Shown here: positions 1-64,000 of the stretch, piece after piece | Layout: the number at the start of each line of letters is the position of its first letter | Numbering within the stretch: position 1 is the first letter of the stretch | Virus record (IMG/VR): IMGVR_UViG_3300009159_008968 | Location: 71,410-135,409 of that record | Strand: one strand, 5' to 3' | Source of the DNA: a virus | Length of the DNA: 64,000 nt | Position numbers and translations under genes: made by a program | Notes under the pieces: model-generated | Database searches by the model: none | The model's input: the letters and a program-made list of their open reading frames with translations, nothing else | Told to the model about the DNA's origin: nothing

Positions 1-133
1 TAACAAACTTACCAATTTCTTGTAAGATTTTTCTAGCTCTACGTCCGGCAACTTTTTTTCCTTTGTCTTCAAACGAAGTCATCTCGGTAACAAATTGCTC
101 TACAAGCTGCTGTAATTGTTCTCTTGAATTCAT
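1..133 (-). CDS. Small basic helical protein, Bacteroidota 'histone H1-like' type (partial, runs off the window start)
   Basis: Not in ORF track. Manual translation from ATG at 133: MNSREQLQQLVEQFVTEMTSFEDKGKKVAGRRARKILQEIGKFV..., which carries the KG-x-K-x-AG-x-R-x-RK-x-LQ motif of that family. Confidence 0.55.
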   Translation of the reverse strand, partial: MNSREQLQQLVEQFVTEMTSFEDKGKKVAGRRARKILQEIGKFV

Positions 134-159
134 GTTTTTAAATTTTATGTTTATACAAA

Positions 160-534
160 TTAAATACTTTTTATTAATAATTCCAAATTTTTTTCAGCTT
201 TTTCAACTAAATTAGTTCTTATTTCAAACTCAATATCATCATTTTTCTGAAGAAATTTTTGACTTAACTCTAAAAACTCGTTATCACTTATGTCAAAAGA
301 AGAAAATTCTATATAACTTCCAACGATAATACTAATCTTTGGCTTATCTCCTTGTAATTTAAAAATTTGTATAACACAAAGAATTGGCTCTTCTAAAAAC
401 GATGGCAATTGAACGCTATAAGAGCTAATTAATGGGGTTTCTGACACTTCATGTGCCACATCAGGAGTCATGTTTTTAATTGATAAATCCCATACTTTGA
501 TCAAAGTATCTTTATTAAATTCAGTTCTATTCAT
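160..534 (-). CDS. Hypothetical protein
   Basis: 124-aa ORF co-oriented with its neighbours; no motif recognised. Confidence 0.6.
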   Translation of the reverse strand: MNRTEFNKDTLIKVWDLSIKNMTPDVAHEVSETPLISSYSVQLPSFLEEPILCVIQIFKLQGDKPKISIIVGSYIEFSSFDISDNEFLELSQKFLQKNDDIEFEIRTNLVEKAEKNLELLIKSI

Positions 535-582
535 TTTAAATATTTTTTATAAAAATAACATTTTTATTCTAAAAACAAATAA

Positions 583-1536
583 TTAACCACGCTTTGCTTT
601 ATCAGCAGCAGATTGTTCTGCTTGATTACGTTTTTCAATTTCTTCTGATATTCTTTGTAAAGACCAACGTCTTTCAACTGTAGACATATTATAAATATCT
701 GACCTATTAACTCCTTTACCATAATACCAAATAAGGAATATTTCTTCCCATAAATTTGATTTATATGATGGATCTAAAGAGAATATTGAATTATCTATAT
801 ACACAAAACTAGTATACTCATGACTACAGTTTTGACATACAATTTTTATATTACTATCAATACCGGGCTCTACCAATTCCATATACTCTCTCAAATCAGT
901 TGAATCTTTAATAGGGAATTTTTTAATAACTTTTTTTATATAATCTTTATCAGTAATTCCATTTATTGAATGAATTTGTTTTTGAAATTTTAAAGTAACA
1001 TTAGAATTGTAAGTTTTATTAGATTTTTTTTCTTCCTCTATTGCTAAGTTTATTTCTTTTTCATGTTTAAGTCTCATTGGTTCAAATTTCACATAAACTT
1101 TTTCTCCATTTAATTTCATTTTTGGCATTGTGAAATTAAAAAATCCATTTTCATCTGGTTTTTCTTCCACTTCTTTAACAGGTAAACTAGAAAGTTCAAA
1201 TTTAGTTTCTCCTGTAGTACTACAATTAGGACAATGTGTTGCTATAGGAAAATTATCTCCATATGATGTAGATCTTAAATAGACCAACATTGATTGTTTA
1301 TCTCCAACCAACAATTCATCAAGAGGAAAATCTTTGTTAATAATAACTGATTCCATAACAAGTTCTAACCCATAACCATTTTCCATTAAGGAAGGTTGAG
1401 TTAGAATGTTCTCTTCTCTTGCTGTAATATATTTTACATAAAGAGTTGCTGTTCCTGAAGAATAAAAATGTCCCATACTCGGCAGTGTTAATGCGTCAAA
1501 TGGGACATCTATATTTTTAAAATAATCTATATTCAC
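583..1536 (-). CDS. T4 gp26-like baseplate hub assembly protein, paralog 1
   Basis: LPSMGHFY start, ITAREENILT, LLVGDK..LVYLR..SYG, CPNC and CQNC Zn motifs typical of gp26-like proteins. Confidence 0.7.
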   Translation of the reverse strand: MNIDYFKNIDVPFDALTLPSMGHFYSSGTATLYVKYITAREENILTQPSLMENGYGLELVMESVIINKDFPLDELLVGDKQSMLVYLRSTSYGDNFPIATHCPNCSTTGETKFELSSLPVKEVEEKPDENGFFNFTMPKMKLNGEKVYVKFEPMRLKHEKEINLAIEEEKKSNKTYNSNVTLKFQKQIHSINGITDKDYIKKVIKKFPIKDSTDLREYMELVEPGIDSNIKIVCQNCSHEYTSFVYIDNSIFSLDPSYKSNLWEEIFLIWYYGKGVNRSDIYNMSTVERRWSLQRISEEIEKRNQAEQSAADKAKRG

Positions 1537-1547
1537 ATACTATAAAA

Positions 1548-2426
1548 TTATATTTTTGCATTAGGCCAGAATAATTTTGGAGTAATAGGAATATCACCAT
1601 CAAAATTATGACTGCAATTAGTACAAGTATAATTTGTTTCTAATAATAAGCCCGGCTCAACTTCTGCTACATATTCACGTAAATACAAACTATCAAGAGC
1701 TGGCATATTAGAAATAGCTTTTTTAATTTGTAATTTGTCTCTATTACCATTTACTTCCATAATTTGTAATAAAAATCTTTCAGTTAAAAGATTAGAATAA
1801 ACTACACCTTTTTTACCTTTTTTGTTTTTTCCAGTTAATTGAGCAAGATAATTTTCATCTTTTCCATTTAATAACCTGAATTTAACTTTCCATTTTGTTT
1901 TAGGAAGCTCCATTAAAAATTCTCCATTAGAATCAGGTGTTGTTTCAAGAAGCTTAGGTTCAATATTAGAAATTTTGACAATTGTTGTGAAATCTTCACT
2001 ACAAGAAGGGCAACCAATCTTTACTTCATAATCATCACCATAACCTTCTTTTCTCAAATACATCAAAACTGCATTTCTATCTCCAACAAGCATATCATCA
2101 GCATTTAGAGAACTATCAATAATTGCATTATCCAAAAGAACGTCTAATACCTTACCATTTCTGATCAAATCCGCTGACGTAAGAATATTTTCATCTTCTG
2201 CTGTAAGATGTTTAATTTTTACAGAACCTTGTTTGTTTTTGTAAAAAACACCTTTTGATGGTAATTGAATTGTGTCTGTAATTACTGGAAATTCATCATC
2301 TACAATCTGATTTAACATATAATCAGGAAGTTCTGCATTATTCATTACAGCTGCAGCAGCTTGTACTTTTTCTTGGTCTACCGGTTTTTTGGCACCTAGA
2401 TTTACGACATTATCTTGTTCGCTCAT
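1548..2426 (-). CDS. T4 gp26-like baseplate hub assembly protein, paralog 2
   Basis: LPSKGVFY, LTAEDENILT, MLVGDRNAVLMYLR..GYG, CPSC and CTNC; clear paralog of 583..1536. Confidence 0.7.
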   Translation of the reverse strand: MSEQDNVVNLGAKKPVDQEKVQAAAAVMNNAELPDYMLNQIVDDEFPVITDTIQLPSKGVFYKNKQGSVKIKHLTAEDENILTSADLIRNGKVLDVLLDNAIIDSSLNADDMLVGDRNAVLMYLRKEGYGDDYEVKIGCPSCSEDFTTIVKISNIEPKLLETTPDSNGEFLMELPKTKWKVKFRLLNGKDENYLAQLTGKNKKGKKGVVYSNLLTERFLLQIMEVNGNRDKLQIKKAISNMPALDSLYLREYVAEVEPGLLLETNYTCTNCSHNFDGDIPITPKLFWPNAKI

Positions 2427-2512
2427 AATTTTTTTTATTATTTTTTAAGTATAACTATATTTCAAAAAAAATATAGCATTAAATTAAAAAAAAAAGCGAT
2501 TAATGTGAACTA

Positions 2513-2956
2513 TTAATTTATTTTTTTTAAAAGTTCTGACTTAATAAAATCAGGATTATCATAAATATCATGTTCCCAAAATCTTATAATATCATAACCT
2601 AAACCTTTGGCTAAGATATCTTTATCCCTATCATTTCTTTGAGATTTTTTTTGAACTTCGTTTAATTCCGAATACTCTTTTCCGTATCCGTGCCAATAGT
2701 CACCATCAACTTCGATCAAAAGATTAATTTTTGGAATATAATAATCGAAAATCTTGTCCTTAACTATTTTTTGTGAAAAGTGATATATGTTTAATTCATC
2801 TAAAATTAAACCCAACTGAACTTCAGGTCCGGTTGGGTTTAAATGCATTTTTTTTGCCTGACGCTCTATATAGTTTTTTTTCTGAGTAGGTGTTTTAGGT
2901 ATTTTAAGCTTCTTTTTCTCTTGCTTCAATAACCAGTTGATCTTGGATTTTGACAT
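2513..2956 (-). CDS. DUF559/Vsr-like endonuclease
   Basis: FDYYIPKINLLIEVDGDYWHG and RD..KD..A...GY.IIRFWEHDI motifs. Confidence 0.75.
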   Translation of the reverse strand: MSKSKINWLLKQEKKKLKIPKTPTQKKNYIERQAKKMHLNPTGPEVQLGLILDELNIYHFSQKIVKDKIFDYYIPKINLLIEVDGDYWHGYGKEYSELNEVQKKSQRNDRDKDILAKGLGYDIIRFWEHDIYDNPDFIKSELLKKIN

Positions 2957-4031
2957 ATTCTAATAAATAGAAATGTTTTCTTATTTCTATCAATAAATCA
3001 TTAACAAAATTCATATCAACATTATCTGGAAGATTAGATTCAATATAAAGTTTATCAATTTCTTTTATTTCATCTTCTGCATGTTGAATCAGATCCTCTA
3101 AATTTACTTTGCCTTGCCTGATTGAAATTAAAAACTCGGCATTTGGTCTACGAACATTAATTCCTTGCCCCAAAGCAATCTCTTTTGCCATATCCAATAA
3201 CCTACGAGTATGCATCATATTTTTACCATCAATAGATTGTTGGTGATTTTCAATCTCAACATAACGCTGAGTATTTCTGTTCTTTAACCACTCTTCGTAT
3301 TCTTTGTATTTACGACAATGCATAGAATATCCGTCTTCGTTGTAATAGAATATGCAAGTATGCTGCATATCTTTTGGAATATTACTTAATCGAATTTTAT
3401 TTGAATTTTCAACAACAATTCCTCTGAAACCAATACTAGATTCTAAATTACTATCAAAAAAAAGAGCATACATATCCCTAGCATGAGGAATTTTTGAAAT
3501 ACCACAAAATTTTTGATCAATTCCATTTTGTTTTAGAAAATCAATTAATGGAATAGTTTTTTGCCCTTCTACAACATAACAAAAATCAAGTGGTCCTTTG
3601 CGAGTTACTTGTGATTGCTCCCAATTCATTTTTTTATTTAAACCCTGAGCTTTTGATATTTGTTGACGAGCATAACCTCCAAAGCTATTACGACAATTTT
3701 TAGTAATAAATTTTTCTTTATTTTCTAAAATCATGTCCATAACAGGATGTTTATAAACAATACAATCTTCAGAAATATTCAATAATTCTAAAACGGTTGG
3801 ATTGTTTGATGCTAGAAGTTCTAAAAATCTTCTTATTTCATAATAAACAATATCATTTTTTGAATCATTAACTTGATCACGATAACCAAATCCAAGAATA
3901 TCATCTAAAGATTGTAAATAAATTCCTGAATAATCAGTATCGGAGCTTGGTAAGTTTGTCCCATAAGCATGGGAACCTCTGATTACTTTATAAATTAAAA
4001 TCCCCTGTTTTTCAACTTCTTGTACTGTCAT
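2904..4031 (-). CDS. RlaP/Pol-beta-superfamily nucleotidyltransferase
   Basis: GSHAYGTNLPSSDTDYSG (GS...DxD), NNPTVLELL and C-terminal KNMMH..RLL motifs. Confidence 0.75.
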   Translation of the reverse strand: MTVQEVEKQGILIYKVIRGSHAYGTNLPSSDTDYSGIYLQSLDDILGFGYRDQVNDSKNDIVYYEIRRFLELLASNNPTVLELLNISEDCIVYKHPVMDMILENKEKFITKNCRNSFGGYARQQISKAQGLNKKMNWEQSQVTRKGPLDFCYVVEGQKTIPLIDFLKQNGIDQKFCGISKIPHARDMYALFFDSNLESSIGFRGIVVENSNKIRLSNIPKDMQHTCIFYYNEDGYSMHCRKYKEYEEWLKNRNTQRYVEIENHQQSIDGKNMMHTRRLLDMAKEIALGQGINVRRPNAEFLISIRQGKVNLEDLIQHAEDEIKEIDKLYIESNLPDNVDMNFVNDLLIEIRKHFYLLEYVKIQDQLVIEAREKEA

Positions 4032-4049
4032 TTTAAAATTTATTTATTT

Positions 4050-4081
4050 AATTTAAACGAATTTTTTTTGTTAAAGTTACA
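4050..4081 (-). promoter_or_regulatory. Bipartite putative early/middle promoter TGTAACT-N15-CGTTTAAATT
   Basis: Same two boxes with identical 15-nt spacing at 25365..25396 and 29539..29570, each just upstream of a minus-strand start codon. Confidence 0.6.
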
Positions 4082-4110
4082 AAAAAACCCACTCTTTTTT
4101 AAGGAGTGGG
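4082..4110 (-). terminator. Intrinsic terminator after 4155..5036
   Basis: Minus strand reads CCCACTC-loop-GAGTGGG followed by a T7 run. Confidence 0.65.
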
Positions 4111-4154
4111 TCTAACAACTAAAAACTAACTAAAACTATGAACAATAAAAATCT

Positions 4155-5036
4155 TTATTTTTTTGTATGTCTTTCACTAGCATGATATGGAAGGTGTTTT
4201 ACACGATCTCTAGGCTGCAAATTAATTGCACTAAAAGCTAAATTTTCTTCTTCTAAATTCTCATCTTTTGAACCAATTATTGCTTTTTGTAAATGATCTG
4301 GCAATTTGGATTGTTTTCCTTTTAATTTAGGATCATTATCATATTTATTAGTAAATTCATTTTCTTCTTCTAAACTTTCGTCTGCTGAACCTTTTTTATT
4401 GATAATTGCTTTCTGTAAATGATCTGGTAATTTAGACTGCTTTCCTTTTAATTTAGGATCATTATCATATTTATCAGTGAATTCGATTTCCTCTTCTAAT
4501 TCTTCATCTAGAGTTTTAGAAACTGGGCTATGATAAGGAAGATTTTCTTTGTTACGACCCGGAGTTCTAGTTTTGTCTGGGAAAGCTAACATTTTTTCAT
4601 CCATTTCTTGTTGTAAATTTTCACAACATTCATCGCACCATCCTTTTGCCTCATCTTCTGAATCAAAATATTCATTATCATGTACATCATCATTTTTCAA
4701 AATAATAGCAAGCCATTTATTTGAAGCGTTGATTCCATCTCTTGGAGATATGATTTTGCTATCAAAATTACCAACAGACATAGGCTCAACACGATCAAAT
4801 TCCATTTCCTCTTCCATATCTTCTGCTAATTCTTTTGCTTGAGCAGTAGCTATAGCATACGTTTTTGGAGTTTTGCCATATTTTGGTTTAAGAGCTTTGA
4901 CTAATTCTTCTTTCTTTTTTTCTTCAGCAGGAGTCAAAGGCCTTTCTTGAATATACCCATCTCCGGGCATTTCCATGATGTTTTTTACTGCTTCACGAAC
5001 AATTTGTCTTAAATTATTTTTAATATTCTCTGCCAT
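4155..5036 (-). CDS. Acidic putative head (internal) protein with a duplicated module
   Basis: N-terminal LRQIVREAV helix; FTxKYDNDPKLKGKQSKLPDHLQKAII occurs twice (126-nt period); Glu-rich linkers; TATTTAT upstream at 5055..5061. Confidence 0.6.
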   Translation of the reverse strand: MAENIKNNLRQIVREAVKNIMEMPGDGYIQERPLTPAEEKKKEELVKALKPKYGKTPKTYAIATAQAKELAEDMEEEMEFDRVEPMSVGNFDSKIISPRDGINASNKWLAIILKNDDVHDNEYFDSEDEAKGWCDECCENLQQEMDEKMLAFPDKTRTPGRNKENLPYHSPVSKTLDEELEEEIEFTDKYDNDPKLKGKQSKLPDHLQKAIINKKGSADESLEEENEFTNKYDNDPKLKGKQSKLPDHLQKAIIGSKDENLEEENLAFSAINLQPRDRVKHLPYHASERHTKK

Positions 5037-5071
5037 TTTTTTATTACTATAATAATAAATAGAGAAAAAAA

Positions 5072-5398
5072 TTAATCAATGACGTTTAGGTTTTTGATCC
5101 CTTCTTTTTTAAAAGTTTTTTGAGAAATGTGCTTTGGATTTAATCCTTTTGATTCTACATACTCTTGCAAAGTCATAAAAATATCGGAATAGTATTCTTC
5201 AATAGTTTTTTCATAAGCCAAAATTTGCTCATCGGTTAAACTTTCCTTTATTACTTCAATTCCTGATATGTATTTAACTTCATTTTTTTCAAAATCTTTA
5301 TAATTATTATAACTTTCTTTTAAAAAAGAAGGGTTTAGAATTTGACGTTCAGTTTTGGAACCGTCTTCTTTTATGTACTGAAATTTAGCTTTCTTCAT
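5072..5398 (-). CDS. Hypothetical protein (possible WYL/Sm-like start, FQYIKEDGSKTER)
   Basis: 108-aa ORF; family assignment is weak. Confidence 0.5.
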   Translation of the reverse strand: MKKAKFQYIKEDGSKTERQILNPSFLKESYNNYKDFEKNEVKYISGIEVIKESLTDEQILAYEKTIEEYYSDIFMTLQEYVESKGLNPKHISQKTFKKEGIKNLNVID

Positions 5399-5486
5399 TT
5401 TTTTATAGTTTATAGAGCTGAAATTAAAAAAATTTTTTAATATTTAATAATAACAAAACAAAAACTTTTATAAAACTTTTAAAAAA

Positions 5487-5990
5487 ATGCTTAAAGACAA
5501 CAATTTGATGTGTGGATATGAATCATTTAAAGATCTTTTTAAGAGTGCTTTTGGAACAGAACATTTACACGCTAATATGATTATGGCCTCTTTAGGTGCA
5601 GTGATTACATTTATTACTTCATACATTTATGATGACCCTCAAGCAATTTTTGTTTTGATGGGTATGATTGCTTTTGATTCTATTACCGGGATAATGAAAG
5701 CATTTAAAAACGGAACATTTTCATCAGCTAAACTTCCAAGAATATTAGTAATAATGTTGGTTTATACAGGGTTATTATCTCTAGGTTGGAACTTAGCTAA
5801 AGTTGATGAATTATTTAGTTGGGTTCCCGGAACATTATATTTTGGATTTATAACCACATTGGTAATCTCAATAATTGAAAATTTATATCAATTAAATATA
5901 ATTTCTGATAACATGTATAAATTCATGAAGAAAAAAATGGCATTGGTTCAGGAATTCTTTTTCGGCAAAAACCTAAAAAATAATCCTTAA
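5487..5990 (+). CDS. Holin (phage holin family 4-like)
   Basis: Three to four hydrophobic segments, FDSITGIMKA...FSSAKL motif, SIIENL and a basic C-terminus. Confidence 0.7.
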   Translation: MLKDNNLMCGYESFKDLFKSAFGTEHLHANMIMASLGAVITFITSYIYDDPQAIFVLMGMIAFDSITGIMKAFKNGTFSSAKLPRILVIMLVYTGLLSLGWNLAKVDELFSWVPGTLYFGFITTLVISIIENLYQLNIISDNMYKFMKKKMALVQEFFFGKNLKNNP

Positions 5991-8623
5991 ACAATAACTT
6001 TTCTAAAAGGTGCTGATAAATTAAAATTTAAGAAACCTTTTTTATTTTTGAAGAATTTTGTAACATAAAAACAGTTTGCCTCCAGCATAACTCTTAGTTT
6101 TTCATACATATCGTTATTCATAGTTACTTTTTTTAATGCAGATCCATCTGATATTGTTATTATATAATAATTTGATCCGTCCCAAGTAGCAATTTTTTTC
6201 TCCATATGAGTAATCATAAAATAATAAAATTTATTAATATCCTCAAAATTAAGAGCAGAATCAATATTCAATCCAGTTGCTTTCATAAATTGTTCTTTAA
6301 CACTAGCAATCTTATTAAGCAAATTCAGATCCAACGAACAAACCTCCAAAAATTCGGCATACCTTTGTTCATCTGTAGTTTTCTGTAAATTTTTATCTAT
6401 TTTTCTTTCTGCAACAGTTAAAACAGTATCAACCTCACCACTGAATAAATCAATTTGATTCGTCTGTTTATATTTTATTTGCTTTATCTCTTTTAATTCT
6501 TCACGGGATTTTGACCAATCATCAAACAATCCTGCTTTCAAACAAGATTCAAAATTAGTTTTATTGAATTTGGACCATTTAGTAGAAAAGAATTCCTCTT
6601 TATCCATTAGTTCAACTTTGTTATTTTTTAATTCCTTAAATGCTATTTCTCCCATTCCATTTATAGATGAATAACCCATGGCAATTATCTTATCATCAAT
6701 AATTGTCCAATCCCAATTAGATTTTCTATTGGGTGGAACAATCTTAATTCCCTTTGACATTGTGGAAATAATTGCGGAATTTAACCACGCTTTGTTTTTT
6801 TCTAAATCATTTCCAGATTTAGGGTGATTTAGAAGAGCACAATAAAATTCAGTAGGATAATAGTGTTTCAAATACAAAGTTTGAGCTGCAACATATGAAT
6901 AGCTCAAACTGTGACTATTACTTACACATATTTCATTTGCATAAAAATTATGGAATAGACTTTCAATTTCAAGGTCGATAGTTTCTTCAAAAGAAGAAAA
7001 TTCAGCTTTAACGATGTTTTCAAATTCAGAAACTTTGACTTTAAAACCTTTTTCAATAATTTCTGCAAGTTTTAACATGCCGTTTTCAGTAAGTAATTTA
7101 TGATCAAGCGTACATTTTAAGCTTGCCCCAGACTCAGTTTCTAATTTCCAAATTTCTTTTTTTCCATTATAATATACTTCTAAAACTTGATTATATTCAT
7201 CAGTCTTGTTTATAGGGTTATAACTTTTAATTTGATCTCCTTTCTTTATTTCTGTTATTGGAATTTGACCTTTAATTTTATCAATAACAATAGTATCAAA
7301 TGATAAGCATTTGTTAAATGAATATCCTAAATATTTAATTAACCAAGATTCAATTTTTTCAACATCTTCAACAGATAAACCTTTTGCAATAGCACCATCA
7401 ATAAACTTTCTCCATAATTCCTTATAAGATTTATAATTTTTATTATTTTCCTCATCTTCAGTCAACTCTTTTCCCTCTAATTTTTTGGATATTATTTTTC
7501 CGGCACCATCCATTGCTTTACGTAAATTATCACCTTCTCCTAAACTCATTCCTCCAATTTGGTTTGCAATAAACATTAATTGTTCTTGATAAATTAACAC
7601 ACCATTTGTTTCTTCTAATAGTGGAATTAAAATATCATGAGCATAAGTTCTTTTCTTTGGTTCGAATTTATTTTTAATAAATTCTTCATGAGCTTTAATT
7701 CCCATTGGACCGGGACGATACAATGCATTGGCTGCTACTAATTCATCAAAATTTTCACATTTCATTGCCTTTAACATAGCATTCATTCCCTCAGACTCAA
7801 ACTGAAATATACCTTGATTGAATCCTAATCTTAATTCTTCATAAAGATTTTTATCTTCTAAATTAACATAATCAACTTCTAATTGAACTCTGTCAGCAAA
7901 TTCATCACCATGTCTTTCACGAATATATTTTAAACAATCTTTTATTACGTTTAATGTTTCTAATTTTAAACGATCAAGTTTCAATATTCCAATTGATGAT
8001 AAATCTTTTGCGTTTCCTGATTCTTGGAAGCCAGATACTATTTGACCTTTACAAATATTTACTGGCATACTTTCCCAAATAGGACCCGGAGTTATTACAA
8101 TGCCAGCAGCATGTTTTCCAAGATTTCTTAATTGGCCTTGTAATTTTAAAGTATTATCAATTATCTCCTTATTCTCACCATGTAAAATCCAAGTTCTAAC
8201 TCTTTCAGAACAAAGTGCATTATTTGGCCATTGAATAAACCATTCTTCTAAAGAACAATCCCACTTTGTTGGCATTTCTTTAGTAACAGCAAATACATCA
8301 CTTTCAAAACCTGTATCTTGACCTAATGCTCTAGCAACATCTTTTAAACAACCTTTTTCATTGAAGGTTCCGAATGTGACTACAGGAACAACTCTTTCCC
8401 TACCATATTTTTCATATAAGAAATTTAATGTTGTTTCGTCTGTACCTGCTTCGAAATCAATGTCAATATCTGGATTGCTATTGTGAACTAATACACTATT
8501 AATCAATTGATTACAAGTGATTCCAGCAAAAAATAAGTGATCTTTTTCTAATACTAAATCATAAAAAGTATTATAATCTTTTTTATTAACCTGTTTTATA
8601 CTTTTTATTTTAGAAATTTTCAT
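5987..8623 (-). CDS. dnaE: DNA polymerase III alpha, C-terminal fragment: begins with split-intein C-half and contains an internal mini-intein
   Basis: PDIDIDF, GKHAAGIVI, LKLDRL, GIFQFES, ALYRPGP, GVLIYQEQ, YSFNK/SHS and YYPTEFY motifs of DnaE. Confidence 0.95.
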   Translation of the reverse strand: MKISKIKSIKQVNKKDYNTFYDLVLEKDHLFFAGITCNQLINSVLVHNSNPDIDIDFEAGTDETTLNFLYEKYGRERVVPVVTFGTFNEKGCLKDVARALGQDTGFESDVFAVTKEMPTKWDCSLEEWFIQWPNNALCSERVRTWILHGENKEIIDNTLKLQGQLRNLGKHAAGIVITPGPIWESMPVNICKGQIVSGFQESGNAKDLSSIGILKLDRLKLETLNVIKDCLKYIRERHGDEFADRVQLEVDYVNLEDKNLYEELRLGFNQGIFQFESEGMNAMLKAMKCENFDELVAANALYRPGPMGIKAHEEFIKNKFEPKKRTYAHDILIPLLEETNGVLIYQEQLMFIANQIGGMSLGEGDNLRKAMDGAGKIISKKLEGKELTEDEENNKNYKSYKELWRKFIDGAIAKGLSVEDVEKIESWLIKYLGYSFNKCLSFDTIVIDKIKGQIPITEIKKGDQIKSYNPINKTDEYNQVLEVYYNGKKEIWKLETESGASLKCTLDHKLLTENGMLKLAEIIEKGFKVKVSEFENIVKAEFSSFEETIDLEIESLFHNFYANEICVSNSHSLSYSYVAAQTLYLKHYYPTEFYCALLNHPKSGNDLEKNKAWLNSAIISTMSKGIKIVPPNRKSNWDWTIIDDKIIAMGYSSINGMGEIAFKELKNNKVELMDKEEFFSTKWSKFNKTNFESCLKAGLFDDWSKSREELKEIKQIKYKQTNQIDLFSGEVDTVLTVAERKIDKNLQKTTDEQRYAEFLEVCSLDLNLLNKIASVKEQFMKATGLNIDSALNFEDINKFYYFMITHMEKKIATWDGSNYYIITISDGSALKKVTMNNDMYEKLRVMLEANCFYVTKFFKNKKGFLNFNLSAPFRKVIV
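6917..7309 (-). mobile_element. Contiguous 131-aa mini-intein in DnaE (no endonuclease domain)
   Basis: Interrupts the conserved FNK|SH: starts CLSFDT (Cys codon 7309..7307), has block B CTLDH, ends HNFYANEICVSN followed by Ser. Confidence 0.9.
8480..8623 (-). mobile_element. Split intein C-half (IntC, 48 aa)
   Basis: MKISKIKSIK..YDLVLEKDHLFFA..LVHN followed by S-NPDIDIDF extein. Confidence 0.9.
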
Positions 8624-8634
8624 TTTTTATTTTT

Positions 8635-9699
8635 TTACAAATTTAATAAAATTTGTTTAATATAATTTAACTGCTCTTCTTTGTTTTGTTTCCAATCTTT
8701 TTCCCAAATAGTCAAAATCTGAATGTTGTAATTATTTTTTATTTCACAAATTCTTTTTTTATCGTGTTCCCATATTTGTCCAGCGGTCATATTTTTATAA
8801 GAGTGATTATAATCTCTATTATAAATTTCAGGATTACAATGCCAGTAATCACCATAAAATTCTATTGCAGTATTATATTTTGGAATAAAAATATCTACTG
8901 TGTAAAAGTATTTATTGTCTATAAAAAAATTTTTACACCCCATTTTAATATTATTATTAGAAAAATATTCTTCTTCTAATAATTCAAGTGTTTCAACTAC
9001 TTCATCACAAAAAGAAAATTCAATTTTAGAACAAGCTATATTTCTGTTATATCTATGCACTTTACTCTGCCATTCAATATCATTAAATAAGTTTGTAACA
9101 CCATATTTATCATACATCGCCTTTTCGATTTTTTTATAATGTTCACCCCTTGTTAAAAACCACTTAACTCCATATTTTTTTTCTATTGTATTTGAAATTT
9201 TATTTTTAATACCGGCGTTTTGAATTGGAGATGTAATATTTTCACCAAAATTTTCAGATAATTTCGTAGTATACTTTAATCTATATTCTTTAGTTTTATA
9301 GTATATTTCTTTAAAAATATTCTCTTTTAAATAATAACCTTTACTCCAAATTTTTTTTCCTTTTCTTCCCGGATGTAATTGAATAATCTCTTCTTTGTTA
9401 GTTAAGGGACAATTCTTAACCCAAAAGGAATTTGACAAATTACCAATAGAATCATCATTAAACTTAATAATATTTTTACCAAATTTATTAAAAAATATAT
9501 TTTTTATATTTTTTCTTGATTTATTATGTATGATATTTTCTCCAATAAAGTTATTTAATGATATTTCAAGGTCAGTTTTATATTTCCAAAGTTTCTTTTC
9601 TTCTTCACTTGCTTTTTTTAATCCCCATAATTGGGATAGTTCATTTTCTAAATCATTTAAATTATTAAATTCTTTTTCTATTATACTGTTATTATTCAT
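8635..9699 (-). CDS. Free-standing Vsr-like homing endonuclease between the split dnaE halves
   Basis: KYGV repeats, then VDIFIPKYNTAIEFYGDYWHCNP and LTIWEKDW; own TATTTAT motif at 9717..9723. Confidence 0.85.
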   Translation of the reverse strand: MNNNSIIEKEFNNLNDLENELSQLWGLKKASEEEKKLWKYKTDLEISLNNFIGENIIHNKSRKNIKNIFFNKFGKNIIKFNDDSIGNLSNSFWVKNCPLTNKEEIIQLHPGRKGKKIWSKGYYLKENIFKEIYYKTKEYRLKYTTKLSENFGENITSPIQNAGIKNKISNTIEKKYGVKWFLTRGEHYKKIEKAMYDKYGVTNLFNDIEWQSKVHRYNRNIACSKIEFSFCDEVVETLELLEEEYFSNNNIKMGCKNFFIDNKYFYTVDIFIPKYNTAIEFYGDYWHCNPEIYNRDYNHSYKNMTAGQIWEHDKKRICEIKNNYNIQILTIWEKDWKQNKEEQLNYIKQILLNL

Positions 9700-9734
9700 T
9701 TGAAATCTTTTTCTATATAAATAGAAATAGATTT

Positions 9735-11327
9735 CTAAAAAGTAAACAAAAGATCACTAGAAATTATTTCTTCAGCCTTTATTTGTATAAATTTTCCATC
9801 TCTTAACACTGGTATAATATGATTATTCGTTATTCTTACTTTTGCACCTTCTTCGGTTTCTATTTCAAAAATAATATCTTTATCCTCTATATCTCTTTGA
9901 ACTAATTCTAAAACACGTGAAACACCATTTTTTGTTTGAACTATATCGTTTTCATTTATTTCAGTAATTATTTTATAACTTCCATCAGCCATTAGCACAA
10001 AATTATCTTCAGTCAAACATTTCCTTTCAGGATTTAAAAATCTTTCAAAATATAAGTCAAAACGAACTGGATCTATCTTAGTAATATCAAGGCACCAAGA
10101 TAGTAAACAGCCTGCAGCCGATCCTCTTCCAACACCTGAGGATACCCCATTTTCTTTACAAAATCTAATTAACTCCCAGACCACCATAAAATAATCTAGT
10201 ACCTTTTTATCTTCAATAACTTTTAGCTCATATTCCAGACGATCATAATATACTTTCTCTCTTTCAGCATCTATTTTAACAACACTAGTTTTTTCGTAAT
10301 CTTTTAATTTTTGTTTTAATTTAGCTTTTGAGAGTTTTTTAATTATTTCTGCTGTATTATCGGTTTTGAAATAATTAATAACATCCGGAGTTGCTTCATA
10401 TTTTGGATATTTATCATCCGTCATATTAAACTCAAAATTGCATTTTTCAGCAACCTTTAGAGTATTATCTAAACATAAATCAACATAATGCTCAGGATAA
10501 TTAAATCCTAAACGTTTATTCATATCATGAAAACTGTCAAAATTCGTATAATATAATTCTCTTGCTTGCAATGAAAATGCTCTTCCTACTGGTTGGCTTT
10601 GATTGACCGCAATAAGAATGTCTTGTAATCTATTATCTTCCGGTAAAGCATAATGAACATCCCCAGTTAATATGGGTTGTAAATCGTGCTTTTTAATCAT
10701 TTTTAAAATAAACTTATTATAATTCTTTTGCTCTTCAATTTCATTAAATTGAAGTTCTGCATAAAAATCATCACCAAATTCCCTTTTAAATAAAAGTATT
10801 CTTTCCTCTGCTTCTTTTTCTTTACCCTCGGCTATTAATCTGGCAAATTTGGAAGCCATACAAGAAGAGGTTACAATTAATCCTTTTTTATTTTCAATTA
10901 GCCATTCTGTGGTTATTCTTCCCTTATAATAATATCCTTCAGTAAAAGACCTATAAATTAATTTATTTAAATTAACATAACCTTCCTGATTTTTAATTAT
11001 AATCGATTGATGGGTGTTTTTAGCAGAATTATCAATACTTTCAGCTTCTTCTTTTGGTATGTTTTTATCTAAATTATCATTTAAATAAGCCTCCATACCC
11101 AAAATAGGCTTAATTCCGGCAGATTTACATTTTTGGTAATGTGTTAGCCAACCTGAAGCATTTCCGTGATCTAAAATGGTTATTGCTGGGTGATTATATT
11201 CTTTTGCTAATTTTACATAACTAGCTGATTTTGAGGCTCCGTCTAAAGCTGAAAAGTCAGTATGTAAATGTAAATGAACCATTGGGCGGTGTTTACATCT
11301 TGAATTATTACAACTGCAATTTGACAT
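9735..11327 (-). CDS. dnaE: DNA polymerase III alpha, N-terminal fragment (PHP domain plus part of catalytic domain) ending in split-intein N-half
   Basis: HLHLHTDFSALDG, TILDHG, GRGSAAGCL, FERFLNPERK followed by CLTEDN. Confidence 0.95.
   Translation of the reverse strand: MSNCSCNNSRCKHRPMVHLHLHTDFSALDGASKSASYVKLAKEYNHPAITILDHGNASGWLTHYQKCKSAGIKPILGMEAYLNDNLDKNIPKEEAESIDNSAKNTHQSIIIKNQEGYVNLNKLIYRSFTEGYYYKGRITTEWLIENKKGLIVTSSCMASKFARLIAEGKEKEAEERILLFKREFGDDFYAELQFNEIEEQKNYNKFILKMIKKHDLQPILTGDVHYALPEDNRLQDILIAVNQSQPVGRAFSLQARELYYTNFDSFHDMNKRLGFNYPEHYVDLCLDNTLKVAEKCNFEFNMTDDKYPKYEATPDVINYFKTDNTAEIIKKLSKAKLKQKLKDYEKTSVVKIDAEREKVYYDRLEYELKVIEDKKVLDYFMVVWELIRFCKENGVSSGVGRGSAAGCLLSWCLDITKIDPVRFDLYFERFLNPERKCLTEDNFVLMADGSYKIITEINENDIVQTKNGVSRVLELVQRDIEDKDIIFEIETEEGAKVRITNNHIIPVLRDGKFIQIKAEEIISSDLLFTF
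9738..10019 (-). mobile_element. Split intein N-half (IntN, 94 aa)
   Basis: CLTEDNFVLMADG (block A), ITNNH (block B), ends SSDLLFTF at a TAG stop. Confidence 0.9.
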
Positions 11328-11353
11328 AAATGTTTTAATTATAAATAGACTTT

Positions 11354-11361
11354 CAAAGATA
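11354..11361 (-). promoter_or_regulatory. Bacteroidota sigma-A-type -7 element (TATCTTTG) upstream of dnaE-N
   Basis: Matches TAnnTTTG; other matches at 22584..22591(-), 33297..33304(-), 33458..33465(-), 33486..33493(-), 33843..33850(-) and 39413..39420(+), each just upstream of a gene or tRNA. Confidence 0.5.
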
Positions 11362-11419
11362 ACATAAAATTATAATTTTTTCTAATTTTTTTAAAAATAT
11401 GGTTATTTATAATAAAAAA

Positions 11420-13111
11420 ATGCCAGTTCCACCAAATAAAATAAAATACACAACTACCAAAGTTGATAATACAATAAAAGCAAAAAATTTTGCACTTGGT
11501 ATTAATGCTGGTATTGATTATGGGCCAACTTCTACAACTGGATTTTGGAATGGAATTACACCAACAGTAAGTGGTTATACAATTTACATCAATAAAGCAA
11601 TTCAAGGACCTTCTATTTTTTATCCAGCTAATGATTCTTCATTAATTAATTTTACAAATTACATAAGTGGTAATACTTTTACAACATTAACACAAGCAAC
11701 AGCTTGGTATGCTGGTCAAACAGAAATAGTTTGTGTAAATTCTGATTATCCAGATGTCGTGACCAATGGATTGAGTTTAATGGTTGATTCAGGTTTTTTA
11801 CCATCTTACTGTGGAAGTGGTATAACATGGACAGATTTAAGTTATAGTGGATTTAATGCCACTTTAATTAATTCTCCTTCATATGTTTTATCTGGCAAAA
11901 GTTCATATTTAAATTTCGCTTCATCAAGTAGTAATTATGCAACATTTAGTGATTTAGGTAATCTTAGTAATTTTAGTTGTGAAGTTTGGACTAAACAAAA
12001 TAGTTTGCCAGCAACAAACTCTTTTCCAGCTTTTATAACAAATCCCGGACCTTTAGGAAGCTATATAAATTATGCAATAGGATATACGTTTGCTCCATGG
12101 GATGGTAAAATATATGGAGGCTTTTTTAATGGTACTTGGCAATTACCATCATTAGGATTTACACCAACAACAGATCAATGGTATCATTACGCTGTTACTT
12201 ATGATGGATCAAAAATAGTTTTTTATGTTGATGGTAAATATTATTCTTCAGGATCAACTTCTACAGCCGCTTTAAGTTCAGGTGCTGGAGGTAATTTAAT
12301 GAAAAGATGGGATGATACAAATTATATTGATGGATTTCTATTAAATGCTAAAGTTTATAATCGTGCATTAAGTTCTAATGAAATATTGCAAAATTATAAT
12401 GCTCATGCAATTCCAATTGGAGTTAGTAATATTGGATTAATTCTTAATCTTGATGCGGGTAGCGTTTTATCATATCCTTATACAGGTACGTTATGGAAAA
12501 GTACTATTTCATCAATTCAAAATAATGGAACATTAACAAATGGTCCAACATTTAATTTATCTAATGGTGGAAGTTTAGTTTTTGATGGGACAAATGATTA
12601 TGTTTCTTTACCTTCTAATTTTTTTAATCCAGATGCAGGAACACCTTTTAGTGTATCTATTTGGTTTAAAACAACTACAGCAGGAGGAACTTTATTCGGT
12701 CAACAAAACACATCAAATCCTTCTTCTGCATCTGGTTATGTTCCTGCTATTTATATTAATAGTAGTGGACAAATTGTTACATCATGTTTTTGGGGAGGCT
12801 CTGTAAGTAATGTAACCACATCAACTGCTGTTGTTAACGATGGTAATTGGCACAATATAGTTGTAACCTTTGCATTAACATCTCATAAAACATATTTAGA
12901 TAATTCTTTAATAGGAACAATCACTAAAACACAAAATAATTATGCAGCAACTTATTATTATTTCTTAGGAGCAGGCTTTAGTGCAGCTTGGACAGGTGTT
13001 AATGGTTATTATTTCAATGGAAATATAGCTTATGCTTCTTTTTATAATGTTGAACTAACTTCAACAATAATAAGTAAAAATTATCAATCATTACTAAGTA
13101 GATTTACATAA
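11420..13111 (+). CDS. Virion protein with two LamG/concanavalin-A-like domains
   Basis: Two repeats of DAGS..SYP..G..W.DLS...NGTL.N.P..FDG.ND, plus WYHYAVTYDG and WHNIVVT; probable start is the ATG at 11420 after TATTTAT. Confidence 0.8.
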   Translation: MPVPPNKIKYTTTKVDNTIKAKNFALGINAGIDYGPTSTTGFWNGITPTVSGYTIYINKAIQGPSIFYPANDSSLINFTNYISGNTFTTLTQATAWYAGQTEIVCVNSDYPDVVTNGLSLMVDSGFLPSYCGSGITWTDLSYSGFNATLINSPSYVLSGKSSYLNFASSSSNYATFSDLGNLSNFSCEVWTKQNSLPATNSFPAFITNPGPLGSYINYAIGYTFAPWDGKIYGGFFNGTWQLPSLGFTPTTDQWYHYAVTYDGSKIVFYVDGKYYSSGSTSTAALSSGAGGNLMKRWDDTNYIDGFLLNAKVYNRALSSNEILQNYNAHAIPIGVSNIGLILNLDAGSVLSYPYTGTLWKSTISSIQNNGTLTNGPTFNLSNGGSLVFDGTNDYVSLPSNFFNPDAGTPFSVSIWFKTTTAGGTLFGQQNTSNPSSASGYVPAIYINSSGQIVTSCFWGGSVSNVTTSTAVVNDGNWHNIVVTFALTSHKTYLDNSLIGTITKTQNNYAATYYYFLGAGFSAAWTGVNGYYFNGNIAYASFYNVELTSTIISKNYQSLLSRFT

Positions 13112-13371
13112 TGGAAAATAACAATAGAAATTATTTAATTTTTAATGTATCAGAATTAAATAAAATAGATTTTGAAAAAATACATGAAACTTCATTAGAA
13201 ACATTAAGATATAGTGCAGATAATTCAAAAACTTTTATTAAATGGGATAATGATCTTGAACCTGATTTTATTTCTAATTTATTAACTAAAGAAGGACCTT
13301 ACAATCAAGAAGAAATTTTACAAATTCTTTCTACTGATTTTTGGATTGACTCTAAAAACATAATGAGTTAA
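13111..13371 (+). CDS. Small protein translationally coupled to the LamG gene
   Basis: 86-aa ORF overlapping the previous stop (TAATG). Confidence 0.65.
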   Translation: MENNNRNYLIFNVSELNKIDFEKIHETSLETLRYSADNSKTFIKWDNDLEPDFISNLLTKEGPYNQEEILQILSTDFWIDSKNIMS

Positions 13372-13422
13372 AATTTATTTTTTTTTCTTTTATTTTTATA
13401 TTTATTTTAAATCATAATAGTA

Positions 13423-14286
13423 ATGTCAGATATTTCAAATCAATTAATAAAAGATTCTTATAATAACGTAGTTCAGGTTGATCCTGTTACAAGAGAATTT
13501 TTAAGAATTGGTGGTAGTCCAGTAGAAAATCCTCACTTTTTATCTGGTGTTACAATATCTAATGGAATTCAAATTACTAATAATGCTCAAAATGGATATG
13601 TTTTACAGTCTGATGGATTAGGTAATGGTAATTGGGTTGTTCCTCCCGGTGGAGTTGGGTCTTCTGGTTCTGCAGGTAGTGCAGGAATAAATGGGAGTTC
13701 AGGATCATCTGGAGCAAATGGAAGTTCTGGTTCAGCAGGTAGTAATGGCACATCAGGATCAGCAGGATCATCAGGATCGTCTGGTTCTTCTGGTATTGAT
13801 GGTAGTTCTGGTATTAATGGTAGTTCTGGTATTAATGGTAGTTCTGGCACTAACGGTACATCAGGAGTTGATGGCGCAAGTGGTACTTCGGGCACATCTG
13901 GTAGTGCTGGTGTTAATGGTACTTCTGGTAGTGCTGGAAGTTCTGGTGCTAATGGTACATCTGGTTCATCTGGTGCTAATGGAACAGGATTGGTTAGGGG
14001 AGATACAGGCTATATTGCGTATTTTGACACTACGAGTTCAGTAGCTAGTTCAATTATATTTCAAGAATCAACAACTGGTATTGGAATAGGTACAGCAGAT
14101 CCTAATAATTCAGCTATTTTACATTTACAAACTACAAATAGAGGATTTTTGCCTCCTGTTATGACTGCATCACAAAGAGATTTAATAAATACACCAGCTA
14201 GGGGTCTTATGGTTTATGTAACAGATATTGAACCGGGCGTTTGGGTTTATGATGGAGGAAGTTGGAGAAGATTATTATTTGCTTAA
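13423..14286 (+). CDS. Fibre-like protein with Pro-free Gly-X-Y (GSS/GSA/GTS/GxN) repeat
   Basis: About 36 consecutive triplets; C-terminal GIGIGT..P..SAILHL....GFLPPVMT...R..I..PA.GLMVY module typical of fibre proteins. Confidence 0.75.
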   Translation: MSDISNQLIKDSYNNVVQVDPVTREFLRIGGSPVENPHFLSGVTISNGIQITNNAQNGYVLQSDGLGNGNWVVPPGGVGSSGSAGSAGINGSSGSSGANGSSGSAGSNGTSGSAGSSGSSGSSGIDGSSGINGSSGINGSSGTNGTSGVDGASGTSGTSGSAGVNGTSGSAGSSGANGTSGSSGANGTGLVRGDTGYIAYFDTTSSVASSIIFQESTTGIGIGTADPNNSAILHLQTTNRGFLPPVMTASQRDLINTPARGLMVYVTDIEPGVWVYDGGSWRRLLFA

Positions 14287-14703
14287 CAAAGAATTTTCTT
14301 TTAAAATTTTAGATAATTCTTCTTTTGAATAAAAAAATTCTTCTTCTTTTTGTTCTTGAACAATTACTTTAATTTCTGTCTTTGGTTCTTCTTGTTCATT
14401 AACTGAAACTTTTACATTTTTTGCATTTTTAACAAAAAATTCAGATGACCAAGGTTCAAAAAAAACATCATCTGCAATGACTTCTAATTTAATTTTTCCT
14501 TGAGTGTTTTCTGACAAAAAGCTTTTTGTTTTAGGAATTATAATTTCACATTTCCCTCTAGAATCAATCGTTCCATTAAAAATATAGTTAAATTCTTCGG
14601 ATTCTATAATAACCCTAGCTTTAGATTTATTTAAAGAAGCTCCTTTTAATTCTACATTACAAGAAAATTTATTTGTTTTATCAGAATATAATTTATATTT
14701 CAT
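14275..14703 (-). CDS. Hypothetical protein
   Basis: 142-aa beta-rich ORF coupled to 14693..15097. Confidence 0.6.
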   Translation of the reverse strand: MKYKLYSDKTNKFSCNVELKGASLNKSKARVIIESEEFNYIFNGTIDSRGKCEIIIPKTKSFLSENTQGKIKLEVIADDVFFEPWSSEFFVKNAKNVKVSVNEQEEPKTEIKVIVQEQKEEEFFYSKEELSKILKENSLLSK

Positions 14704-15097
14704 CGAAGTTAATTTTTATTGAAATTGTGTTGGATTTTGTTTTTTTTATTTCAATGTCTTTGATATCAATAATTATGTCAGAATTCTTTTTTTTCGTTAT
14801 TTCTTCTAAAATTTTTGATTCTTTATTTTCCATTGAAATTATCAGATTAATAAAAGCTTTTTTTTCTACTTCAGTCAGATCTTCAATCTTTTGAATTTCT
14901 TCTTCTGATTGATCATTTTCTTCTTCTTCTTTAATTTTTTCTAATTCATGACGTTTACGCCATGTCTTATTTTTAGCTAAAGCACTGCCGGTTCTAGAAG
15001 TAAGGACTGTTTGGATAATACAAAAGTCGGCCCAAGATAATCTAGCGTTTTGCCAAGAAAACGGAGAATTATTCCAAGTATAACAAACTGAAGCCAT
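14693..15097 (-). CDS. Hypothetical protein with Trp-spaced N-terminus
   Basis: 134-aa ORF starting YTWNNSPFSWQNARLSW. Confidence 0.6.
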   Translation of the reverse strand: MASVCYTWNNSPFSWQNARLSWADFCIIQTVLTSRTGSALAKNKTWRKRHELEKIKEEEENDQSEEEIQKIEDLTEVEKKAFINLIISMENKESKILEEITKKKNSDIIIDIKDIEIKKTKSNTISIKINFDEI

Positions 15098-15170
15098 ATA
15101 TAATTAAATAGTTTCAAATACTACAATCAATTAAATTTTTTTTTAATATTTATTACAAAAGCTTAAAAAA

Positions 15171-15629
15171 ATGAAAATAACAAAATCAGATTTACAAGAA
15201 ATCATAAAAGAAGAAGCAATTAGACTTTTTCAAATTCAAAAACTAGAAGAAGCACAAATGAAAGTTCAAGAAGAATTAAAACTTATTTCTGAAGGCAAAA
15301 AACAAATGTCTGATGAAGAAATGAACGAACTTTTAGCTGGTCTTAAAAGTGTTTTTGGTGCAGGAGCTCAAAAAGCAGGTCAAGTTGCAGCTAGTGCTGC
15401 ACAAAAAGTAGGACAAGCAGTTGCTGGTGCTGGAGATAAAGCGAAAGAAGTTGCCGGTAAAGTAGCTACAAAATATAAAGAAGGTGAGGCAGCTGCTAAA
15501 AAAGTAAAAATAGAGAAAAGAAGAGATGAAATTGTTGCAAAAATAAAAGAGTTAGCTAATGAATATAAAACGATCACAGGAAAGAGATATTCAATGGTTG
15601 GTCAAAAAATTGATGCTGTTAAAGCATAA
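15171..15629 (+). CDS. Putative head-associated protein
   Basis: N-terminal KITKSDLQEIIKEE helix and Ala/Lys-rich coil; TATTTAT at 15147..15153. Confidence 0.6.
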   Translation: MKITKSDLQEIIKEEAIRLFQIQKLEEAQMKVQEELKLISEGKKQMSDEEMNELLAGLKSVFGAGAQKAGQVAASAAQKVGQAVAGAGDKAKEVAGKVATKYKEGEAAAKKVKIEKRRDEIVAKIKELANEYKTITGKRYSMVGQKIDAVKA

Positions 15630-15651
15630 TATTTAATATAATAATTATTGT

Positions 15652-15682
15652 AAAAGGAGGTTAGAAATAATCTCCTTTTTTA
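15652..15682 (+). terminator. Intrinsic terminator
   Basis: AAAAGGAGGTT-loop-AATCTCCTTTT plus T run. Confidence 0.65.
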
Positions 15683-15766
15683 TTTTATAATTTATTTTGC
15701 TTTTAATTTAAAATTTTTTTAATTTTAATTTGTACAACAAAGTATAAACAAATTTATGTCTAACTC

Positions 15767-16327
15767 ATGCAAAATATTGAATATGAAGAATTAAATCAAA
15801 AACAAACACGTCCCGGAAAAAAAATTAAAATTAATAACAGATTAATTGATAATAAAAAAATATCTGTTGACATTGGAACGGTTGATAATAAAAATTGCCC
15901 TAAAACTGTTTATTTAAATATAAGTTTTTGGGTTGATATTAAAAATCGTGAAGAACAAGAAAATGATAACAATTTTGATAAAAACATATCAAAAGAATTT
16001 TCAAAATATCTAAAACATATTTATAAGAAAGATTTATATGATTTTTTAATAGACAATAAATTTTTCCCTTTTTATTACGAAAATATTTATTCTTTTGATT
16101 TTCCTGAAAACTTAAATTATAATAATAAAAAGAGCTTTGTAAGTATTGAGATTCATTTTCACACAATGAATAACAATATTAATTCAAAAAATATTTCTGA
16201 TTATTATACTCTTAAAAATGATTTAAAAAATGATTTTTTCTATGAATTAATTACTATAGCTAATATAATAGGAAATAGTGATTTATTAAGAGAAAATGAA
16301 AATTTTTGTATCTCAAAAAAGAAATAA
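15767..16327 (+). CDS. Hypothetical protein
   Basis: 186-aa ORF upstream of the protease gene. Confidence 0.6.
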   Translation: MQNIEYEELNQKQTRPGKKIKINNRLIDNKKISVDIGTVDNKNCPKTVYLNISFWVDIKNREEQENDNNFDKNISKEFSKYLKHIYKKDLYDFLIDNKFFPFYYENIYSFDFPENLNYNNKKSFVSIEIHFHTMNNNINSKNISDYYTLKNDLKNDFFYELITIANIIGNSDLLRENENFCISKKK

Positions 16328-16378
16328 TTATTTATTTGATTTTTTTTAATCTATTTATTGGTAATTAACAAATTATCA

Positions 16379-17032
16379 ATGAATAATCTCGATAATAAAT
16401 ATATTATTTCTGAATTTCTAGCTATAGATCCCGATGTTCAGAATATAAAAGAGGCGATTGAAAAAAATCAGCCAATTATTGTTCCTTGTATTTTACAGAA
16501 AGCGAACACTTTAAATAGAAATGGAAGACTTTATCCTTTTGATATTTTAAAAAGAGAAGTTGATAAATATCAAGAATTGGTAAAAGAAAGAAGTGCTATG
16601 GGCGAATTAGATCATCCAGATTCTGCTGTTATTTCCCTTGCTAATGTTTCACATATAATTACAGAAATGTCGTGGAAAGGTGAAACCTTATATGGAAAAA
16701 TTCAAATTGCAGATACTCCTGCAGGTGATACCGTTAAAGGCCTTTTAAAAACTGGAATAAAATTAGGAATATCTTCTCGTGGTGTTGGATCAGTAAAGAA
16801 AAATAGAGAAGGACAAGATGTTGTTCAAGAAGATTTTGAATTAATTGGATTTGATATTGTTTCATCTCCTTCTACGCCGGGAGCATATTTATTCAAAGAA
16901 TCAAAACAATGGGGAATGAAAAAATTAATGGATTCTGATCACAAATTATTAAAGACAGATGACGTTAAAATTAAAATAAAAAATTTAAAAAATAATCTAA
17001 ATAATTTATCCAAAGATGGGTTTTGGAATTAA
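16379..17032 (+). CDS. gp21: Prohead protease, T4 gp21-like
   Basis: NRNGRLYP, GELDHP, GISSRGVGS and FDIVSSPSTPGA motifs; probable start is the ATG at 16379. Confidence 0.92.
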   Translation: MNNLDNKYIISEFLAIDPDVQNIKEAIEKNQPIIVPCILQKANTLNRNGRLYPFDILKREVDKYQELVKERSAMGELDHPDSAVISLANVSHIITEMSWKGETLYGKIQIADTPAGDTVKGLLKTGIKLGISSRGVGSVKKNREGQDVVQEDFELIGFDIVSSPSTPGAYLFKESKQWGMKKLMDSDHKLLKTDDVKIKIKNLKNNLNNLSKDGFWN

Positions 17033-17115
17033 GTAAATAAAAAAAATAATAATTTTTATAATTTATAATTTTTTTTTCTATTTATAACAAAATATCTATT
17101 ATTTAAAATAATAAT

Positions 17116-18651
17116 ATGTTGAATAAAAATATAATTAAAGACGCATTAGCTGATGCTAAAGAAATTGAAAAGTTTGCAATTGAGCAAGCTAGAAAATCTT
17201 TAGAAGAAGCTTTAATGCCTCAAATAGAAAAAGCGATTCAAGATAGTCTTCAAGAAAATACAACAGTAGAATCAGTTGAAGAAAATGAAATTGAAACTAT
17301 AACAATTTCTGAATCCTTTGAATCATCAGACAATTTAATATCTGAAAATACAAACTCACAAAATATACAAGAAATGTACAACGAAAAAGAAGAAACAAAT
17401 GAAGAGCTATTCGAGGTTGAAGGTCTTTTTGAAGATGAAGAAACTGCCCAAGAACCTACTGAAGCTTCATTAGAAGCAAAGCTTGATGCTATGACTGCTA
17501 AACTTGATACATTAATAGCTGCTGCACAAGGTGGTGGCGAAGAAGAAGCTTCTGCTGAAGGAGAAGTGGAAGTAGTAGATGATGAAGCTGCTGAAGCACC
17601 TGCTGCTCCAGCTCCAGCTGAACCTGCTGCTGCTGCATCGGCTCCGGCTGCACCTGCTGCTCCAGCTCCAGCTGAACAGCCTACTGTTACTGAAGATACC
17701 ATGTTTGAAATAGAAATGGAAGAAGACATGGAAGAAGGTCTTTTTGAAATGGAAGAAGATATGGAAGAAGGCATGGAAGAAGGTGATAAAGTTTATGAAA
17801 TAAACGTTGAAGAAGATATGGAAGAAGGTGATAAAGTTTATGAAATAAACGTTGAAGAAGATATGGAAGAAGGAGAAAGTGAAGTTGATCCTAAAACTGG
17901 TTTGCCTTTACCTCCAAAAGAGTATGGTGGAATTAAAGGTGGAATGGTTGGCGAGGACATGGAAGAAGGTCTTTATGAAATTGACATGGAAGAAGACATG
18001 GAAGAAGGTTGGAAAAAAGTTGAAGAAGATATGGAAGAAGAAGGAATGTTTGAAGTTGAAATGGAAGAAGGCGATATGGAAGAGTCAAGAAGTTTAGCTT
18101 TTTCTTCAAAAAATCGTGGTCCAAGATATAATCATAACAATTTACCTAAACATGCTCCAGTAACTACTCCAGCAAAAGGGTTAAATGAATCAAAAATAAA
18201 AGCTCAATATGAGTCTAAATTAGACGAGTTAATAAAGGAAAACGCAAGTTTAAAAGGTGTGATTAAAAACTACAAATCAAATTTAAAAGAATTTGAAAAT
18301 TCATTTGTAGAATTAAAATCGCAATTAAATGAAATGCAGACTTTCAATGGAAAATTAGCTTATGCAAATAAGTTATTAACCAAAGGTGGTTTGACAAATG
18401 ATGAGAAAATTAGAATAGCTGAGGAATTTGATAAGTGTGCAACTGTTGAAGATGCAAAAAAACTTTATAACAAAATCATCAGTGAAAATAAATTCTCTTC
18501 TAAGTCTAACGCTACTGATAAATTGAAATCTGTAAAGCCTAGCACGGCTTCGGTTCAAAATCTTTCTGAAAACAAAGCTGAAAAGCTTTTTGAAAGTGAA
18601 GAAAGAAGAAGAATGAAAATGCTCGCTGGTATCGTAAAACCAATTAATTAA
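17116..18651 (+). CDS. Prohead scaffold/core protein (gp22-like position)
   Basis: Lies between protease and capsid genes; very acidic EEDMEEG repeats, coiled-coil C-terminus, N.KL.YANKL motif, ends RRRMKMLAGIVKPIN. Confidence 0.85.
   Translation: MLNKNIIKDALADAKEIEKFAIEQARKSLEEALMPQIEKAIQDSLQENTTVESVEENEIETITISESFESSDNLISENTNSQNIQEMYNEKEETNEELFEVEGLFEDEETAQEPTEASLEAKLDAMTAKLDTLIAAAQGGGEEEASAEGEVEVVDDEAAEAPAAPAPAEPAAAASAPAAPAAPAPAEQPTVTEDTMFEIEMEEDMEEGLFEMEEDMEEGMEEGDKVYEINVEEDMEEGDKVYEINVEEDMEEGESEVDPKTGLPLPPKEYGGIKGGMVGEDMEEGLYEIDMEEDMEEGWKKVEEDMEEEGMFEVEMEEGDMEESRSLAFSSKNRGPRYNHNNLPKHAPVTTPAKGLNESKIKAQYESKLDELIKENASLKGVIKNYKSNLKEFENSFVELKSQLNEMQTFNGKLAYANKLLTKGGLTNDEKIRIAEEFDKCATVEDAKKLYNKIISENKFSSKSNATDKLKSVKPSTASVQNLSENKAEKLFESEERRRMKMLAGIVKPIN
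17773..17862 (+). repeat. Exact 45-nt tandem duplication in the scaffold (MEEGDKVYEINVEED x2)
   Basis: atggaagaaggtgataaagtttatgaaataaacgttgaagaagat occurs twice, within a longer EEDMEEG array. Confidence 0.9.
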
Positions 18652-18668
18652 TTAGAAAAATATAAAAA

Positions 18669-20264
18669 ATGTCTGAATTATTAAACAGTGGACAAGTCGG
18701 TATGACCGTACTCCGTAACTTGTCTGAACAAAGAAAACAAATCATCAAAAACTGGGATAACTCTGGTTTACTTGAAGGTTTGAACGGTAACAAAAAAGCT
18801 AATATTGCTCAATTATTAGAGAACCAAGCGTCTCATATGCTTAATGAGGTAACTCTTGATAGTTCTGCTGGTCGTTTCGACACTGTAGCGTTTCCAATGG
18901 TAAGACGTATCTTCTCAAGATTACTTGCTTCTGAAATCGTTTCAGTTCAACCTCTTGCATTACCTTCAGGTTTGTTATTCTACATGGATGCTGCAGTATC
19001 TTCTGATAAAGTAGCTCCTTATTCTGTGGCTAACTCTCAAAATGGTCCTACATTCCCAGCGAATAAATCAGCTTACGAAAGATTTTATGATAACCGTGGT
19101 TATGATGCTTCTTGGGGTGTTGCTACTCAACGTGTTGGTTCTGCAATCTCTATCGGTTCTGGTTCTACTACAACTGGTTTAATTGCTACAGCTGTAACTT
19201 TAAGTTCTAATTTTGATGTGACTCTTAACCAGTCTTATACATCTTTAGTTCTTTCTGCAACTAGTGCAATTAGCTATGCTGGTACACAATTATATGCTGC
19301 TGGTGCAACTGGTGTAACTTACTATTCTAACCTTCAAACTTATGGTGCTGAATTAGTACAAAATGGTAATCCGGGCAATGTAAACAACATCTATAACATC
19401 GTTATTGATTTACGTCCAGCTCCAACATCTACAGCTGCTTATTCTTGGATTCAATCTGCTTTAACAGCTTCGTTTACGCTTACACCAATGTTCTACACTT
19501 ACAATACAATTGAAGCTAGTCCGAACATGTCAGAATTAACTCTTCGTTTCTCTTCTGTAACTGTAAACTCAATTACAAGAAAAATGAGAGCTCATTGGAC
19601 TCCGGAATTAGCTCAAGATTTGGAAGCATACCATTCAATTGATGCTGAAGCTGAATTAACAGCTTTATTATCAGAAGAAGTTGCTGCTGAAATTGACCGT
19701 GAGATCATCCGTGACCTTATCACTGGTGCCATGTTTGAAGCTCGTTGGGATTACCAAGGTCTTCGTGACAATGTTAACTTCTTCGGAACTCAAAAGGACT
19801 GGAACCAAACTTTAATCACTCGTATTAACGAAATTTCTGCTCAGATCCATAAAGCTACTCTTCGTGGTGGCGCTAACTGGGTTATCTGTTCTGCAGAAGC
19901 TGGTGCAATTTTCGATGATTTAGAGTATTTCCATGTAGATTCATCTGCATCTCCTGAGACTGAAAAGTATAACTTAGGTATGGAAAAAATCGGAAACTTA
20001 GGTAACCGTTATGTAGTGTACAAAGATCCTTATATGCCTGCTAACTTAGTATTAGTTGGACACAAAGGTAATACATTCCTTGAAGCTGGTTACGTTTACG
20101 CTCCGTACATTCCTCTTCAATTAACTCAAACGATCTACGATCCGAATGACTTTACACCTCGTAAAGGTATCATGACTCGTTATGCGAAGAAAATGATCAA
20201 TAACCGTTTCTATGGTGTTATCATCCTTGATAATCTTAACACTTATACTCAGGTATATAGCTAA
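18669..20264 (+). CDS. gp23: Major capsid protein, T4 gp23-like
   Basis: AQLLENQ, VSVQPLALPSGLLFY, ELAQDLEAYHSIDAEAEL, EIDREII, YAPYIPL and GIMTRYA motifs. Confidence 0.97.
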   Translation: MSELLNSGQVGMTVLRNLSEQRKQIIKNWDNSGLLEGLNGNKKANIAQLLENQASHMLNEVTLDSSAGRFDTVAFPMVRRIFSRLLASEIVSVQPLALPSGLLFYMDAAVSSDKVAPYSVANSQNGPTFPANKSAYERFYDNRGYDASWGVATQRVGSAISIGSGSTTTGLIATAVTLSSNFDVTLNQSYTSLVLSATSAISYAGTQLYAAGATGVTYYSNLQTYGAELVQNGNPGNVNNIYNIVIDLRPAPTSTAAYSWIQSALTASFTLTPMFYTYNTIEASPNMSELTLRFSSVTVNSITRKMRAHWTPELAQDLEAYHSIDAEAELTALLSEEVAAEIDREIIRDLITGAMFEARWDYQGLRDNVNFFGTQKDWNQTLITRINEISAQIHKATLRGGANWVICSAEAGAIFDDLEYFHVDSSASPETEKYNLGMEKIGNLGNRYVVYKDPYMPANLVLVGHKGNTFLEAGYVYAPYIPLQLTQTIYDPNDFTPRKGIMTRYAKKMINNRFYGVIILDNLNTYTQVYS

Positions 20265-20284
20265 TTTTAAGATTAGTATTATTG

Positions 20285-20312
20285 AAAAGGGCGAGATTTT
20301 TCTCGCCTTTTT
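20285..20312 (+). terminator. Intrinsic terminator after the capsid gene
   Basis: AAAAGGGCGAGA-TTTT-TCTCGCCTTTTT. Confidence 0.8.
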
Positions 20313-20336
20313 CTTTTTCTTTTATATTTATAGTAT

Positions 20337-21092
20337 ATGTCATCAAGAAACTTAAATAAAACTATTGAGTATTTAAAAAAACAAAATAAAATTTTGTTTA
20401 TTACTACTTCTACAAGATGGGATCAGAGTCAAGAACAACCTAAGTCCACTCAATTAGCTTATCATATTGCTGAAGAAGTAGGTTTGGATAAAGTTAAAGT
20501 TATTGATGCTACCAAAATCAAAATTTTTCCATGCGAAGGAAATGTTTCTAGTGTTACAGGGAACGGTTGTGGATTAAAAGATGCTTCTTTAAAAGATGAA
20601 AAAAAGAATCCAACAGGCAATCATAGATGTTGGGCTTCAATAAATCAGCCGGATGATGAATTATGGAAAATTTCTAAAAATATATTTGAGTCTGATGTTG
20701 TAGTATTTTTTGCTTCTACAAGATGGGGTCAAACGAATTCTATCTATCAAAAACTAATTGAAAGGTTAACTTGGATAGAGAATAGACACACAACTTTAAA
20801 AGAGGATAATATTGTAAAAGACATTAAGTCTGGTTTTATAATTGTTGGTCATAATTGGAGAGCTAAAGAAGTAATAGAAGTTCAAAAAAATGTATTAAAA
20901 TTTTTTGGTTTTCAGGTGCCAAATGAATTATTCTGGGGTTATCAATACACCATGAACGTAAATGATGAAACAGAAGAGTCTTACAAAAAAACAATACCTG
21001 CTTTTGAAAAGTTATATAATTTTATTTTGAATAAAACTGCTATTCACGAAGTAAAATTAAGTATCAAAAAGTTATTGAATTTTAAAAAATAA
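20337..21092 (+). CDS. Flavodoxin-fold NAD(P)H-dependent FMN reductase-like protein
   Basis: ILFITTSTR, IFPCEGNVS..GNGCG, HRCWAS and SDVVVFFASTRWG..S..QKLIERL motifs. Confidence 0.7.
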   Translation: MSSRNLNKTIEYLKKQNKILFITTSTRWDQSQEQPKSTQLAYHIAEEVGLDKVKVIDATKIKIFPCEGNVSSVTGNGCGLKDASLKDEKKNPTGNHRCWASINQPDDELWKISKNIFESDVVVFFASTRWGQTNSIYQKLIERLTWIENRHTTLKEDNIVKDIKSGFIIVGHNWRAKEVIEVQKNVLKFFGFQVPNELFWGYQYTMNVNDETEESYKKTIPAFEKLYNFILNKTAIHEVKLSIKKLLNFKK

Positions 21093-21095
21093 TTA

Positions 21096-22559
21096 TTAAG
21101 ATTTTAGTAGTTTATAGAAATTTGAATGTTTATTTACAAATAAAACATCAATTTGAAAAACTCTATCTTCCCATTCATGTATTTCAAAAATATCAAAAGG
21201 ATAGAAATCTTTATTTTCCATATAATTTAAACATTGATAAAAATCCGGAGTTCCTTTGTTATATTCTTTTAATGATAATTCCATTAAAATAAATTCAATA
21301 AAATTATTTTTAAACATATTTTCAGCTCCATCAAAAATATCTAATTCAGATCCTTGTACATCTATTTTAACAAAATTGATATTTGATATTTTATTTTCTT
21401 CTAATAAACTATCAAGAGTTTGAGTTTTTAATTTTTTAATTACAGTAGTTGTTTCATTATAAACAGGTGTATTCTCAATATATAGCGAAGATCCTGTATT
21501 TATATTAGAAAGATCTTCAGTTAGAGTATAAAAATCCTTTTCAACATCTGAATATTTCCATAACAATTTATTGAAATATCTATAATTACTTTCTTTTAAA
21601 TATTGCTCGTTTATAGGATTAGCTTCAAATAGTATTATTTCAGAATAAGGAAATATATGAGTAAATGATTTAGCCCAATGACCTCTCCAAGCACCAATAT
21701 CTAAAACAGTTTTAGGTTTAAATCCTTCATTTCTTATTCTGGTAAATTTATTAATCATTTTTCCATCAAAATAAGAATTGAATTTTTTTGTTTCTCCAAA
21801 AAACTCTATTAACCCTGTTCTTAATGGCCAAGGACCATTTTGATGTACAATAGATGGCAAAGATCCATTTGGGGTTGTTAATCTACCATTATCAATATTA
21901 TAATCTTTTTCAATATTAGTATTACAAAGATTAAAGAAAATATAATTCTGTCTATCTAATTGTATTTCATATTTACCTGAATAAAACATAATTTGCCAAA
22001 CTCCCTGATCAGATGCATAATTAATCTTTTTTTCTGAAATCATTTTTTCTGAATCGCCAAGAATTTTTAAAAAATTTTTAATTTCAGAAAATATCATTCC
22101 CGAATTAAGATATGGACCAGAACCAAGATCTATTCCCATATCCCAATTATCAACTGTTACTTTTAATGGAAATTGGGTTTTTTCAGCACCAAGTAAAGTT
22201 TTTCCATTAAATTCATTTAATTTAAATAATAATTCTTCATTTGAAGAAATAATAATTGTATCAGAATAATCTAAAAATAAAATGTATTTAAAATTGTTTT
22301 TTTTAAGATATTCTTCTAGGCTCTTTTTTAGTAAAATTATTTTATAATAAATATATTCACCCATTGGGCCATAATCATTGGCATATGTTATTTCTTTTTG
22401 TATTTCTCTTTCATAATTAAAAACTTTGTAATTGAATCCTGATTCTATCCATTGCAATTCAAAAGGAAAAAATCCATTTTTACTATCAGTATTATAATCA
22501 CCCCACCGAACAGAACAAATTAACAAATTTTCTTTTGTTATGATTTCTTGTGTATTCAT
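21096..22559 (-). CDS. Fusion of a PLOD/procollagen-type glycosyltransferase domain and an FkbM-family methyltransferase
   Basis: N-half: ILFLDYSD, LLGAEK..FP, YLNSGMI, SDQ, QLDRQNYIFFNL. C-half: VLDIGAWRG, FEANP, KIDVQGSELD, QIDVLF. Confidence 0.75.
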   Translation of the reverse strand: MNTQEIITKENLLICSVRWGDYNTDSKNGFFPFELQWIESGFNYKVFNYEREIQKEITYANDYGPMGEYIYYKIILLKKSLEEYLKKNNFKYILFLDYSDTIIISSNEELLFKLNEFNGKTLLGAEKTQFPLKVTVDNWDMGIDLGSGPYLNSGMIFSEIKNFLKILGDSEKMISEKKINYASDQGVWQIMFYSGKYEIQLDRQNYIFFNLCNTNIEKDYNIDNGRLTTPNGSLPSIVHQNGPWPLRTGLIEFFGETKKFNSYFDGKMINKFTRIRNEGFKPKTVLDIGAWRGHWAKSFTHIFPYSEIILFEANPINEQYLKESNYRYFNKLLWKYSDVEKDFYTLTEDLSNINTGSSLYIENTPVYNETTTVIKKLKTQTLDSLLEENKISNINFVKIDVQGSELDIFDGAENMFKNNFIEFILMELSLKEYNKGTPDFYQCLNYMENKDFYPFDIFEIHEWEDRVFQIDVLFVNKHSNFYKLLKS

Positions 22560-22645
22560 GTTTTACTTTAAAATCTTTATAACCAAAGATAGTATTTTTA
22601 TTTTAAATTTAATATTTTTTAGGTTATTTATTATTAAAACCTTTT

Positions 22646-24148
22646 ATGGATAATTTATCTGAAGAACTCAATATTTTAATTAAAAATCATTTAGATTATT
22701 TAAATGAATCACTTGTAGCTGGAGAAAATGTCCAAGAAGGAGATTTTATTGTAAAAAGTAGTGATAAATCAAAATTAACTGGAGATTTCAAAAAAGATTA
22801 TAACTTATTTTATAAAGTTACTGATTTTACAGAAACAGGAAACTCATTAATTATCAGTTTAGATCAACTTGATAAATGGAGAAATTCAAATAATGTTGAT
22901 AGAACTTTAATGTCAAAAGAGGTAAACCTTAAAGATTACGATGTAATTGATGTTGAAGAAGATTATGCTGATTTTCCTAAAACATATCTTGATGAGGGTA
23001 AAGTAAAATCTTCAAGAATAAAAAGTGGTAGAAAAGTTCCGGGTAAATATCTTACAAAAGATAAAGCAGCTATGAAGGGTGAAATTGAGAGAGTTTCTAA
23101 ATTAAAAGCTGATGATCCATCCGCTTATGGAAAATGGGAAGCAGATTATAAAGCAAGAAACACTAAGTCTGGAGAACCTCATAAAACAAAGAAAAGTGCT
23201 GCAACAATAGCTTATGAAAAAAAGTTTGGTAAAAAAAATGAACAAATGGAAAATTTGAATGAAGATTTTATAAATGAAGAAACAGATGCAATGATAAAAA
23301 ATAAAGCTAAAGCTTCAGGTATATCAGCATCAATATTAAGACAAGTTTATTCTAGAGGAGCTGCCGCTTGGAAAAGTGGTCATAGACCCGGAGTTTCTCA
23401 GCAACAGTGGGCAACTGGAAGAATTAATTCATTTATCACTGGAAGTGGTGGTGCAAGAAAAGCTGATGCTGATCTCTGGGTAAAAGCAAAGAAATCTAAG
23501 AAAAGAAAAAATGAATCTACAGAAGAGCAACTATTAAGAAATAAAATAAGAGAAATTCTTTATGAAGAACTAAATAAAGATCTTGAAGAATTATATCCAA
23601 TGTTAGTTGGTGAAGATGATCTTGAAGAGTTGTATCCAATGTTAGTTGGTGAAGACAATCTTGAAGAAGGATTAGGTAAATATGTAGCTGGAGCTGCCTT
23701 GGCTGCATCGTTAGCTGGTGCTCCAATGAAGAGTTCAGCTCAGACTCCCATAAAGGATTTCGCAAAAGAAAAAATTGCGATGGTACAGGATAAGGTAGGA
23801 AATCTTTTTAATAAAAAAACAACAGCCGACTTTTCACAGAAAGGTGGAGGTGCTGAAGCAAGTATTGATAGTCTTAACAAGATGGTTGGTAAGATTGAGA
23901 AGATTGGTGACAACAGATTTCAGACCGTTGGTACGGCGACATCTGATAACCTTGATATGGCGTTGGATCTTGCAAGAAGTAACGGAATGAACAGCATTGC
24001 GGATGGAGTCAAAGGCAAAGAGATTTCACCGGGAAAAAGAGTTTACTCTGCAAGATTGACGAACACCCAAACGAAAGACGAAAGGGTTTTTCAGAACGAA
24101 GACGGTAGTTACACCTGTTTCATCACAGTTGCCTCTTTTGTGAACTAA
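22646..24148 (+). CDS. Modular putative head protein
   Basis: Glu-rich linkers separate domains including ILRQVYSRGAAAWKSGHRPG; LRNKIREIL helix; DLEELYPMLVGED x2; GC-richer C-terminal module. Confidence 0.65.
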   Translation: MDNLSEELNILIKNHLDYLNESLVAGENVQEGDFIVKSSDKSKLTGDFKKDYNLFYKVTDFTETGNSLIISLDQLDKWRNSNNVDRTLMSKEVNLKDYDVIDVEEDYADFPKTYLDEGKVKSSRIKSGRKVPGKYLTKDKAAMKGEIERVSKLKADDPSAYGKWEADYKARNTKSGEPHKTKKSAATIAYEKKFGKKNEQMENLNEDFINEETDAMIKNKAKASGISASILRQVYSRGAAAWKSGHRPGVSQQQWATGRINSFITGSGGARKADADLWVKAKKSKKRKNESTEEQLLRNKIREILYEELNKDLEELYPMLVGEDDLEELYPMLVGEDNLEEGLGKYVAGAALAASLAGAPMKSSAQTPIKDFAKEKIAMVQDKVGNLFNKKTTADFSQKGGGAEASIDSLNKMVGKIEKIGDNRFQTVGTATSDNLDMALDLARSNGMNSIADGVKGKEISPGKRVYSARLTNTQTKDERVFQNEDGSYTCFITVASFVN

Positions 24149-24187
24149 TAGAATTACCGTTGCAGGCTACGATAAATTAATCAATAT

Positions 24188-24547
24188 TCATTTTTGTGAT
24201 CTTTGATTTGTATAATCTTTTCTATTCCAAGATGGCCCATTATATAGACCATTTTTTAATAAGTTGTAAAATTCTTTTTCACCATACTTTTTTAAAAGTA
24301 TTTCATTACTCAACAATGCTTTTTGTATTGATTTTTCAATTTCTAACATAAGAAAATGCATTTCTTTGCCAGATATTCTACTTAACTCATTCCATGGAAT
24401 TTCTCTATTTGGAGTGACTACTTTTACATCAGTGTAATCACCAATTAAAGATTGTGGAACTTTTCCCGCATGTAAATCTTCAAGTGTATTTCTAACGTGA
24501 CATGCTATAAGAAGAGCCTGTAAACTATTTTTTTCTTTTTTTGTCAT
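24188..24547 (-). CDS. Hypothetical protein
   Basis: 119-aa ORF, third gene of a minus-strand operon. Confidence 0.6.
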   Translation of the reverse strand: MTKKEKNSLQALLIACHVRNTLEDLHAGKVPQSLIGDYTDVKVVTPNREIPWNELSRISGKEMHFLMLEIEKSIQKALLSNEILLKKYGEKEFYNLLKNGLYNGPSWNRKDYTNQRSQK

Positions 24548-24550
24548 ATA

Positions 24551-24946
24551 TTAATTAATTGCTAAACACATGGTTAATCCTTCTTTTTTTACTGCGAAAT
24601 ATAATTGTTTGTTAATTCCATTTACACTTGATATTACTAATCCTGTAGCAAGAATTGTCATAACTCCTCCAAGCCCATAAATCATAGTATTGTTCATATA
24701 ATAATCATGCCTTGAGGCTTGTTCTCCTAAAACAAGACCACCAACAAGTATTCCTGTATACATCATAGTCTTTGCAAATCTATTTTTGCGATGATTATGT
24801 TCGCAAAAACGTTTATCATCTTCAAAATAGAAATTATCAACAAGAGTATCGTTTCTATTTAATTGATACATTGAATATGCATTTTGACTTTTTGCTTCAT
24901 TGTTTAAAATGAAAAGCAAAATAATAACAGAGATAATATTTTTCAT
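24551..24946 (-). CDS. Exported or membrane protein
   Basis: Signal peptide ending AKS|Q plus two hydrophobic segments. Confidence 0.6.
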   Translation of the reverse strand: MKNIISVIILLFILNNEAKSQNAYSMYQLNRNDTLVDNFYFEDDKRFCEHNHRKNRFAKTMMYTGILVGGLVLGEQASRHDYYMNNTMIYGLGGVMTILATGLVISSVNGINKQLYFAVKKEGLTMCLAIN

Positions 24947-24947
24947 A

Positions 24948-25352
24948 TTAGTAAAGAATATTTAAATTATTCAAAACAATTTTAGCACTATCGTTTTCTA
25001 CGACAGTTTTAATTCTTATTACTCTATTAGTGGCCATTATATTAGCATCATAAGATAAAATAATGTATTTATCATCTTGCATACGGCTATTAATTTTAAT
25101 TTTATAACCGAAATCACAAGATCTATAATAATCTAAAATTTTGTCTTTTCCGTATTTTTTAATTGATTCCTGAGAAGTGAATTTTAACATTTCATCATAT
25201 TTCCCAAATCTATAAAGAGTTTGAAAATATTGGCCAAAATTTGTTCCATACATAAATGATGGATTAGAAAAAGGCTTATCCCCAGAATAAGTTTGAGCCT
25301 GTAAATTAGCTCCATAAAACATAATAATTAAAATTAAAATAATGCGTTTCAT
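24948..25352 (-). CDS. Exported protein
   Basis: Signal peptide MKRIILILIIMFYGANLQA|Q. Confidence 0.65.
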   Translation of the reverse strand: MKRIILILIIMFYGANLQAQTYSGDKPFSNPSFMYGTNFGQYFQTLYRFGKYDEMLKFTSQESIKKYGKDKILDYYRSCDFGYKIKINSRMQDDKYIILSYDANIMATNRVIRIKTVVENDSAKIVLNNLNILY

Positions 25353-25364
25353 AACTTTTTTTCT

Positions 25365-25396
25365 AATTTAAACGCAGTATTTTAAAAAAAGTTACA
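25365..25396 (-). promoter_or_regulatory. TGTAACT-N15-CGTTTAAATT motif, copy 2
   Basis: Identical boxes and spacing to 4050..4081 and 29539..29570. Confidence 0.6.
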
Positions 25397-25424
25397 TAAA
25401 AATAGGCAAAAGCCTGAAATTTAA

Positions 25425-25616
25425 CTAATTATGAGTTTTTTCTTTATAAAACTTTTTAATTAAAATAAATGTAAGTGCAAAAGTAGATATTAAATTTAAA
25501 GATGCTAAAAAATACACAAACCATAATTGTGTAAAAAATAGATAGATAGATATACCTAATAGAAATAATATAAAAATATAACTAGCCAGTCGAGCAATTT
25601 TATCTTCTAATAACAT
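25425..25616 (-). CDS. Small protein with two transmembrane segments
   Basis: 63 aa, mostly hydrophobic, basic C-terminus. Confidence 0.55.
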   Translation of the reverse strand: MLLEDKIARLASYIFILFLLGISIYLFFTQLWFVYFLASLNLISTFALTFILIKKFYKEKTHN

Positions 25617-25619
25617 TTT

Positions 25620-26414
25620 TTATTTTAATTGAAGTTGTATTATTTTCAAATCTACAAAAGAATTTTGATTTTTCAAATTTTGTCTTACTTCAATTCCGGC
25701 TAAATTTAATCTAAATTTTTTATTATTATAAACAATTGGATCTAAACCTGCTCTTGCAACAACTCCCTTACTTCCTAAATCATAATTTACGCCAACATAA
25801 GGTTTAAAATTAAATTCCCATTTTTTTGTTTTATCAATTACATAAGTCAAAGAATTAAGACATTTTAAAGAATCTCCAGTAGTTTTATTATAACCACTTA
25901 CAAATAACTTAACTTGAGTAGGATTATTTGGATCTGGATATGCTTGAACTGTTGTTAATTCTATTTCTTGTGGATGAATAATCAATAATGAAGAATCTCC
26001 ATTTACAGGTTCAACTTTAGCAATTTTTGTAATTACTCCATCTTTATTATAAAACATTACAGAATCACCTTCAATTAAAAAAGAACTTTTATTAAAAACT
26101 TGAGTAGTATTGTCAACTTTTAAGTTTTTCATTTCTTCTTTAATTGCATCAGGAATCATTTTCTGAATTTCTTTATACTGCTTATTTAAAGCCGTATTGA
26201 ATATCTTATCAAATAATCCCGGTTGAGCAACAACTTGTACTTCAGAACGAGCACTAACACCATCAGAAAGAATTTTAAATTCATTATCTATTTTTTTATT
26301 TTGCTTACTGAAATCTTCTTGCATTTTATCCATTTTCCTTTCAAAAAAGAATATAACACCATATAATAACAGTGCCATAATAAGCGTCATTTTAACTAAA
26401 TCTTTAAATTTCAT
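25620..26414 (-). CDS. Membrane-anchored protein, spanin-like candidate
   Basis: N-terminal TM segment, coiled coil, C-terminal amphipathic beta strands; TATTTAT upstream. Confidence 0.45.
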   Translation of the reverse strand: MKFKDLVKMTLIMALLLYGVIFFFERKMDKMQEDFSKQNKKIDNEFKILSDGVSARSEVQVVAQPGLFDKIFNTALNKQYKEIQKMIPDAIKEEMKNLKVDNTTQVFNKSSFLIEGDSVMFYNKDGVITKIAKVEPVNGDSSLLIIHPQEIELTTVQAYPDPNNPTQVKLFVSGYNKTTGDSLKCLNSLTYVIDKTKKWEFNFKPYVGVNYDLGSKGVVARAGLDPIVYNNKKFRLNLAGIEVRQNLKNQNSFVDLKIIQLQLK

Positions 26415-26490
26415 TTTTTTATTTGTTTATAATAATAAATAACCTTGTTTTTTTTAATTTTAATAAATTATAGATTATTTATACTTAACC

Positions 26491-27663
26491 ATGGAAATTA
26501 GAAAATTAATTAGAAAAATTATAAACGAGTCTTTTTTGACTGAAAACGAAGTAAAAAGAATAGATTTTAATTATCCTTTACCGGAAGATTTAAATAAATT
26601 AAAAAAATACTTTGATGATAACGATTTTGAATTATTTGTTGTAGGCGGAGCAGTACGTGATATGATATTAGGAAAAAATCCTAAAGATATTGATTTGGTT
26701 TCTGACGCTACTCCTGATGATGTAAAAAGAATTTTACCAAAAGAATATAAAATTATTCCAAAAGGAGAAGCGTTTGGCATTGTTCAAATAATAACACCAG
26801 AAGGTGGTGATTATGAAATTGCTCGTTACAGAGAAGATATTGGAAAAGGTGATGGAAGAAGACCTGATTCAGTTAAATTCTCAACAATTGATTCTGATGC
26901 TCTAAGAAGAGATTTGACCATTAACGCCCTTTATTATGATGTTAATAAAAATCAAATAATTGATTTTGTTAATGGATATGAAGATATTCTGAAAAGAAAT
27001 ATTAAAACAGTTGGTAAAGCAGAAGAAAGATTTGATGAAGACCGTTTAAGGATTTTGAGAGCTTTTAGATTTGCAGCGAGATTTAATTCAAATTTAGATC
27101 AAGATATTGTTGATGCTCTGAGAAATAATAATTCTTTAGTGGGAATATCAGAAGAAAGAATTAGAGATGAGTTTTTAAAAGGAATTCAAAGCTCACAATC
27201 TGTTGTCAAATTCCTTACTGATTTAGATAACTATGGATTATTAAAACAAATTTTAGGTGACCTAGATTATAACAGTACTGATTTTATAGAAACACATGAT
27301 TATATTGTTTTATTGGCCAATATTTTGAAAACAAATCCAGTTAACAAAATACAATCAAGTTTAAATTCTTTAAAATATACAACTGATGAAATAAAGAAAA
27401 TTGTCTTTTTAGTACTTTTCTTAAAATTTGATCCTGAGTCAGTTTATAATTTCAAAATAAAAGAAAAAGTTTCTAAAATATCTGATGAAGAAGTTTTAGA
27501 ATTCGCTAAAATAAATTCTATGAATATGAATATGGTTCAAAAATTCTTAGATTTTAAATTATCTGTATCTGGAGATGAACTATTGAATAAAGGTTTCAAA
27601 GGAGCCGCTTTAGGTCAAGAAAAAGAAAGATTGGAAACAATTAATTTTTTAGATACATTATAA
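26491..27663 (+). CDS. cca: CCA-adding tRNA nucleotidyltransferase (class II) with an N-terminal extension
   Basis: VVGGAVRD, KDIDLVSDATP, RRDLTINAL, EDRLRILRAFRFA and ISEERIRDEF motifs. Confidence 0.9.
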   Translation: MEIRKLIRKIINESFLTENEVKRIDFNYPLPEDLNKLKKYFDDNDFELFVVGGAVRDMILGKNPKDIDLVSDATPDDVKRILPKEYKIIPKGEAFGIVQIITPEGGDYEIARYREDIGKGDGRRPDSVKFSTIDSDALRRDLTINALYYDVNKNQIIDFVNGYEDILKRNIKTVGKAEERFDEDRLRILRAFRFAARFNSNLDQDIVDALRNNNSLVGISEERIRDEFLKGIQSSQSVVKFLTDLDNYGLLKQILGDLDYNSTDFIETHDYIVLLANILKTNPVNKIQSSLNSLKYTTDEIKKIVFLVLFLKFDPESVYNFKIKEKVSKISDEEVLEFAKINSMNMNMVQKFLDFKLSVSGDELLNKGFKGAALGQEKERLETINFLDTL

Positions 27664-27683
27664 TTTTTCTACTATTTATTTAC

Positions 27684-28451
27684 ATGAAAAAAGATAAAAT
27701 TCCCGGTGGTAAAGCAAAAGGTAAATCTTTGAAAGATATTGCAATGATGCATTCTACCGATAAATCTGATTCTAGAAAAATTGATAAATTACTTGATAGT
27801 CTAAAAATAGAATTAAAAAAAGGAATTAAAACTGAATTGGAACACACAACCAATGAAGAATATGCTAAAGAAATAGCAATGGATCATTTATATGAAGATC
27901 CAAAATATTATACAAAACTTTCAAAAATTGAAGAAATGAAAAATACAAAAAAATTAAATCTTAACGACCTTTCAAGAATGGTGAAAAAAGCCTTGAACGA
28001 AGAGTTTGAGGGCGGCGTGAACTATGACACCGATGTTGCCATTGAGTTAAAATCCAAGGTGGGGCAACTTTCCAAACTTACACCGTATGTTCTTGAATTG
28101 GGAAACAGGGTCGTTTCGGACATTACAGGAAAAGTAAGCGTATACGAAGATACAACACTCAAAAAGAAATTCAATAACGTTGATGATTTACTTAAGGGTA
28201 TAAAATATGGTCCAACAAGAATAACAGAAGAAGATTCTTCAATGCCACATAAAGATCATGAAGCTATGATGGCGAAAGCAGAGATTCGTGATATGGTTAA
28301 AAATGCGAAAGAAGTTTATAAAATGATTCAACCGGGTGATGAACTTCCGGGTTGGGTTTCGGCTTATATAACTTTAGCTTCTGATTATATGCATAGCATC
28401 GCTGAATATATGACTGAAAAGAATAGTTCAGGTGAAGATTTAGAACAATAA
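27684..28451 (+). CDS. Three-module putative head protein
   Basis: KGIKTELEHT..AKEIAMDHLYEDPKYYTKL module, GC-richer middle module, C-terminal DELPGWVSAYITLASDYM module. Confidence 0.6.
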   Translation: MKKDKIPGGKAKGKSLKDIAMMHSTDKSDSRKIDKLLDSLKIELKKGIKTELEHTTNEEYAKEIAMDHLYEDPKYYTKLSKIEEMKNTKKLNLNDLSRMVKKALNEEFEGGVNYDTDVAIELKSKVGQLSKLTPYVLELGNRVVSDITGKVSVYEDTTLKKKFNNVDDLLKGIKYGPTRITEEDSSMPHKDHEAMMAKAEIRDMVKNAKEVYKMIQPGDELPGWVSAYITLASDYMHSIAEYMTEKNSSGEDLEQ

Positions 28452-28470
28452 AATTTTTAAAATAAAAAAT

Positions 28471-28498
28471 TAACCCCGACTACAAATCGGGGTTTTTT
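28471..28498. terminator. Terminator hairpin between convergent genes
   Basis: AACCCCGA-CTACAAA-TCGGGGTT flanked by A and T runs. Confidence 0.75.
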
Positions 28499-29520
28499 AT
28501 GAATGGTTTTTCGTAAGCAGGTTCAATTATTTTCCATATTATATAATCGTATTTTTTACCATCTAACATCTTAAATAATATAGCTGGGTATTTTTGTTTT
28601 TTTGCATACTCTGCAAAATCAGCTCTGGTTTCACCTAAATTCCAAGAATGAAATCTATGAAATAATTTATTAGATTCTTGTTCAATAGATTTATAATTGT
28701 TTTCTAATGTAAGCTTAGTGTCTTTTACCCAATTATAAAATTCATCTGGAACTTTATCTAATATCTCATTAAAATCACCTCCATCAACTAAAAATTGCCA
28801 AATAGTTCTTGATGAAACTTGAGTCAAAATCCTATGCAAGCGAACATACTCATCAAACTTAACTTTTAAACGAAATCCGTTTTGGAATTTGACAACAAAT
28901 CCTTCTTTGTTATTCTCTTCTAATTTTTTTAATTCATTTATATCTTTGATCCCATCGTATCTTTTTACAATAGGAAATCCAATAGGTTCTAACTCACAAT
29001 CTAAACCCGTTTCTTTATCTATAACAGCTAACAAAATTATATCATGAGTATTACCATAATTTACACAAATACGATTCTCGGGGTAGATTATTTCAAACAA
29101 ATATGTTTTTGTTTTATCTAATCTAGGAATAACATTTATATACCTGTTATGTAAAATCTTAGTTGCATAAATTGCTTGATCAGATTCGAAAGAACCTCTT
29201 GTTGCAATAAATGGTTCATCACCTATCCAATACAATATTCCTAAAGACCCATCCATTTTTTCATAAACTTCAAAAGGTAATGAAGGTATTTCCTCATTGG
29301 TATGTTCTTCTAAATTAAAAAACTTCTTAAATGGACGTGCAATTACATTATAGTTTGAATCTAATATTAATCCTCTACATTGTAAGGTAATATCATTCCA
29401 CAACCTCTCATATTGCACTTTTGGTCCATAATTATAAATGAAATAGTCAGCAGTTTTATGCTTCTGCACGATGATCATTTTATCATCTATCATCTTATTT
29501 AAATCGCTGATATTTAACAT
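28480..29520 (-). CDS. T4 Rnl1/RnlA-like RNA ligase
   Basis: CRGLIL, ARPFKKFFN, motif I EKMDGSL, FEII, motif IV EGFVV and motif V RLKVKFDEY. Confidence 0.88.
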   Translation of the reverse strand: MLNISDLNKMIDDKMIIVQKHKTADYFIYNYGPKVQYERLWNDITLQCRGLILDSNYNVIARPFKKFFNLEEHTNEEIPSLPFEVYEKMDGSLGILYWIGDEPFIATRGSFESDQAIYATKILHNRYINVIPRLDKTKTYLFEIIYPENRICVNYGNTHDIILLAVIDKETGLDCELEPIGFPIVKRYDGIKDINELKKLEENNKEGFVVKFQNGFRLKVKFDEYVRLHRILTQVSSRTIWQFLVDGGDFNEILDKVPDEFYNWVKDTKLTLENNYKSIEQESNKLFHRFHSWNLGETRADFAEYAKKQKYPAILFKMLDGKKYDYIIWKIIEPAYEKPFIKNPDL

Positions 29521-29538
29521 TTCTTTCTCTTTTAAACA

Positions 29539-29570
29539 AATTTAAACGAAAATTACTTAAATTAGTTACA
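29539..29570 (-). promoter_or_regulatory. TGTAACT-N15-CGTTTAAATT motif, copy 3
   Basis: Upstream of the RNA ligase; continues as TAAATTTG, which matches the Bacteroidota -7 consensus. Confidence 0.6.
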
Positions 29571-29592
29571 TATTTATTAAAAAAAGATTTAT

Positions 29593-30072
29593 ATGTTTGA
29601 GAGAAAAATAAGAAAGACTGTTCGTGAAATCATGGAACAAGAATATATTAAAGATCAATCTGTCTATGATATTGTTGGAAAAAAAATGGGTGATATATTT
29701 CCAAGTAATCCCGGTATAAATAAAATAAGAAATAAAACTATCACATACGCAAAATTATTTGAAGGTGGTGAAGAGTTTAAAGGATATTACTCTTCAAAAG
29801 AATATTTAAGAAATGAAGGTTATGAATCAGGATCTATGATGAGAGATTATCCTATACCTTTTATGAAAATGGGTAAAACTCATGTTGATAATAGAGGAAA
29901 TACTATGATCATAACTAAATACGAAGAAGAACGACCTTTGATAATTACAAAATATGATGCACTTTCTGCTGAAAGTTTTGCTGAACTAGATGGAGTTATA
30001 ATTCCAGCTCCAGATCAAAATAATATGAGAGAGGGAAGTATCTATGTTGTATTCTTTAATTTTCCTGATTAA
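29593..30072 (+). CDS. Hypothetical protein with N-terminal RKIRKTVREIME helix
   Basis: 159-aa ORF; TATTTAT at 29571..29577. Confidence 0.6.
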   Translation: MFERKIRKTVREIMEQEYIKDQSVYDIVGKKMGDIFPSNPGINKIRNKTITYAKLFEGGEEFKGYYSSKEYLRNEGYESGSMMRDYPIPFMKMGKTHVDNRGNTMIITKYEEERPLIITKYDALSAESFAELDGVIIPAPDQNNMREGSIYVVFFNFPD

Positions 30073-30456
30073 TTATTTGATCTCGTCAATTAAACCAAAT
30101 AGATTTTTATTGATTATTCTGTACCACTGTTCTCTATTCCATTCAAATCCTAAATTGCCATAGTTCTTTTCAAATTCTATTATTTCTTTGACTATGACAG
30201 TTTGATCATTTGGATTTATCCTTTCCCATTCTTTTAATATCCAATCTACAACTGTGTTAACGGCTCCTGTTTTTCTACCTACAGCGTATCTTACACAAAA
30301 AATAATCATAGTAGAATCACAAATGAATTTTTCATCTCTATAAAAAAATGTATCCTCAGTTAATATGTTTAAAATATAATCTTTATTATCTTTTATATAT
30401 TTTTTGAAGTCGTTTTCAGAATTGAAGTTTTTAGGAAATTTTTTACTTTTTTTCAT
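30073..30456 (-). CDS. Hypothetical protein
   Basis: 127-aa ORF with a CVRYAVGRKT motif. Confidence 0.6.
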   Translation of the reverse strand: MKKSKKFPKNFNSENDFKKYIKDNKDYILNILTEDTFFYRDEKFICDSTMIIFCVRYAVGRKTGAVNTVVDWILKEWERINPNDQTVIVKEIIEFEKNYGNLGFEWNREQWYRIINKNLFGLIDEIK

Positions 30457-30497
30457 TTTTACATTCTATTTATTAATATAGTATAAACTCAAATAAA

Positions 30498-30788
30498 ATG
30501 AAACTTAATAAACAAGAATTTTTTAACCTTATAAAAGAAGAAGTAAAAAAAGCTATTGAGGAAATTAATACACTTAATGAAGGTAAAACAAAAAAGAAAA
30601 AACCTTCAGCTGGTTTGACTGCAAAAGAAAAATCTAAAGTGGTTAAAAAAGCTAAAAAAGGTGGAGATATAGGTAAAAAAGGAAAAGGTTTTGAAGATGT
30701 TGTAGCAAAGGCAAAAGAATGGGGTGCTGATGATCCAGAAGCTGTAGCAGCTGCAGCAATGTGGAAAAATATTAAAAGAGGTAAATAA
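30498..30788 (+). CDS. Small basic putative head protein
   Basis: FFNLIKEEVKKAIEE helix, then GADDPEAVAAAAMW; TATTTAT at 30467..30473. Confidence 0.6.
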   Translation: MKLNKQEFFNLIKEEVKKAIEEINTLNEGKTKKKKPSAGLTAKEKSKVVKKAKKGGDIGKKGKGFEDVVAKAKEWGADDPEAVAAAAMWKNIKRGK

Positions 30789-30789
30789 T

Positions 30790-31104
30790 ATGATAGATAT
30801 TCACGCTGATCCCGGTTCTTATATTCAAGGAGCAAATAATATTGCATTATCTAACTCATTTAAAAAATTATTAAATGCTAGACCAGATACAACTATTCCA
30901 TTTTTCTTTGATAAAGACGGAAAACAATATATGGGAAGAGCTAAAACAATGTCTGGTGCTAAAGGTGATTATCCAACTTACTACATTAATTTTTTTGAAT
31001 TAGATAATGAAGAAACTGGATTAAAAAAAATAGAATCAAAAATTTTTGCAAAAGGTAGATTAGAATTAGAAGAGAAATTATACGACTATTATAATTCTTT
31101 ATAA
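30790..31104 (+). CDS. Hypothetical protein
   Basis: 104-aa ORF coupled to the previous gene. Confidence 0.55.
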   Translation: MIDIHADPGSYIQGANNIALSNSFKKLLNARPDTTIPFFFDKDGKQYMGRAKTMSGAKGDYPTYYINFFELDNEETGLKKIESKIFAKGRLELEEKLYDYYNSL

Positions 31105-31113
31105 TAAATTACA

Positions 31114-31344
31114 ATGAAAAGTGCTTTAAACAAATCACTTAAATTCTTTTTTATAATTGGTTTTTTGATGTTTTTATTAAATTCATCACAAGAAAAATCT
31201 ACATATAATAAAATAAAATTTTCTCAAAATAGTTGTTCAACAGTAATAATGCCCAATTATAAAAGTTTTTTTATAAAGCATTATGAATCTAAATATAATT
31301 TTCTTTATAACGATATTACTCCTATAAAGAACCAGAGCAAATAA
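31114..31344 (+). CDS. Small membrane or exported protein
   Basis: N-terminal hydrophobic segment. Confidence 0.45.
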   Translation: MKSALNKSLKFFFIIGFLMFLLNSSQEKSTYNKIKFSQNSCSTVIMPNYKSFFIKHYESKYNFLYNDITPIKNQSK

Positions 31345-31385
31345 GTTTTTATTTGTTCTTAAAAACTTTTTAAACTTATATAATC

Positions 31386-32492
31386 ATGATTAAAAAATCT
31401 AAAAAAGATTTACACTTTTTTTCAATTAGTGTAATTGTAATTTTGCTTCTTTTTACAACAATAAAGTGTAGTAAAACAGAAGACCGATCTCAAGTTGATT
31501 TGCAAAGATCTTTACCACCAGCAAAAGCAATATTTGATGATACATTAATGAATCCCGGACCAGATCCAGAATTTGTTAATTCAATTGAAGTGACTCCTAC
31601 AAAAAATTATTTAGCAAGAGTTGCTCCTATTAACACAATAACAACTTGGGAAAGATGTATGTATATTGATAAAACAGATACAATCTATACATCCACAACA
31701 GCTTCAAAAAGATTAGCCGGATATTTAAAAAAATATGGATTTAAAGGAGTTTATCTTTATAGCACTTCAGGAATAGTATCATCAACTTCTAACTATGCTA
31801 ATTTCTCTAATTTCCTAAAAACACTAAGTGATAGTGGTATAGTTTACAGAGGAGTAGCTAGTGGTAGTGCAACAACTTTTAGAACTTCTGGTGGAATTGC
31901 TAATTATAATTTGGCTCAATCAGATGCAAATAAAAAAGTTAATAGAGCTAATCTTGAATTAGAATGGTGGAATGGTGTTACAACATGGGATAATTGGAAT
32001 ACAATTAACCAACAAATATTCTATAGTACAATTCCTGATAATGATTTCTATGAAGGTTGGTATAAAAATATGGGTATTACCATTGATACAATCGCATCAA
32101 AAGATCAAGTGAAGTATTCTGATAGAATTCTATTACATTGCTATCAATTAGGCATTCCTACCTATTCCTATGCTAATGCTCAAAGCGCAGGATCAACCGG
32201 AGGAAGATTAGATATAATCGCCAAAGGTGCAAGACAAGCTGGCCGTAAAATAGATTTGTTTATTATAATATCTTCTGAAAATACAGCTTGGGGTGCATCT
32301 AATACTTTTACAGGCCCAGCTTTAGCTAATGCTTATGTTGCAGGACAAAGTAATCCCTATTTGTTTATAGAAAATCAGGCTTATAATAATATATTTGGGA
32401 ATATGACCACATTCCAAAAACAATGGATAAATTTTAAAGGATTTGTGTGGTTTACTAAAAGATATTGCTATAAAGCTGTACCACCGATGTAA
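31386..32492 (+). CDS. Putative lipoprotein, possible TIM-barrel glycoside-hydrolase-like fold
   Basis: Basic N-terminus, hydrophobic core, TIK|CSKTED; alternating motifs GFKGVYLY, NLELEWW and RILLHCY. Confidence 0.55.
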   Translation: MIKKSKKDLHFFSISVIVILLLFTTIKCSKTEDRSQVDLQRSLPPAKAIFDDTLMNPGPDPEFVNSIEVTPTKNYLARVAPINTITTWERCMYIDKTDTIYTSTTASKRLAGYLKKYGFKGVYLYSTSGIVSSTSNYANFSNFLKTLSDSGIVYRGVASGSATTFRTSGGIANYNLAQSDANKKVNRANLELEWWNGVTTWDNWNTINQQIFYSTIPDNDFYEGWYKNMGITIDTIASKDQVKYSDRILLHCYQLGIPTYSYANAQSAGSTGGRLDIIAKGARQAGRKIDLFIIISSENTAWGASNTFTGPALANAYVAGQSNPYLFIENQAYNNIFGNMTTFQKQWINFKGFVWFTKRYCYKAVPPM

Positions 32493-32495
32493 AAT

Positions 32496-32526
32496 AAAAA
32501 GCCCTAGATTTCTCTAGGGTTTTTTT
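32496..32526 (+). terminator. Intrinsic terminator
   Basis: GCCCTAGA-TTTC-TCTAGGGT followed by a T run. Confidence 0.75.
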
Positions 32527-32594
32527 GTAATCCCGATTGGATTCAAAATATGAGTCTATTTAGCTAAACTAGATAAATTATAGCTCAATGGATA
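32527..32594. pseudogene. tRNA-derived fragments flanking the HNH gene
   Basis: 32527..32547 matches the tRNA-Arg 3' end at 33129..33149 at 18/21 nt; 32581..32594 TAGCTCAATGGATA resembles a D-arm on the opposite strand. Confidence 0.5.
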
Positions 32595-32622
32595 ATATTT
32601 TTTTTTATCCATATTTATTATT

Positions 32623-33129
32623 ATGGAAAAACAAATACTAATAGAATTTATAGAAAAAAATTTTAGCATATCTAAAATTTCTTTAGAAACAAATCTTAGT
32701 AAAACTACTATTAATTATTGGTTAAAAAAATACTCTTTAAAAACATTATCTCAAAATAAAAAAGAAAAGATATGTCCAAGATGTAAAACTAAAAAATTAT
32801 TAGAAGATTTCTATAACAGAAGAAATAAATTTGGAGGTTCTGTTTATTGCAAGAAGTGTACAAACAATCAAATTAAAGAAAGACAAACAGAATATAAAAA
32901 AAAATGTGTTGATTACAAAGGTGGATGTTGTTCTATAAAAAATTGTGGCTATAACAAGTGTCTTACTGCATTAGAATTTCATCATTTGGATCCTAGCAAA
33001 AAGGATTTTTCTATAGGTGAAAAAAAACAATTTTGTTTTGATGAGAGTATTAAAAAGGAATTAGACAAATGTATTTTAGTATGTTCAAACCACCATCGAG
33101 AAATTCATGCTGGTTTAATTGTGCTTTAG
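32623..33129 (+). CDS. HNH endonuclease with N-terminal HTH-like and Zn-finger segments
   Basis: CPRC..CKKC, LEFHHLDP and ELDKCILVCSNHHREIH motifs. Confidence 0.85.
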   Translation: MEKQILIEFIEKNFSISKISLETNLSKTTINYWLKKYSLKTLSQNKKEKICPRCKTKKLLEDFYNRRNKFGGSVYCKKCTNNQIKERQTEYKKKCVDYKGGCCSIKNCGYNKCLTALEFHHLDPSKKDFSIGEKKQFCFDESIKKELDKCILVCSNHHREIHAGLIVL

Positions 33130-33203
33130 TGATTCCGATTGGATTCGAACCAATGGCCATTTCTTTAGAAGAGAAATGCTCTGTCCAGCTGAGCTACGGA
33201 ACC
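33130..33203 (-). tRNA. tRNA-Arg(UCU), no encoded CCA
   Basis: GGTTCCG/CGGAATC acceptor stem, GCTC/GAGC D-stem, TTTCT-CTTCTAA-AGAAA anticodon arm, TTCGAAT T-loop; 3' end reads A-CTA. Confidence 0.92.
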
Positions 33204-33209
33204 ATGTTG

Positions 33210-33281
33210 TAGCGGGAGAAGGATTCGAACCTCCGACTTCCAGATTATGAGTCTGGTGACCCACCTCTGGTCCATCCCGCA
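33210..33281 (-). tRNA. tRNA-Met(CAU), initiator-like, no encoded CCA
   Basis: TGCGGGA/TCCCGCT with T1:T72 mismatch, GACC/GGTC D-stem, CCAGA-CTCATAA-TCTGG, TTCGAAT; 3' end reads A-CAA. Confidence 0.9.
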
Positions 33282-33348
33282 ATAGAACTTGTGTTACAAA
33301 TATAATAAAAAAAAATTATTTTAAAAATAATTTTATAATTTTTTCATG

Positions 33349-33432
33349 TACTCGGGGCGAGACTCGAACTCGCACGGCCACAATGACCAACAGATTTTAA
33401 GTCTGTCTTGGCTACCTTTACAACACCCGAGC
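33349..33432 (-). tRNA. tRNA-Leu(UAA), no encoded CCA
   Basis: GCTCGGG/CCCGAGT, ACAGA-CTTAAAA-TCTGT, long variable arm, TTCGAGT; 3' end reads A-CAT. Confidence 0.92.
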
Positions 33433-33494
33433 ATATATTTTTCAAAGAACAACAATGCAAATATATATAAAATATATATAAAAAGCAAATATAT

Positions 33495-33528
33495 AAAAAA
33501 ACGGCCCAAAAACATATTTTGGACCGTT
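33495..33528 (-). terminator. Terminator-like hairpin between the 33551 ORF and tRNA-Leu
   Basis: Minus strand reads AACGGTCCAAAA-loop-TTTTGGGCCGTT plus T run. Confidence 0.55.
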
Positions 33529-33550
33529 AAATTAATTTATTACCAGAATT

Positions 33551-33808
33551 TTATCGGCTCCACCATTTCATAAGTTGACGGTGAGTAGCATCAACTTTAC
33601 GCATCATGTCTTTAACCTGATTGCGTTGTTGAGCTGGCATGGACTCCATTCCAGTTGAAAACATAGTAAGAGAACGCTTCATTTCATTGAAATGTTTTCT
33701 CATAGCTCTTTTGTAATCACGAACACGGAAATAACCAGTTGAGCCAACGGTATACGTTTGTGGATTACTTTTACTAACTTTTTCTGTTTTTTTGTTAACT
33801 GTTTTCAT
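33551..33808 (-). CDS. Small basic hypothetical protein
   Basis: Probable start is the ATG at 33808 (MKTVNKK), downstream of TATATTTG at 33843..33850. Confidence 0.55.
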   Translation of the reverse strand: MKTVNKKTEKVSKSNPQTYTVGSTGYFRVRDYKRAMRKHFNEMKRSLTMFSTGMESMPAQQRNQVKDMMRKVDATHRQLMKWWSR

Positions 33809-33859
33809 AGTTTTTATAATTTTGTAATAATTAATTATAAAACAAATATAATATATATA

Positions 33860-34045
33860 ATGAACAATTCCAAGACATTTATTAAAACGCAAGAACAATA
33901 TGAGAAAGCGCTAGAATTATACAGAATATTATGGTTAAATTCCAATAATTTTTCTACAATAAAGGCAAAAGCTTCTTTAATGGAAATAATAGAACAATAC
34001 GAAAGAATGAATTTAAAAAATGATAATATTTTAATTAAAAATTAA
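33860..34045 (+). CDS. Small helical hypothetical protein
   Basis: Probable start is the ATG at 33860 (MNNSKTFIKTQEQYEKAL). Confidence 0.45.
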   Translation: MNNSKTFIKTQEQYEKALELYRILWLNSNNFSTIKAKASLMEIIEQYERMNLKNDNILIKN

Positions 34046-34902
34046 GCCACATTTCTTCTTCTACCCCAAATATTTCCATAATTTTGATCTACTTCTTGTT
34101 TTTTCATAAAAAATAGTTCTCTTGGGGTATATAATTGTTTTTGATCTTCTAATGATAAATCTGGTCCATTTACAGGATAGCTCCATTTAAATCCATTAAA
34201 TTTATTTTGTGTTTTCATTTCTTTAAGAAGATCCATCACAAATCTCATATACTTTTCTATTGGCTTTTTATTTTGTTTTCCTTTAACCTGAGTAATGTTG
34301 CCAGTTTCTTCATTATAAGCTACAGTTACATGAGGTTCTTTAGTTTTCTTATCTCTTAAAGATAATAGGGTAGTAGCTTTACCATCTCTTCCACAATGAC
34401 CCATAGCATTTCCTTCTTCGGGTGAATTATTTGTTTTCAAATCAATCCAATAATATCCTTCTGGATATTGTTTTATAATCTCACCTGATTCATCTGTTAT
34501 TTGACCAGATGCTTGTAAAGTTTGGTGCCATTCAATCGCTGCTTCAAGAGCTTCTTCTAGAGTTTTAATTTGTTTTAAATCAACTTGTTCTCTATTTGGA
34601 AATTTCAACCATTCCATAATAGTATTTACGGTAGTTTCGTTATTTTTTAAATACTCTATAACTTTATTTTGATCTACTTGTGGTAAAATTTCTTTTAAAT
34701 TAGAGCTACTAACACCGTGATCATTAGCATATTGTCTTGTAGACCAATCGCCTAACACTAAGGCATATTTTCCTCCAACATCATTAAGATAAGTAGCAAA
34801 TTCATCTGAAAAACCTAATTTCATTAATTTTTCGTTCTTATTTTCAGTAAGAACTCCAGCTAACATTTTTATTCTTTGTGAATATTTCTCGCTTAATAAC
34901 AT
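34042..34902 (-). CDS. PcfJ-like domain protein with a scaffold-like N-terminal peptide
   Basis: EEGNAMGHCG, LLSLRD..EPHVTV and QVKGKQN motifs. Confidence 0.65.
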   Translation of the reverse strand: MLLSEKYSQRIKMLAGVLTENKNEKLMKLGFSDEFATYLNDVGGKYALVLGDWSTRQYANDHGVSSSNLKEILPQVDQNKVIEYLKNNETTVNTIMEWLKFPNREQVDLKQIKTLEEALEAAIEWHQTLQASGQITDESGEIIKQYPEGYYWIDLKTNNSPEEGNAMGHCGRDGKATTLLSLRDKKTKEPHVTVAYNEETGNITQVKGKQNKKPIEKYMRFVMDLLKEMKTQNKFNGFKWSYPVNGPDLSLEDQKQLYTPRELFFMKKQEVDQNYGNIWGRRRNVA

Positions 34903-34961
34903 ATTTAGAATTTATAATAAATATTTAGAATTTTATAATATTTATAATAAAAATTAGAATA

Positions 34962-36458
34962 ATGAAAAATAGTCCTTATAAATTGAATTTTAAAATTGTC
35001 AAAGTAAAAGATAAAAATATAAAAGAAGATATTGGTATTTTTAGAACTACTCCAACAGCTACTGGATATTACTTATTGTTAAGTTCTGATCTAAGAGGAG
35101 AAGATGGTGCAAAGGAATCAGCTATAATGGGTAAACTATTAAAAGTTACAAAAGGAGCAAATTATGATCATAGTGTTCCTATGCCAAAATATTTTAAAGA
35201 TTTTCAAACTGGTCAATTTGGATGGGGATATTTTTTACCAATGAATGCTGATGAGGAAAAAACAAATCAAATTTTAAATAATTTAAGAGAATTAAAGAAA
35301 GAATATTATAAGGCTAAGAAAATGGAACCGTCTGAAGATACCGGTAATTTAAGTTTAAATGATGTAAAGGAATTAAGAAGTATAAATGTAAAAGAACTTG
35401 GTGATGCTATTGAAAATGCTGCAGATAATACAGAAAATTCTGAGATACAAAATCGTTTAGATAAATATTTTTCTGATTTACAAAAAGCCGTTGAAGATGA
35501 TACGATTTTCTTGTTTTTAATTGACAATTATGAAAAAGCGAAAAAATTCCAAACTAGAAATACTGCTTGGAAATATTCTTTATTAAATTCTTTAATTATA
35601 ACAATTGCTGATCCAACTGCATCTTTGGCTGGTCCAAAAGATTATTGGGATGGAATTGGTTATAAAGTCAAAGATGAATATACTAAAAATGGTATTTTAA
35701 TTACAAAACCGAAATCTTCACTACAAACTAAAGGAAAATCAGATGTTGCTGAAAAAGTTAAATGGGCAAAAGAGAATCCAAATGTAATGAGAGATTTTTT
35801 AAGAGATCAAGGATATGATGCAAGTGAAACATTCACCGATGAAAAAAAATATCAATTAGCAAAATATATAACATCAAAAGGGTTATATGGTAAAAGAACA
35901 GGTGGATTTGAAACAGCTATGGTTTATACAAACAACATGGTTGAGCCTGCTCCGGGAAGAGATGCTATTGATTTATCTGGAGAAGCAGATTATAATGTTC
36001 TTGAAAAGGATTACGAACAAAATTTAGTACCATTATTCAATGCAATATTAGCAGTTTGTGAAAAAACTGGAACTAATATTCCTGAAGCAATGAAAGCTAA
36101 TAAAAATGATTTAAGAAATTTTAACAGAATTGTTTCTGCATTAGCTAAAAAAATGTTAGCAGAAAGCTATGGCGGAGAAGGAAAAGTTAAACCAGAAGAT
36201 CGTGAACAACTAGAAGTAAGAACAGAAAGTGTTGCTCAGATTATAAAAAATCATTATAAAATTGAATCTGAAAAAAGCATATTGAATATTGCTGCTTTGG
36301 GAGCAGATAGAGAATCTTTAGAAAAAAGTAAGGCTAAGATTTTAAATACTGCTGATAAACTTATTAATCAGATTGATGCTGAATTAGAAAAGAATATTCA
36401 AGAAAGTAAAATCAGAAAAATGATTTCTAAATTAATCAGAGAAAATTTTAGCAAATAA
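34962..36458 (+). CDS. ArdC-N-like ssDNA-binding domain plus degenerate metallopeptidase-like domain
   Basis: YSLLNSLIITIADPTASLAG..W..IGYKVK..GILI..P; later LEVRTESVAQII, with SALAK at the expected HExxH position. Confidence 0.6.
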   Translation: MKNSPYKLNFKIVKVKDKNIKEDIGIFRTTPTATGYYLLLSSDLRGEDGAKESAIMGKLLKVTKGANYDHSVPMPKYFKDFQTGQFGWGYFLPMNADEEKTNQILNNLRELKKEYYKAKKMEPSEDTGNLSLNDVKELRSINVKELGDAIENAADNTENSEIQNRLDKYFSDLQKAVEDDTIFLFLIDNYEKAKKFQTRNTAWKYSLLNSLIITIADPTASLAGPKDYWDGIGYKVKDEYTKNGILITKPKSSLQTKGKSDVAEKVKWAKENPNVMRDFLRDQGYDASETFTDEKKYQLAKYITSKGLYGKRTGGFETAMVYTNNMVEPAPGRDAIDLSGEADYNVLEKDYEQNLVPLFNAILAVCEKTGTNIPEAMKANKNDLRNFNRIVSALAKKMLAESYGGEGKVKPEDREQLEVRTESVAQIIKNHYKIESEKSILNIAALGADRESLEKSKAKILNTADKLINQIDAELEKNIQESKIRKMISKLIRENFSK

Positions 36459-36624
36459 AATATTCTTCCTGATCCATTCTTTTAGGAAATTTTCTTTTCT
36501 TATTAAAGCCACATCTTGCACATGTGGTCATTTCTGCATTTTCTAGATACTTTGTTACACCAAATCTATGACCTTTATACCAACAAAAAACAAGAAATTT
36601 TATTTTTTTAATTAATCTTTGCAT
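36448..36624 (-). CDS. 58-aa C-x4-H/CxxC zinc-ribbon-like protein (missed by ORF track)
   Basis: Manual translation MQRLIKKIKFLVFCWYKGHRFGVTKYLENAEMTTCARCGFNKKRKFPKRMDQEEYFIC. Confidence 0.55.
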   Translation of the reverse strand: MQRLIKKIKFLVFCWYKGHRFGVTKYLENAEMTTCARCGFNKKRKFPKRMDQEEYFIC

Positions 36625-36760
36625 AAAGTATTTGACTTAAATATTTAAATAAATTTTTTAAATTGATGTTTTTATCAAAAAAGTTCAAATATAAATTTAT
36701 AAGATCGAAGTGAGAATTGTAATCTGGGCATAATCCTATAAAATGTAATATTTGTTCCAT
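36608..36760 (-). CDS. Small hypothetical protein (MEQILHFIGLCPD...)
   Basis: ATG at 36760 overlaps the upstream stop (TAATG). Confidence 0.5.
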   Translation of the reverse strand: MEQILHFIGLCPDYNSHFDLINLYLNFFDKNINLKNLFKYLSQILYAKIN

Positions 36761-36912
36761 TATTTTTTTAAAATTTCTAAATCTTTTTTCTCTACTCGAA
36801 AAGTACATTCATTATGAGAGCAAATACAGTACGTGCTGTATTCTTTTATAATTTCAACAATTTCACCTTTTTTTACACTAAACACGTTGTAGTTTTTAAT
36901 TTTAGCTTTCAT
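36760..36912 (-). CDS. 50-aa SH3-like small protein (missed by ORF track)
   Basis: Manual translation MKAKIKNYNVFSVKKGEIVEIIKEYSTYCICSHNECTFRVEKKDLEILKK; coupled to both neighbours. Confidence 0.55.
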   Translation of the reverse strand: MKAKIKNYNVFSVKKGEIVEIIKEYSTYCICSHNECTFRVEKKDLEILKK

Positions 36913-36913
36913 A

Positions 36914-37207
36914 TTAATCTTTGTTTTTTGAATTTAAACGAGAATTTTTTGATTTTGTTACAAATTTAATATGTTTTTTTGAACTAAGAGTCAAATACCC
37001 TGAATTTAATTGTAATTTTTTAAATTTAATAATTTCTCGAACAATTTCAAGTCCTTTTTTAGAATTATGTTCATAAAAGAAGTTGTTTTTTTTCCCTTGG
37101 CCTGTACGCACTTTTGGGACATAATCAGTATCAATATAATTTTCAACGAGTTTTTTATTAAACTCATCTAAATTAAAGTAAAATTCTTTTATGATACTTT
37201 TGTGCAC
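36914..37207 (-). CDS. Hypothetical basic protein
   Basis: 97-aa ORF, GTG start, TATTTAT upstream. Confidence 0.5.
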   Translation of the reverse strand: MHKSIIKEFYFNLDEFNKKLVENYIDTDYVPKVRTGQGKKNNFFYEHNSKKGLEIVREIIKFKKLQLNSGYLTLSSKKHIKFVTKSKNSRLNSKNKD

Positions 37208-37277
37208 CTATTAAAAATAATAAATAAAAACATTATTTCAAACTATTTATAAACTAGAAATAAATTAAAAAAATATC

Positions 37278-37571
37278 ATGAGTTATCCTTACGCAAATTA
37301 TGAAGTTGTCGGCCTGAGTGGATCAAAAAATTTATATCCTTTTGATCCTACAAATTATAGAACTGCAACTACTGTTCATCAAATCTATTGTCTACAACAA
37401 GGATCTATAACAATTTATCCAATGTTAGGTTCTTCATTTACTTGGACTCCTGTAAGTGGATTATCAATGGATGTTTTAGTTTCTGCCGTTACAGTTAATT
37501 CTGGAACCTTTATTGGTTTTAGAGCTAGAAACGATGTCAATCCTTTCTATAGTAGAGGTGCTAATCAATAA
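37278..37571 (+). CDS. Small virion protein candidate
   Basis: First gene of the neck operon; TATTTAT at 37244..37250. Confidence 0.6.
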   Translation: MSYPYANYEVVGLSGSKNLYPFDPTNYRTATTVHQIYCLQQGSITIYPMLGSSFTWTPVSGLSMDVLVSAVTVNSGTFIGFRARNDVNPFYSRGANQ

Positions 37572-37584
37572 TTAAAATTATAAA

Positions 37585-38763
37585 ATGGCTGCAGATTGCG
37601 TATTTACTTGTTTAAGTGGAACTTCTGAACAACAGAAACAGGAGTTATTTTACATGATTCGTCAAGAATTAGGTGAGCCTGTTGTTCAAGTTGAATTAGC
37701 TGATTCACAATTAGAAGTAGCTTTTTGTAAATCTATTAGAGAATATTCTACTTTTATAAATAATTGGTCATTAGAAAATAGAATGTCTCAGATGCTAGGT
37801 TTACCTAAGGACATTGATTTTACTTTAAAATATGTTTCTAATAATTTCTCTTTTGAAAGATCTTTCTCAAAAGCTTTTTCAGAACAAGCTGGTGCTGCAT
37901 CTGATTCAATCAGAGAAATGAAAACAGCTCCAATTACACTTTCTGCTGGCACACAAGATTATTTTATTCCTGCAGGAAGAGAAATTAATGAAATTTTATG
38001 GTTTACTCCATCAATGATCAATTTATTTGGTCTTGATGCGTTTTCGAACTCAAATATTGCTTTTACTGAATTCGGTGCTTCTTTCGCTGGTCATAGTTTA
38101 TATTATATTATGCCAGTATTTGATACTTTATTAACATCCACTTCAGCAAAAGTTAGAAATAAAGTTAGATCTGCTGAATATTCATATAGAATAACAGGTG
38201 CTGCAAATGGAACAAAAAGATTGAGTTTATATCCTATTCCAAATAATACAGGAAATACAGTTTATGGTATTACAGGTGGTGTAGGTGGTCAAACTCCCGG
38301 AACAGTATTTTATCGTTATTATGATGAAATTGGACAAGCAGGTAACTGGTCTTATAGTGGTTATTCTGCAAATCCTAATTATACGGGTGGAACAGGTTCT
38401 CAAGGAAATGGTTTAGTTTCTGGACCTGCTGATGCAAGATTAGATTTTTTAACGTATGATGAATTAAATTCTAATGGTAAATATTGGGTACAACGATATT
38501 CTCTTGCTATAGCAATGAGGATTTTAGGACTTTCAATTCGTGGAAAATTTGGTGGAAATTTACCAATTCCAGATGCTGAATTAACTCTTAATAGTTCTGA
38601 TCTTTTATCTACAGCAAAAGATGATATGGCCAATTTAAAAGAAGAAATAAAAACTCAATTAGAAAAATTAAACTTTAAAGCATTATTAGAAAATAATTCT
38701 AGTATGCAAGAAAATATAAATAAAACACTTGCCTACAATATGTTAGGTATTTACATAGGTTAA
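37585..38763 (+). CDS. Neck/head-tail adaptor protein, T4 gp13-like
   Basis: RQELGEPVVQVEL.D.QL, WVQRYSLA, RGKF.G.LP...LTLN...L motifs; position before gp14- and gp15-like genes. Confidence 0.8.
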   Translation: MAADCVFTCLSGTSEQQKQELFYMIRQELGEPVVQVELADSQLEVAFCKSIREYSTFINNWSLENRMSQMLGLPKDIDFTLKYVSNNFSFERSFSKAFSEQAGAASDSIREMKTAPITLSAGTQDYFIPAGREINEILWFTPSMINLFGLDAFSNSNIAFTEFGASFAGHSLYYIMPVFDTLLTSTSAKVRNKVRSAEYSYRITGAANGTKRLSLYPIPNNTGNTVYGITGGVGGQTPGTVFYRYYDEIGQAGNWSYSGYSANPNYTGGTGSQGNGLVSGPADARLDFLTYDELNSNGKYWVQRYSLAIAMRILGLSIRGKFGGNLPIPDAELTLNSSDLLSTAKDDMANLKEEIKTQLEKLNFKALLENNSSMQENINKTLAYNMLGIYIG

Positions 38764-38766
38764 TAA

Positions 38767-39324
38767 ATGGCAGAATTACCAGCAAATAATAATGAACTTC
38801 AGAATGAACGAATTCAGAAAACTGAAGAAGCCAAAGAGATGGATGTCAATAAAAAAGGCATTAAATTATTTTTTGGTGAGAAAGAAAGAAGATTGTTAGA
38901 TAGTATGGGTCGTGAAATCGTAAACGACATTTTATTAGAAAGTTTTATTTTATACCGAATTGATTATAGAACTACAAAAACTCATAGAGTTTATGGTGAG
39001 GCTAAACAAAAAGTATACGAAACACCTGTTGAAATTTTTGGACGTGTAACAGTTGAAACAGATTCACCAAGTTATTTTGCTCCGGGTGGTTTGATTCGTG
39101 AAGGTTTAGGTAAATTTACTGCTCATGTGTATTTGACGCATCTTGAAGAACTTGGAGTTACTTTAAGAATGGGTGATTTCATTTATCACAAAGGTAACTA
39201 TTATGAAATTATTGATAATGGTGCTTCTGATATTAACAACAAATATGCTTTTGGTTCTGATAAATTCTTTTATATTACTATCAAAGGTGTTGAGGTTAAC
39301 AGTGATGTTTTCCAAGCTAGGTAA
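38767..39324 (+). CDS. Neck/head-closure protein, T4 gp14-like
   Basis: YRID...VYGEA..K.Y..PVEI..V, L..LGV...GDFI...YYEI motifs and synteny. Confidence 0.7.
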   Translation: MAELPANNNELQNERIQKTEEAKEMDVNKKGIKLFFGEKERRLLDSMGREIVNDILLESFILYRIDYRTTKTHRVYGEAKQKVYETPVEIFGRVTVETDSPSYFAPGGLIREGLGKFTAHVYLTHLEELGVTLRMGDFIYHKGNYYEIIDNGASDINNKYAFGSDKFFYITIKGVEVNSDVFQAR

Positions 39325-39364
39325 TTTATTAAAAAAGAAATAATTATAAAATTAGAAAATGTTT

Positions 39365-39398
39365 AAAACCAGTCTGTTAAGGGCTGGTTTTGTTTTTT
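39365..39398 (+). terminator. Intrinsic terminator
   Basis: AAAACCAGTC-loop-GGGCTGGTTTT plus T run. Confidence 0.65.
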
Positions 39399-39439
39399 AT
39401 AATTTTTTATAATAAATTTGATGACTTATCGACAGAAAC

Positions 39440-40270
39440 TTGTCCAAAATCATCAAAATTAGAATTCATCAGGGTTTACCCACTAAGATTGTAAAAGACC
39501 AAAGGCTTTTAAAAGCTATTTGTGTTTTTTATGGTTTGAAGTACTTATATACTGGTGGAATTATTTTAAATATTTCTAAAAGATATGAAGAGATATCTAA
39601 GAAATTAGAAATATCTGAGACAAATCTAAGAAGTAAGATAAAATATCTTATAGAATTAGGATTAATCACTAGAAAAAATAATAATTTGACATTTGTTGGA
39701 TTTACTAAAATTAAACAAATTTTAAAATTAAAGACTTTTAAATGTTTTAGGGTAGATTATAAAACACCTAAAAAATTAGAAATTTTAATAAAATGTTTAT
39801 CGATAGAGGAAAATTATAAAAAACAAGAATATAAACTTCAACAGAAAGTTATAAAAGAAGAATTAAAAAGGTTTGGCAAAATAGAGGCAAAGAACACACA
39901 AAAGAAAATTATTCAGAAAATAAGGAAGGGTATTGGACCTTTGACTGAAAAATATAAACAGCGTGAACCTAATTTTTCTATCAATAAAGATTCTCTGAAG
40001 AAGGAAATGAATCCGGTAACAACACTTTCAAGACAAGGTGTTGCTAAACTTTTCAATAGAAAATCAAAATCTACTGGAACAAGATTTATTAATAAAATAA
40101 AAAAACATGGTTATGTTATAGATGATGAAAAAAGAATTGATCTTATCTATAAGAAATTTAACTTTAATATGTTTAGATCTTTGGAATTAGATTCTTCTTA
40201 TTTTATCTATAAGAACAATCTATACCAAAGATTACCAAACAAACTAACTCTTACTAATATCTTTGCCTAA
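39440..40270 (+). CDS. Basic DNA-binding protein with two HTH-like segments
   Basis: YEEISKKLEISETNLRSKIKYLIELGLI and TLSRQGVAKLFNRKSKSTG..FI; TTG start; TAAATTTG at 39413..39420. Confidence 0.6.
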   Translation: MSKIIKIRIHQGLPTKIVKDQRLLKAICVFYGLKYLYTGGIILNISKRYEEISKKLEISETNLRSKIKYLIELGLITRKNNNLTFVGFTKIKQILKLKTFKCFRVDYKTPKKLEILIKCLSIEENYKKQEYKLQQKVIKEELKRFGKIEAKNTQKKIIQKIRKGIGPLTEKYKQREPNFSINKDSLKKEMNPVTTLSRQGVAKLFNRKSKSTGTRFINKIKKHGYVIDDEKRIDLIYKKFNFNMFRSLELDSSYFIYKNNLYQRLPNKLTLTNIFA

Positions 40271-40343
40271 TGTAGGTTGCACTTTTTGAAAAACTGTTGT
40301 TTTTAATTAAATTATTTTTCTATTTATAGATATAAATTCCGCT

Positions 40344-41153
40344 ATGTCTATAACAAGAAATATTGATAATTTTTTGGATGAAAGTTTCAAAAATCATGAT
40401 TATCTTCCTCAAAGGTTACTTTTAGAAGATATGGATGATGGTCTTTTGACTTTTTTGAGATCACTTGAAATTTCAGTGATGGATGAAAAAGCGAATACTA
40501 GAGCTGTTCCAGTGATATTTTTGACTCAAGAAAGATGGGCCGAATTTCGTAATAATTTTAAATATCTACGAGATGAAGCTGGTCAAGAGATTACAATGCC
40601 TTTTATGACTTTAAGAAGAAAAGGTGTAAAGCCGGGTGAAAATCCATTAAAAAGATCAACAATTCCGAAAAAGAAAAAATTTACTTTTTTACAAGTTCCA
40701 ACATTTGATGGCTTGGTAAAAGGTTATGACATCTATAAAGTACCTCAACCCCCAAGAGTTGATATTGATTATGAATTGAGATTTTTTTCTCACTACATGG
40801 AAGATACTAACGTTTATTATGAAGAAATAATTGCAAATACATTTTCTGATAAAGAGGCTTATATAAACATTAATGGATATCCTCTTTTTACAGAGATGAG
40901 TGATCCAAGTGAAGAAAACACAGTTGATGATATAGAAGCAGATAGAAGATTTAGTGTTGTTGTTCCTATGACATTACATGGTAAAATTGTAGATCCTAGA
41001 TTATGGGAAAAAGTTCAAGCAATTAATAAAATTAGAGTTGATATAAGTGAAGGTGGAAATAAATCAAATGCAAAATATGGTAACCCAGTAATAAACACTA
41101 TAAATTGGTATGTAGATAATGGTTATGTAGAAGATTATTTTGAGGGATCATAA
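40344..41153 (+). CDS. Tail terminator/sheath stabiliser, T4 gp15-like
   Basis: VPVIF..ERW, MP.M...R.G, P..VDIDYEL...S.YMED.N motifs; TATTTAT at 40321..40327. Confidence 0.7.
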   Translation: MSITRNIDNFLDESFKNHDYLPQRLLLEDMDDGLLTFLRSLEISVMDEKANTRAVPVIFLTQERWAEFRNNFKYLRDEAGQEITMPFMTLRRKGVKPGENPLKRSTIPKKKKFTFLQVPTFDGLVKGYDIYKVPQPPRVDIDYELRFFSHYMEDTNVYYEEIIANTFSDKEAYININGYPLFTEMSDPSEENTVDDIEADRRFSVVVPMTLHGKIVDPRLWEKVQAINKIRVDISEGGNKSNAKYGNPVINTINWYVDNGYVEDYFEGS

Positions 41154-41178
41154 AAAAACGAAATAAAATAAAAAATAA

Positions 41179-44100
41179 ATGGCATTAATTTTAAGATCAG
41201 TAAAAGGTTCAAAACTTACCATTTCCGAAATGGATGGTAATTTAACATATTTACAAAGTTTAGCGTTATCTGGTAGTTCGGGAGGTGGCGGTGGTGCTGG
41301 TGCTATTCCAGTGACTTATAGTCAACTTGTGGATAAAATAACAGGACAAACATTAACAGCCGGTACTACTTATATAATAACAGATTTTAAAACTTGTTAT
41401 GACGTACCTGAATATTATGTTGATGGTGACCCTAAAGGCAGCGATGCAGTCGATTACAGGCAACAAGGGAGCATCAAACCCATTGTTGTTTTCGCCACAA
41501 GCACCGGCACAATCAGCTCAACCGCATACCAACCGGCGTATCCGAACGACAGGATCCAATATGATTGGACTTGGAATACAACTGAAATTACAAGCAGTGC
41601 TGCTTATGGTAGAATAACTGAAAGAATCGATGAGTTTAACAATAGGACCGATTATGATCACAGAAACATCTCTTTTAATAGATTTCAATCATATGATAAG
41701 GGTTCTCAACTAACAGGAACCATATATGCATTATATTCGCCAAGTACTTTAATTGGTCAAAATACTAAATTTTTAAGTGAAGTCAATCCCGGTGACATAT
41801 TGCTGATTGACGGATATCAATTTGGTGGAATTGGTGTTAAAGTAGTTAGTGCGGCAACGGATACTCAATTGACCATTGTGACCGACCCTACATTCGGAGG
41901 TATTCCTTTTTGTGGAAACACTTATACTTTTTACACTGCTGTGGGAACAGAAAATTTTAATGAATACAAAGAGGTGTATGTCGGACAGAAAAACGAAGGT
42001 GATTGGGATGATGTCCAGACTTTCAATCTGAACGGAAGCGCCCTTCATAACTATGTCGGTGACTATTCCAAGTTCTATCTTGAAGATAATCTAAGCAACT
42101 CGGGATTCTTGTTGGCAAACAATGTATTTTATGATAACTCAGGAATATATTCAAATACTATTGGCGACAGGTCCTACAACAACACTGCAAGATATTGGTT
42201 CTTGAGAAACACGATTGCCGGCAGATTCTACAATAATGTGATTCATCGCAATGGTTTTTACAGCAATGATATTGGTGAATACTTTAATGACAATATTATT
42301 AAAAACCAGATGTACAACAACACAATCAATGAAGGTTTCAACGAAAATGTAATCTATTCCGAATTTTATGATAATGTCATTGGCAATTATTTCAACGGAA
42401 ATGTAATCTATTCCGAATTTTATGAGAACCAGATAGGTTTGTATTTTGACTCAAATACCATTTCCAACTACGGCAATGTGAACAATTACAATTTCTATAG
42501 AAACAAGATTGGTAATAATTTTGAGAACAATAATATCAGACAGACCTTTCAAAACAACCAAATCGGCAACCAATTCAACAACAACACCGCTAATGGTGAT
42601 TTTTATAAGAATGTTATTGGAAATGGATTTAATGAAAACTACAACATAGGTGATGACTTTTATGGTAATCACATAGGTAATGGATTTAATAACAATCCAT
42701 TAATTGGTGACAATTTTCAAGATAATCGAATCGGAGAATATTTTAATAACAATAGTGTTTCATATAATTTTAATAATAACCAAATCGGCAATACTTTTGA
42801 AGAAAACACTTTAGGTGATACCCAATATTTCAATTGGGACAATACGGGTATTGAAAACCTAACGGCAAGAACTTACAATACTTTTTACAATTCATTAGAT
42901 GGAAATGTAGGAAATGTAATTTTAGGTAAGGAACTTATAATGCATTTCTATCGTGATTCGGGTACAACACAAAGTAATGATACTTTAGTGGTTGGTGAAA
43001 CATATGAAATTACAAATGTTGCTTTTGTTGGCGGTGATTTTAGTAATGTTGCCGATGTAATAGATGGTATAATCAATGAAGTTGGGTGTGTTTTTATCGC
43101 AACAGGAACAACACCAACTAGTTGGTGTGGGATAACCGTAACAGAATTAACCGTTTATAATGAGTATCATAAGGTTAAATTCACGCAATGGACACAGAAT
43201 AATAACGGTGGCGGATTCTCATATGAAAGAACAAAGGTGTATCCGTCTGTTGAATCAACCGTTTATTTTACAAAATTAAATTACAGCAACCTAGTTGACA
43301 TTGTTGTTCCTAGTCGCCTCGAAATAAAAAGGGGCAACAATCAAGCAATTTATAATGATGCTATAGAAAATGATTGGAATGAAAATGTTTCACCTGAAGG
43401 GACAGAATGGAATTCAATTTATACTCAATCAAATAATGGTAGTAATTTTGAAGACAACACAATTTTCAATGAATTCAAAGGAAATTACATCCGCAACGAT
43501 TTTCAAATCAACACTATTGGCTCTTATGTTGGCAGCAATCAGTTTTCCGGAGATACCTATCAGAATGAAATTGGTTCATATACCTTTGACAATGACTTTT
43601 TAGGTTATATGTCAAATAACTCATGGATGAATAATTTCAACAACAATACCTTTGGGTATAATTTGAATAACAACAAGTTCAACTCATCAATTACCTTTAA
43701 CAGGGTAGGTAATGATTTCTTCAATAATAAAATTGAAAATTATTTTCAAGAAAACACCATAGGCATATATTTTCAAAACAATGAGATTGGATCCTTTTTC
43801 TCAAATAATACTATAGATGATAATTTCGGTTTTGGATATGCGGACCCACAAGGAAATAAAATTGGAAACAATTTTTACGATAATACAGTTGGTGAGTATT
43901 TTTATAACAACTCTATCCCCGATAATTTCAGGTACAATACAATAGGTCCCTATTTCCAATGGAATGTGATTAATACGAAAATAGATTATACTGATTTCAC
44001 AGTAAACTACGGAAATATTACAGGGTTTAGTTACACAACAATAGGAAATACTGCTATTGATGGTGTCTATAGTGGTTTGACGGGAACAACCACTGACATC

Positions 44101-45363
44101 GGCGAAGGAGCGACTTTTGATGTAGAAGTTGTAGGCGGGGAGGTTGTAGGTGTCAGTGGAAACACTGAAGGTATACTGTATTTAACAGGGGATTCAATAA
44201 CAATAAACAGCAACCCAATGGGTGGGTCAATAAATGAATTTTCAACCAGTAATTTAACGGTAAAGGTCTACAAACCTGCGAACGGCGGTGCTGGTAACCA
44301 AGCACAAATGGATAACTTGATAGCCAACAGTCCGCTTTTTGACACGTATTATTCAACAAACATTCAGCGTGTTTCATACAGTACACACACCGGGGTGAAT
44401 CAGGACAATTATGTAATGGAAATAGATGGTTACATAAAGATACCTGCTAACAATACATATTATTTCGGCTTGAGTAGTGATGATGCCTCGGACGCATTTA
44501 TTAATGGAATAAAAGTTGCCGATTGGTACGGCAGTCACCCGGATAACGGAAACACGGCAGCAGGAAACAGGTATCCCATAACATTAACCGCCGGAACATA
44601 TTCTGTAAAAGTCAGATTGCAAGAAGGTGGCGGAGGAGATATCGTAAGTTTGTTGTATAGTTATAATAATTCCAATTGGAACATAATACCTGACAATTGG
44701 TTTGCGTATAACCAAACAGGCACCACCGGCGTGTATGCCAATGTCGTGGCAACGGGAACCGGTTCGGGTGAAAATGCAACGTTTGATATTACTGTTGTAG
44801 ATAATTTGGTTACTGATATTGAATTGAATAACGCAGGTTCTGGTTATCTGATTGGGGAAGAATTGGTGATATCCGGTAGTTCATTGGGTAGTGCTGATGA
44901 TATAACATTATCTATCAGCTCAATTTATCCTGATGAAATTGTAATTAATGTTACTGGGGTTACATCAGCATCTTTGTTTTATGAACATTATACCAAGCAA
45001 ATTTTTGAAAAAAGATTAGGTAATAAAAGAGTTTCATATTATGACGAAGAAGATGTATTAAACATTGATTCGATATATGAGGCTTCAGGTTATATTCCGG
45101 TATATAGCCAATCATTAACATTCCCTATTCCTTACGCTAGTTTTGAATTTTGGTGTGATGGTGGATATGCTAACAATGGTGGTAGTACTAATCAAACTGT
45201 GACTAATTCACAAGAGTTGGTGACTTTGTTCAACAATAACTTTAGACAATTTGGGTATTTCTTTGATAATAATGATGGAACTATTGGCTTATATATAAAG
45301 CCGTCATTAAAACAACAATATTGTCCAAGCGGGACATATACAATATTTGTATTTGAAGATTAA
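41179..45363 (+). CDS. Long tail fibre/adhesin 1 (Asn-rich beta-helix repeats plus PA14 domain)
   Basis: MALILRSVKGSKLTISEMDGNL start, many NxIGxxFxxN repeats, PA14 motifs GYIKIP..TYYFGLSSDD and LTAGTY..KVRLQEGGG. Confidence 0.75.
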   Translation: MALILRSVKGSKLTISEMDGNLTYLQSLALSGSSGGGGGAGAIPVTYSQLVDKITGQTLTAGTTYIITDFKTCYDVPEYYVDGDPKGSDAVDYRQQGSIKPIVVFATSTGTISSTAYQPAYPNDRIQYDWTWNTTEITSSAAYGRITERIDEFNNRTDYDHRNISFNRFQSYDKGSQLTGTIYALYSPSTLIGQNTKFLSEVNPGDILLIDGYQFGGIGVKVVSAATDTQLTIVTDPTFGGIPFCGNTYTFYTAVGTENFNEYKEVYVGQKNEGDWDDVQTFNLNGSALHNYVGDYSKFYLEDNLSNSGFLLANNVFYDNSGIYSNTIGDRSYNNTARYWFLRNTIAGRFYNNVIHRNGFYSNDIGEYFNDNIIKNQMYNNTINEGFNENVIYSEFYDNVIGNYFNGNVIYSEFYENQIGLYFDSNTISNYGNVNNYNFYRNKIGNNFENNNIRQTFQNNQIGNQFNNNTANGDFYKNVIGNGFNENYNIGDDFYGNHIGNGFNNNPLIGDNFQDNRIGEYFNNNSVSYNFNNNQIGNTFEENTLGDTQYFNWDNTGIENLTARTYNTFYNSLDGNVGNVILGKELIMHFYRDSGTTQSNDTLVVGETYEITNVAFVGGDFSNVADVIDGIINEVGCVFIATGTTPTSWCGITVTELTVYNEYHKVKFTQWTQNNNGGGFSYERTKVYPSVESTVYFTKLNYSNLVDIVVPSRLEIKRGNNQAIYNDAIENDWNENVSPEGTEWNSIYTQSNNGSNFEDNTIFNEFKGNYIRNDFQINTIGSYVGSNQFSGDTYQNEIGSYTFDNDFLGYMSNNSWMNNFNNNTFGYNLNNNKFNSSITFNRVGNDFFNNKIENYFQENTIGIYFQNNEIGSFFSNNTIDDNFGFGYADPQGNKIGNNFYDNTVGEYFYNNSIPDNFRYNTIGPYFQWNVINTKIDYTDFTVNYGNITGFSYTTIGNTAIDGVYSGLTGTTTDIGEGATFDVEVVGGEVVGVSGNTEGILYLTGDSITINSNPMGGSINEFSTSNLTVKVYKPANGGAGNQAQMDNLIANSPLFDTYYSTNIQRVSYSTHTGVNQDNYVMEIDGYIKIPANNTYYFGLSSDDASDAFINGIKVADWYGSHPDNGNTAAGNRYPITLTAGTYSVKVRLQEGGGGDIVSLLYSYNNSNWNIIPDNWFAYNQTGTTGVYANVVATGTGSGENATFDITVVDNLVTDIELNNAGSGYLIGEELVISGSSLGSADDITLSISSIYPDEIVINVTGVTSASLFYEHYTKQIFEKRLGNKRVSYYDEEDVLNIDSIYEASGYIPVYSQSLTFPIPYASFEFWCDGGYANNGGSTNQTVTNSQELVTLFNNNFRQFGYFFDNNDGTIGLYIKPSLKQQYCPSGTYTIFVFED

Positions 45364-45377
45364 AAAATAAAAAAATT

Positions 45378-45665
45378 ATGAGAATCTGCATATTATGCGA
45401 AGAGTCTAAAGTACTTCAAGCAAGAGAAAAAATGAAAAATGATAATATCTTAAGAATAGATTTATCACCGACAGGGGAATTGCCTGCAACTCATAAATTA
45501 TGTGTTATGGCGGTTACTGAAGAAAAAGCGAAACAGATGATAGATTCTGCTGAACTAACAATAATTGAGGTAATGAACCCAAAAGAATTTTTGGAAAAAC
45601 ACAATCTAAAGAAAATTGGTAATTATAGTGGAATTGTTGGCAGTACAAAAGATAAACTTTTTTAA
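45378..45665 (+). CDS. Small fibre-associated protein, copy 1
   Basis: Near-identical to 49636..49902 over about 82 aa. Confidence 0.65.
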   Translation: MRICILCEESKVLQAREKMKNDNILRIDLSPTGELPATHKLCVMAVTEEKAKQMIDSAELTIIEVMNPKEFLEKHNLKKIGNYSGIVGSTKDKLF

Positions 45666-45681
45666 TAAAAAAAAATAAAAA

Positions 45682-48474
45682 ATGAGTAAAATAAAATATA
45701 TAATAGATAATCATAATCAAACTTTGAGTAGTCAAAGTGTATATGGTAATTTATCAGCTACAACATTCTATGGTGATGGTAGTCATTTAACTGGTATTGT
45801 TGCAGGTGCTGGTGCTATTCCAATAGCTTATAGTGAACTTGTTGATAATATAAATTCTTCAGTATTAACAGCAGGAGCTACCTATATAATAACAGATTTC
45901 CAAACTTGTTATGATGTTCCTGAATATTATGTAAACGGACAACCTAAAGGAAGTTTAGATATTGATTATAGACAGAGCAATGTTGAACCTATCGTTGTTT
46001 TTGCTACAAGTGCTAACACAATTAGTTCAACCGCATATCAACCGGCATATCCGAACGATAGGATCCAATATGATTGGACATTTAGCTCAACCCCAAATAC
46101 AGGTAATGATGCGTTTGGTAGAATAACAGAAAGAATTGATGAGTTTAACAATAGAACTGATTATGATCACAGAAACATCTCTTTTAATAGATTTAGGTCA
46201 TATAATAAAGGATCTCAATTAACGGGAGTTATAGATAGTTATGATTCCTCAACGGGTGTAATAACAGGTAATGGAACCTTGTTTTTAAGTGAAGTAGAAA
46301 TCGGGGATATATTATTTTTTGAATATCAAGGTAATATGATTGGTGTTAAGGTCACTAGCGGCAGTTCAAATACTTTAATAATTGTTGTTGTCGACCCGTC
46401 ATTCGGAAGTACAATAAATTTTACAGGAGAACTTATTCCTTTTTACTCCTCAACATCAACAGGTAATTACTACGAATATAAAGAAGTTTATGTTGGACAA
46501 AAAATATCGGAGGATTGGAATGATTATTTAACTTTTAATTTAGATGGAAGTGCGATACACAACTATGTTGGTGATTATTCTAAATTTTATCTTAATGAAA
46601 TTGGAAGTAACTCAGGATTTTTATTAGCTAATAATGTGTTTTATGGTAATAGAACCTATTCAAACACTATTGGTGACAGATCTTATAACAATACAGGAAC
46701 GTATTGGTTTTCAAGAAACACAATTGCCGGTAGATTTTATAATAATGTAATTTATAATAATGGTTTTTATAGTAATAGTATTGGTGAATATTTTAACAAT
46801 AATATTGTTAAATCCTCTGTGTATGGAAATGTAATTAAACAAGGGTTTGAAGGAAATGAAATTTATTCACAATTTTATGATAACGACATTGATAATGGTT
46901 TTTATAATAATAAAATTTATTCATCATTTTATCAGAATAAAATAGGATTATATTTTGAGTTAAATAACATTACTCAGCAATTCTATAGAAATGAAATTGG
47001 TTATGGGTTTAATAATAATCAAATAAGCGGGGAAACGTATACAAATAGAATAGGTGAGCAATTTGAGAATAATACAATATATAGTTCTTTTTACGATAAC
47101 CAAATATTCAATGAATTTAAGGGCAATATAACGTATCAGAGTTTTTATGAAAATAGATTAGATTGGGGATTTGGAGGAAATCAATTTAGTGGGTCTTGTG
47201 CGGGTAACTCATTTGGACCTAGTATTGATAGTAATGACTTTTTGGGTTCTGTTTATGTAAATATATTTAAAGGTGGTGTTTATCAAAACACTTTTGGTGA
47301 TAATTTTACCGATAACAATATCGGTTTTGGTTTTAATAATAACACAATAGGTGAAAATTTTGGTTACGGCGGTTCATCACCACAAGGTAATATCATAGGT
47401 AATAATTTTTATAATAATACAATAGGAGAATATTTCTATAACAACTCGATTGCAGACAATTTCAAAAATAACGAAGTAGGTAATTATTTTCAATGGAATG
47501 TAATTAATGCAAATATAGATCACACTTATTTTACACTTAATTACGGAAACATCACAGGATTTAGTTATACCACAATAGGAAGAACTGCTACTGATGATAT
47601 TTATACAAATTTATCAGTAACTACAAATGGTGGTGGTACTGCTGCCACTTTTAACGTTGAGGTTTCAGGTGGAACAGTAATTGGTGTCAGTGGAAATACT
47701 GAAGGTAGGTTATATTCTAGTGGTAATACATTAACAATGCTTGGAACTCAAATTGATGGTGTAACAACATCAGGTGGTATTATATATGGATTTTCAAGTG
47801 ATGGTATAGGTAAAAATGGTTCCTATGGAGTTTATAATAATTTACCAGCAACTGGAGGCACTGGTACAGATGCAACGTTTAATGTTTCAGTTTCAACTAC
47901 ATTTAATTTAGTTTATGAAATTACACTAAATAATCCCGGTAGTGGATATACATTAAATGATGAATTAGTAATAGTTGGTAGTTTATTTGGTGGTGTTGAT
48001 GGTGTTGATGACATCACAATAACCGTTAGCACACTTTATTCTGATGATATAACAATTACTGTTACGGGCGTTACATCAGCTTCTTTGTTTTATGAAAATT
48101 ACACTAAGCAAATTTTTGAAAGAAGATTAGGTGATAAGAGAATTTTATTTTATGATGAAGATGATGTATTAAATATTGATTCGGTATATATAATTTCTGG
48201 TTATATTCCAGTATATAGTCAAAATCTAACATTCCCTTATACTTATACAAGTTTTGATTTTTGGTGTGACGGTGGATATGTTAATGGTGGTGGTACTACT
48301 AATCAAACTGTGACTAATTCACAAGAGTTGGTGACCTTATTCAACAATAACTTTAGACAATTTGGGTATTTCTTTGATAGTAATGATGGAAAAATTGGTT
48401 TATATATAGATCCTATATTAAAACAAATTAATTGTCCAAGTGGAACATATACAATAAATGTATTTAATGATTAA
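45682..48474 (+). CDS. Long tail fibre/adhesin 2, paralog of fibre 1 without PA14
   Basis: Shares the N-terminal third, the Asn repeats and the C-terminal module with 41179..45363. Confidence 0.75.
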   Translation: MSKIKYIIDNHNQTLSSQSVYGNLSATTFYGDGSHLTGIVAGAGAIPIAYSELVDNINSSVLTAGATYIITDFQTCYDVPEYYVNGQPKGSLDIDYRQSNVEPIVVFATSANTISSTAYQPAYPNDRIQYDWTFSSTPNTGNDAFGRITERIDEFNNRTDYDHRNISFNRFRSYNKGSQLTGVIDSYDSSTGVITGNGTLFLSEVEIGDILFFEYQGNMIGVKVTSGSSNTLIIVVVDPSFGSTINFTGELIPFYSSTSTGNYYEYKEVYVGQKISEDWNDYLTFNLDGSAIHNYVGDYSKFYLNEIGSNSGFLLANNVFYGNRTYSNTIGDRSYNNTGTYWFSRNTIAGRFYNNVIYNNGFYSNSIGEYFNNNIVKSSVYGNVIKQGFEGNEIYSQFYDNDIDNGFYNNKIYSSFYQNKIGLYFELNNITQQFYRNEIGYGFNNNQISGETYTNRIGEQFENNTIYSSFYDNQIFNEFKGNITYQSFYENRLDWGFGGNQFSGSCAGNSFGPSIDSNDFLGSVYVNIFKGGVYQNTFGDNFTDNNIGFGFNNNTIGENFGYGGSSPQGNIIGNNFYNNTIGEYFYNNSIADNFKNNEVGNYFQWNVINANIDHTYFTLNYGNITGFSYTTIGRTATDDIYTNLSVTTNGGGTAATFNVEVSGGTVIGVSGNTEGRLYSSGNTLTMLGTQIDGVTTSGGIIYGFSSDGIGKNGSYGVYNNLPATGGTGTDATFNVSVSTTFNLVYEITLNNPGSGYTLNDELVIVGSLFGGVDGVDDITITVSTLYSDDITITVTGVTSASLFYENYTKQIFERRLGDKRILFYDEDDVLNIDSVYIISGYIPVYSQNLTFPYTYTSFDFWCDGGYVNGGGTTNQTVTNSQELVTLFNNNFRQFGYFFDSNDGKIGLYIDPILKQINCPSGTYTINVFND

Positions 48475-48506
48475 AAGAGTAGAGGTGTAATAATTCAGAT
48501 ACAAAA

Positions 48507-48875
48507 TCAATTATTTTTTTGTTTTAATTTTTTATATCCTATTTTTAATTCAGATAATTTCTTATCAAAGAATTTATCTTGTAATTTTTTTTTACATATC
48601 ATTCTTTGATAATTACAGGTATCTACAAAACTAGCTAATACCTCATCTGTTTTTGCTTTATTTACTGCGTCAAACGTTACTTTGTTTGAATGTTTTAAAT
48701 TTATATATTCTTGAGATGCAATGATCTCATTAAATTTTTCAAATCCCAATTGATTAATTAAATCATTTTTAATAATGTCAATTATATTTTTAACAGCATC
48801 ATTTATTTCTAATTTTATATCTAAAATTGATAGATAATCAAAAGCGTATGCTTCATCAACACTTATTTTTATCAT
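48507..48875 (-). CDS. Hypothetical protein (DUF6165-like start ISVDEAYAFDYLSILDIK)
   Basis: 122-aa helical ORF coupled to 48872..49597. Confidence 0.55.
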   Translation of the reverse strand: MIKISVDEAYAFDYLSILDIKLEINDAVKNIIDIIKNDLINQLGFEKFNEIIASQEYINLKHSNKVTFDAVNKAKTDEVLASFVDTCNYQRMICKKKLQDKFFDKKLSELKIGYKKLKQKNN

Positions 48876-49597
48876 AGTATAATTTCAAATTTATTTAAAC
48901 CTTCTGGGAAGAAAAATGAATGATTATATTCTTTTCTAACATATTTGTGAAAAAATATTTTTGGTTTATCCATTTTAATGCTGTTTACTAAATTCTTTAT
49001 ACTAGATTCCATTAAATGAACTTCTTCAGCATTTTCAATTAAAGTAAGTAAGTCAAATACATTATATTCAATAGGGTTTTCAATAATTTTTAAATCATTT
49101 CTTATTTTATTTTTATCTACATTATGAACAAAAATATATTTTTCACTGTTTGGATTTAGGATTTTACAAATATCATTTTCTAATAAATAATTTCTTTCTA
49201 AAAAAAAGTTATCAAATCTTATATTAAATGGTACTTTTAACATCTTATAATATAGTTTATCAAATGTTTCACATTCAAAATTTTTCATAAGGTCAAAATA
49301 GTTAATACGTTTAAAAATTATATTATTTAAATCAATTCTTTCTAATCCGTAACATAAGTTTGTTAGAATTAAATCATTTTGTAGGTTATTTTCTAAAATG
49401 TAATTTTGAGTTAATTTATCATCGCCAATAGCTAAAATTTTAATGTTTTCATCATCTCTAAACATATATTTTACATTGTCATAGCATTGTGGTATACAAA
49501 ATAGAGAAACGCAGCCTTCTATCTCTTTAATGTGTCTAACTAAACCATTACAGATTATATGATCACCTAGACCTAGGCTGTGATAAATATATTTCAT
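48872..49597 (-). CDS. Glycosyltransferase-like protein
   Basis: YHSLGLGDHIICNGLVR start and LIENAEEVHLMESS motif, GT-B-like. Confidence 0.55.
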   Translation of the reverse strand: MKYIYHSLGLGDHIICNGLVRHIKEIEGCVSLFCIPQCYDNVKYMFRDDENIKILAIGDDKLTQNYILENNLQNDLILTNLCYGLERIDLNNIIFKRINYFDLMKNFECETFDKLYYKMLKVPFNIRFDNFFLERNYLLENDICKILNPNSEKYIFVHNVDKNKIRNDLKIIENPIEYNVFDLLTLIENAEEVHLMESSIKNLVNSIKMDKPKIFFHKYVRKEYNHSFFFPEGLNKFEIIL

Positions 49598-49635
49598 GAT
49601 ATTTATATTTTTATAAATATGAAAATATAAACAAT

Positions 49636-49902
49636 ATGAGAATCTGCATATTATGCGAAGAGTCTAAAGTGCTTCAAGCAAGAGAGAAAATGAAAAACGA
49701 TAACATCTTGAAAATAGATTTGTCACCAACGGGGGAATTGCCTGCAACCCATAAATTATGTGTCATGGCCGTAACCGAAGAAAAGGCAAAACAACTCATG
49801 GATTCGGCTGAATTAACAATAATTGAAGCGATGAATCCAAGTGAATTTTTGGAAAAACATAACTTAAAGAAAATTGGAAAATACGGATTTGGAAACTTAT
49901 AA
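49636..49902 (+). CDS. Small fibre-associated protein, copy 2
   Basis: Paralog of 45378..45665 with a different C-terminus. Confidence 0.65.
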   Translation: MRICILCEESKVLQAREKMKNDNILKIDLSPTGELPATHKLCVMAVTEEKAKQLMDSAELTIIEAMNPSEFLEKHNLKKIGKYGFGNL

Positions 49903-50509
49903 AATAAAAAAAAATTTCATCTCAAAAGATGAAGTCAACCAAATAGTAAATTGGATTGATTCTGTTGATCATATCGGTAATGATAGCAATCATCACCTAA
50001 CAGAACTATCTAAGACACTAAATGGTAAATCTTATATTTTTGATATTTCCAACACATCTTTAACAAATTATATTACAAAATTTCAATCAATTTCTAATGT
50101 ATCTCATGATCTATTACCTGAGTTTATTCATGAAATAATTGATAGAATATCTAAAGAATTTAATTTCTCAAAAGATAATATATTTCTTCAGGTAGTAGAT
50201 ATGAATAAAGGTGGAAAAATTAATCCACATTATGATGCAGCAGTTGATGGTTATGTTAATTATAAATGTAACATAAGTGTTCTATCTGAAGATTATGATT
50301 TTTTTATAGATAAAGAATCAATTAAAATTCAACAAACTGACATTTATGGATTTGAAGCTTCTTTATATAAACATTGGACAAACGAATTTAATTCAAGAAG
50401 AGTTTTTTTAAGTTTTGGATTTGTTTTACCCTATGAAATTTTAAAAAGAACTGAAAATGATCCAAGAGTGAGATTAAGTAAAAGAATTGAAAAATACTTT
50501 CAAAAATAA
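49874..50509 (+). CDS. 2-oxoglutarate/Fe(II) oxygenase
   Basis: KINPHYDA (HxD), distal YKHWT, RRVFLSFGF; TTG start inside the previous gene. Confidence 0.75.
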   Translation: MENTDLETYKIKKNFISKDEVNQIVNWIDSVDHIGNDSNHHLTELSKTLNGKSYIFDISNTSLTNYITKFQSISNVSHDLLPEFIHEIIDRISKEFNFSKDNIFLQVVDMNKGGKINPHYDAAVDGYVNYKCNISVLSEDYDFFIDKESIKIQQTDIYGFEASLYKHWTNEFNSRRVFLSFGFVLPYEILKRTENDPRVRLSKRIEKYFQK

Positions 50510-50531
50510 AATATTTATTAAACAAAACAAA

Positions 50532-51767
50532 ATGTCAACAAAATATATTGTAAATGATTTAATAGGTCAAACCATTTCAGGTGACCTAACAATCAACGGA
50601 AACATAATCGTTACTGGAACATCAAATAATAATGGTGTGTACAGAGCATTATTAACTCAAACAGGTCCTATTACAGGGACTAGTTTATCCGATTTTGATT
50701 ATGGTTTGATTGTTGGTGAAACATATACTATTACAAATTATGTGATTGATGATGATTTCAGTAATATTGCTGACGTTCAAAGTGGAGGAACTCTTATTTT
50801 TGATTATGTTGGGACTGCAATAGGTTATGGAGGGGTTAATGGTGTTACAGGAACAACAAGTGGTTTGGGTAGCGGGGCAACTTTCAATGTTGGCTGGTGT
50901 GGTACAACATATAATTCGGTTACTGTTGTATCTAGTGGGGTTGATTACGTTGTAGGAGATACAATAACAATATTAGGAACAGATGTTAGTGGTAGTACGC
51001 CCGAAAATAATATAACAATAACTGTTACTGATTTAACACCAACTGAAACGGGTTGTGTGTTTATTGCAACAGGTCAAACTCCAAACTATTGGGGTAATAA
51101 TTCTGAATTAGTATCGGATGGTGGTTTAATTGTTGATGTTTTAGAAAATAATTTTGGATATGAACTTTTTTGGATTCAAACCCCGTTTGGGGGTGATGGT
51201 TACTATATTGCCATTAATAGTATTGCCATTAATAATATCACAGGACCAATTTATAATTCTTTTCAAAGAGATAAAATAGAAGTAATTACACCACTTAAAT
51301 CTCCTTTTTATTATGGAGGAGGTCCTTCATTTCCTTCATTTATTGTTCCGGGTATTAGTTCTTTTATTAATAAAGATTCATTTATTTTTATAGACGTATA
51401 TGATTTTATGGGCGGACTTTCAAATGATTTATTATACTATACCCCTATTGAAATTAAAATTAACCAAGGCCCACTAACCCCTGTAATTGCATATGGTTTA
51501 AATGTTAGTTTATTCCCTTATAGTAACATATCTATTGATGTTATTGCGGGAGAAAACTACGTTCAAGCTTTTTATGGTGATAATGTGTTGGTTAATAACA
51601 TTAATGAGTTAGTTATCGCATTAAATAATGATACAACCATTAATTATCTCGGTACTTTTTCAGTAAATGATGGTGTTGAGAATGGTATCATATTAACAAC
51701 AACTGAAAGAATAAAAAATCAGTTTTCGCCTAACAATACATTAACTTTTGAAGTCTTTAATGATTAA
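50532..51767 (+). CDS. Virion protein built from modules shared with fibres 1 and 2
   Basis: VGETYTITN..DFSNIADV, GCVFIATG.TP..W, ATFNV module and C-terminal ELV..LNN..VFND; start at ATG 50532 after TATTTAT. Confidence 0.7.
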   Translation: MSTKYIVNDLIGQTISGDLTINGNIIVTGTSNNNGVYRALLTQTGPITGTSLSDFDYGLIVGETYTITNYVIDDDFSNIADVQSGGTLIFDYVGTAIGYGGVNGVTGTTSGLGSGATFNVGWCGTTYNSVTVVSSGVDYVVGDTITILGTDVSGSTPENNITITVTDLTPTETGCVFIATGQTPNYWGNNSELVSDGGLIVDVLENNFGYELFWIQTPFGGDGYYIAINSIAINNITGPIYNSFQRDKIEVITPLKSPFYYGGGPSFPSFIVPGISSFINKDSFIFIDVYDFMGGLSNDLLYYTPIEIKINQGPLTPVIAYGLNVSLFPYSNISIDVIAGENYVQAFYGDNVLVNNINELVIALNNDTTINYLGTFSVNDGVENGIILTTTERIKNQFSPNNTLTFEVFND

Positions 51768-51786
51768 TTATAAAAAATAAAAAAAA

Positions 51787-52026
51787 ATGGTAAAATATAT
51801 AAAAAGAACAACAGATAATAAGTATCTAAAATCAGTTGAAAATGAAATTTGGGTTGATAATATAAAAGATGCATATGAAATGAGTTACAGGGAATGTGAA
51901 GAAGCTAAAACTGCATTAAATGGCGTTTTTTTACCTGAACAATTAAAAGAAATTGTTAATATGAATAAAAGTAAACCAATTTCTGAAGAAGAAAAACAAG
52001 AACTTCTTAATTTATTAAGAAAATAA
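51787..52026 (+). CDS. Small hypothetical protein
   Basis: 79-aa ORF. Confidence 0.55.
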   Translation: MVKYIKRTTDNKYLKSVENEIWVDNIKDAYEMSYRECEEAKTALNGVFLPEQLKEIVNMNKSKPISEEEKQELLNLLRK

Positions 52027-52096
52027 TCTCGATAAAAATTATTTTTTTCTGAGTTTGAAAAAATATTTACTATTTATTTTAAATTGATCAACAAAA

Positions 52097-52339
52097 GTGA
52101 AGGCTAAAAATATATCAGGGAGGAGAATAAAAGTTGAATATGGGTTTAATACGATCAGAAAAAGAGAACTTTTAAATCCAGAACAAATAATAGAAATTGA
52201 TCAATTTGATTATGAATACTTGAATAAATTAGGAGTATTTGTAATGGGAGAAATGATAATAATTGAGGAACCAAATTCAATAGATAAAATGGCTCAAGCA
52301 AAATTAGATGCTGAACAATACATAAATCAAAAAAAATAA
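52097..52339 (+). CDS. Small protein preceding the tail sheath
   Basis: 80-aa ORF, GTG start, TATTTAT at 52071..52077. Confidence 0.55.
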   Translation: MKAKNISGRRIKVEYGFNTIRKRELLNPEQIIEIDQFDYEYLNKLGVFVMGEMIIIEEPNSIDKMAQAKLDAEQYINQKK

Positions 52340-52363
52340 ACAAAAAATAAAAAATATAAATAA

Positions 52364-54724
52364 ATGGCAACAACAGTATTTGTTTCACCGGGAGTATACA
52401 CAAGAGAGCAAGATTTTACATTCTTTGCTTCTAGAATAGGTTTAACCAGACTTGGTTTAGTTGGTTTAACCCCTAAGGGACCTGCTTTTGAACCGATAAA
52501 AATTGCTTCATCTGAAGGATTTTCAAACAGATTTGGTAACCCAAATTCTGATTTTCCTTTGACGTATGTTGGATATAGGTTTTTATCACAATCATCTGAA
52601 TTGACTTTAACAAGAGTTTTAGGTCAAGTTGGTTATTCTGGCTCAAACGCATGGGTTATTACATCATCAGCTGATACTCAATATTCATTCTCTTCAACTA
52701 CTCTTGCTGTTTTAAAAAGTAAAAAAGATGCTAATGGTAATTATCATTATAAAAATTCTGGAGATTTAGTATGGGGCGGTGGAGCAAATCAAACATTATT
52801 AAGTGCATTTACTATTACTAGTGCAGTTGGACCATTAACTGGTTATCCGGGTAGTTCGGTTACAGTTTCATTAAATGAAAATGATGATACTTATATTTTA
52901 AAATTAGCTGGTCAAACTCCTAAGAGTTTTGATGGTGATTTAGGATTTTATGTAGATTTGATTACTCCTCATTTGATTAGACAATCGGCTGCATCAGCAA
53001 CCACAAATAGTCTTGGTACTAATATGACATCATCAGGTTTTGTGTTTAAATCTACATCGCCATATAAAGATTATACTGAAGGTTTCAAAAATTCAATTAC
53101 ACCTATGATTGTAGGTCAGGTTGTTGGTAATTCAGTAAGAGATTTATTTAAAGTAGAAACTATTTCTGATGGAGATGCTTCTGCAGAGGAGATAAAGGTT
53201 TCTTTTGCAAATATTGATCCTACAAACAATACATTTGATGTTGTTGTAAGAAGATTTTATGATACTGATGCTACAACATTAACTAGTGGAAGATTAGAAT
53301 TATTCCGCCAATGTACTATGGATAGAACTAAGCCAAACTTTGTCGGTAAGGCTATTGGTACAACTGATGAGATTTATCCAAGACTATCTAACTATATAAC
53401 AATCACTTTAGCTGATAACTTCCCTCAAGATCAAGTTCCTGCAGGTTTCAAAGGTTATCCAGTAAGATCAGGTACAAGTTCTAATGCTCCTCAGATATTA
53501 TATAAGCAAAATTATGTTGCTACTGATAATATTTCTAAAACTTATTTAGGTTGTTCTGAATTAGCTTATACTGCATTAACATCAAATGTTGTTGGTATTA
53601 AGAGTTCCGTACAAACATTAGAAAAAGATATATTTAAATATAACGGAGCGGATTCGACTGGTGTTATTACAACAAAAGGTTTCCACATGGAAAGTGGAGC
53701 TGATACTAATAACTTCTATGTAGGTAACCAAGCTTCTCTTACCAATTACACTAAACCTGAAAGAAAGTTCACTGTAGCTCCTTATGGTGGTTTTGATGGA
53801 TGGCAACCTTACACAATCCCTACTTTTACTAATGATCTAGCTGATAGCGATAATTTAGATGCATTTAAAGCTTGTATTGATTTAATGGCTCCACCTGAGT
53901 CTGTGGATATTAATGTATTTGCAGCTCCAGATGTAAATTATTATGATAATTTACTTGCTGTAAACTATGCACTTGATATGGTTGAAAATAGAGCTGATTC
54001 TATTTATATTATAGAGAGTCCAAGATTATCTACTGATACAACAAAAGCAACAGCTACTGATGCTGCTTCTGCAATTGAAGAATCAGGTATAGATTCTAGT
54101 TATGCTGCTACTTACTGGCCTTGGATTCAAATTGAAGATCCTACAAGTAATAAGTTTATTTATATTTCTCCTACTGCTGAAGTTGTGAAAAGTATAGCAT
54201 TAACTGATAATATTGCTTACTCTTGGTATGCTCCTGCTGGTTTAAATAGAGGTCAAGTTAATTGTATTAGAGCTGATGTACAATTATCAAGAGATGATCG
54301 TGATACTTTATATGATGCAAATATTAATCCTATTAATACAGTAGCTCAACAAGGTGTAACAATCCAAGGACAAAAAACACTTCAGATTGAACAATCTGCC
54401 CTTGATAGAATTAACGTTAGAAGATTATTCTTACAAATAAGAAGATTAGTTGCAGCTGCATCACAAACATTATTGTTTGAACCTAATGATCAAACTGTAC
54501 GTGACCAATTCTTGGCTAAGGTTGAACCATTGTTATTACAAATTCAAAATCAGAGAGGTATATTTGCTTATAAAGTTACAGTTGATGATTTTAATACTGC
54601 AACTGAAGATTCTGACAGAAATACTTTAACAGGTAAAATTGCAATTAAACCTACTCCAGCATTAGAATTCGTTGATTTAACTTTCCAAGTTCTTCCTACT
54701 GGAGCAAATTTTGAAGATTTCTAA
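52364..54724 (+). CDS. gp18: Tail sheath protein 1, T4 gp18-like
   Basis: SPGVYTREQD, YAATYWPW, WYAPAGLNRG, LYDANINPI, GQKTLQ and DRINVRRL motifs. Confidence 0.95.
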   Translation: MATTVFVSPGVYTREQDFTFFASRIGLTRLGLVGLTPKGPAFEPIKIASSEGFSNRFGNPNSDFPLTYVGYRFLSQSSELTLTRVLGQVGYSGSNAWVITSSADTQYSFSSTTLAVLKSKKDANGNYHYKNSGDLVWGGGANQTLLSAFTITSAVGPLTGYPGSSVTVSLNENDDTYILKLAGQTPKSFDGDLGFYVDLITPHLIRQSAASATTNSLGTNMTSSGFVFKSTSPYKDYTEGFKNSITPMIVGQVVGNSVRDLFKVETISDGDASAEEIKVSFANIDPTNNTFDVVVRRFYDTDATTLTSGRLELFRQCTMDRTKPNFVGKAIGTTDEIYPRLSNYITITLADNFPQDQVPAGFKGYPVRSGTSSNAPQILYKQNYVATDNISKTYLGCSELAYTALTSNVVGIKSSVQTLEKDIFKYNGADSTGVITTKGFHMESGADTNNFYVGNQASLTNYTKPERKFTVAPYGGFDGWQPYTIPTFTNDLADSDNLDAFKACIDLMAPPESVDINVFAAPDVNYYDNLLAVNYALDMVENRADSIYIIESPRLSTDTTKATATDAASAIEESGIDSSYAATYWPWIQIEDPTSNKFIYISPTAEVVKSIALTDNIAYSWYAPAGLNRGQVNCIRADVQLSRDDRDTLYDANINPINTVAQQGVTIQGQKTLQIEQSALDRINVRRLFLQIRRLVAAASQTLLFEPNDQTVRDQFLAKVEPLLLQIQNQRGIFAYKVTVDDFNTATEDSDRNTLTGKIAIKPTPALEFVDLTFQVLPTGANFEDF

Positions 54725-54788
54725 AATTAAAATTAAAATTTAGAATTGATTAAAAAAAAATAAACAAAAAATAAAAAATATAAAATAA

Positions 54789-57149
54789 ATGGCAACAACA
54801 GTATTTGTTTCACCGGGTGTATATACAAGAGAACAGGATTTTACATTCTTTGCCTCTAGAATCGGAATAACCAGATTAGGAATGGTTGGTTTAACAACCA
54901 AAGGACCTGCTTTCGAACCTATTAAAGTACCATCTCAAGAAAGTTTCCTTTTTAGATTTGGTGGTACTAATCCAGAATATCCACTTCCTTATGTGGCTAA
55001 TGCATTTTTGGGTCAGTCTTCTGAGTTAACAATGACAAGAGTTTTGGGTAAGGAAGGATTTACTAACTCTGCGGCTTGGTTAATGACAAGCGATGATGAC
55101 AATTCAACATTAGTTGTTATAAGAAGTAAATATGATTATAATTTAAATAGTTTTATATATACTTCATCAGCCTCATCAACTTCAAATGGGTTAAACATTT
55201 CAACTTCTACTCCATTTAGTCCTCTAGCTTCGTTTACTATTAGTGGTGGTTCAGCTACTCCTTTGTCTGCTTATACAAATGGTTTAACTGTTACATTGGA
55301 TGAATCACAAAAAAGTTATATTGTAAATGCATTAGGAACTAATCCTGTAAATACAGCAGGTGATCTTGGATTGTTTGTTGATATTATTACTCCTCACTTT
55401 ATAAGACAAGCATATTCTGCAAGTACTTTAACAAATGTTAATGGATTTACTTTTATAGGTCCTTCCCTTCCTAATTATGATAGATATTCTGATTATACAG
55501 AAGCTTATAAGAACTCTAATACTCCAATGATTGTATCAAAAGTAATTGGTTCTTCTGTTAGAGATATGTTTTATTTTGAAACTATATCTGATGGTAATGC
55601 TTCTGCTAATGAAATAAAAATTTCAATTGCTAATATTGATGATATAAATAAAGTATTTGATGTTGTAGTTAGAAAATTTGATGATACTGATGCTAATACT
55701 TTAACGAATGGTAGATTAGAGTTGTATAGAGGTCTTACAATGGACGATACTCAACCTAACTTTATCGGTAAAGCAATTGGTACAACAGATGAAACTTATC
55801 CTAGACAATCTCAGTATGTAACTGTTACATTTGCTGATAATTTTCCAAGAAATACAGTTCCTGCAGGGTTTAAAGGTTATTATTTAAGAGATAATCCTCA
55901 CAATAGTATTATTCCTGCAAACTTGTTATACAAAACAGGATATACAGCAACGGATACAGTTTCTAAAACTTACTTAGGTATATCTGAACTTGCTTATACT
56001 TTATTCACTCCAGAATTAGTTGGAAGAAAATTATCTATTCAATCAATTGAAAAAGATGTTTTCAAAAATCAAGGTGCAGTAACAACTGGTACAACTCAAA
56101 TTAAAGGTTTCCACTTGGAAAGTGGAGCTACTAATGTAGAATATGTAACAGGTGCAAAGGGTTCAATTAGTGATTATACAAAAGCTCAAGCTAAATTTAC
56201 TGTAGTTCCTGCTGGTGGTTTTGATGGATGGGATCAATTTAGAATGCCAACATTTACAGATGATGCAGTTGATGCTTTTAACGTACAAGCATTTAAAGAT
56301 GCAATAGATTTAATGTCTGTACCTGAAACAGTTGATGTTAACTTATTTGCTACTCCGGATTGTAATTGGTTAGATCACTATGGTGTTGTAGAATATGGTA
56401 TCTCTATGGTTGAAAATAGAGCTGATGCTGTATATATAATTGATGCTCCTCGTTATGCTTCTGATGGAAGTCAAGATAGTGCAGCTATTGCAACAGATCT
56501 TCAAGGTACAGGTATAGATTCTAACTATAGTGCAACTTACTGGCCATGGATTCAAATTTTTGATGCATCATATCAACAATTCGTATTTACTTCTCCTACT
56601 GCTCAAGTAGTAAAGAATATAGCATTAACTGATAACGTTGCTTATCCTTGGTTCGCACCTGCTGGATTAACAAGAGGTAAAGTTAATTGTGTCAAAGCTG
56701 ATGTTAAATTAACCAGAGATGATAGAGATAATCTTTATGATGTAAATATCAATCCTATTAATACTACAATTTCTGAAGGTGTAACAATCCAAGGACAAAA
56801 AACACTTCAAGTTAAGCAATCTGCTCTTGATAGAATCAACGTAAGAAGATTATTGTTACAAGTTCGTAGATTAATTGCTGCAGCTTCTCAGACGCTTTTA
56901 TTTGAGCCTAATGACCAAACTGTACGTGATCAGTTTTTAGCTAAGGTTGAACCTTTGTTGTTACAAATTCAAAACCAAAGAGGTCTTGCTGCATTCAGAG
57001 TTGTTGTAGACGATTTCAACACAGCTTCTGTTGATTCTGACAGAAATACTTTAACAGGTAAGATTCAAATTAAACCTACTCCAGCATTAGAATTTATCGA
57101 TTTAACTTTCCAAGTTCTTCCTACTGGAGCAAACTTTGAAGATTTCTAA
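54789..57149 (+). CDS. gp18: Tail sheath protein 2, T4 gp18-like
   Basis: Same motifs and same 786-aa length as copy 1. Confidence 0.95.
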   Translation: MATTVFVSPGVYTREQDFTFFASRIGITRLGMVGLTTKGPAFEPIKVPSQESFLFRFGGTNPEYPLPYVANAFLGQSSELTMTRVLGKEGFTNSAAWLMTSDDDNSTLVVIRSKYDYNLNSFIYTSSASSTSNGLNISTSTPFSPLASFTISGGSATPLSAYTNGLTVTLDESQKSYIVNALGTNPVNTAGDLGLFVDIITPHFIRQAYSASTLTNVNGFTFIGPSLPNYDRYSDYTEAYKNSNTPMIVSKVIGSSVRDMFYFETISDGNASANEIKISIANIDDINKVFDVVVRKFDDTDANTLTNGRLELYRGLTMDDTQPNFIGKAIGTTDETYPRQSQYVTVTFADNFPRNTVPAGFKGYYLRDNPHNSIIPANLLYKTGYTATDTVSKTYLGISELAYTLFTPELVGRKLSIQSIEKDVFKNQGAVTTGTTQIKGFHLESGATNVEYVTGAKGSISDYTKAQAKFTVVPAGGFDGWDQFRMPTFTDDAVDAFNVQAFKDAIDLMSVPETVDVNLFATPDCNWLDHYGVVEYGISMVENRADAVYIIDAPRYASDGSQDSAAIATDLQGTGIDSNYSATYWPWIQIFDASYQQFVFTSPTAQVVKNIALTDNVAYPWFAPAGLTRGKVNCVKADVKLTRDDRDNLYDVNINPINTTISEGVTIQGQKTLQVKQSALDRINVRRLLLQVRRLIAAASQTLLFEPNDQTVRDQFLAKVEPLLLQIQNQRGLAAFRVVVDDFNTASVDSDRNTLTGKIQIKPTPALEFIDLTFQVLPTGANFEDF

Positions 57150-57171
57150 AAATAGATTTTAATAATAGTTT

Positions 57172-57200
57172 AAAGCGAGATCCTAAATGGATCTCGTTTT
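57172..57200. terminator. Terminator hairpin after sheath 2
   Basis: AAAGCGAGATCC-TAAAT-GGATCTCGTTTT. Confidence 0.75.
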
Positions 57201-59031
57201 ATTTTATATCCATTTCAAATCTAATATTACCACAATCCCAAATTCTATCCATTTTAAGAGTTTGTGCCAATTCCCATTCAGTCATAGATAAAATAATATC
57301 TTCTTTGTTTTCAATTAATTTTAAAATCTTTTTCTTATTAAAAGTAAATCTATGATACCTTTTCAAATAATCCCCTTTTTTAAAATACCAATAACTTGGA
57401 GGTGTAAATTTTATGAAATTGAAATTGTTTTTTATATAAACTGTTTTTTCTATGTCTAATCCGGACCATCTACAATCAGCAAAAGTTAAAATAAAATTTG
57501 GGTTATAGTTTTTTATAAAAAAATTTAAAAGTTTACTAAAACCACCTACAATATTGTAATCTATCTTACTACAAAATCTTGATAATTCCCAGCTATTGTC
57601 TTTTTTCTTGTAATCACCCATCCAATTTCTCAATTTAATGAATGTTATAAGTGAAATTAATTCTTCATTATAATATAGTCCTAATCTTATTTCATCAACG
57701 GTATCACCTTGTATGTGATTGTTATTTAAAAATAATCTTTTTTCTTCTAAGTTAACAATTTTTATTTCACATTTTCTAGCAAATATTTTTTTATCTATCA
57801 ACCCAAGAGAGTTTTTTATTTTACTTTTAATTATGTTTTTATTAAAAATCCATTCATCTTCAAATATGTGAATTAATTTAATGTTTTTACTATAACAATC
57901 TTTTGTTTTATTAAGATGATAATTTCTGTCTTTAGTTCCTCCTATTTCCGAATGATAATAATTTCCATTTAATTCTATCGCCAGTGATTTACTTTCAATG
58001 TAAAAATCTAATTCAAATGGTGTAATAATCCTAGTATTATTTTCACTGAATTTATTTTCAAAGCCTAATTCAATTAAAAAATTTCTGAATTCTTGATGCA
58101 ATTTATTATTCTTATAAACCGGATAACAAACTCTACAAACTGGTGGTCTGTTATTTGAAAATGTACCGTCAAATTCCGTGTTACATTTATTACATTTAAA
58201 TTTATATACTTTATATCCTTCTTCCCCTCTCAATCCTTCATATTCTGATAAAAGTTCTAAATCATTATTTTTAATTTTATTAATTAGAATACTTTCTGGA
58301 AATTTATCATAGTATGATAATTTTATTTTTTCTTTTATTTTGTCATTCTTAGTAGCGTTTTCAAACCCATACTTTTTTAAATTGGTTTGATCTTTTTTGT
58401 TTTTTATTTCTTGATTTTGAATAGGATTTTCAACTCCATATCTCTTTAGATTTGTTTCTTTTTGCTTGTTTAATATATCCTCATTTTGAATTGCAAAATC
58501 AACTCCGAATTTTTCAAAAGTGGTTGTTTTAGCTTTATCCCTGTTATTAAAATTTTCATCATCATACTTAGCTTTTTTCGTAACTTTCGCTTTATCTCTT
58601 ATTTTATCAACAGAAAGAGTATGTTCAAAACCATACTTTAATAAATTAGTTTTTTTGGCTTTATCATAATTAACATAGTTTTCATCACCATACTTTTCAA
58701 TTTTAGTTTTTTTAATTTTCTCTTTGACTTCATCAAGCATTAAACTGGATTTTACTCCATATTTTTCCAAAACTGCTTTAGATGAATTTTCTAATCTTTG
58801 TTTTTTATTTTCCGGTCTTAGAGCCCATTTTTTTCTACATTCATCTGAACAAAGTTTATTTGTTGTTTTTTTCCTTACTGAAAATATTTGATTACATTCT
58901 AAACAATTTCTATCTTCTCTAGAGTTAATTCTTTTTAATTCATCTGCACAGATTCTGGAGCAAGTTTTTCTCTCAATATTTTTTTCATTTTTACAAATTG
59001 GACATTTATCTTTCAAATTTAAGTTATTCAT
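57199..59031 (-). CDS. Hef-like homing endonuclease (KYG repeats, Vsr-like nuclease domain, C-terminal domain)
   Basis: PFELDFYI..LAIELNGNYYHSE, LIHIFEDEW, IFARKC, WELSRFCSK and RIWDCG motifs. Confidence 0.8.
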   Translation of the reverse strand: MNNLNLKDKCPICKNEKNIERKTCSRICADELKRINSREDRNCLECNQIFSVRKKTTNKLCSDECRKKWALRPENKKQRLENSSKAVLEKYGVKSSLMLDEVKEKIKKTKIEKYGDENYVNYDKAKKTNLLKYGFEHTLSVDKIRDKAKVTKKAKYDDENFNNRDKAKTTTFEKFGVDFAIQNEDILNKQKETNLKRYGVENPIQNQEIKNKKDQTNLKKYGFENATKNDKIKEKIKLSYYDKFPESILINKIKNNDLELLSEYEGLRGEEGYKVYKFKCNKCNTEFDGTFSNNRPPVCRVCYPVYKNNKLHQEFRNFLIELGFENKFSENNTRIITPFELDFYIESKSLAIELNGNYYHSEIGGTKDRNYHLNKTKDCYSKNIKLIHIFEDEWIFNKNIIKSKIKNSLGLIDKKIFARKCEIKIVNLEEKRLFLNNNHIQGDTVDEIRLGLYYNEELISLITFIKLRNWMGDYKKKDNSWELSRFCSKIDYNIVGGFSKLLNFFIKNYNPNFILTFADCRWSGLDIEKTVYIKNNFNFIKFTPPSYWYFKKGDYLKRYHRFTFNKKKILKLIENKEDIILSMTEWELAQTLKMDRIWDCGNIRFEMDIK

Positions 59032-59118
59032 ACGCTTGAGTTTGTAAACATAATTATAAGTAAAAATATTTAAAAATAAAATTATTTACTAATTTTTTTA
59101 AAGAATTATTTTTAATAA

Positions 59119-59463
59119 ATGTCAAATTCCATTAAGGAAATTTATTTAATGTTTGTTCCAGAATTGAATATTTGTAAAATTGGTTTAAGTAACAATTCAA
59201 AAAAAAGGATAAAACAATTACAAACGGGATGTCCATATCAAATTAATTTGACCAAAATATACAGAACAGAATTAGCTGCTAAAGTAGAAAAAATATTACA
59301 TAGACATTTCAGAACCAGAAAAGTAGATCAACAAGATTATAATTTAACCGGAGAATGGTTTAGGTTAGATATTGATCAGATAATCAATTTTGAACAGATG
59401 TGTAAAGAGTTTGAGGATAATATTATTTATTTAAAAAGTCAAAATAATCCTTTTATATTATAA
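59119..59463 (+). CDS. GIY-YIG nuclease (T5orf172-like)
   Basis: IYLM..CKIGLS..KKRIKQLQTGCP, EKILHRHF and GEWF motifs. Confidence 0.8.
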   Translation: MSNSIKEIYLMFVPELNICKIGLSNNSKKRIKQLQTGCPYQINLTKIYRTELAAKVEKILHRHFRTRKVDQQDYNLTGEWFRLDIDQIINFEQMCKEFEDNIIYLKSQNNPFIL

Positions 59464-61155
59464 GTCCAATACAAATTTCATACTACCACAATCCCAAATT
59501 CTATCCATTCTATTCTTTTTAGCAATTTGCCATTCTGTTAGTTCTGGTTTTTCGTTAAATAATTTGATTAGCTTTTGTTTATTGTATTTAAAACGATGAT
59601 ACCTTATAAAATAATTACTTTTTTCAAAGTAAAAATAATTGGGTTTAGTTGTATTGATATATTCAAAATTACATTTATGATAAACTGTTTTTTCTGGATT
59701 TAAACCACTCCAACGACAGTCGGCATAAGTGAAAATTTGTTTAATATCTGGATTATTCTTTTTGAAATGATTTAATAATTTTTCAAATCCACCAATAACA
59801 TTATAATCTATTTTAGAACAAAAACGTGATAATTCAACTGATTGATTATTATTTTCATTATTCTTTAATCTATTTCCTAATGCTAATCTGGGCTTGCAGA
59901 AAGTCATTACTGAAACTAATTTATCCTCATAGAATAGACCATAACTTTTAAAATTTACATCATTACCTTGTATATGATTTTCTTCTAAAAATATCTTTTT
60001 TTGAAGGAATGATATTTCTTCTATTTTACAATTTCTTGCAAAAATTTTATTAGGAGTTAAATTCAAATAATTTTTTATTCTACTCTTAACAATATCTTTT
60101 TTAAACATCCATTCATCTTCAAAAATATGAATCAGCTTTATATCTTTAAAATTACACAATTGAGATTTTCTCAAATGATAGTTTGGTAGTTTATTTCCGG
60201 CCATTTCAGAGTTAAAATAATTACCGTTTAATTGAAGAACTGCACTGTATTTCTCTAGATAAAAATTTAATTCTAATGGATAAATAATTTCTTTTGTATT
60301 TTCAATGTATTCTAAATTGAGTGAATTCAAAAATTCTTTAAATTCAATTTGTTGTTTCGCAATACTCGTTAATGGATAACACCTTCTACAGATGGGTATA
60401 GAGTCAAACGACCATTCAAAAATATTATCACATAAATTACAGGTTAATTGATATTTAATATTTTTTGTTTTTTTATTCTCATTTATATCAAATTTTAAAT
60501 CATTCTTTGCAATAATTTCTTTTATTTTATTTGTTTTATTTGATTTTTGAATATTTAAATAAAGATCAGAACTAAAATAATAATCAGATTTAAATCTTTC
60601 TTGATTCAATTTTTTTAATTTATCCCTACACTCATTTGTTTGTACTGTATAATCAACTCCGTATTTTTCTCTATTTGTTTTTTTTAACTTATCTAGGGAT
60701 TCTTTTGTTTGAAGATGATGATCTACGTTATACTTTTCTTTAATTGTACTTTTTGCTTTCTCTCTATTATTGAAATTAGGATCATTGTACTTTGACAATT
60801 TTGTTTGATCTGATTTTTTTTTATAATCTTTTATTTGAGAAGGATGTTCCACATCATATTTTTCTTTTAAAGAAGATTTTATTTTTTCATAGTTGTTATA
60901 ATTCTCATCTCCATATTTTTCTTTTTTTATTTGTTTTAAATTATCATAATAATTTTCAGTTTCAAAAAAACTCTTCTTACCATATTTTTTTTCTATGGAT
61001 TCAAAAGTTTTTTTCATTCTTTCATCTTTATGATTCTTTTTATATAACTCAGTACATTCTTCGCTACAGTTCTTTTTGTTTTTTTTGTTTCCAGCATCAA
61101 ATTCCTTTTTACAGGTTTCGCAAACTTTAACTCGTTGAATCTTAGGTCTTCCCAT
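59458..61155 (-). CDS. Hef-like endonuclease paralog with altered catalytic-motif residues
   Basis: Paralog of 57199..59031; probable start MGRPK at 61155; motif reads PLELNFYL..VLQLNGNYFNSE. Confidence 0.75.
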   Translation of the reverse strand: MGRPKIQRVKVCETCKKEFDAGNKKNKKNCSEECTELYKKNHKDERMKKTFESIEKKYGKKSFFETENYYDNLKQIKKEKYGDENYNNYEKIKSSLKEKYDVEHPSQIKDYKKKSDQTKLSKYNDPNFNNREKAKSTIKEKYNVDHHLQTKESLDKLKKTNREKYGVDYTVQTNECRDKLKKLNQERFKSDYYFSSDLYLNIQKSNKTNKIKEIIAKNDLKFDINENKKTKNIKYQLTCNLCDNIFEWSFDSIPICRRCYPLTSIAKQQIEFKEFLNSLNLEYIENTKEIIYPLELNFYLEKYSAVLQLNGNYFNSEMAGNKLPNYHLRKSQLCNFKDIKLIHIFEDEWMFKKDIVKSRIKNYLNLTPNKIFARNCKIEEISFLQKKIFLEENHIQGNDVNFKSYGLFYEDKLVSVMTFCKPRLALGNRLKNNENNNQSVELSRFCSKIDYNVIGGFEKLLNHFKKNNPDIKQIFTYADCRWSGLNPEKTVYHKCNFEYINTTKPNYFYFEKSNYFIRYHRFKYNKQKLIKLFNEKPELTEWQIAKKNRMDRIWDCGSMKFVLDL

Positions 61156-61268
61156 GTTTTTAATAATAACGTACAATATAATGTTCATATAAATATACAT
61201 AAAAAAAACATTAAAAACAAAGAAAAAATTTTTTTACTTTATTTATAAATAAATAAAACTTAAATATC

Positions 61269-61760
61269 ATGCCTACACTAATGTTTAGACCGGTTCCAAT
61301 TGATCAGGAACCAAAAATGAAAAACAGATTCGTTCTTGAATTCCCTACGGAATTAGGAATAGAATCGTATCTAGTTCAGACTTCTAAGAAGCCTTCAATT
61401 TCGATAGACAAAGTAGATATTCCTTACATGAATACTAAAACCTACGTTGCTGCGAAATACGCTTGGGATGAAATGGACGTAACGTTCATCGATGTAATCG
61501 GACCATCTACTACTCAAAAAGTAATGGAGTGGGTTCGTCTTCACGCTGAATCTACAACTGGTAAAATGGGTTACGCAGTTGGTTACAAGAAAAATCTTGT
61601 ATTAAAAGCTCTTGATCCAGTTGGAGTAGAAGTTGAAAAATGGACTCTAGTTGGTTGCCAAATCGTTAAAGCATCTTTTGATGATTACGATTATGGTTCT
61701 GCAGAACTTGCTAAAGTAAGTATCACTATCCAACCTGATAGATGCTTATTATCAGCATAA
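61269..61760 (+). CDS. gp19: Tail tube protein, T4 gp19-like
   Basis: EPK.KNRF, YVAAKYAWDEMDVTF, VMEW, YKKNLVL..LDP.G..VEKW.L.GC motifs. Confidence 0.88.
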   Translation: MPTLMFRPVPIDQEPKMKNRFVLEFPTELGIESYLVQTSKKPSISIDKVDIPYMNTKTYVAAKYAWDEMDVTFIDVIGPSTTQKVMEWVRLHAESTTGKMGYAVGYKKNLVLKALDPVGVEVEKWTLVGCQIVKASFDDYDYGSAELAKVSITIQPDRCLLSA

Positions 61761-61793
61761 TCTGATTAAAAAATTTTCGGTTTCTTATTGTTC

Positions 61794-61823
61794 AGCGACA
61801 CTTGAAAAGGTGTCGCTTTTTTT
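61794..61823 (+). terminator. Intrinsic terminator after the tube gene
   Basis: AGCGACAC-loop-GTGTCGCT plus T run. Confidence 0.75.
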
Positions 61824-61868
61824 ATGTCCTATTCTTTTTTTTCTCTATTTATTTTAAATCTAACACTA

Positions 61869-62270
61869 ATGTCAAAATTAACAATTTACAAAGAGTTTTA
61901 TAGAATAAATTATATAAATGGAGTAAATGATAATTATACATTAATAAATCCTTATGCTCTTTCGGCTTCAACATTCAATTTTGCAACAAATGAATTAATA
62001 GAAAATTTAACTGTTGACTATGAAAGTTTAGGTAGTTATTTTGTCAATTTAAATGGTAGTTTGTATTTCTTTCCAACTGTATACCAGATTGTGTGGTATG
62101 TACAATATTTAAATAACAATATAACAAAACAATTAAAAACTAAATTCATATTTGACCCTATAAATCAAAATTTAATATCTGAGCTTGATATAGAATTTGC
62201 AAAATATGCAAACATTGATTATGAAATTATGGATTCTGTGCCGCTAGAATTTGAAATAAAAACTAATTAA
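61869..62270 (+). CDS. Hypothetical virion protein
   Basis: Probable start is the ATG at 61869, after TATTTAT at 61846..61852. Confidence 0.6.
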   Translation: MSKLTIYKEFYRINYINGVNDNYTLINPYALSASTFNFATNELIENLTVDYESLGSYFVNLNGSLYFFPTVYQIVWYVQYLNNNITKQLKTKFIFDPINQNLISELDIEFAKYANIDYEIMDSVPLEFEIKTN

Positions 62271-62271
62271 A

Positions 62272-62625
62272 ATGAACCAAAAGCCATTCATAATAAAAAG
62301 AAATGATACGTTACCAGAGTTATCAATAAACATTAAAACAAGAAATTGTATTAATGCAGTTATTCCATTTGACTTATCTAATGTTAGTGGTTGCACTTTC
62401 TCTATGGCAGATGAATGTGGGAATATTGTAATTGCTTCTAATCCTGCACAAGTTACAAGTGCATCAGGCGGAACAGTTCAATATAGTTGGCAAAATGGTG
62501 ATACTGGTATGAGTGGAAAATTCCAAGGAGAATTTGAATTGTTTTTTAATGATGGTAAAAAAATATCTATACCTAATCTCGGGGCAATTGAAATTTTTAT
62601 TAGTGAAGATGTTAATAATTTATAA
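62272..62625 (+). CDS. BppU-N-like beta-sandwich virion protein
   Basis: IKRNDTLP.L, FDLS, GTVQYSWQ.GDT..G.F.GEFE..F.DG...SIP motifs. Confidence 0.65.
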   Translation: MNQKPFIIKRNDTLPELSINIKTRNCINAVIPFDLSNVSGCTFSMADECGNIVIASNPAQVTSASGGTVQYSWQNGDTGMSGKFQGEFELFFNDGKKISIPNLGAIEIFISEDVNNL

Positions 62626-62631
62626 AAGAAT

Positions 62632-64000
62632 ATGTCCGGATATTATATAATACCAATACCTACTCATTATTTAGATTTATCTGGTGGAACTGTTACTGGA
62701 CAGACTTTCTTTTCTTCTGGTTTATCAGCAGATACTTTTTATTTGACTAGTACTCCAACTAATGACAATACAGTAAATAATGTTTTAGTTTATAATTCTA
62801 CAACAGGAGCAATTGAATATAGAGATGCAAATTCAATTGGTGTTTCAGGGAACTTTGTTCCACTAAGTGGTGGAACTATGACAGGACAATTAAATGTCCC
62901 TTCTATTTCTGCTAATACATTAAGTGGTTTTACAATTTTTTCAGGATCAACTCCATTAGCAAATATTTTCCCTTACAGTGGAACTAATATTGGTAATGGA
63001 CAAACTTCTGTTTTTAAACAAAAAAATAATAATTTATTAGAATTTAAAACACTATCCGCAGGAACTAATATAATCGTCACTGAATCAAATAATACTATAA
63101 TTATTTCAGCTAGTGGTGGAACTGGTAGCTCAGGTGCTTCTGGTAGTGCAGGAAGTGCTGGTTCATCAGGATCATCTGGTTCAGCAGGTAGTGCTGGTAC
63201 ATCTGGTTCAGCAGGAAGTGCAGGTTCTAGTGGTAGTTCAGGTAGTTCCGGTTCATCTGGTAATTCAGGAAGTGCAGGTAGTGCAGGTTCTAGTGGTAGT
63301 TCAGGTGCTGCCGGTACATCAGGTAGTTCAGGAAGTTCTGGTGCTAATGGTACATCAGGTAGTTCAGGTTCATCTGGTAATTCAGGAAGTTCAGGTAGTT
63401 CGGGAAGTGCAGGCTCTAGTGGTAGTTCAGGTGCTGCCGGTACATCAGGTAGTGCGGGTAGTTCTGGTACTAATGGTACATCAGGTAGTGCGGGTAGTTC
63501 TGGTACATCAGGTTTAGCAGGAAGTGCTGGTTCAAGTGGTAGTTCAGGTGGCACAGGTACATCAGGTAGTTCAGGAAGTTCTGGTACTAATGGTACATCA
63601 GGTAGTTCCGGAAGTTCTGGTGCTAATGGTACATCTGGCAGTGCTGGTTCATCAGGCAATGCAGGTAGTGCGGGTAGTTCGGGGAGTTCGGGTTCATCTG
63701 GCTCATCGGGTAGTGCGGGTAGTTCGGGGAGTTCGGGTTCATCTGGCTCATCGGGTAGTGCAGGTACATCTGGTAGTTCAGGGAGTTCTGGTGCTAATGG
63801 TACATCTGGCAGTGCTGGTTCATCAGGTAATGCAGGTAGTTCGGGTAGTTCAGGGAGTTCGGGTTCATCTGGCTCATCGGGTAGTGCAGGTAGTTCTGGT
63901 GTAAATGGTACATCGGGTAGTTCAGGAAGTTCTGGTGCTAATGGTACATCAGGTAGTGCAGGTAGTTCTGGTGCTAATGGTACATCGGGTAGTGCAGGTA
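62632..64000 (+). CDS. Long fibre protein with extended Pro-free Gly-X-Y repeat (partial; absent from ORF track because it has no stop in the window)
   Basis: Manual translation MSGYYIIPIPTHYLDLSGGTVTG...VPLSGGTMTG...LEFKTLSAG; G-X-Y triplets from 63115 to the window end. Confidence 0.85.
   Translation, partial: MSGYYIIPIPTHYLDLSGGTVTGQTFFSSGLSADTFYLTSTPTNDNTVNNVLVYNSTTGAIEYRDANSIGVSGNFVPLSGGTMTGQLNVPSISANTLSGFTIFSGSTPLANIFPYSGTNIGNGQTSVFKQKNNNLLEFKTLSAGTNIIVTESNNTIIISASGGTGSSGASGSAGSAGSSGSSGSAGSAGTSGSAGSAGSSGSSGSSGSSGNSGSAGSAGSSGSSGAAGTSGSSGSSGANGTSGSSGSSGNSGSSGSSGSAGSSGSSGAAGTSGSAGSSGTNGTSGSAGSSGTSGLAGSAGSSGSSGGTGTSGSSGSSGTNGTSGSSGSSGANGTSGSAGSSGNAGSAGSSGSSGSSGSSGSAGSSGSSGSSGSSGSAGTSGSSGSSGANGTSGSAGSSGNAGSSGSSGSSGSSGSSGSAGSSGVNGTSGSSGSSGANGTSGSAGSSGANGTSGSAG
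63115..64000 (+). repeat. About 98 Gly-X-Y triplets (X and Y mostly Ser/Ala/Thr/Asn)
   Basis: A gg- codon falls every third codon in all stretches translated; internal near-exact duplications occur around 63660..63890. Confidence 0.9.

Follow-up and report, generated by a model that had tools for sequence, protein, structure and literature searches.

A conserved C-terminal scaffold peptide recurs in the N-terminal leaders of unrelated proteins and may act as a prohead address label in an uncultured T4-type phage

We analyzed a window of 64,000 nucleotides (positions 71,410 to 135,409 of the IMG/VR virus record IMGVR_UViG_3300009159_008968) in which the gene for an S77 prohead protease lies directly upstream of the genes for a head scaffold and a major capsid protein. 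The features discussed below, given in window positions unless stated otherwise, are:

16358..17032, + strand: prohead protease of the T4 gp21 type, Peptidase_S77 (Pfam PF03420, E 5.6e-32, 111 bits against a cut-off of 27)
17116..18651, + strand: head scaffold, 511 amino acids, positional analogue of T4 gp22, between the S77 protease gene and the gp23-type capsid gene
18586..18594, + strand: L-F-E (scaffold residues 491-493), the final protease site predicted in the scaffold, immediately upstream of the tail peptide
18595..18648, + strand: 18-residue scaffold tail peptide with the core R-M-K-M-L-A-G-I-V, which is conserved across scaffold tails
18669..20264, + strand: major capsid protein, gp23 family (Pfam PF07068, E 3e-74)
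34042..34902, - strand: candidate cargo 1, PcfJ-like protein, 286 amino acids (Pfam PcfJ, 24.0 bits against a cut-off of 25)
34843..34902, - strand: 20-residue leader of candidate cargo 1, with the core at 34852..34875 followed by L-T-E at 34843..34851 (predicted cut site)
34917..34923, - strand: promoter-like heptamer TATTTAT, 21 nt upstream of the ATG of candidate cargo 1
29725..30426 of the genome, outside the window: candidate cargo 2, WYL-like protein, 233 amino acids, starting with the third copy of the motif

The scaffold is an analogue of T4 gp22 by position and composition, without detectable sequence homology. It is helix-rich, has an acidic repeat center and contains 18 [IL]-x-E sites, a density of 3.5 per 100 amino acids compared to a genome median of 1.43. 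More than 541 relatives at the same gene position were found in IMG/VR, and the protease-scaffold-capsid order is also present in related loci and in Flavobacterium phage immuto. The scaffold gave no match in Pfam and PHROG, and an hhalign comparison of the scaffold alignment (A5) with T4 gp22 gave a probability of 0.24%, without detectable homology. The S77 protease is the enzyme expected to cut after [IL]-x-E. L-L-E and L-N-E sites are found in the N-terminal propeptide stretch of the major capsid protein, which we infer to be a candidate receptor of the scaffold tail and the leader.

The peptide RMKMLAGI (18610..18633, + strand) comprises residues 499-506 of the scaffold, and RIKMLAGV (34852..34875, - strand) comprises residues 10-17 of the PcfJ-like protein; six of the eight positions are identical and the other two are conservative changes. 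The first-pass annotation had reported this pair correctly, apart from having the scaffold end in I-V-K, after which three further residues (P-I-N) follow. It had also proposed a genome-wide search, which was run as R.K.LAG[IVL] on the six-frame translation of the whole 135-kb genome. Three occurrences were found where 0.015 were expected, and in 200 codon-block shuffles the count never exceeded one. Each of the three is at most 25 residues away from a protein end, and such zones make up only 17% of the proteome. One is the scaffold C-terminus and the others, including the additional copy outside the window, are N-termini of mutually unrelated proteins, as the two candidate cargo proteins (P0002 and P0004) could be aligned by BLASTP over residues 1-37 only. 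We conclude that the shared peptide is real and that chance is excluded as its cause. Synonymous codon positions differ among the three copies, indicating that the likeness is maintained in the protein and is not due to a recent DNA copy. A fourth, weak match in the genome (near window position 39844) sits in a frame of 37 codons and was taken as chance. What had escaped the first-pass annotation was the second of the tagged proteins, the conservation of a cut site upstream of the scaffold tail, and how widespread the phenomenon is.

In the two tagged proteins the core is followed by L-T-E and L-N-E, respectively. The TATTTAT heptamer lies 21 nt upstream of the candidate cargo 2 gene as well, 27 nt upstream of the protease gene (ATG 16379) and 37 nt upstream of the scaffold gene, and this promoter-like class is common to both tagged genes and the protease, scaffold and tail genes. 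The match of candidate cargo 1 to PF14284 is just under the gathering cut-off and covers residues 162-218 only; a tagged homologue matches PcfJ with an E-value of 2.4e-10, and the precomputed annotation gives PF14284. The AF2 model of candidate cargo 1 has a mean pLDDT of 87.5, with a helix at residues 5-19 of the leader (pLDDT 55-63), a break at residues 20-22 and a body that begins at residue 23; a Foldseek search with this body matched no solved fold. For both leaders AF2 models a helix of low confidence (pLDDT 48-63 over residues 1-20), which a break or disordered stretch separates from the high-confidence body.

Among 63 distinct scaffold homologues from IMG/VR, 61 have R-h-[KQ]-x-L-A-G-[IL]-[IL] as their C-terminal end and the remaining two have N in place of G. 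The L-A-[GN]-h core is therefore present in all 63, and the scaffold tail is not a local accident. Most of these tails (86%, n = 63) stop two to three residues past the G, and in 59 of the 63 an [ILVFM]-x-E site is found 9-10 residues before the L of L-A-G (alignment A5). A scaffold tail queried against solved structures gave no match.

A profile search of a library of 1.8 billion proteins returned 282 clusters at E ≤ 1e-3, with E-values down to 5e-12. Among the best 150 of these 282 clusters the motif lies in the first 30 residues in 142, giving at least 142 N-terminal clusters, and 136 of these 142 N-terminal copies (96%) have E at +6 after [ILV]-[IL]-x, both counts being partly built in because the profile includes the start Met and the Glu. 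Together with the S77 gene beside the scaffold, this frequency of [IL]-x-E lends support to the earlier suggestion that L-T-E is a protease release site, at which cleavage would take place. The core of the N-terminal tags (n = 142) matches that of the scaffold tails (n = 63) position by position, and L-A-G is invariant. In the N-terminal copies the core is followed by x-E, a cut site of the T4 gp21 type; in the C-terminal copies on proteins other than scaffolds [ILVFM]-x-E lies upstream of the motif (5/5), and internal copies have it on both sides. Judged from these sites, the protease would cut the peptide off the body in either orientation.

Genomic context was studied in seven whole or long virus records. 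N-terminal copies number seven in G002, at least seven in G005, two in G001 and two in Flavobacterium phage immuto, and they are found on other protein families there. The leader is attached to at least ten distinct bodies across four related genomes and is, by its presence on many unrelated bodies, portable. The tagged bodies include ART-PolyVal (ADP-ribosyltransferase), SprT-like, GNAT, Acb1-like (anti-CBASS), PcfJ and WYL-like domains; ART-PolyVal, SprT-like, GNAT, Acb1 and PcfJ are typical of injected phage proteins (PMC5512222). In every whole or partial genome examined the tagged proteins were accompanied by a tail-bearing scaffold, three control phages without this scaffold type gave no motif match, and T4 gave one weak match (E 0.007, 14.5 bits). 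The scaffold tail is also found in phages that have no N-terminal tags (G006, G007 and most partial contigs), so that the tail alone does not imply cargo loading. Compared by eye within genomes, the flavors of tag and scaffold tail showed no covariation beyond the invariant core. A literature search for the motif strings returned nothing relevant. Cultured relatives are Flavobacterium phage immuto and Microcystis phage Mel-JY01.

For candidate cargo 1, 70 homologues were found. Its leader is kept in orthologues at 76-84% identity, and other homologues have at least five different leaders, T4-CTS-like ones among them, all closing at the same [IL]-x-E column. The presence of other leaders on homologous bodies indicates that the leader is not part of the fold. 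The first-pass annotation had named, as grounds for abandoning its idea, a motif integral to PcfJ homologues; this is not so, as distant homologues have other leaders or none. Its view of the peptide as a second, distinct tag holds as well, since the peptide is unlike the remaining leader classes of the genome. When residues 1-40 of a tagged protein were used in a word-indexed search, only close orthologues were returned, because too few 5-mers are shared. In IMG/VR, a single-sequence query found no relative of one distant PcfJ-like homologue, for which an alignment query was needed. The rule that each leader class copies a scaffold terminus of its own phage was considered and found unsupported in two genomes, T4 alone giving a hint of it. 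In G028 the scaffold tail is of a diverged L-x-G type and the leader of the PcfJ-like homologue belongs to another class, without likeness to it; in G027 protease and scaffold are apparently fused and the leader is again without a match.

In this uncultured phage of the T4 type, R-h-[KQ]-x-L-A-G-[IL]-[IL] probably serves as a prohead-address label that can be detached. The C-terminal peptide would tie the scaffold to a partner in the assembling prohead, taking the form of a short basic amphipathic helix that breaks at the glycine, with a hydrophobic hook after it. The PcfJ-like and WYL-like late proteins would be drawn into the prohead via the same contact as the scaffold. Once the prohead is assembled, cleavage by the S77 protease would take place at the flanking [IL]-x-E, which lies downstream of the N-terminal copies (L-T-E) and upstream of the C-terminal one (L-F-E), so that the scaffold could be removed and the cargo, now free within the head, be delivered together with the DNA. 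The most likely partner may be the inner face of the gp23-type capsid protein, a receptor to which we give somewhat less than an even chance, with the rest of the weight on the scaffold core. The original proposal that scaffold mimicry docks a protein on the inner capsid surface stands as far as the shared, portable tail peptide is concerned, and its inner-surface receptor and the packaging are kept here in the conditional. Were the hook buried in a receptor, access to a cut site that lies three residues past the glycine might be difficult.

The closest functional parallel to be compared is the capsid-targeting sequence (CTS) of T4, which is found on the internal proteins IPI, IPII, IPIII and Alt and is removed by gp21 (Mullaney and Black, 1996; reviewed in PMC9026906 and PMC9958956). 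The gp21 cleavage rule is L/I-x-E, and the target reported for the CTS is the scaffold core and not the shell (PMC9026906). As in T4, we find a short N-terminal leader on otherwise unrelated, non-essential proteins that closes in L/I-x-E, an S77 protease within a protease-scaffold-capsid gene row, and cargo types that match injected effectors. Unlike in T4, the leader is about 20 residues long instead of 10, the motif is also found at C-termini and internally, and the phage's own scaffold has the identical sequence as its conserved C-terminal peptide, an identity which suggests a receptor. The T4 leader (MKTYQEFIAE, read from NC_000866) has no likeness to the L-A-G class, indicating devices of one kind that fall into different sequence classes. 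We read the peptide as representing a sequence class of T4 capsid-targeting propeptides that is new and in which the anchor of the scaffold itself is copied. The leader of IPII and IPIII resembles the first ten residues of gp22 (both x-Q/E-[FL]-I-A-E-A), and the logic of copying the scaffold may extend to T4 itself.

The form of the peptide can be compared with the scaffold of phage 80alpha, in which a C-terminal helix-and-hook with RIIK binds the capsid protein and is copied by CpmB of SaPI1, as was established by cryo-EM and genetics (Dearborn et al., 2017; PMC5644958). The scaffold tail pattern, R-h-K-K-L-A, then G, then I-I-K and stop, appears to resemble this layout. In 80alpha the last ~16 residues of the scaffold form a basic amphipathic helix and a hydrophobic hook ending in I-I-K, as they may do here, and in both systems a second, unrelated protein has the same peptide, there for the same site on the capsid protein and here presumably so. 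The likeness is one of pattern, with no sequence homology claimed, and binding is demonstrated for 80alpha and inferred here. The mimic in SaPI1 is a size-determining scaffold and not cargo, and its copy is C-terminal, whereas the copies described here are mostly N-terminal and flanked by a protease site.

The herpesvirus scaffold UL26.5 and protease UL26 have a common C-terminal capsid-binding tail that is released at the maturation site. There, too, the anchor of the scaffold on the major capsid protein brings a second protein inside and the head protease cuts just upstream, but the sharing arises from nested in-frame genes and not from independent copies on unrelated genes, and the protease is the only passenger. 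Encapsulins likewise use a short portable terminal peptide to load diverse cargo into an HK97-fold shell, but without protease removal, without a scaffold and with a different peptide sequence.

A variant of the preferred reading with another partner is that of a homotypic association helix, by which cargo leaders pair with scaffold C-termini, so that cargo is built into the core and the shell is not the receptor. Such like-with-like pairing would explain why cargo copies the scaffold peptide exactly, and T4 CTS proteins are placed in the core and reported to co-purify with gp22. We nevertheless think it unlikely, since about ten helical residues, a conserved glycine and a terminal hydrophobic pair are less suited to a coiled coil than to a helix-and-hook lying in a cleft (PMC5644958), and the phages that have the tail but no tagged cargo show that it has a function independent of cargo.

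Entry into the head would not be involved at all if the peptide were only an extended recognition or docking element of the S77 protease, also in polyproteins. The motif always adjoins [IL]-x-E sites, and its repeated internal copies in two large proteins (P0022 and P0124) resemble processing junctions. This explanation appears improbable: N-terminal copies place the motif on the P side of the site and scaffold and other C-terminal copies place it on the P' side, an arrangement not accommodated by any single subsite model, T4 gp21 requires nothing beyond L/I-x-E (PMC9026906), and the same cargo family has other leader classes that lack the motif and end in the same terminal site. We regard it as very improbable indeed that the peptide has a function unrelated to heads, for instance as an N-terminal helix for folding, turnover or translation, and that its likeness to the tail is convergence on a common amphipathic helix. 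Basic amphipathic helices are common, and the link to virions is deduced from sequences. Against such convergence, the core is identical over nine positions with L-A-G invariant, E-values in the search of 1.8 billion proteins go down to 5e-12, the motif keeps to protein ends and its cut sites there are mirrored, and the tagged proteins and tail-bearing scaffolds go together in all genomes examined, with the three control phages lacking this scaffold type giving no match and T4 one weak match.

Returning to the scaffold peptide as an address label, we tentatively extend it, as a possibility we would rate below an even chance and slightly below that of the capsid protein as receptor, to the view that a very large T4-type clade, most of it uncultured, has the L-A-G peptide as its capsid-binding helix-and-hook, which cargo has repeatedly captured as a portable loading tag. 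The mechanisms that localize proteins to the T4 scaffolding core 'remain mysterious' (PMC9958956). With an address label that is the scaffold's own conserved terminal peptide, the localization question becomes a binding experiment with one peptide and few candidate partners, and a cultured phage-host pair that has the system is at hand in Flavobacterium phage vB_FspM_immuto_2-6A on Flavobacterium sp. LMO8. As an annotation key, the label singles out hundreds of metagenomic proteins that otherwise have no annotation as being probably packaged in the head and directed at the host, and it also flags mis-annotated scaffold genes of the clade. If the helix-and-hook reading is true, this would be the first defined receptor logic for a capsid-targeting sequence, in which cargo competes with the scaffold for one site and the same protease frees the cargo.

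The single contig of 135,409 bp has a G+C content of about 28%, and the window, its right-hand 64 kb, contains a head module of T4-type genes in T4 gene order:

16358..17032, + strand, S77 prohead protease (PF03420, E 5.6e-32)
17116..18651, + strand, scaffold, an acidic protein of 511 aa
18669..20264, + strand, major capsid protein of the gp23 family (PF07068, E 3e-74)

We called the 511-aa protein the scaffold on three grounds: gene position, composition and the presence of 18 [IL]-x-E sites, which are 2.4-fold denser than the genome median. Homology to T4 gp22 was not detectable (hhalign probability 0.24%). Among cultured phages, Flavobacterium phage vB_FspM_immuto and Microcystis phage Mel-JY01 come closest in capsid protein and scaffold, being 43-45% identical where the capsid protein and the scaffold C-terminal domain could be matched.

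The first-pass annotation had proposed a scaffold-mimicking packaging tag, and re-reading of the window located both peptides where it had placed them: RIKMLAGV at the N-terminus of a PcfJ-like protein (286 aa, 34042..34902, - strand) and RMKMLAGI near the C-terminus of the scaffold, which runs on for three residues past the last one that the first-pass annotation gave for it. Searching all six frames of the entire genome with R.K.LAG[IVL] gave exactly three matches versus 0.015 expected, and codon-block shuffles (n = 200) never gave more than one. The third match lies outside the window at the N-terminus of a 233-aa protein (genome positions 29725..30426), residues 1-20 of which match the PcfJ-like protein, the bodies being otherwise unrelated. 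In total, the genome has the peptide at two N-termini and one C-terminus. Synonymous positions differ in the DNA of the three copies, indicating that selection acts on the peptide.

To scan IMG/VR, an alignment of seven scaffold homologues (A5) was used; it matched more than 541 relatives, and 80 loci were retained. Among 63 distinct complete scaffold C-termini, all terminate in R-[FLM]-[KQ]-[KQ]-L-A-[GN]-[IL], with G in 61, and the stop codon is found 2 or 3 residues past the G in 86%. An [ILVFM]-x-E site is located 9 or 10 residues before the L in 59 of the 63 tails. In the scaffold of this phage the upstream site is L-F-E (residues 491-493), and the protease is therefore predicted to release an 18-residue tail peptide. 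Tail and upstream site are arranged alike in immuto. The immuto_2-6A scaffold gene (NC_055915.1, 125626..126867; L108:1583-2824) is flanked by prohead protease and major capsid genes and has the L-A-G tail at its end; its annotation, 'DNA polymerase phi-like protein', was probably prompted by the acidic repeats.

A second scaffold motif, approximately E-x-x-L-A-F-[SN] followed 10-15 residues on by L-P-[KY]-H-A-[PS], may be another borrowed scaffold element:

18094..18165, + strand, scaffold copy (residues 327-350)
4155..5036, - strand, 293-aa late protein with the motif in its C-terminal 35 residues
L022:1486-2331, tagged protein of the 222-kb relative with the motif at its C-terminus

Whole related virus records were searched with a leader profile built from three and later ten leaders (A2, A3). 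The 222-kb relative has seven N-terminal L-A-G copies on other protein families and the complete 519-kb phage at least seven; a 95-kb fragment and immuto (gp083, gp230) have two each. C-terminal copies on non-scaffold proteins were also found, each preceded by an L-x-E-type site. In a library of 15 billion proteins clustered at 50% identity, with each cluster represented once, 282 clusters matched at E <= 1e-3; among the best 150 of these, the motif was within the first 30 residues in 142, and 136 of the 142 had Glu at +6, counts which are somewhat inflated because the profile includes the start Met and the Glu. Genome-level searches, independent of gene calls, likewise placed the motif directly after the first ATG. 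Over the nine-residue core, N-terminal tags are the same as scaffold tails, position by position. About 15 library matches have internal or repeated copies with sites flanking both sides, which suggests processing junctions of larger proteins. P0022 (765 aa), P0124 (1129 aa), P0139 and P0066 contain two to three internal modules, with [IL]-x-E on either side, or one copy per end, and such proteins look like polyproteins cut up inside the head.

L-A-G leaders were not found in two complete relatives with the scaffold tail, nor in most partial contigs with it. Primarily, then, the tail belongs to the scaffold, and only in some lineages did its use on cargo arise. In three control phages lacking this type of scaffold the leader profile had no match; the T4 control gave one weak match (E 0.007).

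A motif integral to PcfJ homologues from non-phage sources would have spoken against a tag, as the first-pass annotation had pointed out. We found that the leader lies outside the cargo fold, as distant homologues of the body have a different leader or none. The L-A-G leader is retained in PcfJ-like body homologues down to 40% identity, and more distant ones in the protein library and IMG/VR have at least five other leader classes (L130-L177 for the IMG/VR relatives) or none. Some of these alternatives resemble the T4 leader, and all classes end at one alignment column with [IL]-[IL]-E or [IL]-x-E. For the body homologues in Salicola phage SCTP-2 and in megaphages, the alignment does not begin until residue 38 or 107. 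The AF2 models of both tagged proteins agree with a leader outside the fold: the model of the window protein (mean pLDDT 87.5) has a leader helix at residues 5-19 (pLDDT 55-63), a break at residues 20-22 and, starting at residue 23, a confidently predicted body, and in the second a disordered stretch at residues 16-23 follows the leader helix. In the 519-kb phage, the PcfJ-like copy has an I-x-E-[IV]-R-x-I-L-x-T-E type leader, and L-A-G leaders occur on other proteins. Another, amphipathic class, [IL]-[RK]-x-x-I-x-E, distinct in sequence from the L-A-G leader, starts many late proteins (15171..15629, 26491..27663, 29593..30072 and others).

Over the whole genome, 47 of 137 genes (about a third) have TATTTAT 9-37 nt upstream, among them those for the protease, the scaffold and two giant tail proteins; both tagged genes also have it, each at -21. 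We infer that it is a late promoter:

34917..34923, - strand, TATTTAT upstream of the window's tagged gene
upstream of 16379, 17116, 15171, 26491 and 29593, further examples

A different word, CGTTTAAATT, precedes another gene set, e.g., 28480..29520 (-) and 24948..25352 (-), and the two words probably mark two promoter classes. Elsewhere, two tandem 786-aa genes (52364..54724 and 54789..57149, +) are diverged paralogues with identical first 25 residues, and small ORFs at 45378..45665 (95 aa) and 49636..49902 (88 aa) (+), each followed by a large ORF, are nearly identical over their N-terminal 40 residues.

T4 offers a precedent for leader targeting and for protease removal at L/I-x-E: internal proteins reach the prohead by means of leaders of 10-19 residues, which gp21 removes after this site (PMC9026906). 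Recognition of the T4 leader has been termed 'mysterious' (PMC9958956). Here the leader is the scaffold's own conserved terminal peptide, and on the simplest reading of the sequences both would bind one shared site, with the S77 protease predicted to sever the anchor peptide from the body at the flanking site. Cut sites are placed in mirror fashion: they follow N-terminal copies, precede C-terminal ones and flank internal ones on either side. This placement is the strongest internal argument for an anchor meant for severing. In the 80alpha scaffold, the last 16 residues form an amphipathic helix and hook (RIIK) which bind the capsid protein N-arm and A/P cleft and are copied by SaPI1 CpmB (PMC5644958). 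The L-A-G peptide has the same layout, with a basic helix, a glycine break and a terminal I-I-K. Because of this layout and the identity of leader and tail we tentatively favour the capsid shell as receptor, at somewhat less than even odds; a receptor in the scaffold core, favoured by the T4 literature, is the alternative. Whichever the receptor, the tagged proteins would most likely be packaged in the head and have their leader cleaved off.

The T4 leader MKTYQEFIAE/A itself resembles the start of T4 gp22, MLKEQLIAE/A (NC_000866), with [FL]-I-A-E-A in common at equal distance from the start; a statement of this likeness was not found in the reviews consulted:

L126:8118-8927, T4 gene 22 (NC_000866)
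L129:1527-1616 and 830-919, - strand, T4 ipIII and ipII (NC_000866)

Likeness of the window protein to PcfJ is marginal (24.0 bits versus a Pfam cut-off of 25), and a solved structural neighbour of its model was not found. Most of the 65 longer tagged library proteins are without a Pfam match; the seven matched ones are AAA_33, ART-PolyVal, PcfJ, 2'-5' RNA ligase, Acb1, SprT-like and GNAT. Iyer and colleagues discuss two of these activity types, ADP-ribosyltransferase and GNAT, among domains with predicted or known packaging and injection (PMC5512222). The body of the second tagged protein (L001:1726-2427) resembles WYL-domain proteins, with PafBC, CapW and BrxR as top Foldseek rows (probability 0.9-1.0, E only 4e-3 to 3e-2), and its predicted fold is nearest to WYL-domain defence-system regulators, without their DNA-binding domain. 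If packaged, such a WYL-only protein could interfere with sensors of the PafBC, CapW or BrxR type.

Follow-up and report, generated by a model that had tools for sequence, protein, structure and literature searches.

A modular N-terminal peptide on the CCA-adding-type enzyme of an uncultured giant phage is consistent with capsid targeting

Why would a tRNA 3'-end enzyme encoded by a giant phage begin with a peptide that lies outside its fold, behind a promoter-like motif that also precedes head genes? The gene in question lies in a window of 64,000 nt (the whole stretch of DNA that was analyzed), i.e., positions 71,410 to 135,409 of the IMG/VR virus record IMGVR_UViG_3300009159_008968 (135 kb), which comes from an uncultured giant phage whose host group is Bacteroidota. 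Comparison of 20 kb of the window with GenBank phages by megablast gave no matches. A first-pass annotation had read the gene as a CCA-adding enzyme with about 20 extra residues before the usual start of the fold, and had proposed that the product is packaged and injected to repair or mature tRNA 3' ends ahead of phage gene expression. The features on which our analysis rests are collected in Table 1.

Table 1. Features of the window, with coordinates counted from its first nucleotide
Feature	Coordinates	Strand	Basis
RlaP-family nucleotidyltransferase (RNA repair)	2904..4031	-	Pfam RlaP, E 1.5e-20
CGTTTAAAT before RlaP	4051-4059	-	
Unrelated ORF, N-terminal type-1 tag, TATTTAT upstream	4155..5036	-	
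152-aa ORF, gp67/gp68 position upstream of protease, type-1-like N-terminus, internal LAGL	15171..15629	+	
ORF between the 152-aa ORF and the protease	15767-16327		
T4 gp21-type prohead protease, TATTTAT upstream	16379..17032	+	Pfam Peptidase_S77, E 5.2e-32; PHROG 207
Acidic scaffold-like protein, gp22 position, C-terminal R-M-K-M-L-A-G-I, TATTTAT upstream	17116..18651	+	
T4 gp23-type major capsid protein	18669..20264	+	Pfam Gp23, E 3e-74; PDB alignment
TATTTAT promoter-like element (structural-gene class), 8 nt before ATG of CCA gene	26476..26482	+	
Class II CCA-adding-type tRNA nucleotidyltransferase, 390 aa (predicted activity)	26491..27663	+	Pfam, PHROG, NCBIfam, PDB sequence search, AlphaFold/Foldseek
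N-terminal tag, residues 1-20: predicted amphipathic helix (2-14) and flexible linker	26491..26550	+	AlphaFold, homologue comparison
I-N-E in tag, residues 11-13	26521-26529		
L-T-E in tag, residues 16-18	26536-26544		
Catalytic motifs of the enzyme	Residues: GGAVRD 52-57, DxD 66-68, RRD 139-141, EDxxR 183-187		
DUF5661 protein, internal tag-like segment at residues 96-108	27684..28451	+	Pfam DUF5661, E 1.1e-11
Bidirectional terminator-like hairpin, end of CCA-DUF5661 unit and of convergent ligase gene	28472..28494	.	
T4 RnlA-type RNA ligase	28480..29520	-	Pfam RNA_lig_T4_1, PHROG 562, TIGR02308
CGTTTAAAT, second promoter-like class, upstream of RNA ligase	29540..29548	-	
Unrelated ORF, N-terminal type-1 tag, TATTTAT upstream	29593..30072	+	
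Unrelated ORF, type-1 tag at residues 12-22, TATTTAT at 30467-30473	30498..30788	+	
Three phage tRNA genes (Arg-TCT, Met-CAT, Leu-TAA), 3' CCA encoded in none	33129..33432	-	
ORF with N-terminal type-2 tag R-I-K-M-L-A-G-V, copy of scaffold C-terminus	34042..34902	-	

By sequence comparison and structure prediction, the ORF encodes a full-length class II CCA-adding-type tRNA nucleotidyltransferase, the class being a predicted activity, since CCA-adding, A-adding and CC-adding enzymes and poly(A) polymerase cannot be told apart with certainty from sequence alone. The original identification is backed by Pfam, NCBIfam, PHROG, PDB sequence and fold matches. The ATG at 26491 is the sole usable start because the frame opens just 8 codons upstream and the next methionine, M58, follows GGAVRD. 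The PolyA_pol head (PF01743) was matched above its cut-off at residues 48-171 (E 2.7e-35) and an RNA-binding domain (PF12627) at residues 204-258. Invariance among 50 homologues of G52, G53, R56, D57, D66 and D68 indicates that GGxVRD and the DxD metal-binding carboxylates are present, and the same holds for R139, R140 and D141 (motif B), for E183, D184 and R187 (motif D template), and for the neck motif E (E222-R223-I224-R225-D226-E227). Across the flexible loop, the PDB sequence search gave a gap-free alignment of motifs B, D and E with the Planococcus CCA enzyme. The AlphaFold model (mean pLDDT 91.7) has the complete head-neck-body-tail architecture of the solved CCA enzymes, which without exception make up its best Foldseek matches (TM 0.68-0.72), E. 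coli poly(A) polymerase reaching a TM of 0.53. With the curated equivalog model of CCA tRNA nucleotidyltransferase (NF009814) the enzyme scores 186.8 bits, short of the cut-off of 290, and it also falls short with the pcnB subfamily model (168.8 against 305.65); judged from its sequence, the enzyme belongs to a divergent viral clade, with relatives fused to kinase, HAD, HD, cREC and DUF5661 modules. The identification also fits the RnlA-type ligase and RlaP genes of the same genome and the phage tRNA genes without an encoded CCA. The enzyme itself is ordinary, and the interest lies in the peptide at its N-terminus, which we refer to as the tag (type 1).

The tag extends the protein by about 20 to 26 residues beyond 78 cellular homologues and the solved CCA enzymes. 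In the alignment with the Bacillus stearothermophilus enzyme (1miv), query residues 41-230 pair with chain residues 15-201, i.e., there are 26 extra residues; the first aligned position of the NCBIfam CCA model is query 42 (profile 17), and GGxxRD is preceded by 51 residues compared to a median of 28 in the 78 cellular homologues. AlphaFold gives residues 1-20 pLDDT values of 67 and then 45 (a low-confidence helix followed by a disordered linker) and values of at least 93 from residue 21, where the confident fold begins, so that the extension is predicted to stand outside the enzyme fold. The first-pass annotation had named in advance what would speak against it, the presence of the extension in cellular homologues, and none of the 78 has it; together with the alignments and the model, this confirms the extra residues. 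Four apparent tag matches in cellular enzymes were rejected, as they correspond to the core helix just ahead of GGxxRD and not to an extension. The consensus of the tag among CCA homologues, I..L.E..L.E, defines two conserved hydrophobic-x-Glu motifs at its end.

Within the viral homologues, the tag is kept in most, absent in some, swapped in one and internal in fusion proteins. It is visible by eye in most of 120 database homologues, and its profile reaches at least 4 bits in 24 of 61 distinct viral N-terminal regions. About 19 viral CCA genes begin exactly after the tag, and one homologue (P0071) has in its place a scaffold-like, LAG-type peptide (type 2). The tag is conserved within the clade down to 46% identity, and relatives with higher GC content (45-51%) retain the peptide pattern with Arg and Val replacing Lys and Ile. 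An N-terminal position is not obligatory, since the tag is internal in the fusion proteins. Homologue comparison and the predicted structure agree in making the first 20 residues a modular, flexible segment and not a part of the enzyme fold. Tagged homologues are also found on contigs labeled bacterial, e.g., P0084 and the MAG contigs L085 and L086.

We searched a tag profile built from the CCA homologues alone in the proteome of this phage, in those of two related phages (G001 and G014) and in that of a control Flavobacterium phage. In this proteome, 11 to 12 further matches score above the best reversed-sequence control; at a threshold of at least 4 bits there are 12 matches, the enzyme's own included, eight of which begin within the first 12 residues (0.5 expected). 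N-terminal matches make up 15 of 23 in G001 (1.2 expected) and, at a lower threshold, 10 of 23 in G014 (1.4 expected), and none of the four in the AT-rich control phage. Some proteins have tag-like matches internally or at the C-terminus. In a Pfam scan of ten other tagged proteins, nine had no family and the remaining one a UVR match below threshold, and a tblastn search with the tagged ORFan at 4155-5036 was without match. A type-1 tag recognizable in sequence is therefore common to proteins that are otherwise unrelated.

The promoter-like motifs divide the RNA-repair genes. The annotation had placed TATTTAT at 26476 and assigned the ligase and RlaP-like genes to another promoter class; the motif was found there, on the plus strand, and CGTTTAAAT lies upstream of both of the other genes. 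In the whole window TATTTAT is not over-represented (63 seen, 64.9 expected). In the sense orientation, at most 45 nt upstream, it precedes 41 of 139 genes, compared to 7 to 12 in composition-matched shuffles and 11 in antisense. In each of the three genomes it stands ahead of the protease and scaffold genes, and tagged genes are enriched for it (Fisher p = 0.0027, 1.4e-5 and 0.0066). Its position before head and tail genes suggests that the class is late-type; it is also found ahead of DnaE-N and Vsr-like endonuclease genes, and thus, the class may not be strictly late. Distances from the motif to the ATG are short and fall into two groups, 4-5 and 14-22 nt; the 8 nt at the CCA gene, a spacing that is the same in the close relative G001, would make its mRNA almost leaderless. 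That TATTTAT might be the T4 late box TATAAATA on the opposite strand was rejected, since the sense orientation prevails by 16:4, 34:7 and 32:9 in co-directional intergenic regions. CGTTTAAAT occurs seven times in the 135-kb record, six of them upstream of genes. Scanning the locus for sigma-70 promoters gave no more than chance (25 found, 27.9 expected). In other phages, TATTTAT precedes just 8 of 25 tagged CCA genes, with no association (p = 0.32), and the tagged CCA gene is often behind a host-type TAnnTTTG promoter.

Downstream, the DUF5661 gene is probably co-transcribed with the CCA gene, the gap between them being 20 nt without a terminator; its product scores 3.6 bits with the tag profile, and a DUF5661-CCA fusion is found in other phages (L043).

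The phage has a T4-type head machinery. The N-terminal propeptide of the capsid protein contains LSE, LLE, LLE and LNE motifs, and proteases of the gp21 family cleave after Glu (PMC5694885, PMC9026906), the T4 capsid-targeting sequences being N-terminal propeptides of 10-20 residues (PMC5694885, PMC9026906). By analogy, I-N-E13 and L-T-E18 of the tag, conserved as L.E..L.E, would be comparable cutting motifs. The type-2 tag equals the C-terminal peptide of the scaffold in three phages, namely this one, G001 and the cultured Flavobacterium phage immuto (vB_FspM_immuto, NC_055915). The scaffold peptide of immuto is ..KLAGII.., and it recurs close to the N-termini of two small proteins, gp083 and gp230; in G014 the scaffold has no LAG-type C-terminal peptide and the type-2 tag is absent too. 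Immuto has no CCA homologue, and its two best type-1-like matches are located in the two head-core proteins that flank the protease. A gp21 gene was found in all three of the records at least 90% complete that hold a CCA homologue, and in 8 of 20 large records with one, a count that is informative neither way because the misses fall in records 28-70% complete.

We consider loading into the capsid the best reading of the tagged CCA enzyme, at a probability somewhat short of even. It draws on the modularity and sharing of the tag, the motif of the head genes, the presence of gp21 and gp23, the hydrophobic-x-Glu ends and the type-2 tag that copies the scaffold; the type-1 tag itself would be tied to the head by analogy, by one swap (P0071) and by the two matches in immuto. 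In this scheme, the enzyme would be a member of a phage tRNA repair and maturation kit and its tag a T4-style capsid-targeting sequence acting as a detachable address label. During prohead assembly, the amphipathic helix would dock the enzyme into the scaffold core, and the gp21-type protease would then cut off the tag behind I-N-E13 and/or L-T-E18; the remaining enzyme would begin where the natural tag-less variants begin. Once packaged, it may travel with the DNA into the next cell and restore tRNA 3' ends before phage gene expression. The interpretation offered by the first-pass annotation is partly supported, in that separate lines of observation agree with a tag for capsid targeting. The complete scenario is more tentative: a ready-made CCA enzyme, packaged in the capsid, released by the protease and injected to rebuild tRNA 3' tails (e.g., after Cas12a3) prior to expression, as one of a set of roughly 15 to 30 proteins that either of two interchangeable tags would send to the prohead, one tag being a mimic of the coat-binding C-terminus of the scaffold. 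Several observations speak against capsid loading: the roughly 25 to 30 tagged proteins in G001 would be much cargo, the promoter of the tagged CCA gene varies across other phages, TATTTAT also stands ahead of the DnaE-N and Vsr-like genes, the mRNA would have almost no leader, and the tag is internal in fusion proteins. Publications with virion mass spectrometry of the jumbo phages XacN1 and Atu_ph07 give the CCA enzyme solely as a tRNA-processing gene.

It is possible, if on balance doubtful, that the enzyme is cytoplasmic and simply made together with the structural genes, adding CCA to the phage tRNAs and mending tRNA ends during heavy late translation, and that its tag binds a common partner other than the capsid, such as a chaperone, an assembly site or a phage hub protein, or else promotes oligomerization. 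An amphipathic helix could bind many partners, tagged proteins are numerous, host-type promoters are frequent at the tagged CCA genes of other phages, and the encoded CCA is missing from all three phage tRNA genes; moreover, jumbo-phage CCA enzymes are generally taken as cytoplasmic repair enzymes (PMC7824862). However, such a role would leave unexplained the conserved double hydrophobic-x-Glu ending, the replacement of the tag by one that matches the C-terminus of the scaffold exactly, and the tag-less variants that begin exactly after the tag. It seems improbable that the extension is a working part of the viral enzyme clade (a tRNA-binding, autoinhibitory or dimerization helix) and that it resembles other N-termini only because amphipathic helices have converged where the genome is AT-rich. 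Its conservation within the clade, its retention at the domain junction in fusions and the weak match of the profile to the first core helix of some cellular homologues would fit, but the extension is predicted to be unpacked and followed by a disordered linker, it is dispensed with by the tag-less viral homologues and replaced by an unrelated tag in one, and the profile matches are strongly N-terminal, tied to one promoter class in three genomes and absent at N-termini in the AT-rich control phage.

We would also give little weight to the tag being some other recognition or anchoring peptide, be it the target of a modifying enzyme or an amphipathic helix that binds membranes and leads proteins to a membrane-attached assembly site. 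The net basic tag helix with its single hydrophobic face would fit, but no co-occurring modifying enzyme was noticed in the record, the tag contains several Glu residues, and the type-2 tag that mimics the scaffold would have no explanation. Least probable of all, and very unlikely in our estimate, is an effect at the RNA level, in which selection on the first codons of short-leader TATTTAT transcripts would favor an A-rich stretch free of structure for ribosome loading, the peptide being incidental. The short, bimodal spacing does imply leaderless or very short leaders, and Bacteroidota are not known to rely on Shine-Dalgarno pairing. Nevertheless, the peptide pattern survives the amino acid replacements in the 45-51% GC relatives, the tag also occurs internally and at C-termini, and protein-level conservation extends to the periodicity of the hydrophobic residues and to the places of the Glu residues.

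If capsid loading is correct, a swappable peptide code for T4-type head loading would account for some of the dark proteome of jumbo phages and would provide a handle for packaging foreign proteins. Defenses that cripple tRNAs include the removal of the universal CCA tail by Cas12a3; the authors of that study state that phage tRNAs cannot evade tail cutting and that viral countermeasures are not known (PMC12851939). To repair such cuts, a CCA-adding enzyme of the phage's own is the obvious choice; if the virion brought it in preformed, it would act before the defense halts translation.

Compared to the class II CCA enzymes of B. stearothermophilus (1MIV), Planococcus (6QY6) and human (TRNT1, 4X4W), the phage enzyme is alike in its head-neck-body-tail fold (TM about 0.7), in the catalytic motifs GGxVRD, DxD, RRD and EDxxR, and in its full-length flexible loop; identity is only ca. 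25%, and the phage enzyme alone has the 20-26 extra N-terminal residues. The locus also resembles the RNA-repair gene sets of jumbo phages (Iyer et al. 2021, PMC7824862) in combining a CCA enzyme with RNA ligase, RlaP and end-healing modules, and the fusions of its relatives to cREC, HAD, kinase and HD resemble those of the jumbo-phage CCA enzymes there; the passages of that survey available to us describe neither an N-terminal tag, nor its sharing, nor repair genes that fall into two promoter classes. The nearest parallel to the tag is the capsid-targeting sequence of T4, found on the internal proteins IPI-III and Alt and removed by gp21 (Mullaney and Black 1996; PMC9026906, PMC9958956). Both are short N-terminal peptides on unrelated proteins that end in hydrophobic-x-Glu, in phages with a gp21-family protease and gp23. 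Scaffold C-terminal coat-binding peptides and the cargo-loading peptides of encapsulins likewise use a short terminal peptide to dock a protein inside an HK97-fold shell. They are paralleled here by the scaffold C-terminal ..LAGI.. that recurs at the N-termini of small phage proteins, a likeness that applies directly to the type-2 tag, which among the CCA enzymes is that of P0071 only, the one in the window being of type 1. Unlike its T4 counterpart, the phage tag, known here from sequence alone, is longer (ca. 20 residues) and of another sequence; it is found on many more proteins, including an RNA-repair enzyme, and it is accompanied by a second type that copies the C-terminus of the scaffold.

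The enzyme identity of the CCA gene is well supported. The Pfam PolyA_pol head domain covers residues 48-171 of the ORF (E 2.7e-35) and the RNA-binding domain residues 204-258, PHROG 2244 (tRNA nucleotidyltransferase) was matched as well, and the closest solved structures by sequence are CCA-adding enzymes (6ibp, 1.4e-31; 1miv, 2e-30), with E. coli poly(A) polymerase behind (1.3e-25). An AlphaFold model with 50 homologues as input (mean pLDDT 91.7) had full-length CCA enzymes as its top structural matches (TM 0.68-0.72; poly(A) polymerase reached 0.53), and the homologues show no variation in GGAVRD, the DxD pair, RRD, EDxxR or motif E. The score of 186.8 lies under the NCBIfam equivalog cut-off of 290, which marks the enzyme as one of a divergent viral clade, with CCA addition as its putative activity. 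Fusion partners in relatives of this clade include cREC, HAD phosphatase-like, P-loop kinase, HD and DUF5661 modules. Here, a separate DUF5661 gene follows the CCA gene after a 20-nt gap that contains no terminator, and a bidirectional hairpin closes the unit; the DUF5661 protein is the probable operon partner of the enzyme. At two loci in other phages (L043 and L048), the CCA enzymes carry an N-terminally fused DUF5661 at the tag position (see below). This association ties an uncharacterised domain to tRNA-end repair.

The first-pass annotation had proposed about 20 extra residues before the usual start of the fold. The figure was right, because the enzyme has 26 extra N-terminal residues relative to 1miv, 51 residues precede GGxxRD compared with a median of 28 in homologues from cellular genomes (n = 78), and the confident fold of the model begins at residue 21, its first strand being the counterpart of the very start of cellular enzymes. 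For residues 2-14 the model has a helix, at a modest pLDDT of 67, and residues 12-19 fell below 50. The same annotation had pointed to cellular homologues as the place where the extension should be missing, and none of the 78 carried it. Nearly all metagenome and IMG/VR homologues, down to 46% identity, retain a peptide that reads hydrophobic-basic-x-x-hydrophobic-basic-x-hydrophobic-hydrophobic-x-Glu and then a further hydrophobic-x-Glu (type-1 tag). The extension acts as a module: it is absent from ca. 19 viral CCA genes that start exactly after the tag position, in fusion proteins it separates the extra N-terminal domain from the CCA domain, and in one homologue (P0071) it is replaced by a different leader of the type ..R-L-Q-E-L-A-D-I...

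A tag profile built solely from the N-termini of CCA homologues was searched against the proteome of the whole record, where 11-12 matches on other proteins scored above the best reversed-sequence score. At a threshold of at least 4 bits there were 12 matches, including the enzyme's own tag; eight begin no later than residue 12 (0.5 expected), and two lie at C-terminal ends. N-terminal matches made up 15 of 23 in a close relative (G001, 222 kb, 87% complete; 1.2 expected) and, at a lower threshold, 10 of 23 in a distant complete one (G014, 310 kb; 1.4 expected), compared with 0/4 in the 100 kb searched of the Flavobacterium phage vB_FspM_immuto, used as an AT-rich control. AT-rich phage genes in general thus do not show this pattern. 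A Pfam scan of ten other tagged proteins gave no family for nine and a sub-threshold match for one.

The TATTTAT of the first-pass annotation was present, 8 nt ahead of the CCA-gene ATG. Overall, the motif is not over-represented in the window (63 seen, 64.9 expected), but its positions depart widely from chance: it occurs in sense within 45 nt upstream of 41/139 genes, whereas composition-matched shuffles gave 7-12 and the antisense orientation 11. Within co-directional gene arrays, the sense to antisense ratios were 16:4, 34:7 and 32:9 in the record, G001 and G014. Protease and scaffold genes are preceded by TATTTAT in all three, with the capsid gene directly after the scaffold gene, and in this phage the motif also precedes tail and baseplate genes; calling the class "late" is a reasonable inference. 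DnaE-N and Vsr-like genes have it too. The spacing to the ATG in these genomes is bimodal (4-5 and 14-22 nt), which suggests a leaderless mRNA class beside short-leader mRNAs. The rare second promoter-like motif, CGTTTAAAT, usually with a T-run ahead, occurs seven times in the record. Six of these copies lie upstream of genes, which include those for the RNA ligase, RlaP and a small signal-peptide protein. The contrast drawn earlier between the two promoter classes was correct. In this record, TATTTAT is enriched at N-terminally tagged genes (6/7 against 35/132 others, p = 0.0027), as it is in the second (12/15 against 62/263, p = 1.4e-5) and third genome tested (4/7 against 55/449, p = 0.0066). 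In other phages it precedes just 8 of 25 tagged CCA genes, several having TAnnTTTG boxes, which counts against the link between tag and promoter.

The source record (135,409 bp, of which the window is bases 71410-135409; CheckV completeness 55%, 29% GC) comes from a myophage whose head module is of T4 type. Among cultured phages, immuto is its closest relative by capsid protein, and this kinship, together with the Bacteroidota-type TAnnTTTG box upstream of many genes, fits a Bacteroidota host. All three records at least 90% complete with a CCA homologue encode gp21. Proteases of this family cleave after the Glu of x-x-Glu motifs (PMC9026906, PMC5694885, PMC9958956). Two hydrophobic-x-Glu motifs, I-N-E13 and L-T-E18, close the tag (conservation pattern L.E..L.E), and the capsid propeptide contains LSE, LLE, LLE and LNE. 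A cut after the second motif would leave an enzyme starting where the natural tag-less variants start.

Coordinates of the features discussed (window positions unless prefixed)
Feature	Position	Strand	Remarks
RlaP nucleotidyltransferase	2904-4031
CGTTTAAAT, window sites	4051-4059, 25366-25374, 29540-29548, 36932-36940	-
142-aa protein	14275-14703	-	tag-like segment at extreme C-terminus
gp21 prohead protease (Peptidase_S77)	16379-17032		E 5.2e-32
Acidic scaffold-like ORF	between protease and capsid ORFs		type-2 peptide (basic-M-x-x-L-A-G-I) at C-terminus, 18610-18651
Gp23-type major capsid protein	18669-20264		E 3e-74
TATTTAT of CCA gene	26476-26482
CCA-adding-type tRNA nucleotidyltransferase	26491-27663		390 aa; PolyA_pol head, RNA-binding domain, PHROG 2244
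DUF5661 protein	27684-28451
Bidirectional hairpin	28472-28494
RnlA-type RNA ligase	28480-29520		convergent to CCA gene
Tagged gene	30498-30788	+	TATTTAT at 30467-30473
Longer ORF	30473-30847	-	probably a shadow of the real tagged gene 30498-30788
tRNA genes (Arg-TCT, Met-CAT, Leu-TAA)	33129-33432	-	n = 3; none with encoded CCA end
Type-2 peptide	34042-34902 (ORF, near its N-terminus)	-
Type-2 peptide	G000:C1:29725-30426 (ORF, near its N-terminus)
Type-2 peptide	G001; NC_055915 gp083, gp230 and scaffold-position protein
498-aa protein	34962-36458	+	weak GDSL-lipase-like match; tag-like segment at extreme C-terminus
Tandem paralogues, 786 aa each	52364-54724, 54789-57149	+	shared tail-sheath-like N-terminus; upstream regions near-identical, without TATTTAT
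Immuto acidic protein	NC_055915.1 125626-126867		between protease and capsid genes; annotated "DNA polymerase phi-like"
Dense run of small-protein genes	G001:C1 about 24000-58000

A second leader (type-2, basic-M/L-x-x-L-A-G-I/L) is identical to the scaffold C-terminal peptide in this phage, G001 and immuto, and lies near the N-termini of otherwise unrelated small proteins in all three, one of them cultured (two proteins here, 8-9 in G001, two in immuto). Its position and the conservation of both its termini identify the immuto acidic protein as the scaffold. In G014 the scaffold end is different and type-2 leaders are absent. This reuse suggests mimicry of the scaffold as a route into the head. 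G001 has a stretch of tagged genes (ca. 24-58 kb) in which the two leader types intermingle, most of the genes having their own TATTTAT; in a comparison limited to tagged genes, several of them had no counterpart in the 135-kb record.

That a modular tag exists, and that it goes with the promoter class of the head genes, is well supported. The tag's most coherent reading, by analogy and co-variation, is a capsid-targeting sequence, a tentative assignment that we hold at somewhat under even chances. For the type-1 tag, this role would rest on the single swap in P0071 and on immuto, where the two best type-1-like matches lie in the two head-core proteins flanking the protease. The cross-phage promoter data give the capsid-targeting reading no help, and the large number of tagged proteins weighs against it. 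In the main rival reading, the late enzyme stays in the cytoplasm and its tag binds a different partner. The enzyme would mature the phage tRNAs, which lack an encoded CCA in three of three genes and therefore depend on a CCA-adding enzyme; we consider this rather unlikely. The full scenario of the first-pass annotation, in which a capsid-targeted enzyme would be injected and repair tRNA ends, seems equally doubtful.

Jumbo phages with a CCA enzyme are already known, such enzymes being an established component of jumbo-phage RNA repair sets (PMC7824862). Within the literature covered, we found no published description of a conserved, detachable, cargo-type leader on a CCA enzyme, swappable with a scaffold-mimicking one. 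A known parallel is T4, where capsid-targeting sequences are N-terminal propeptides of 10-20 residues through which unrelated proteins enter the core of the prohead (PMC9026906, PMC5694885, PMC9958956). The two C-terminal tag-like segments of the window resemble the C-terminal propeptide of T4 Alt, and the G001 stretch of small-protein genes is reminiscent of the variable loci that encode internal proteins in T-even phages.
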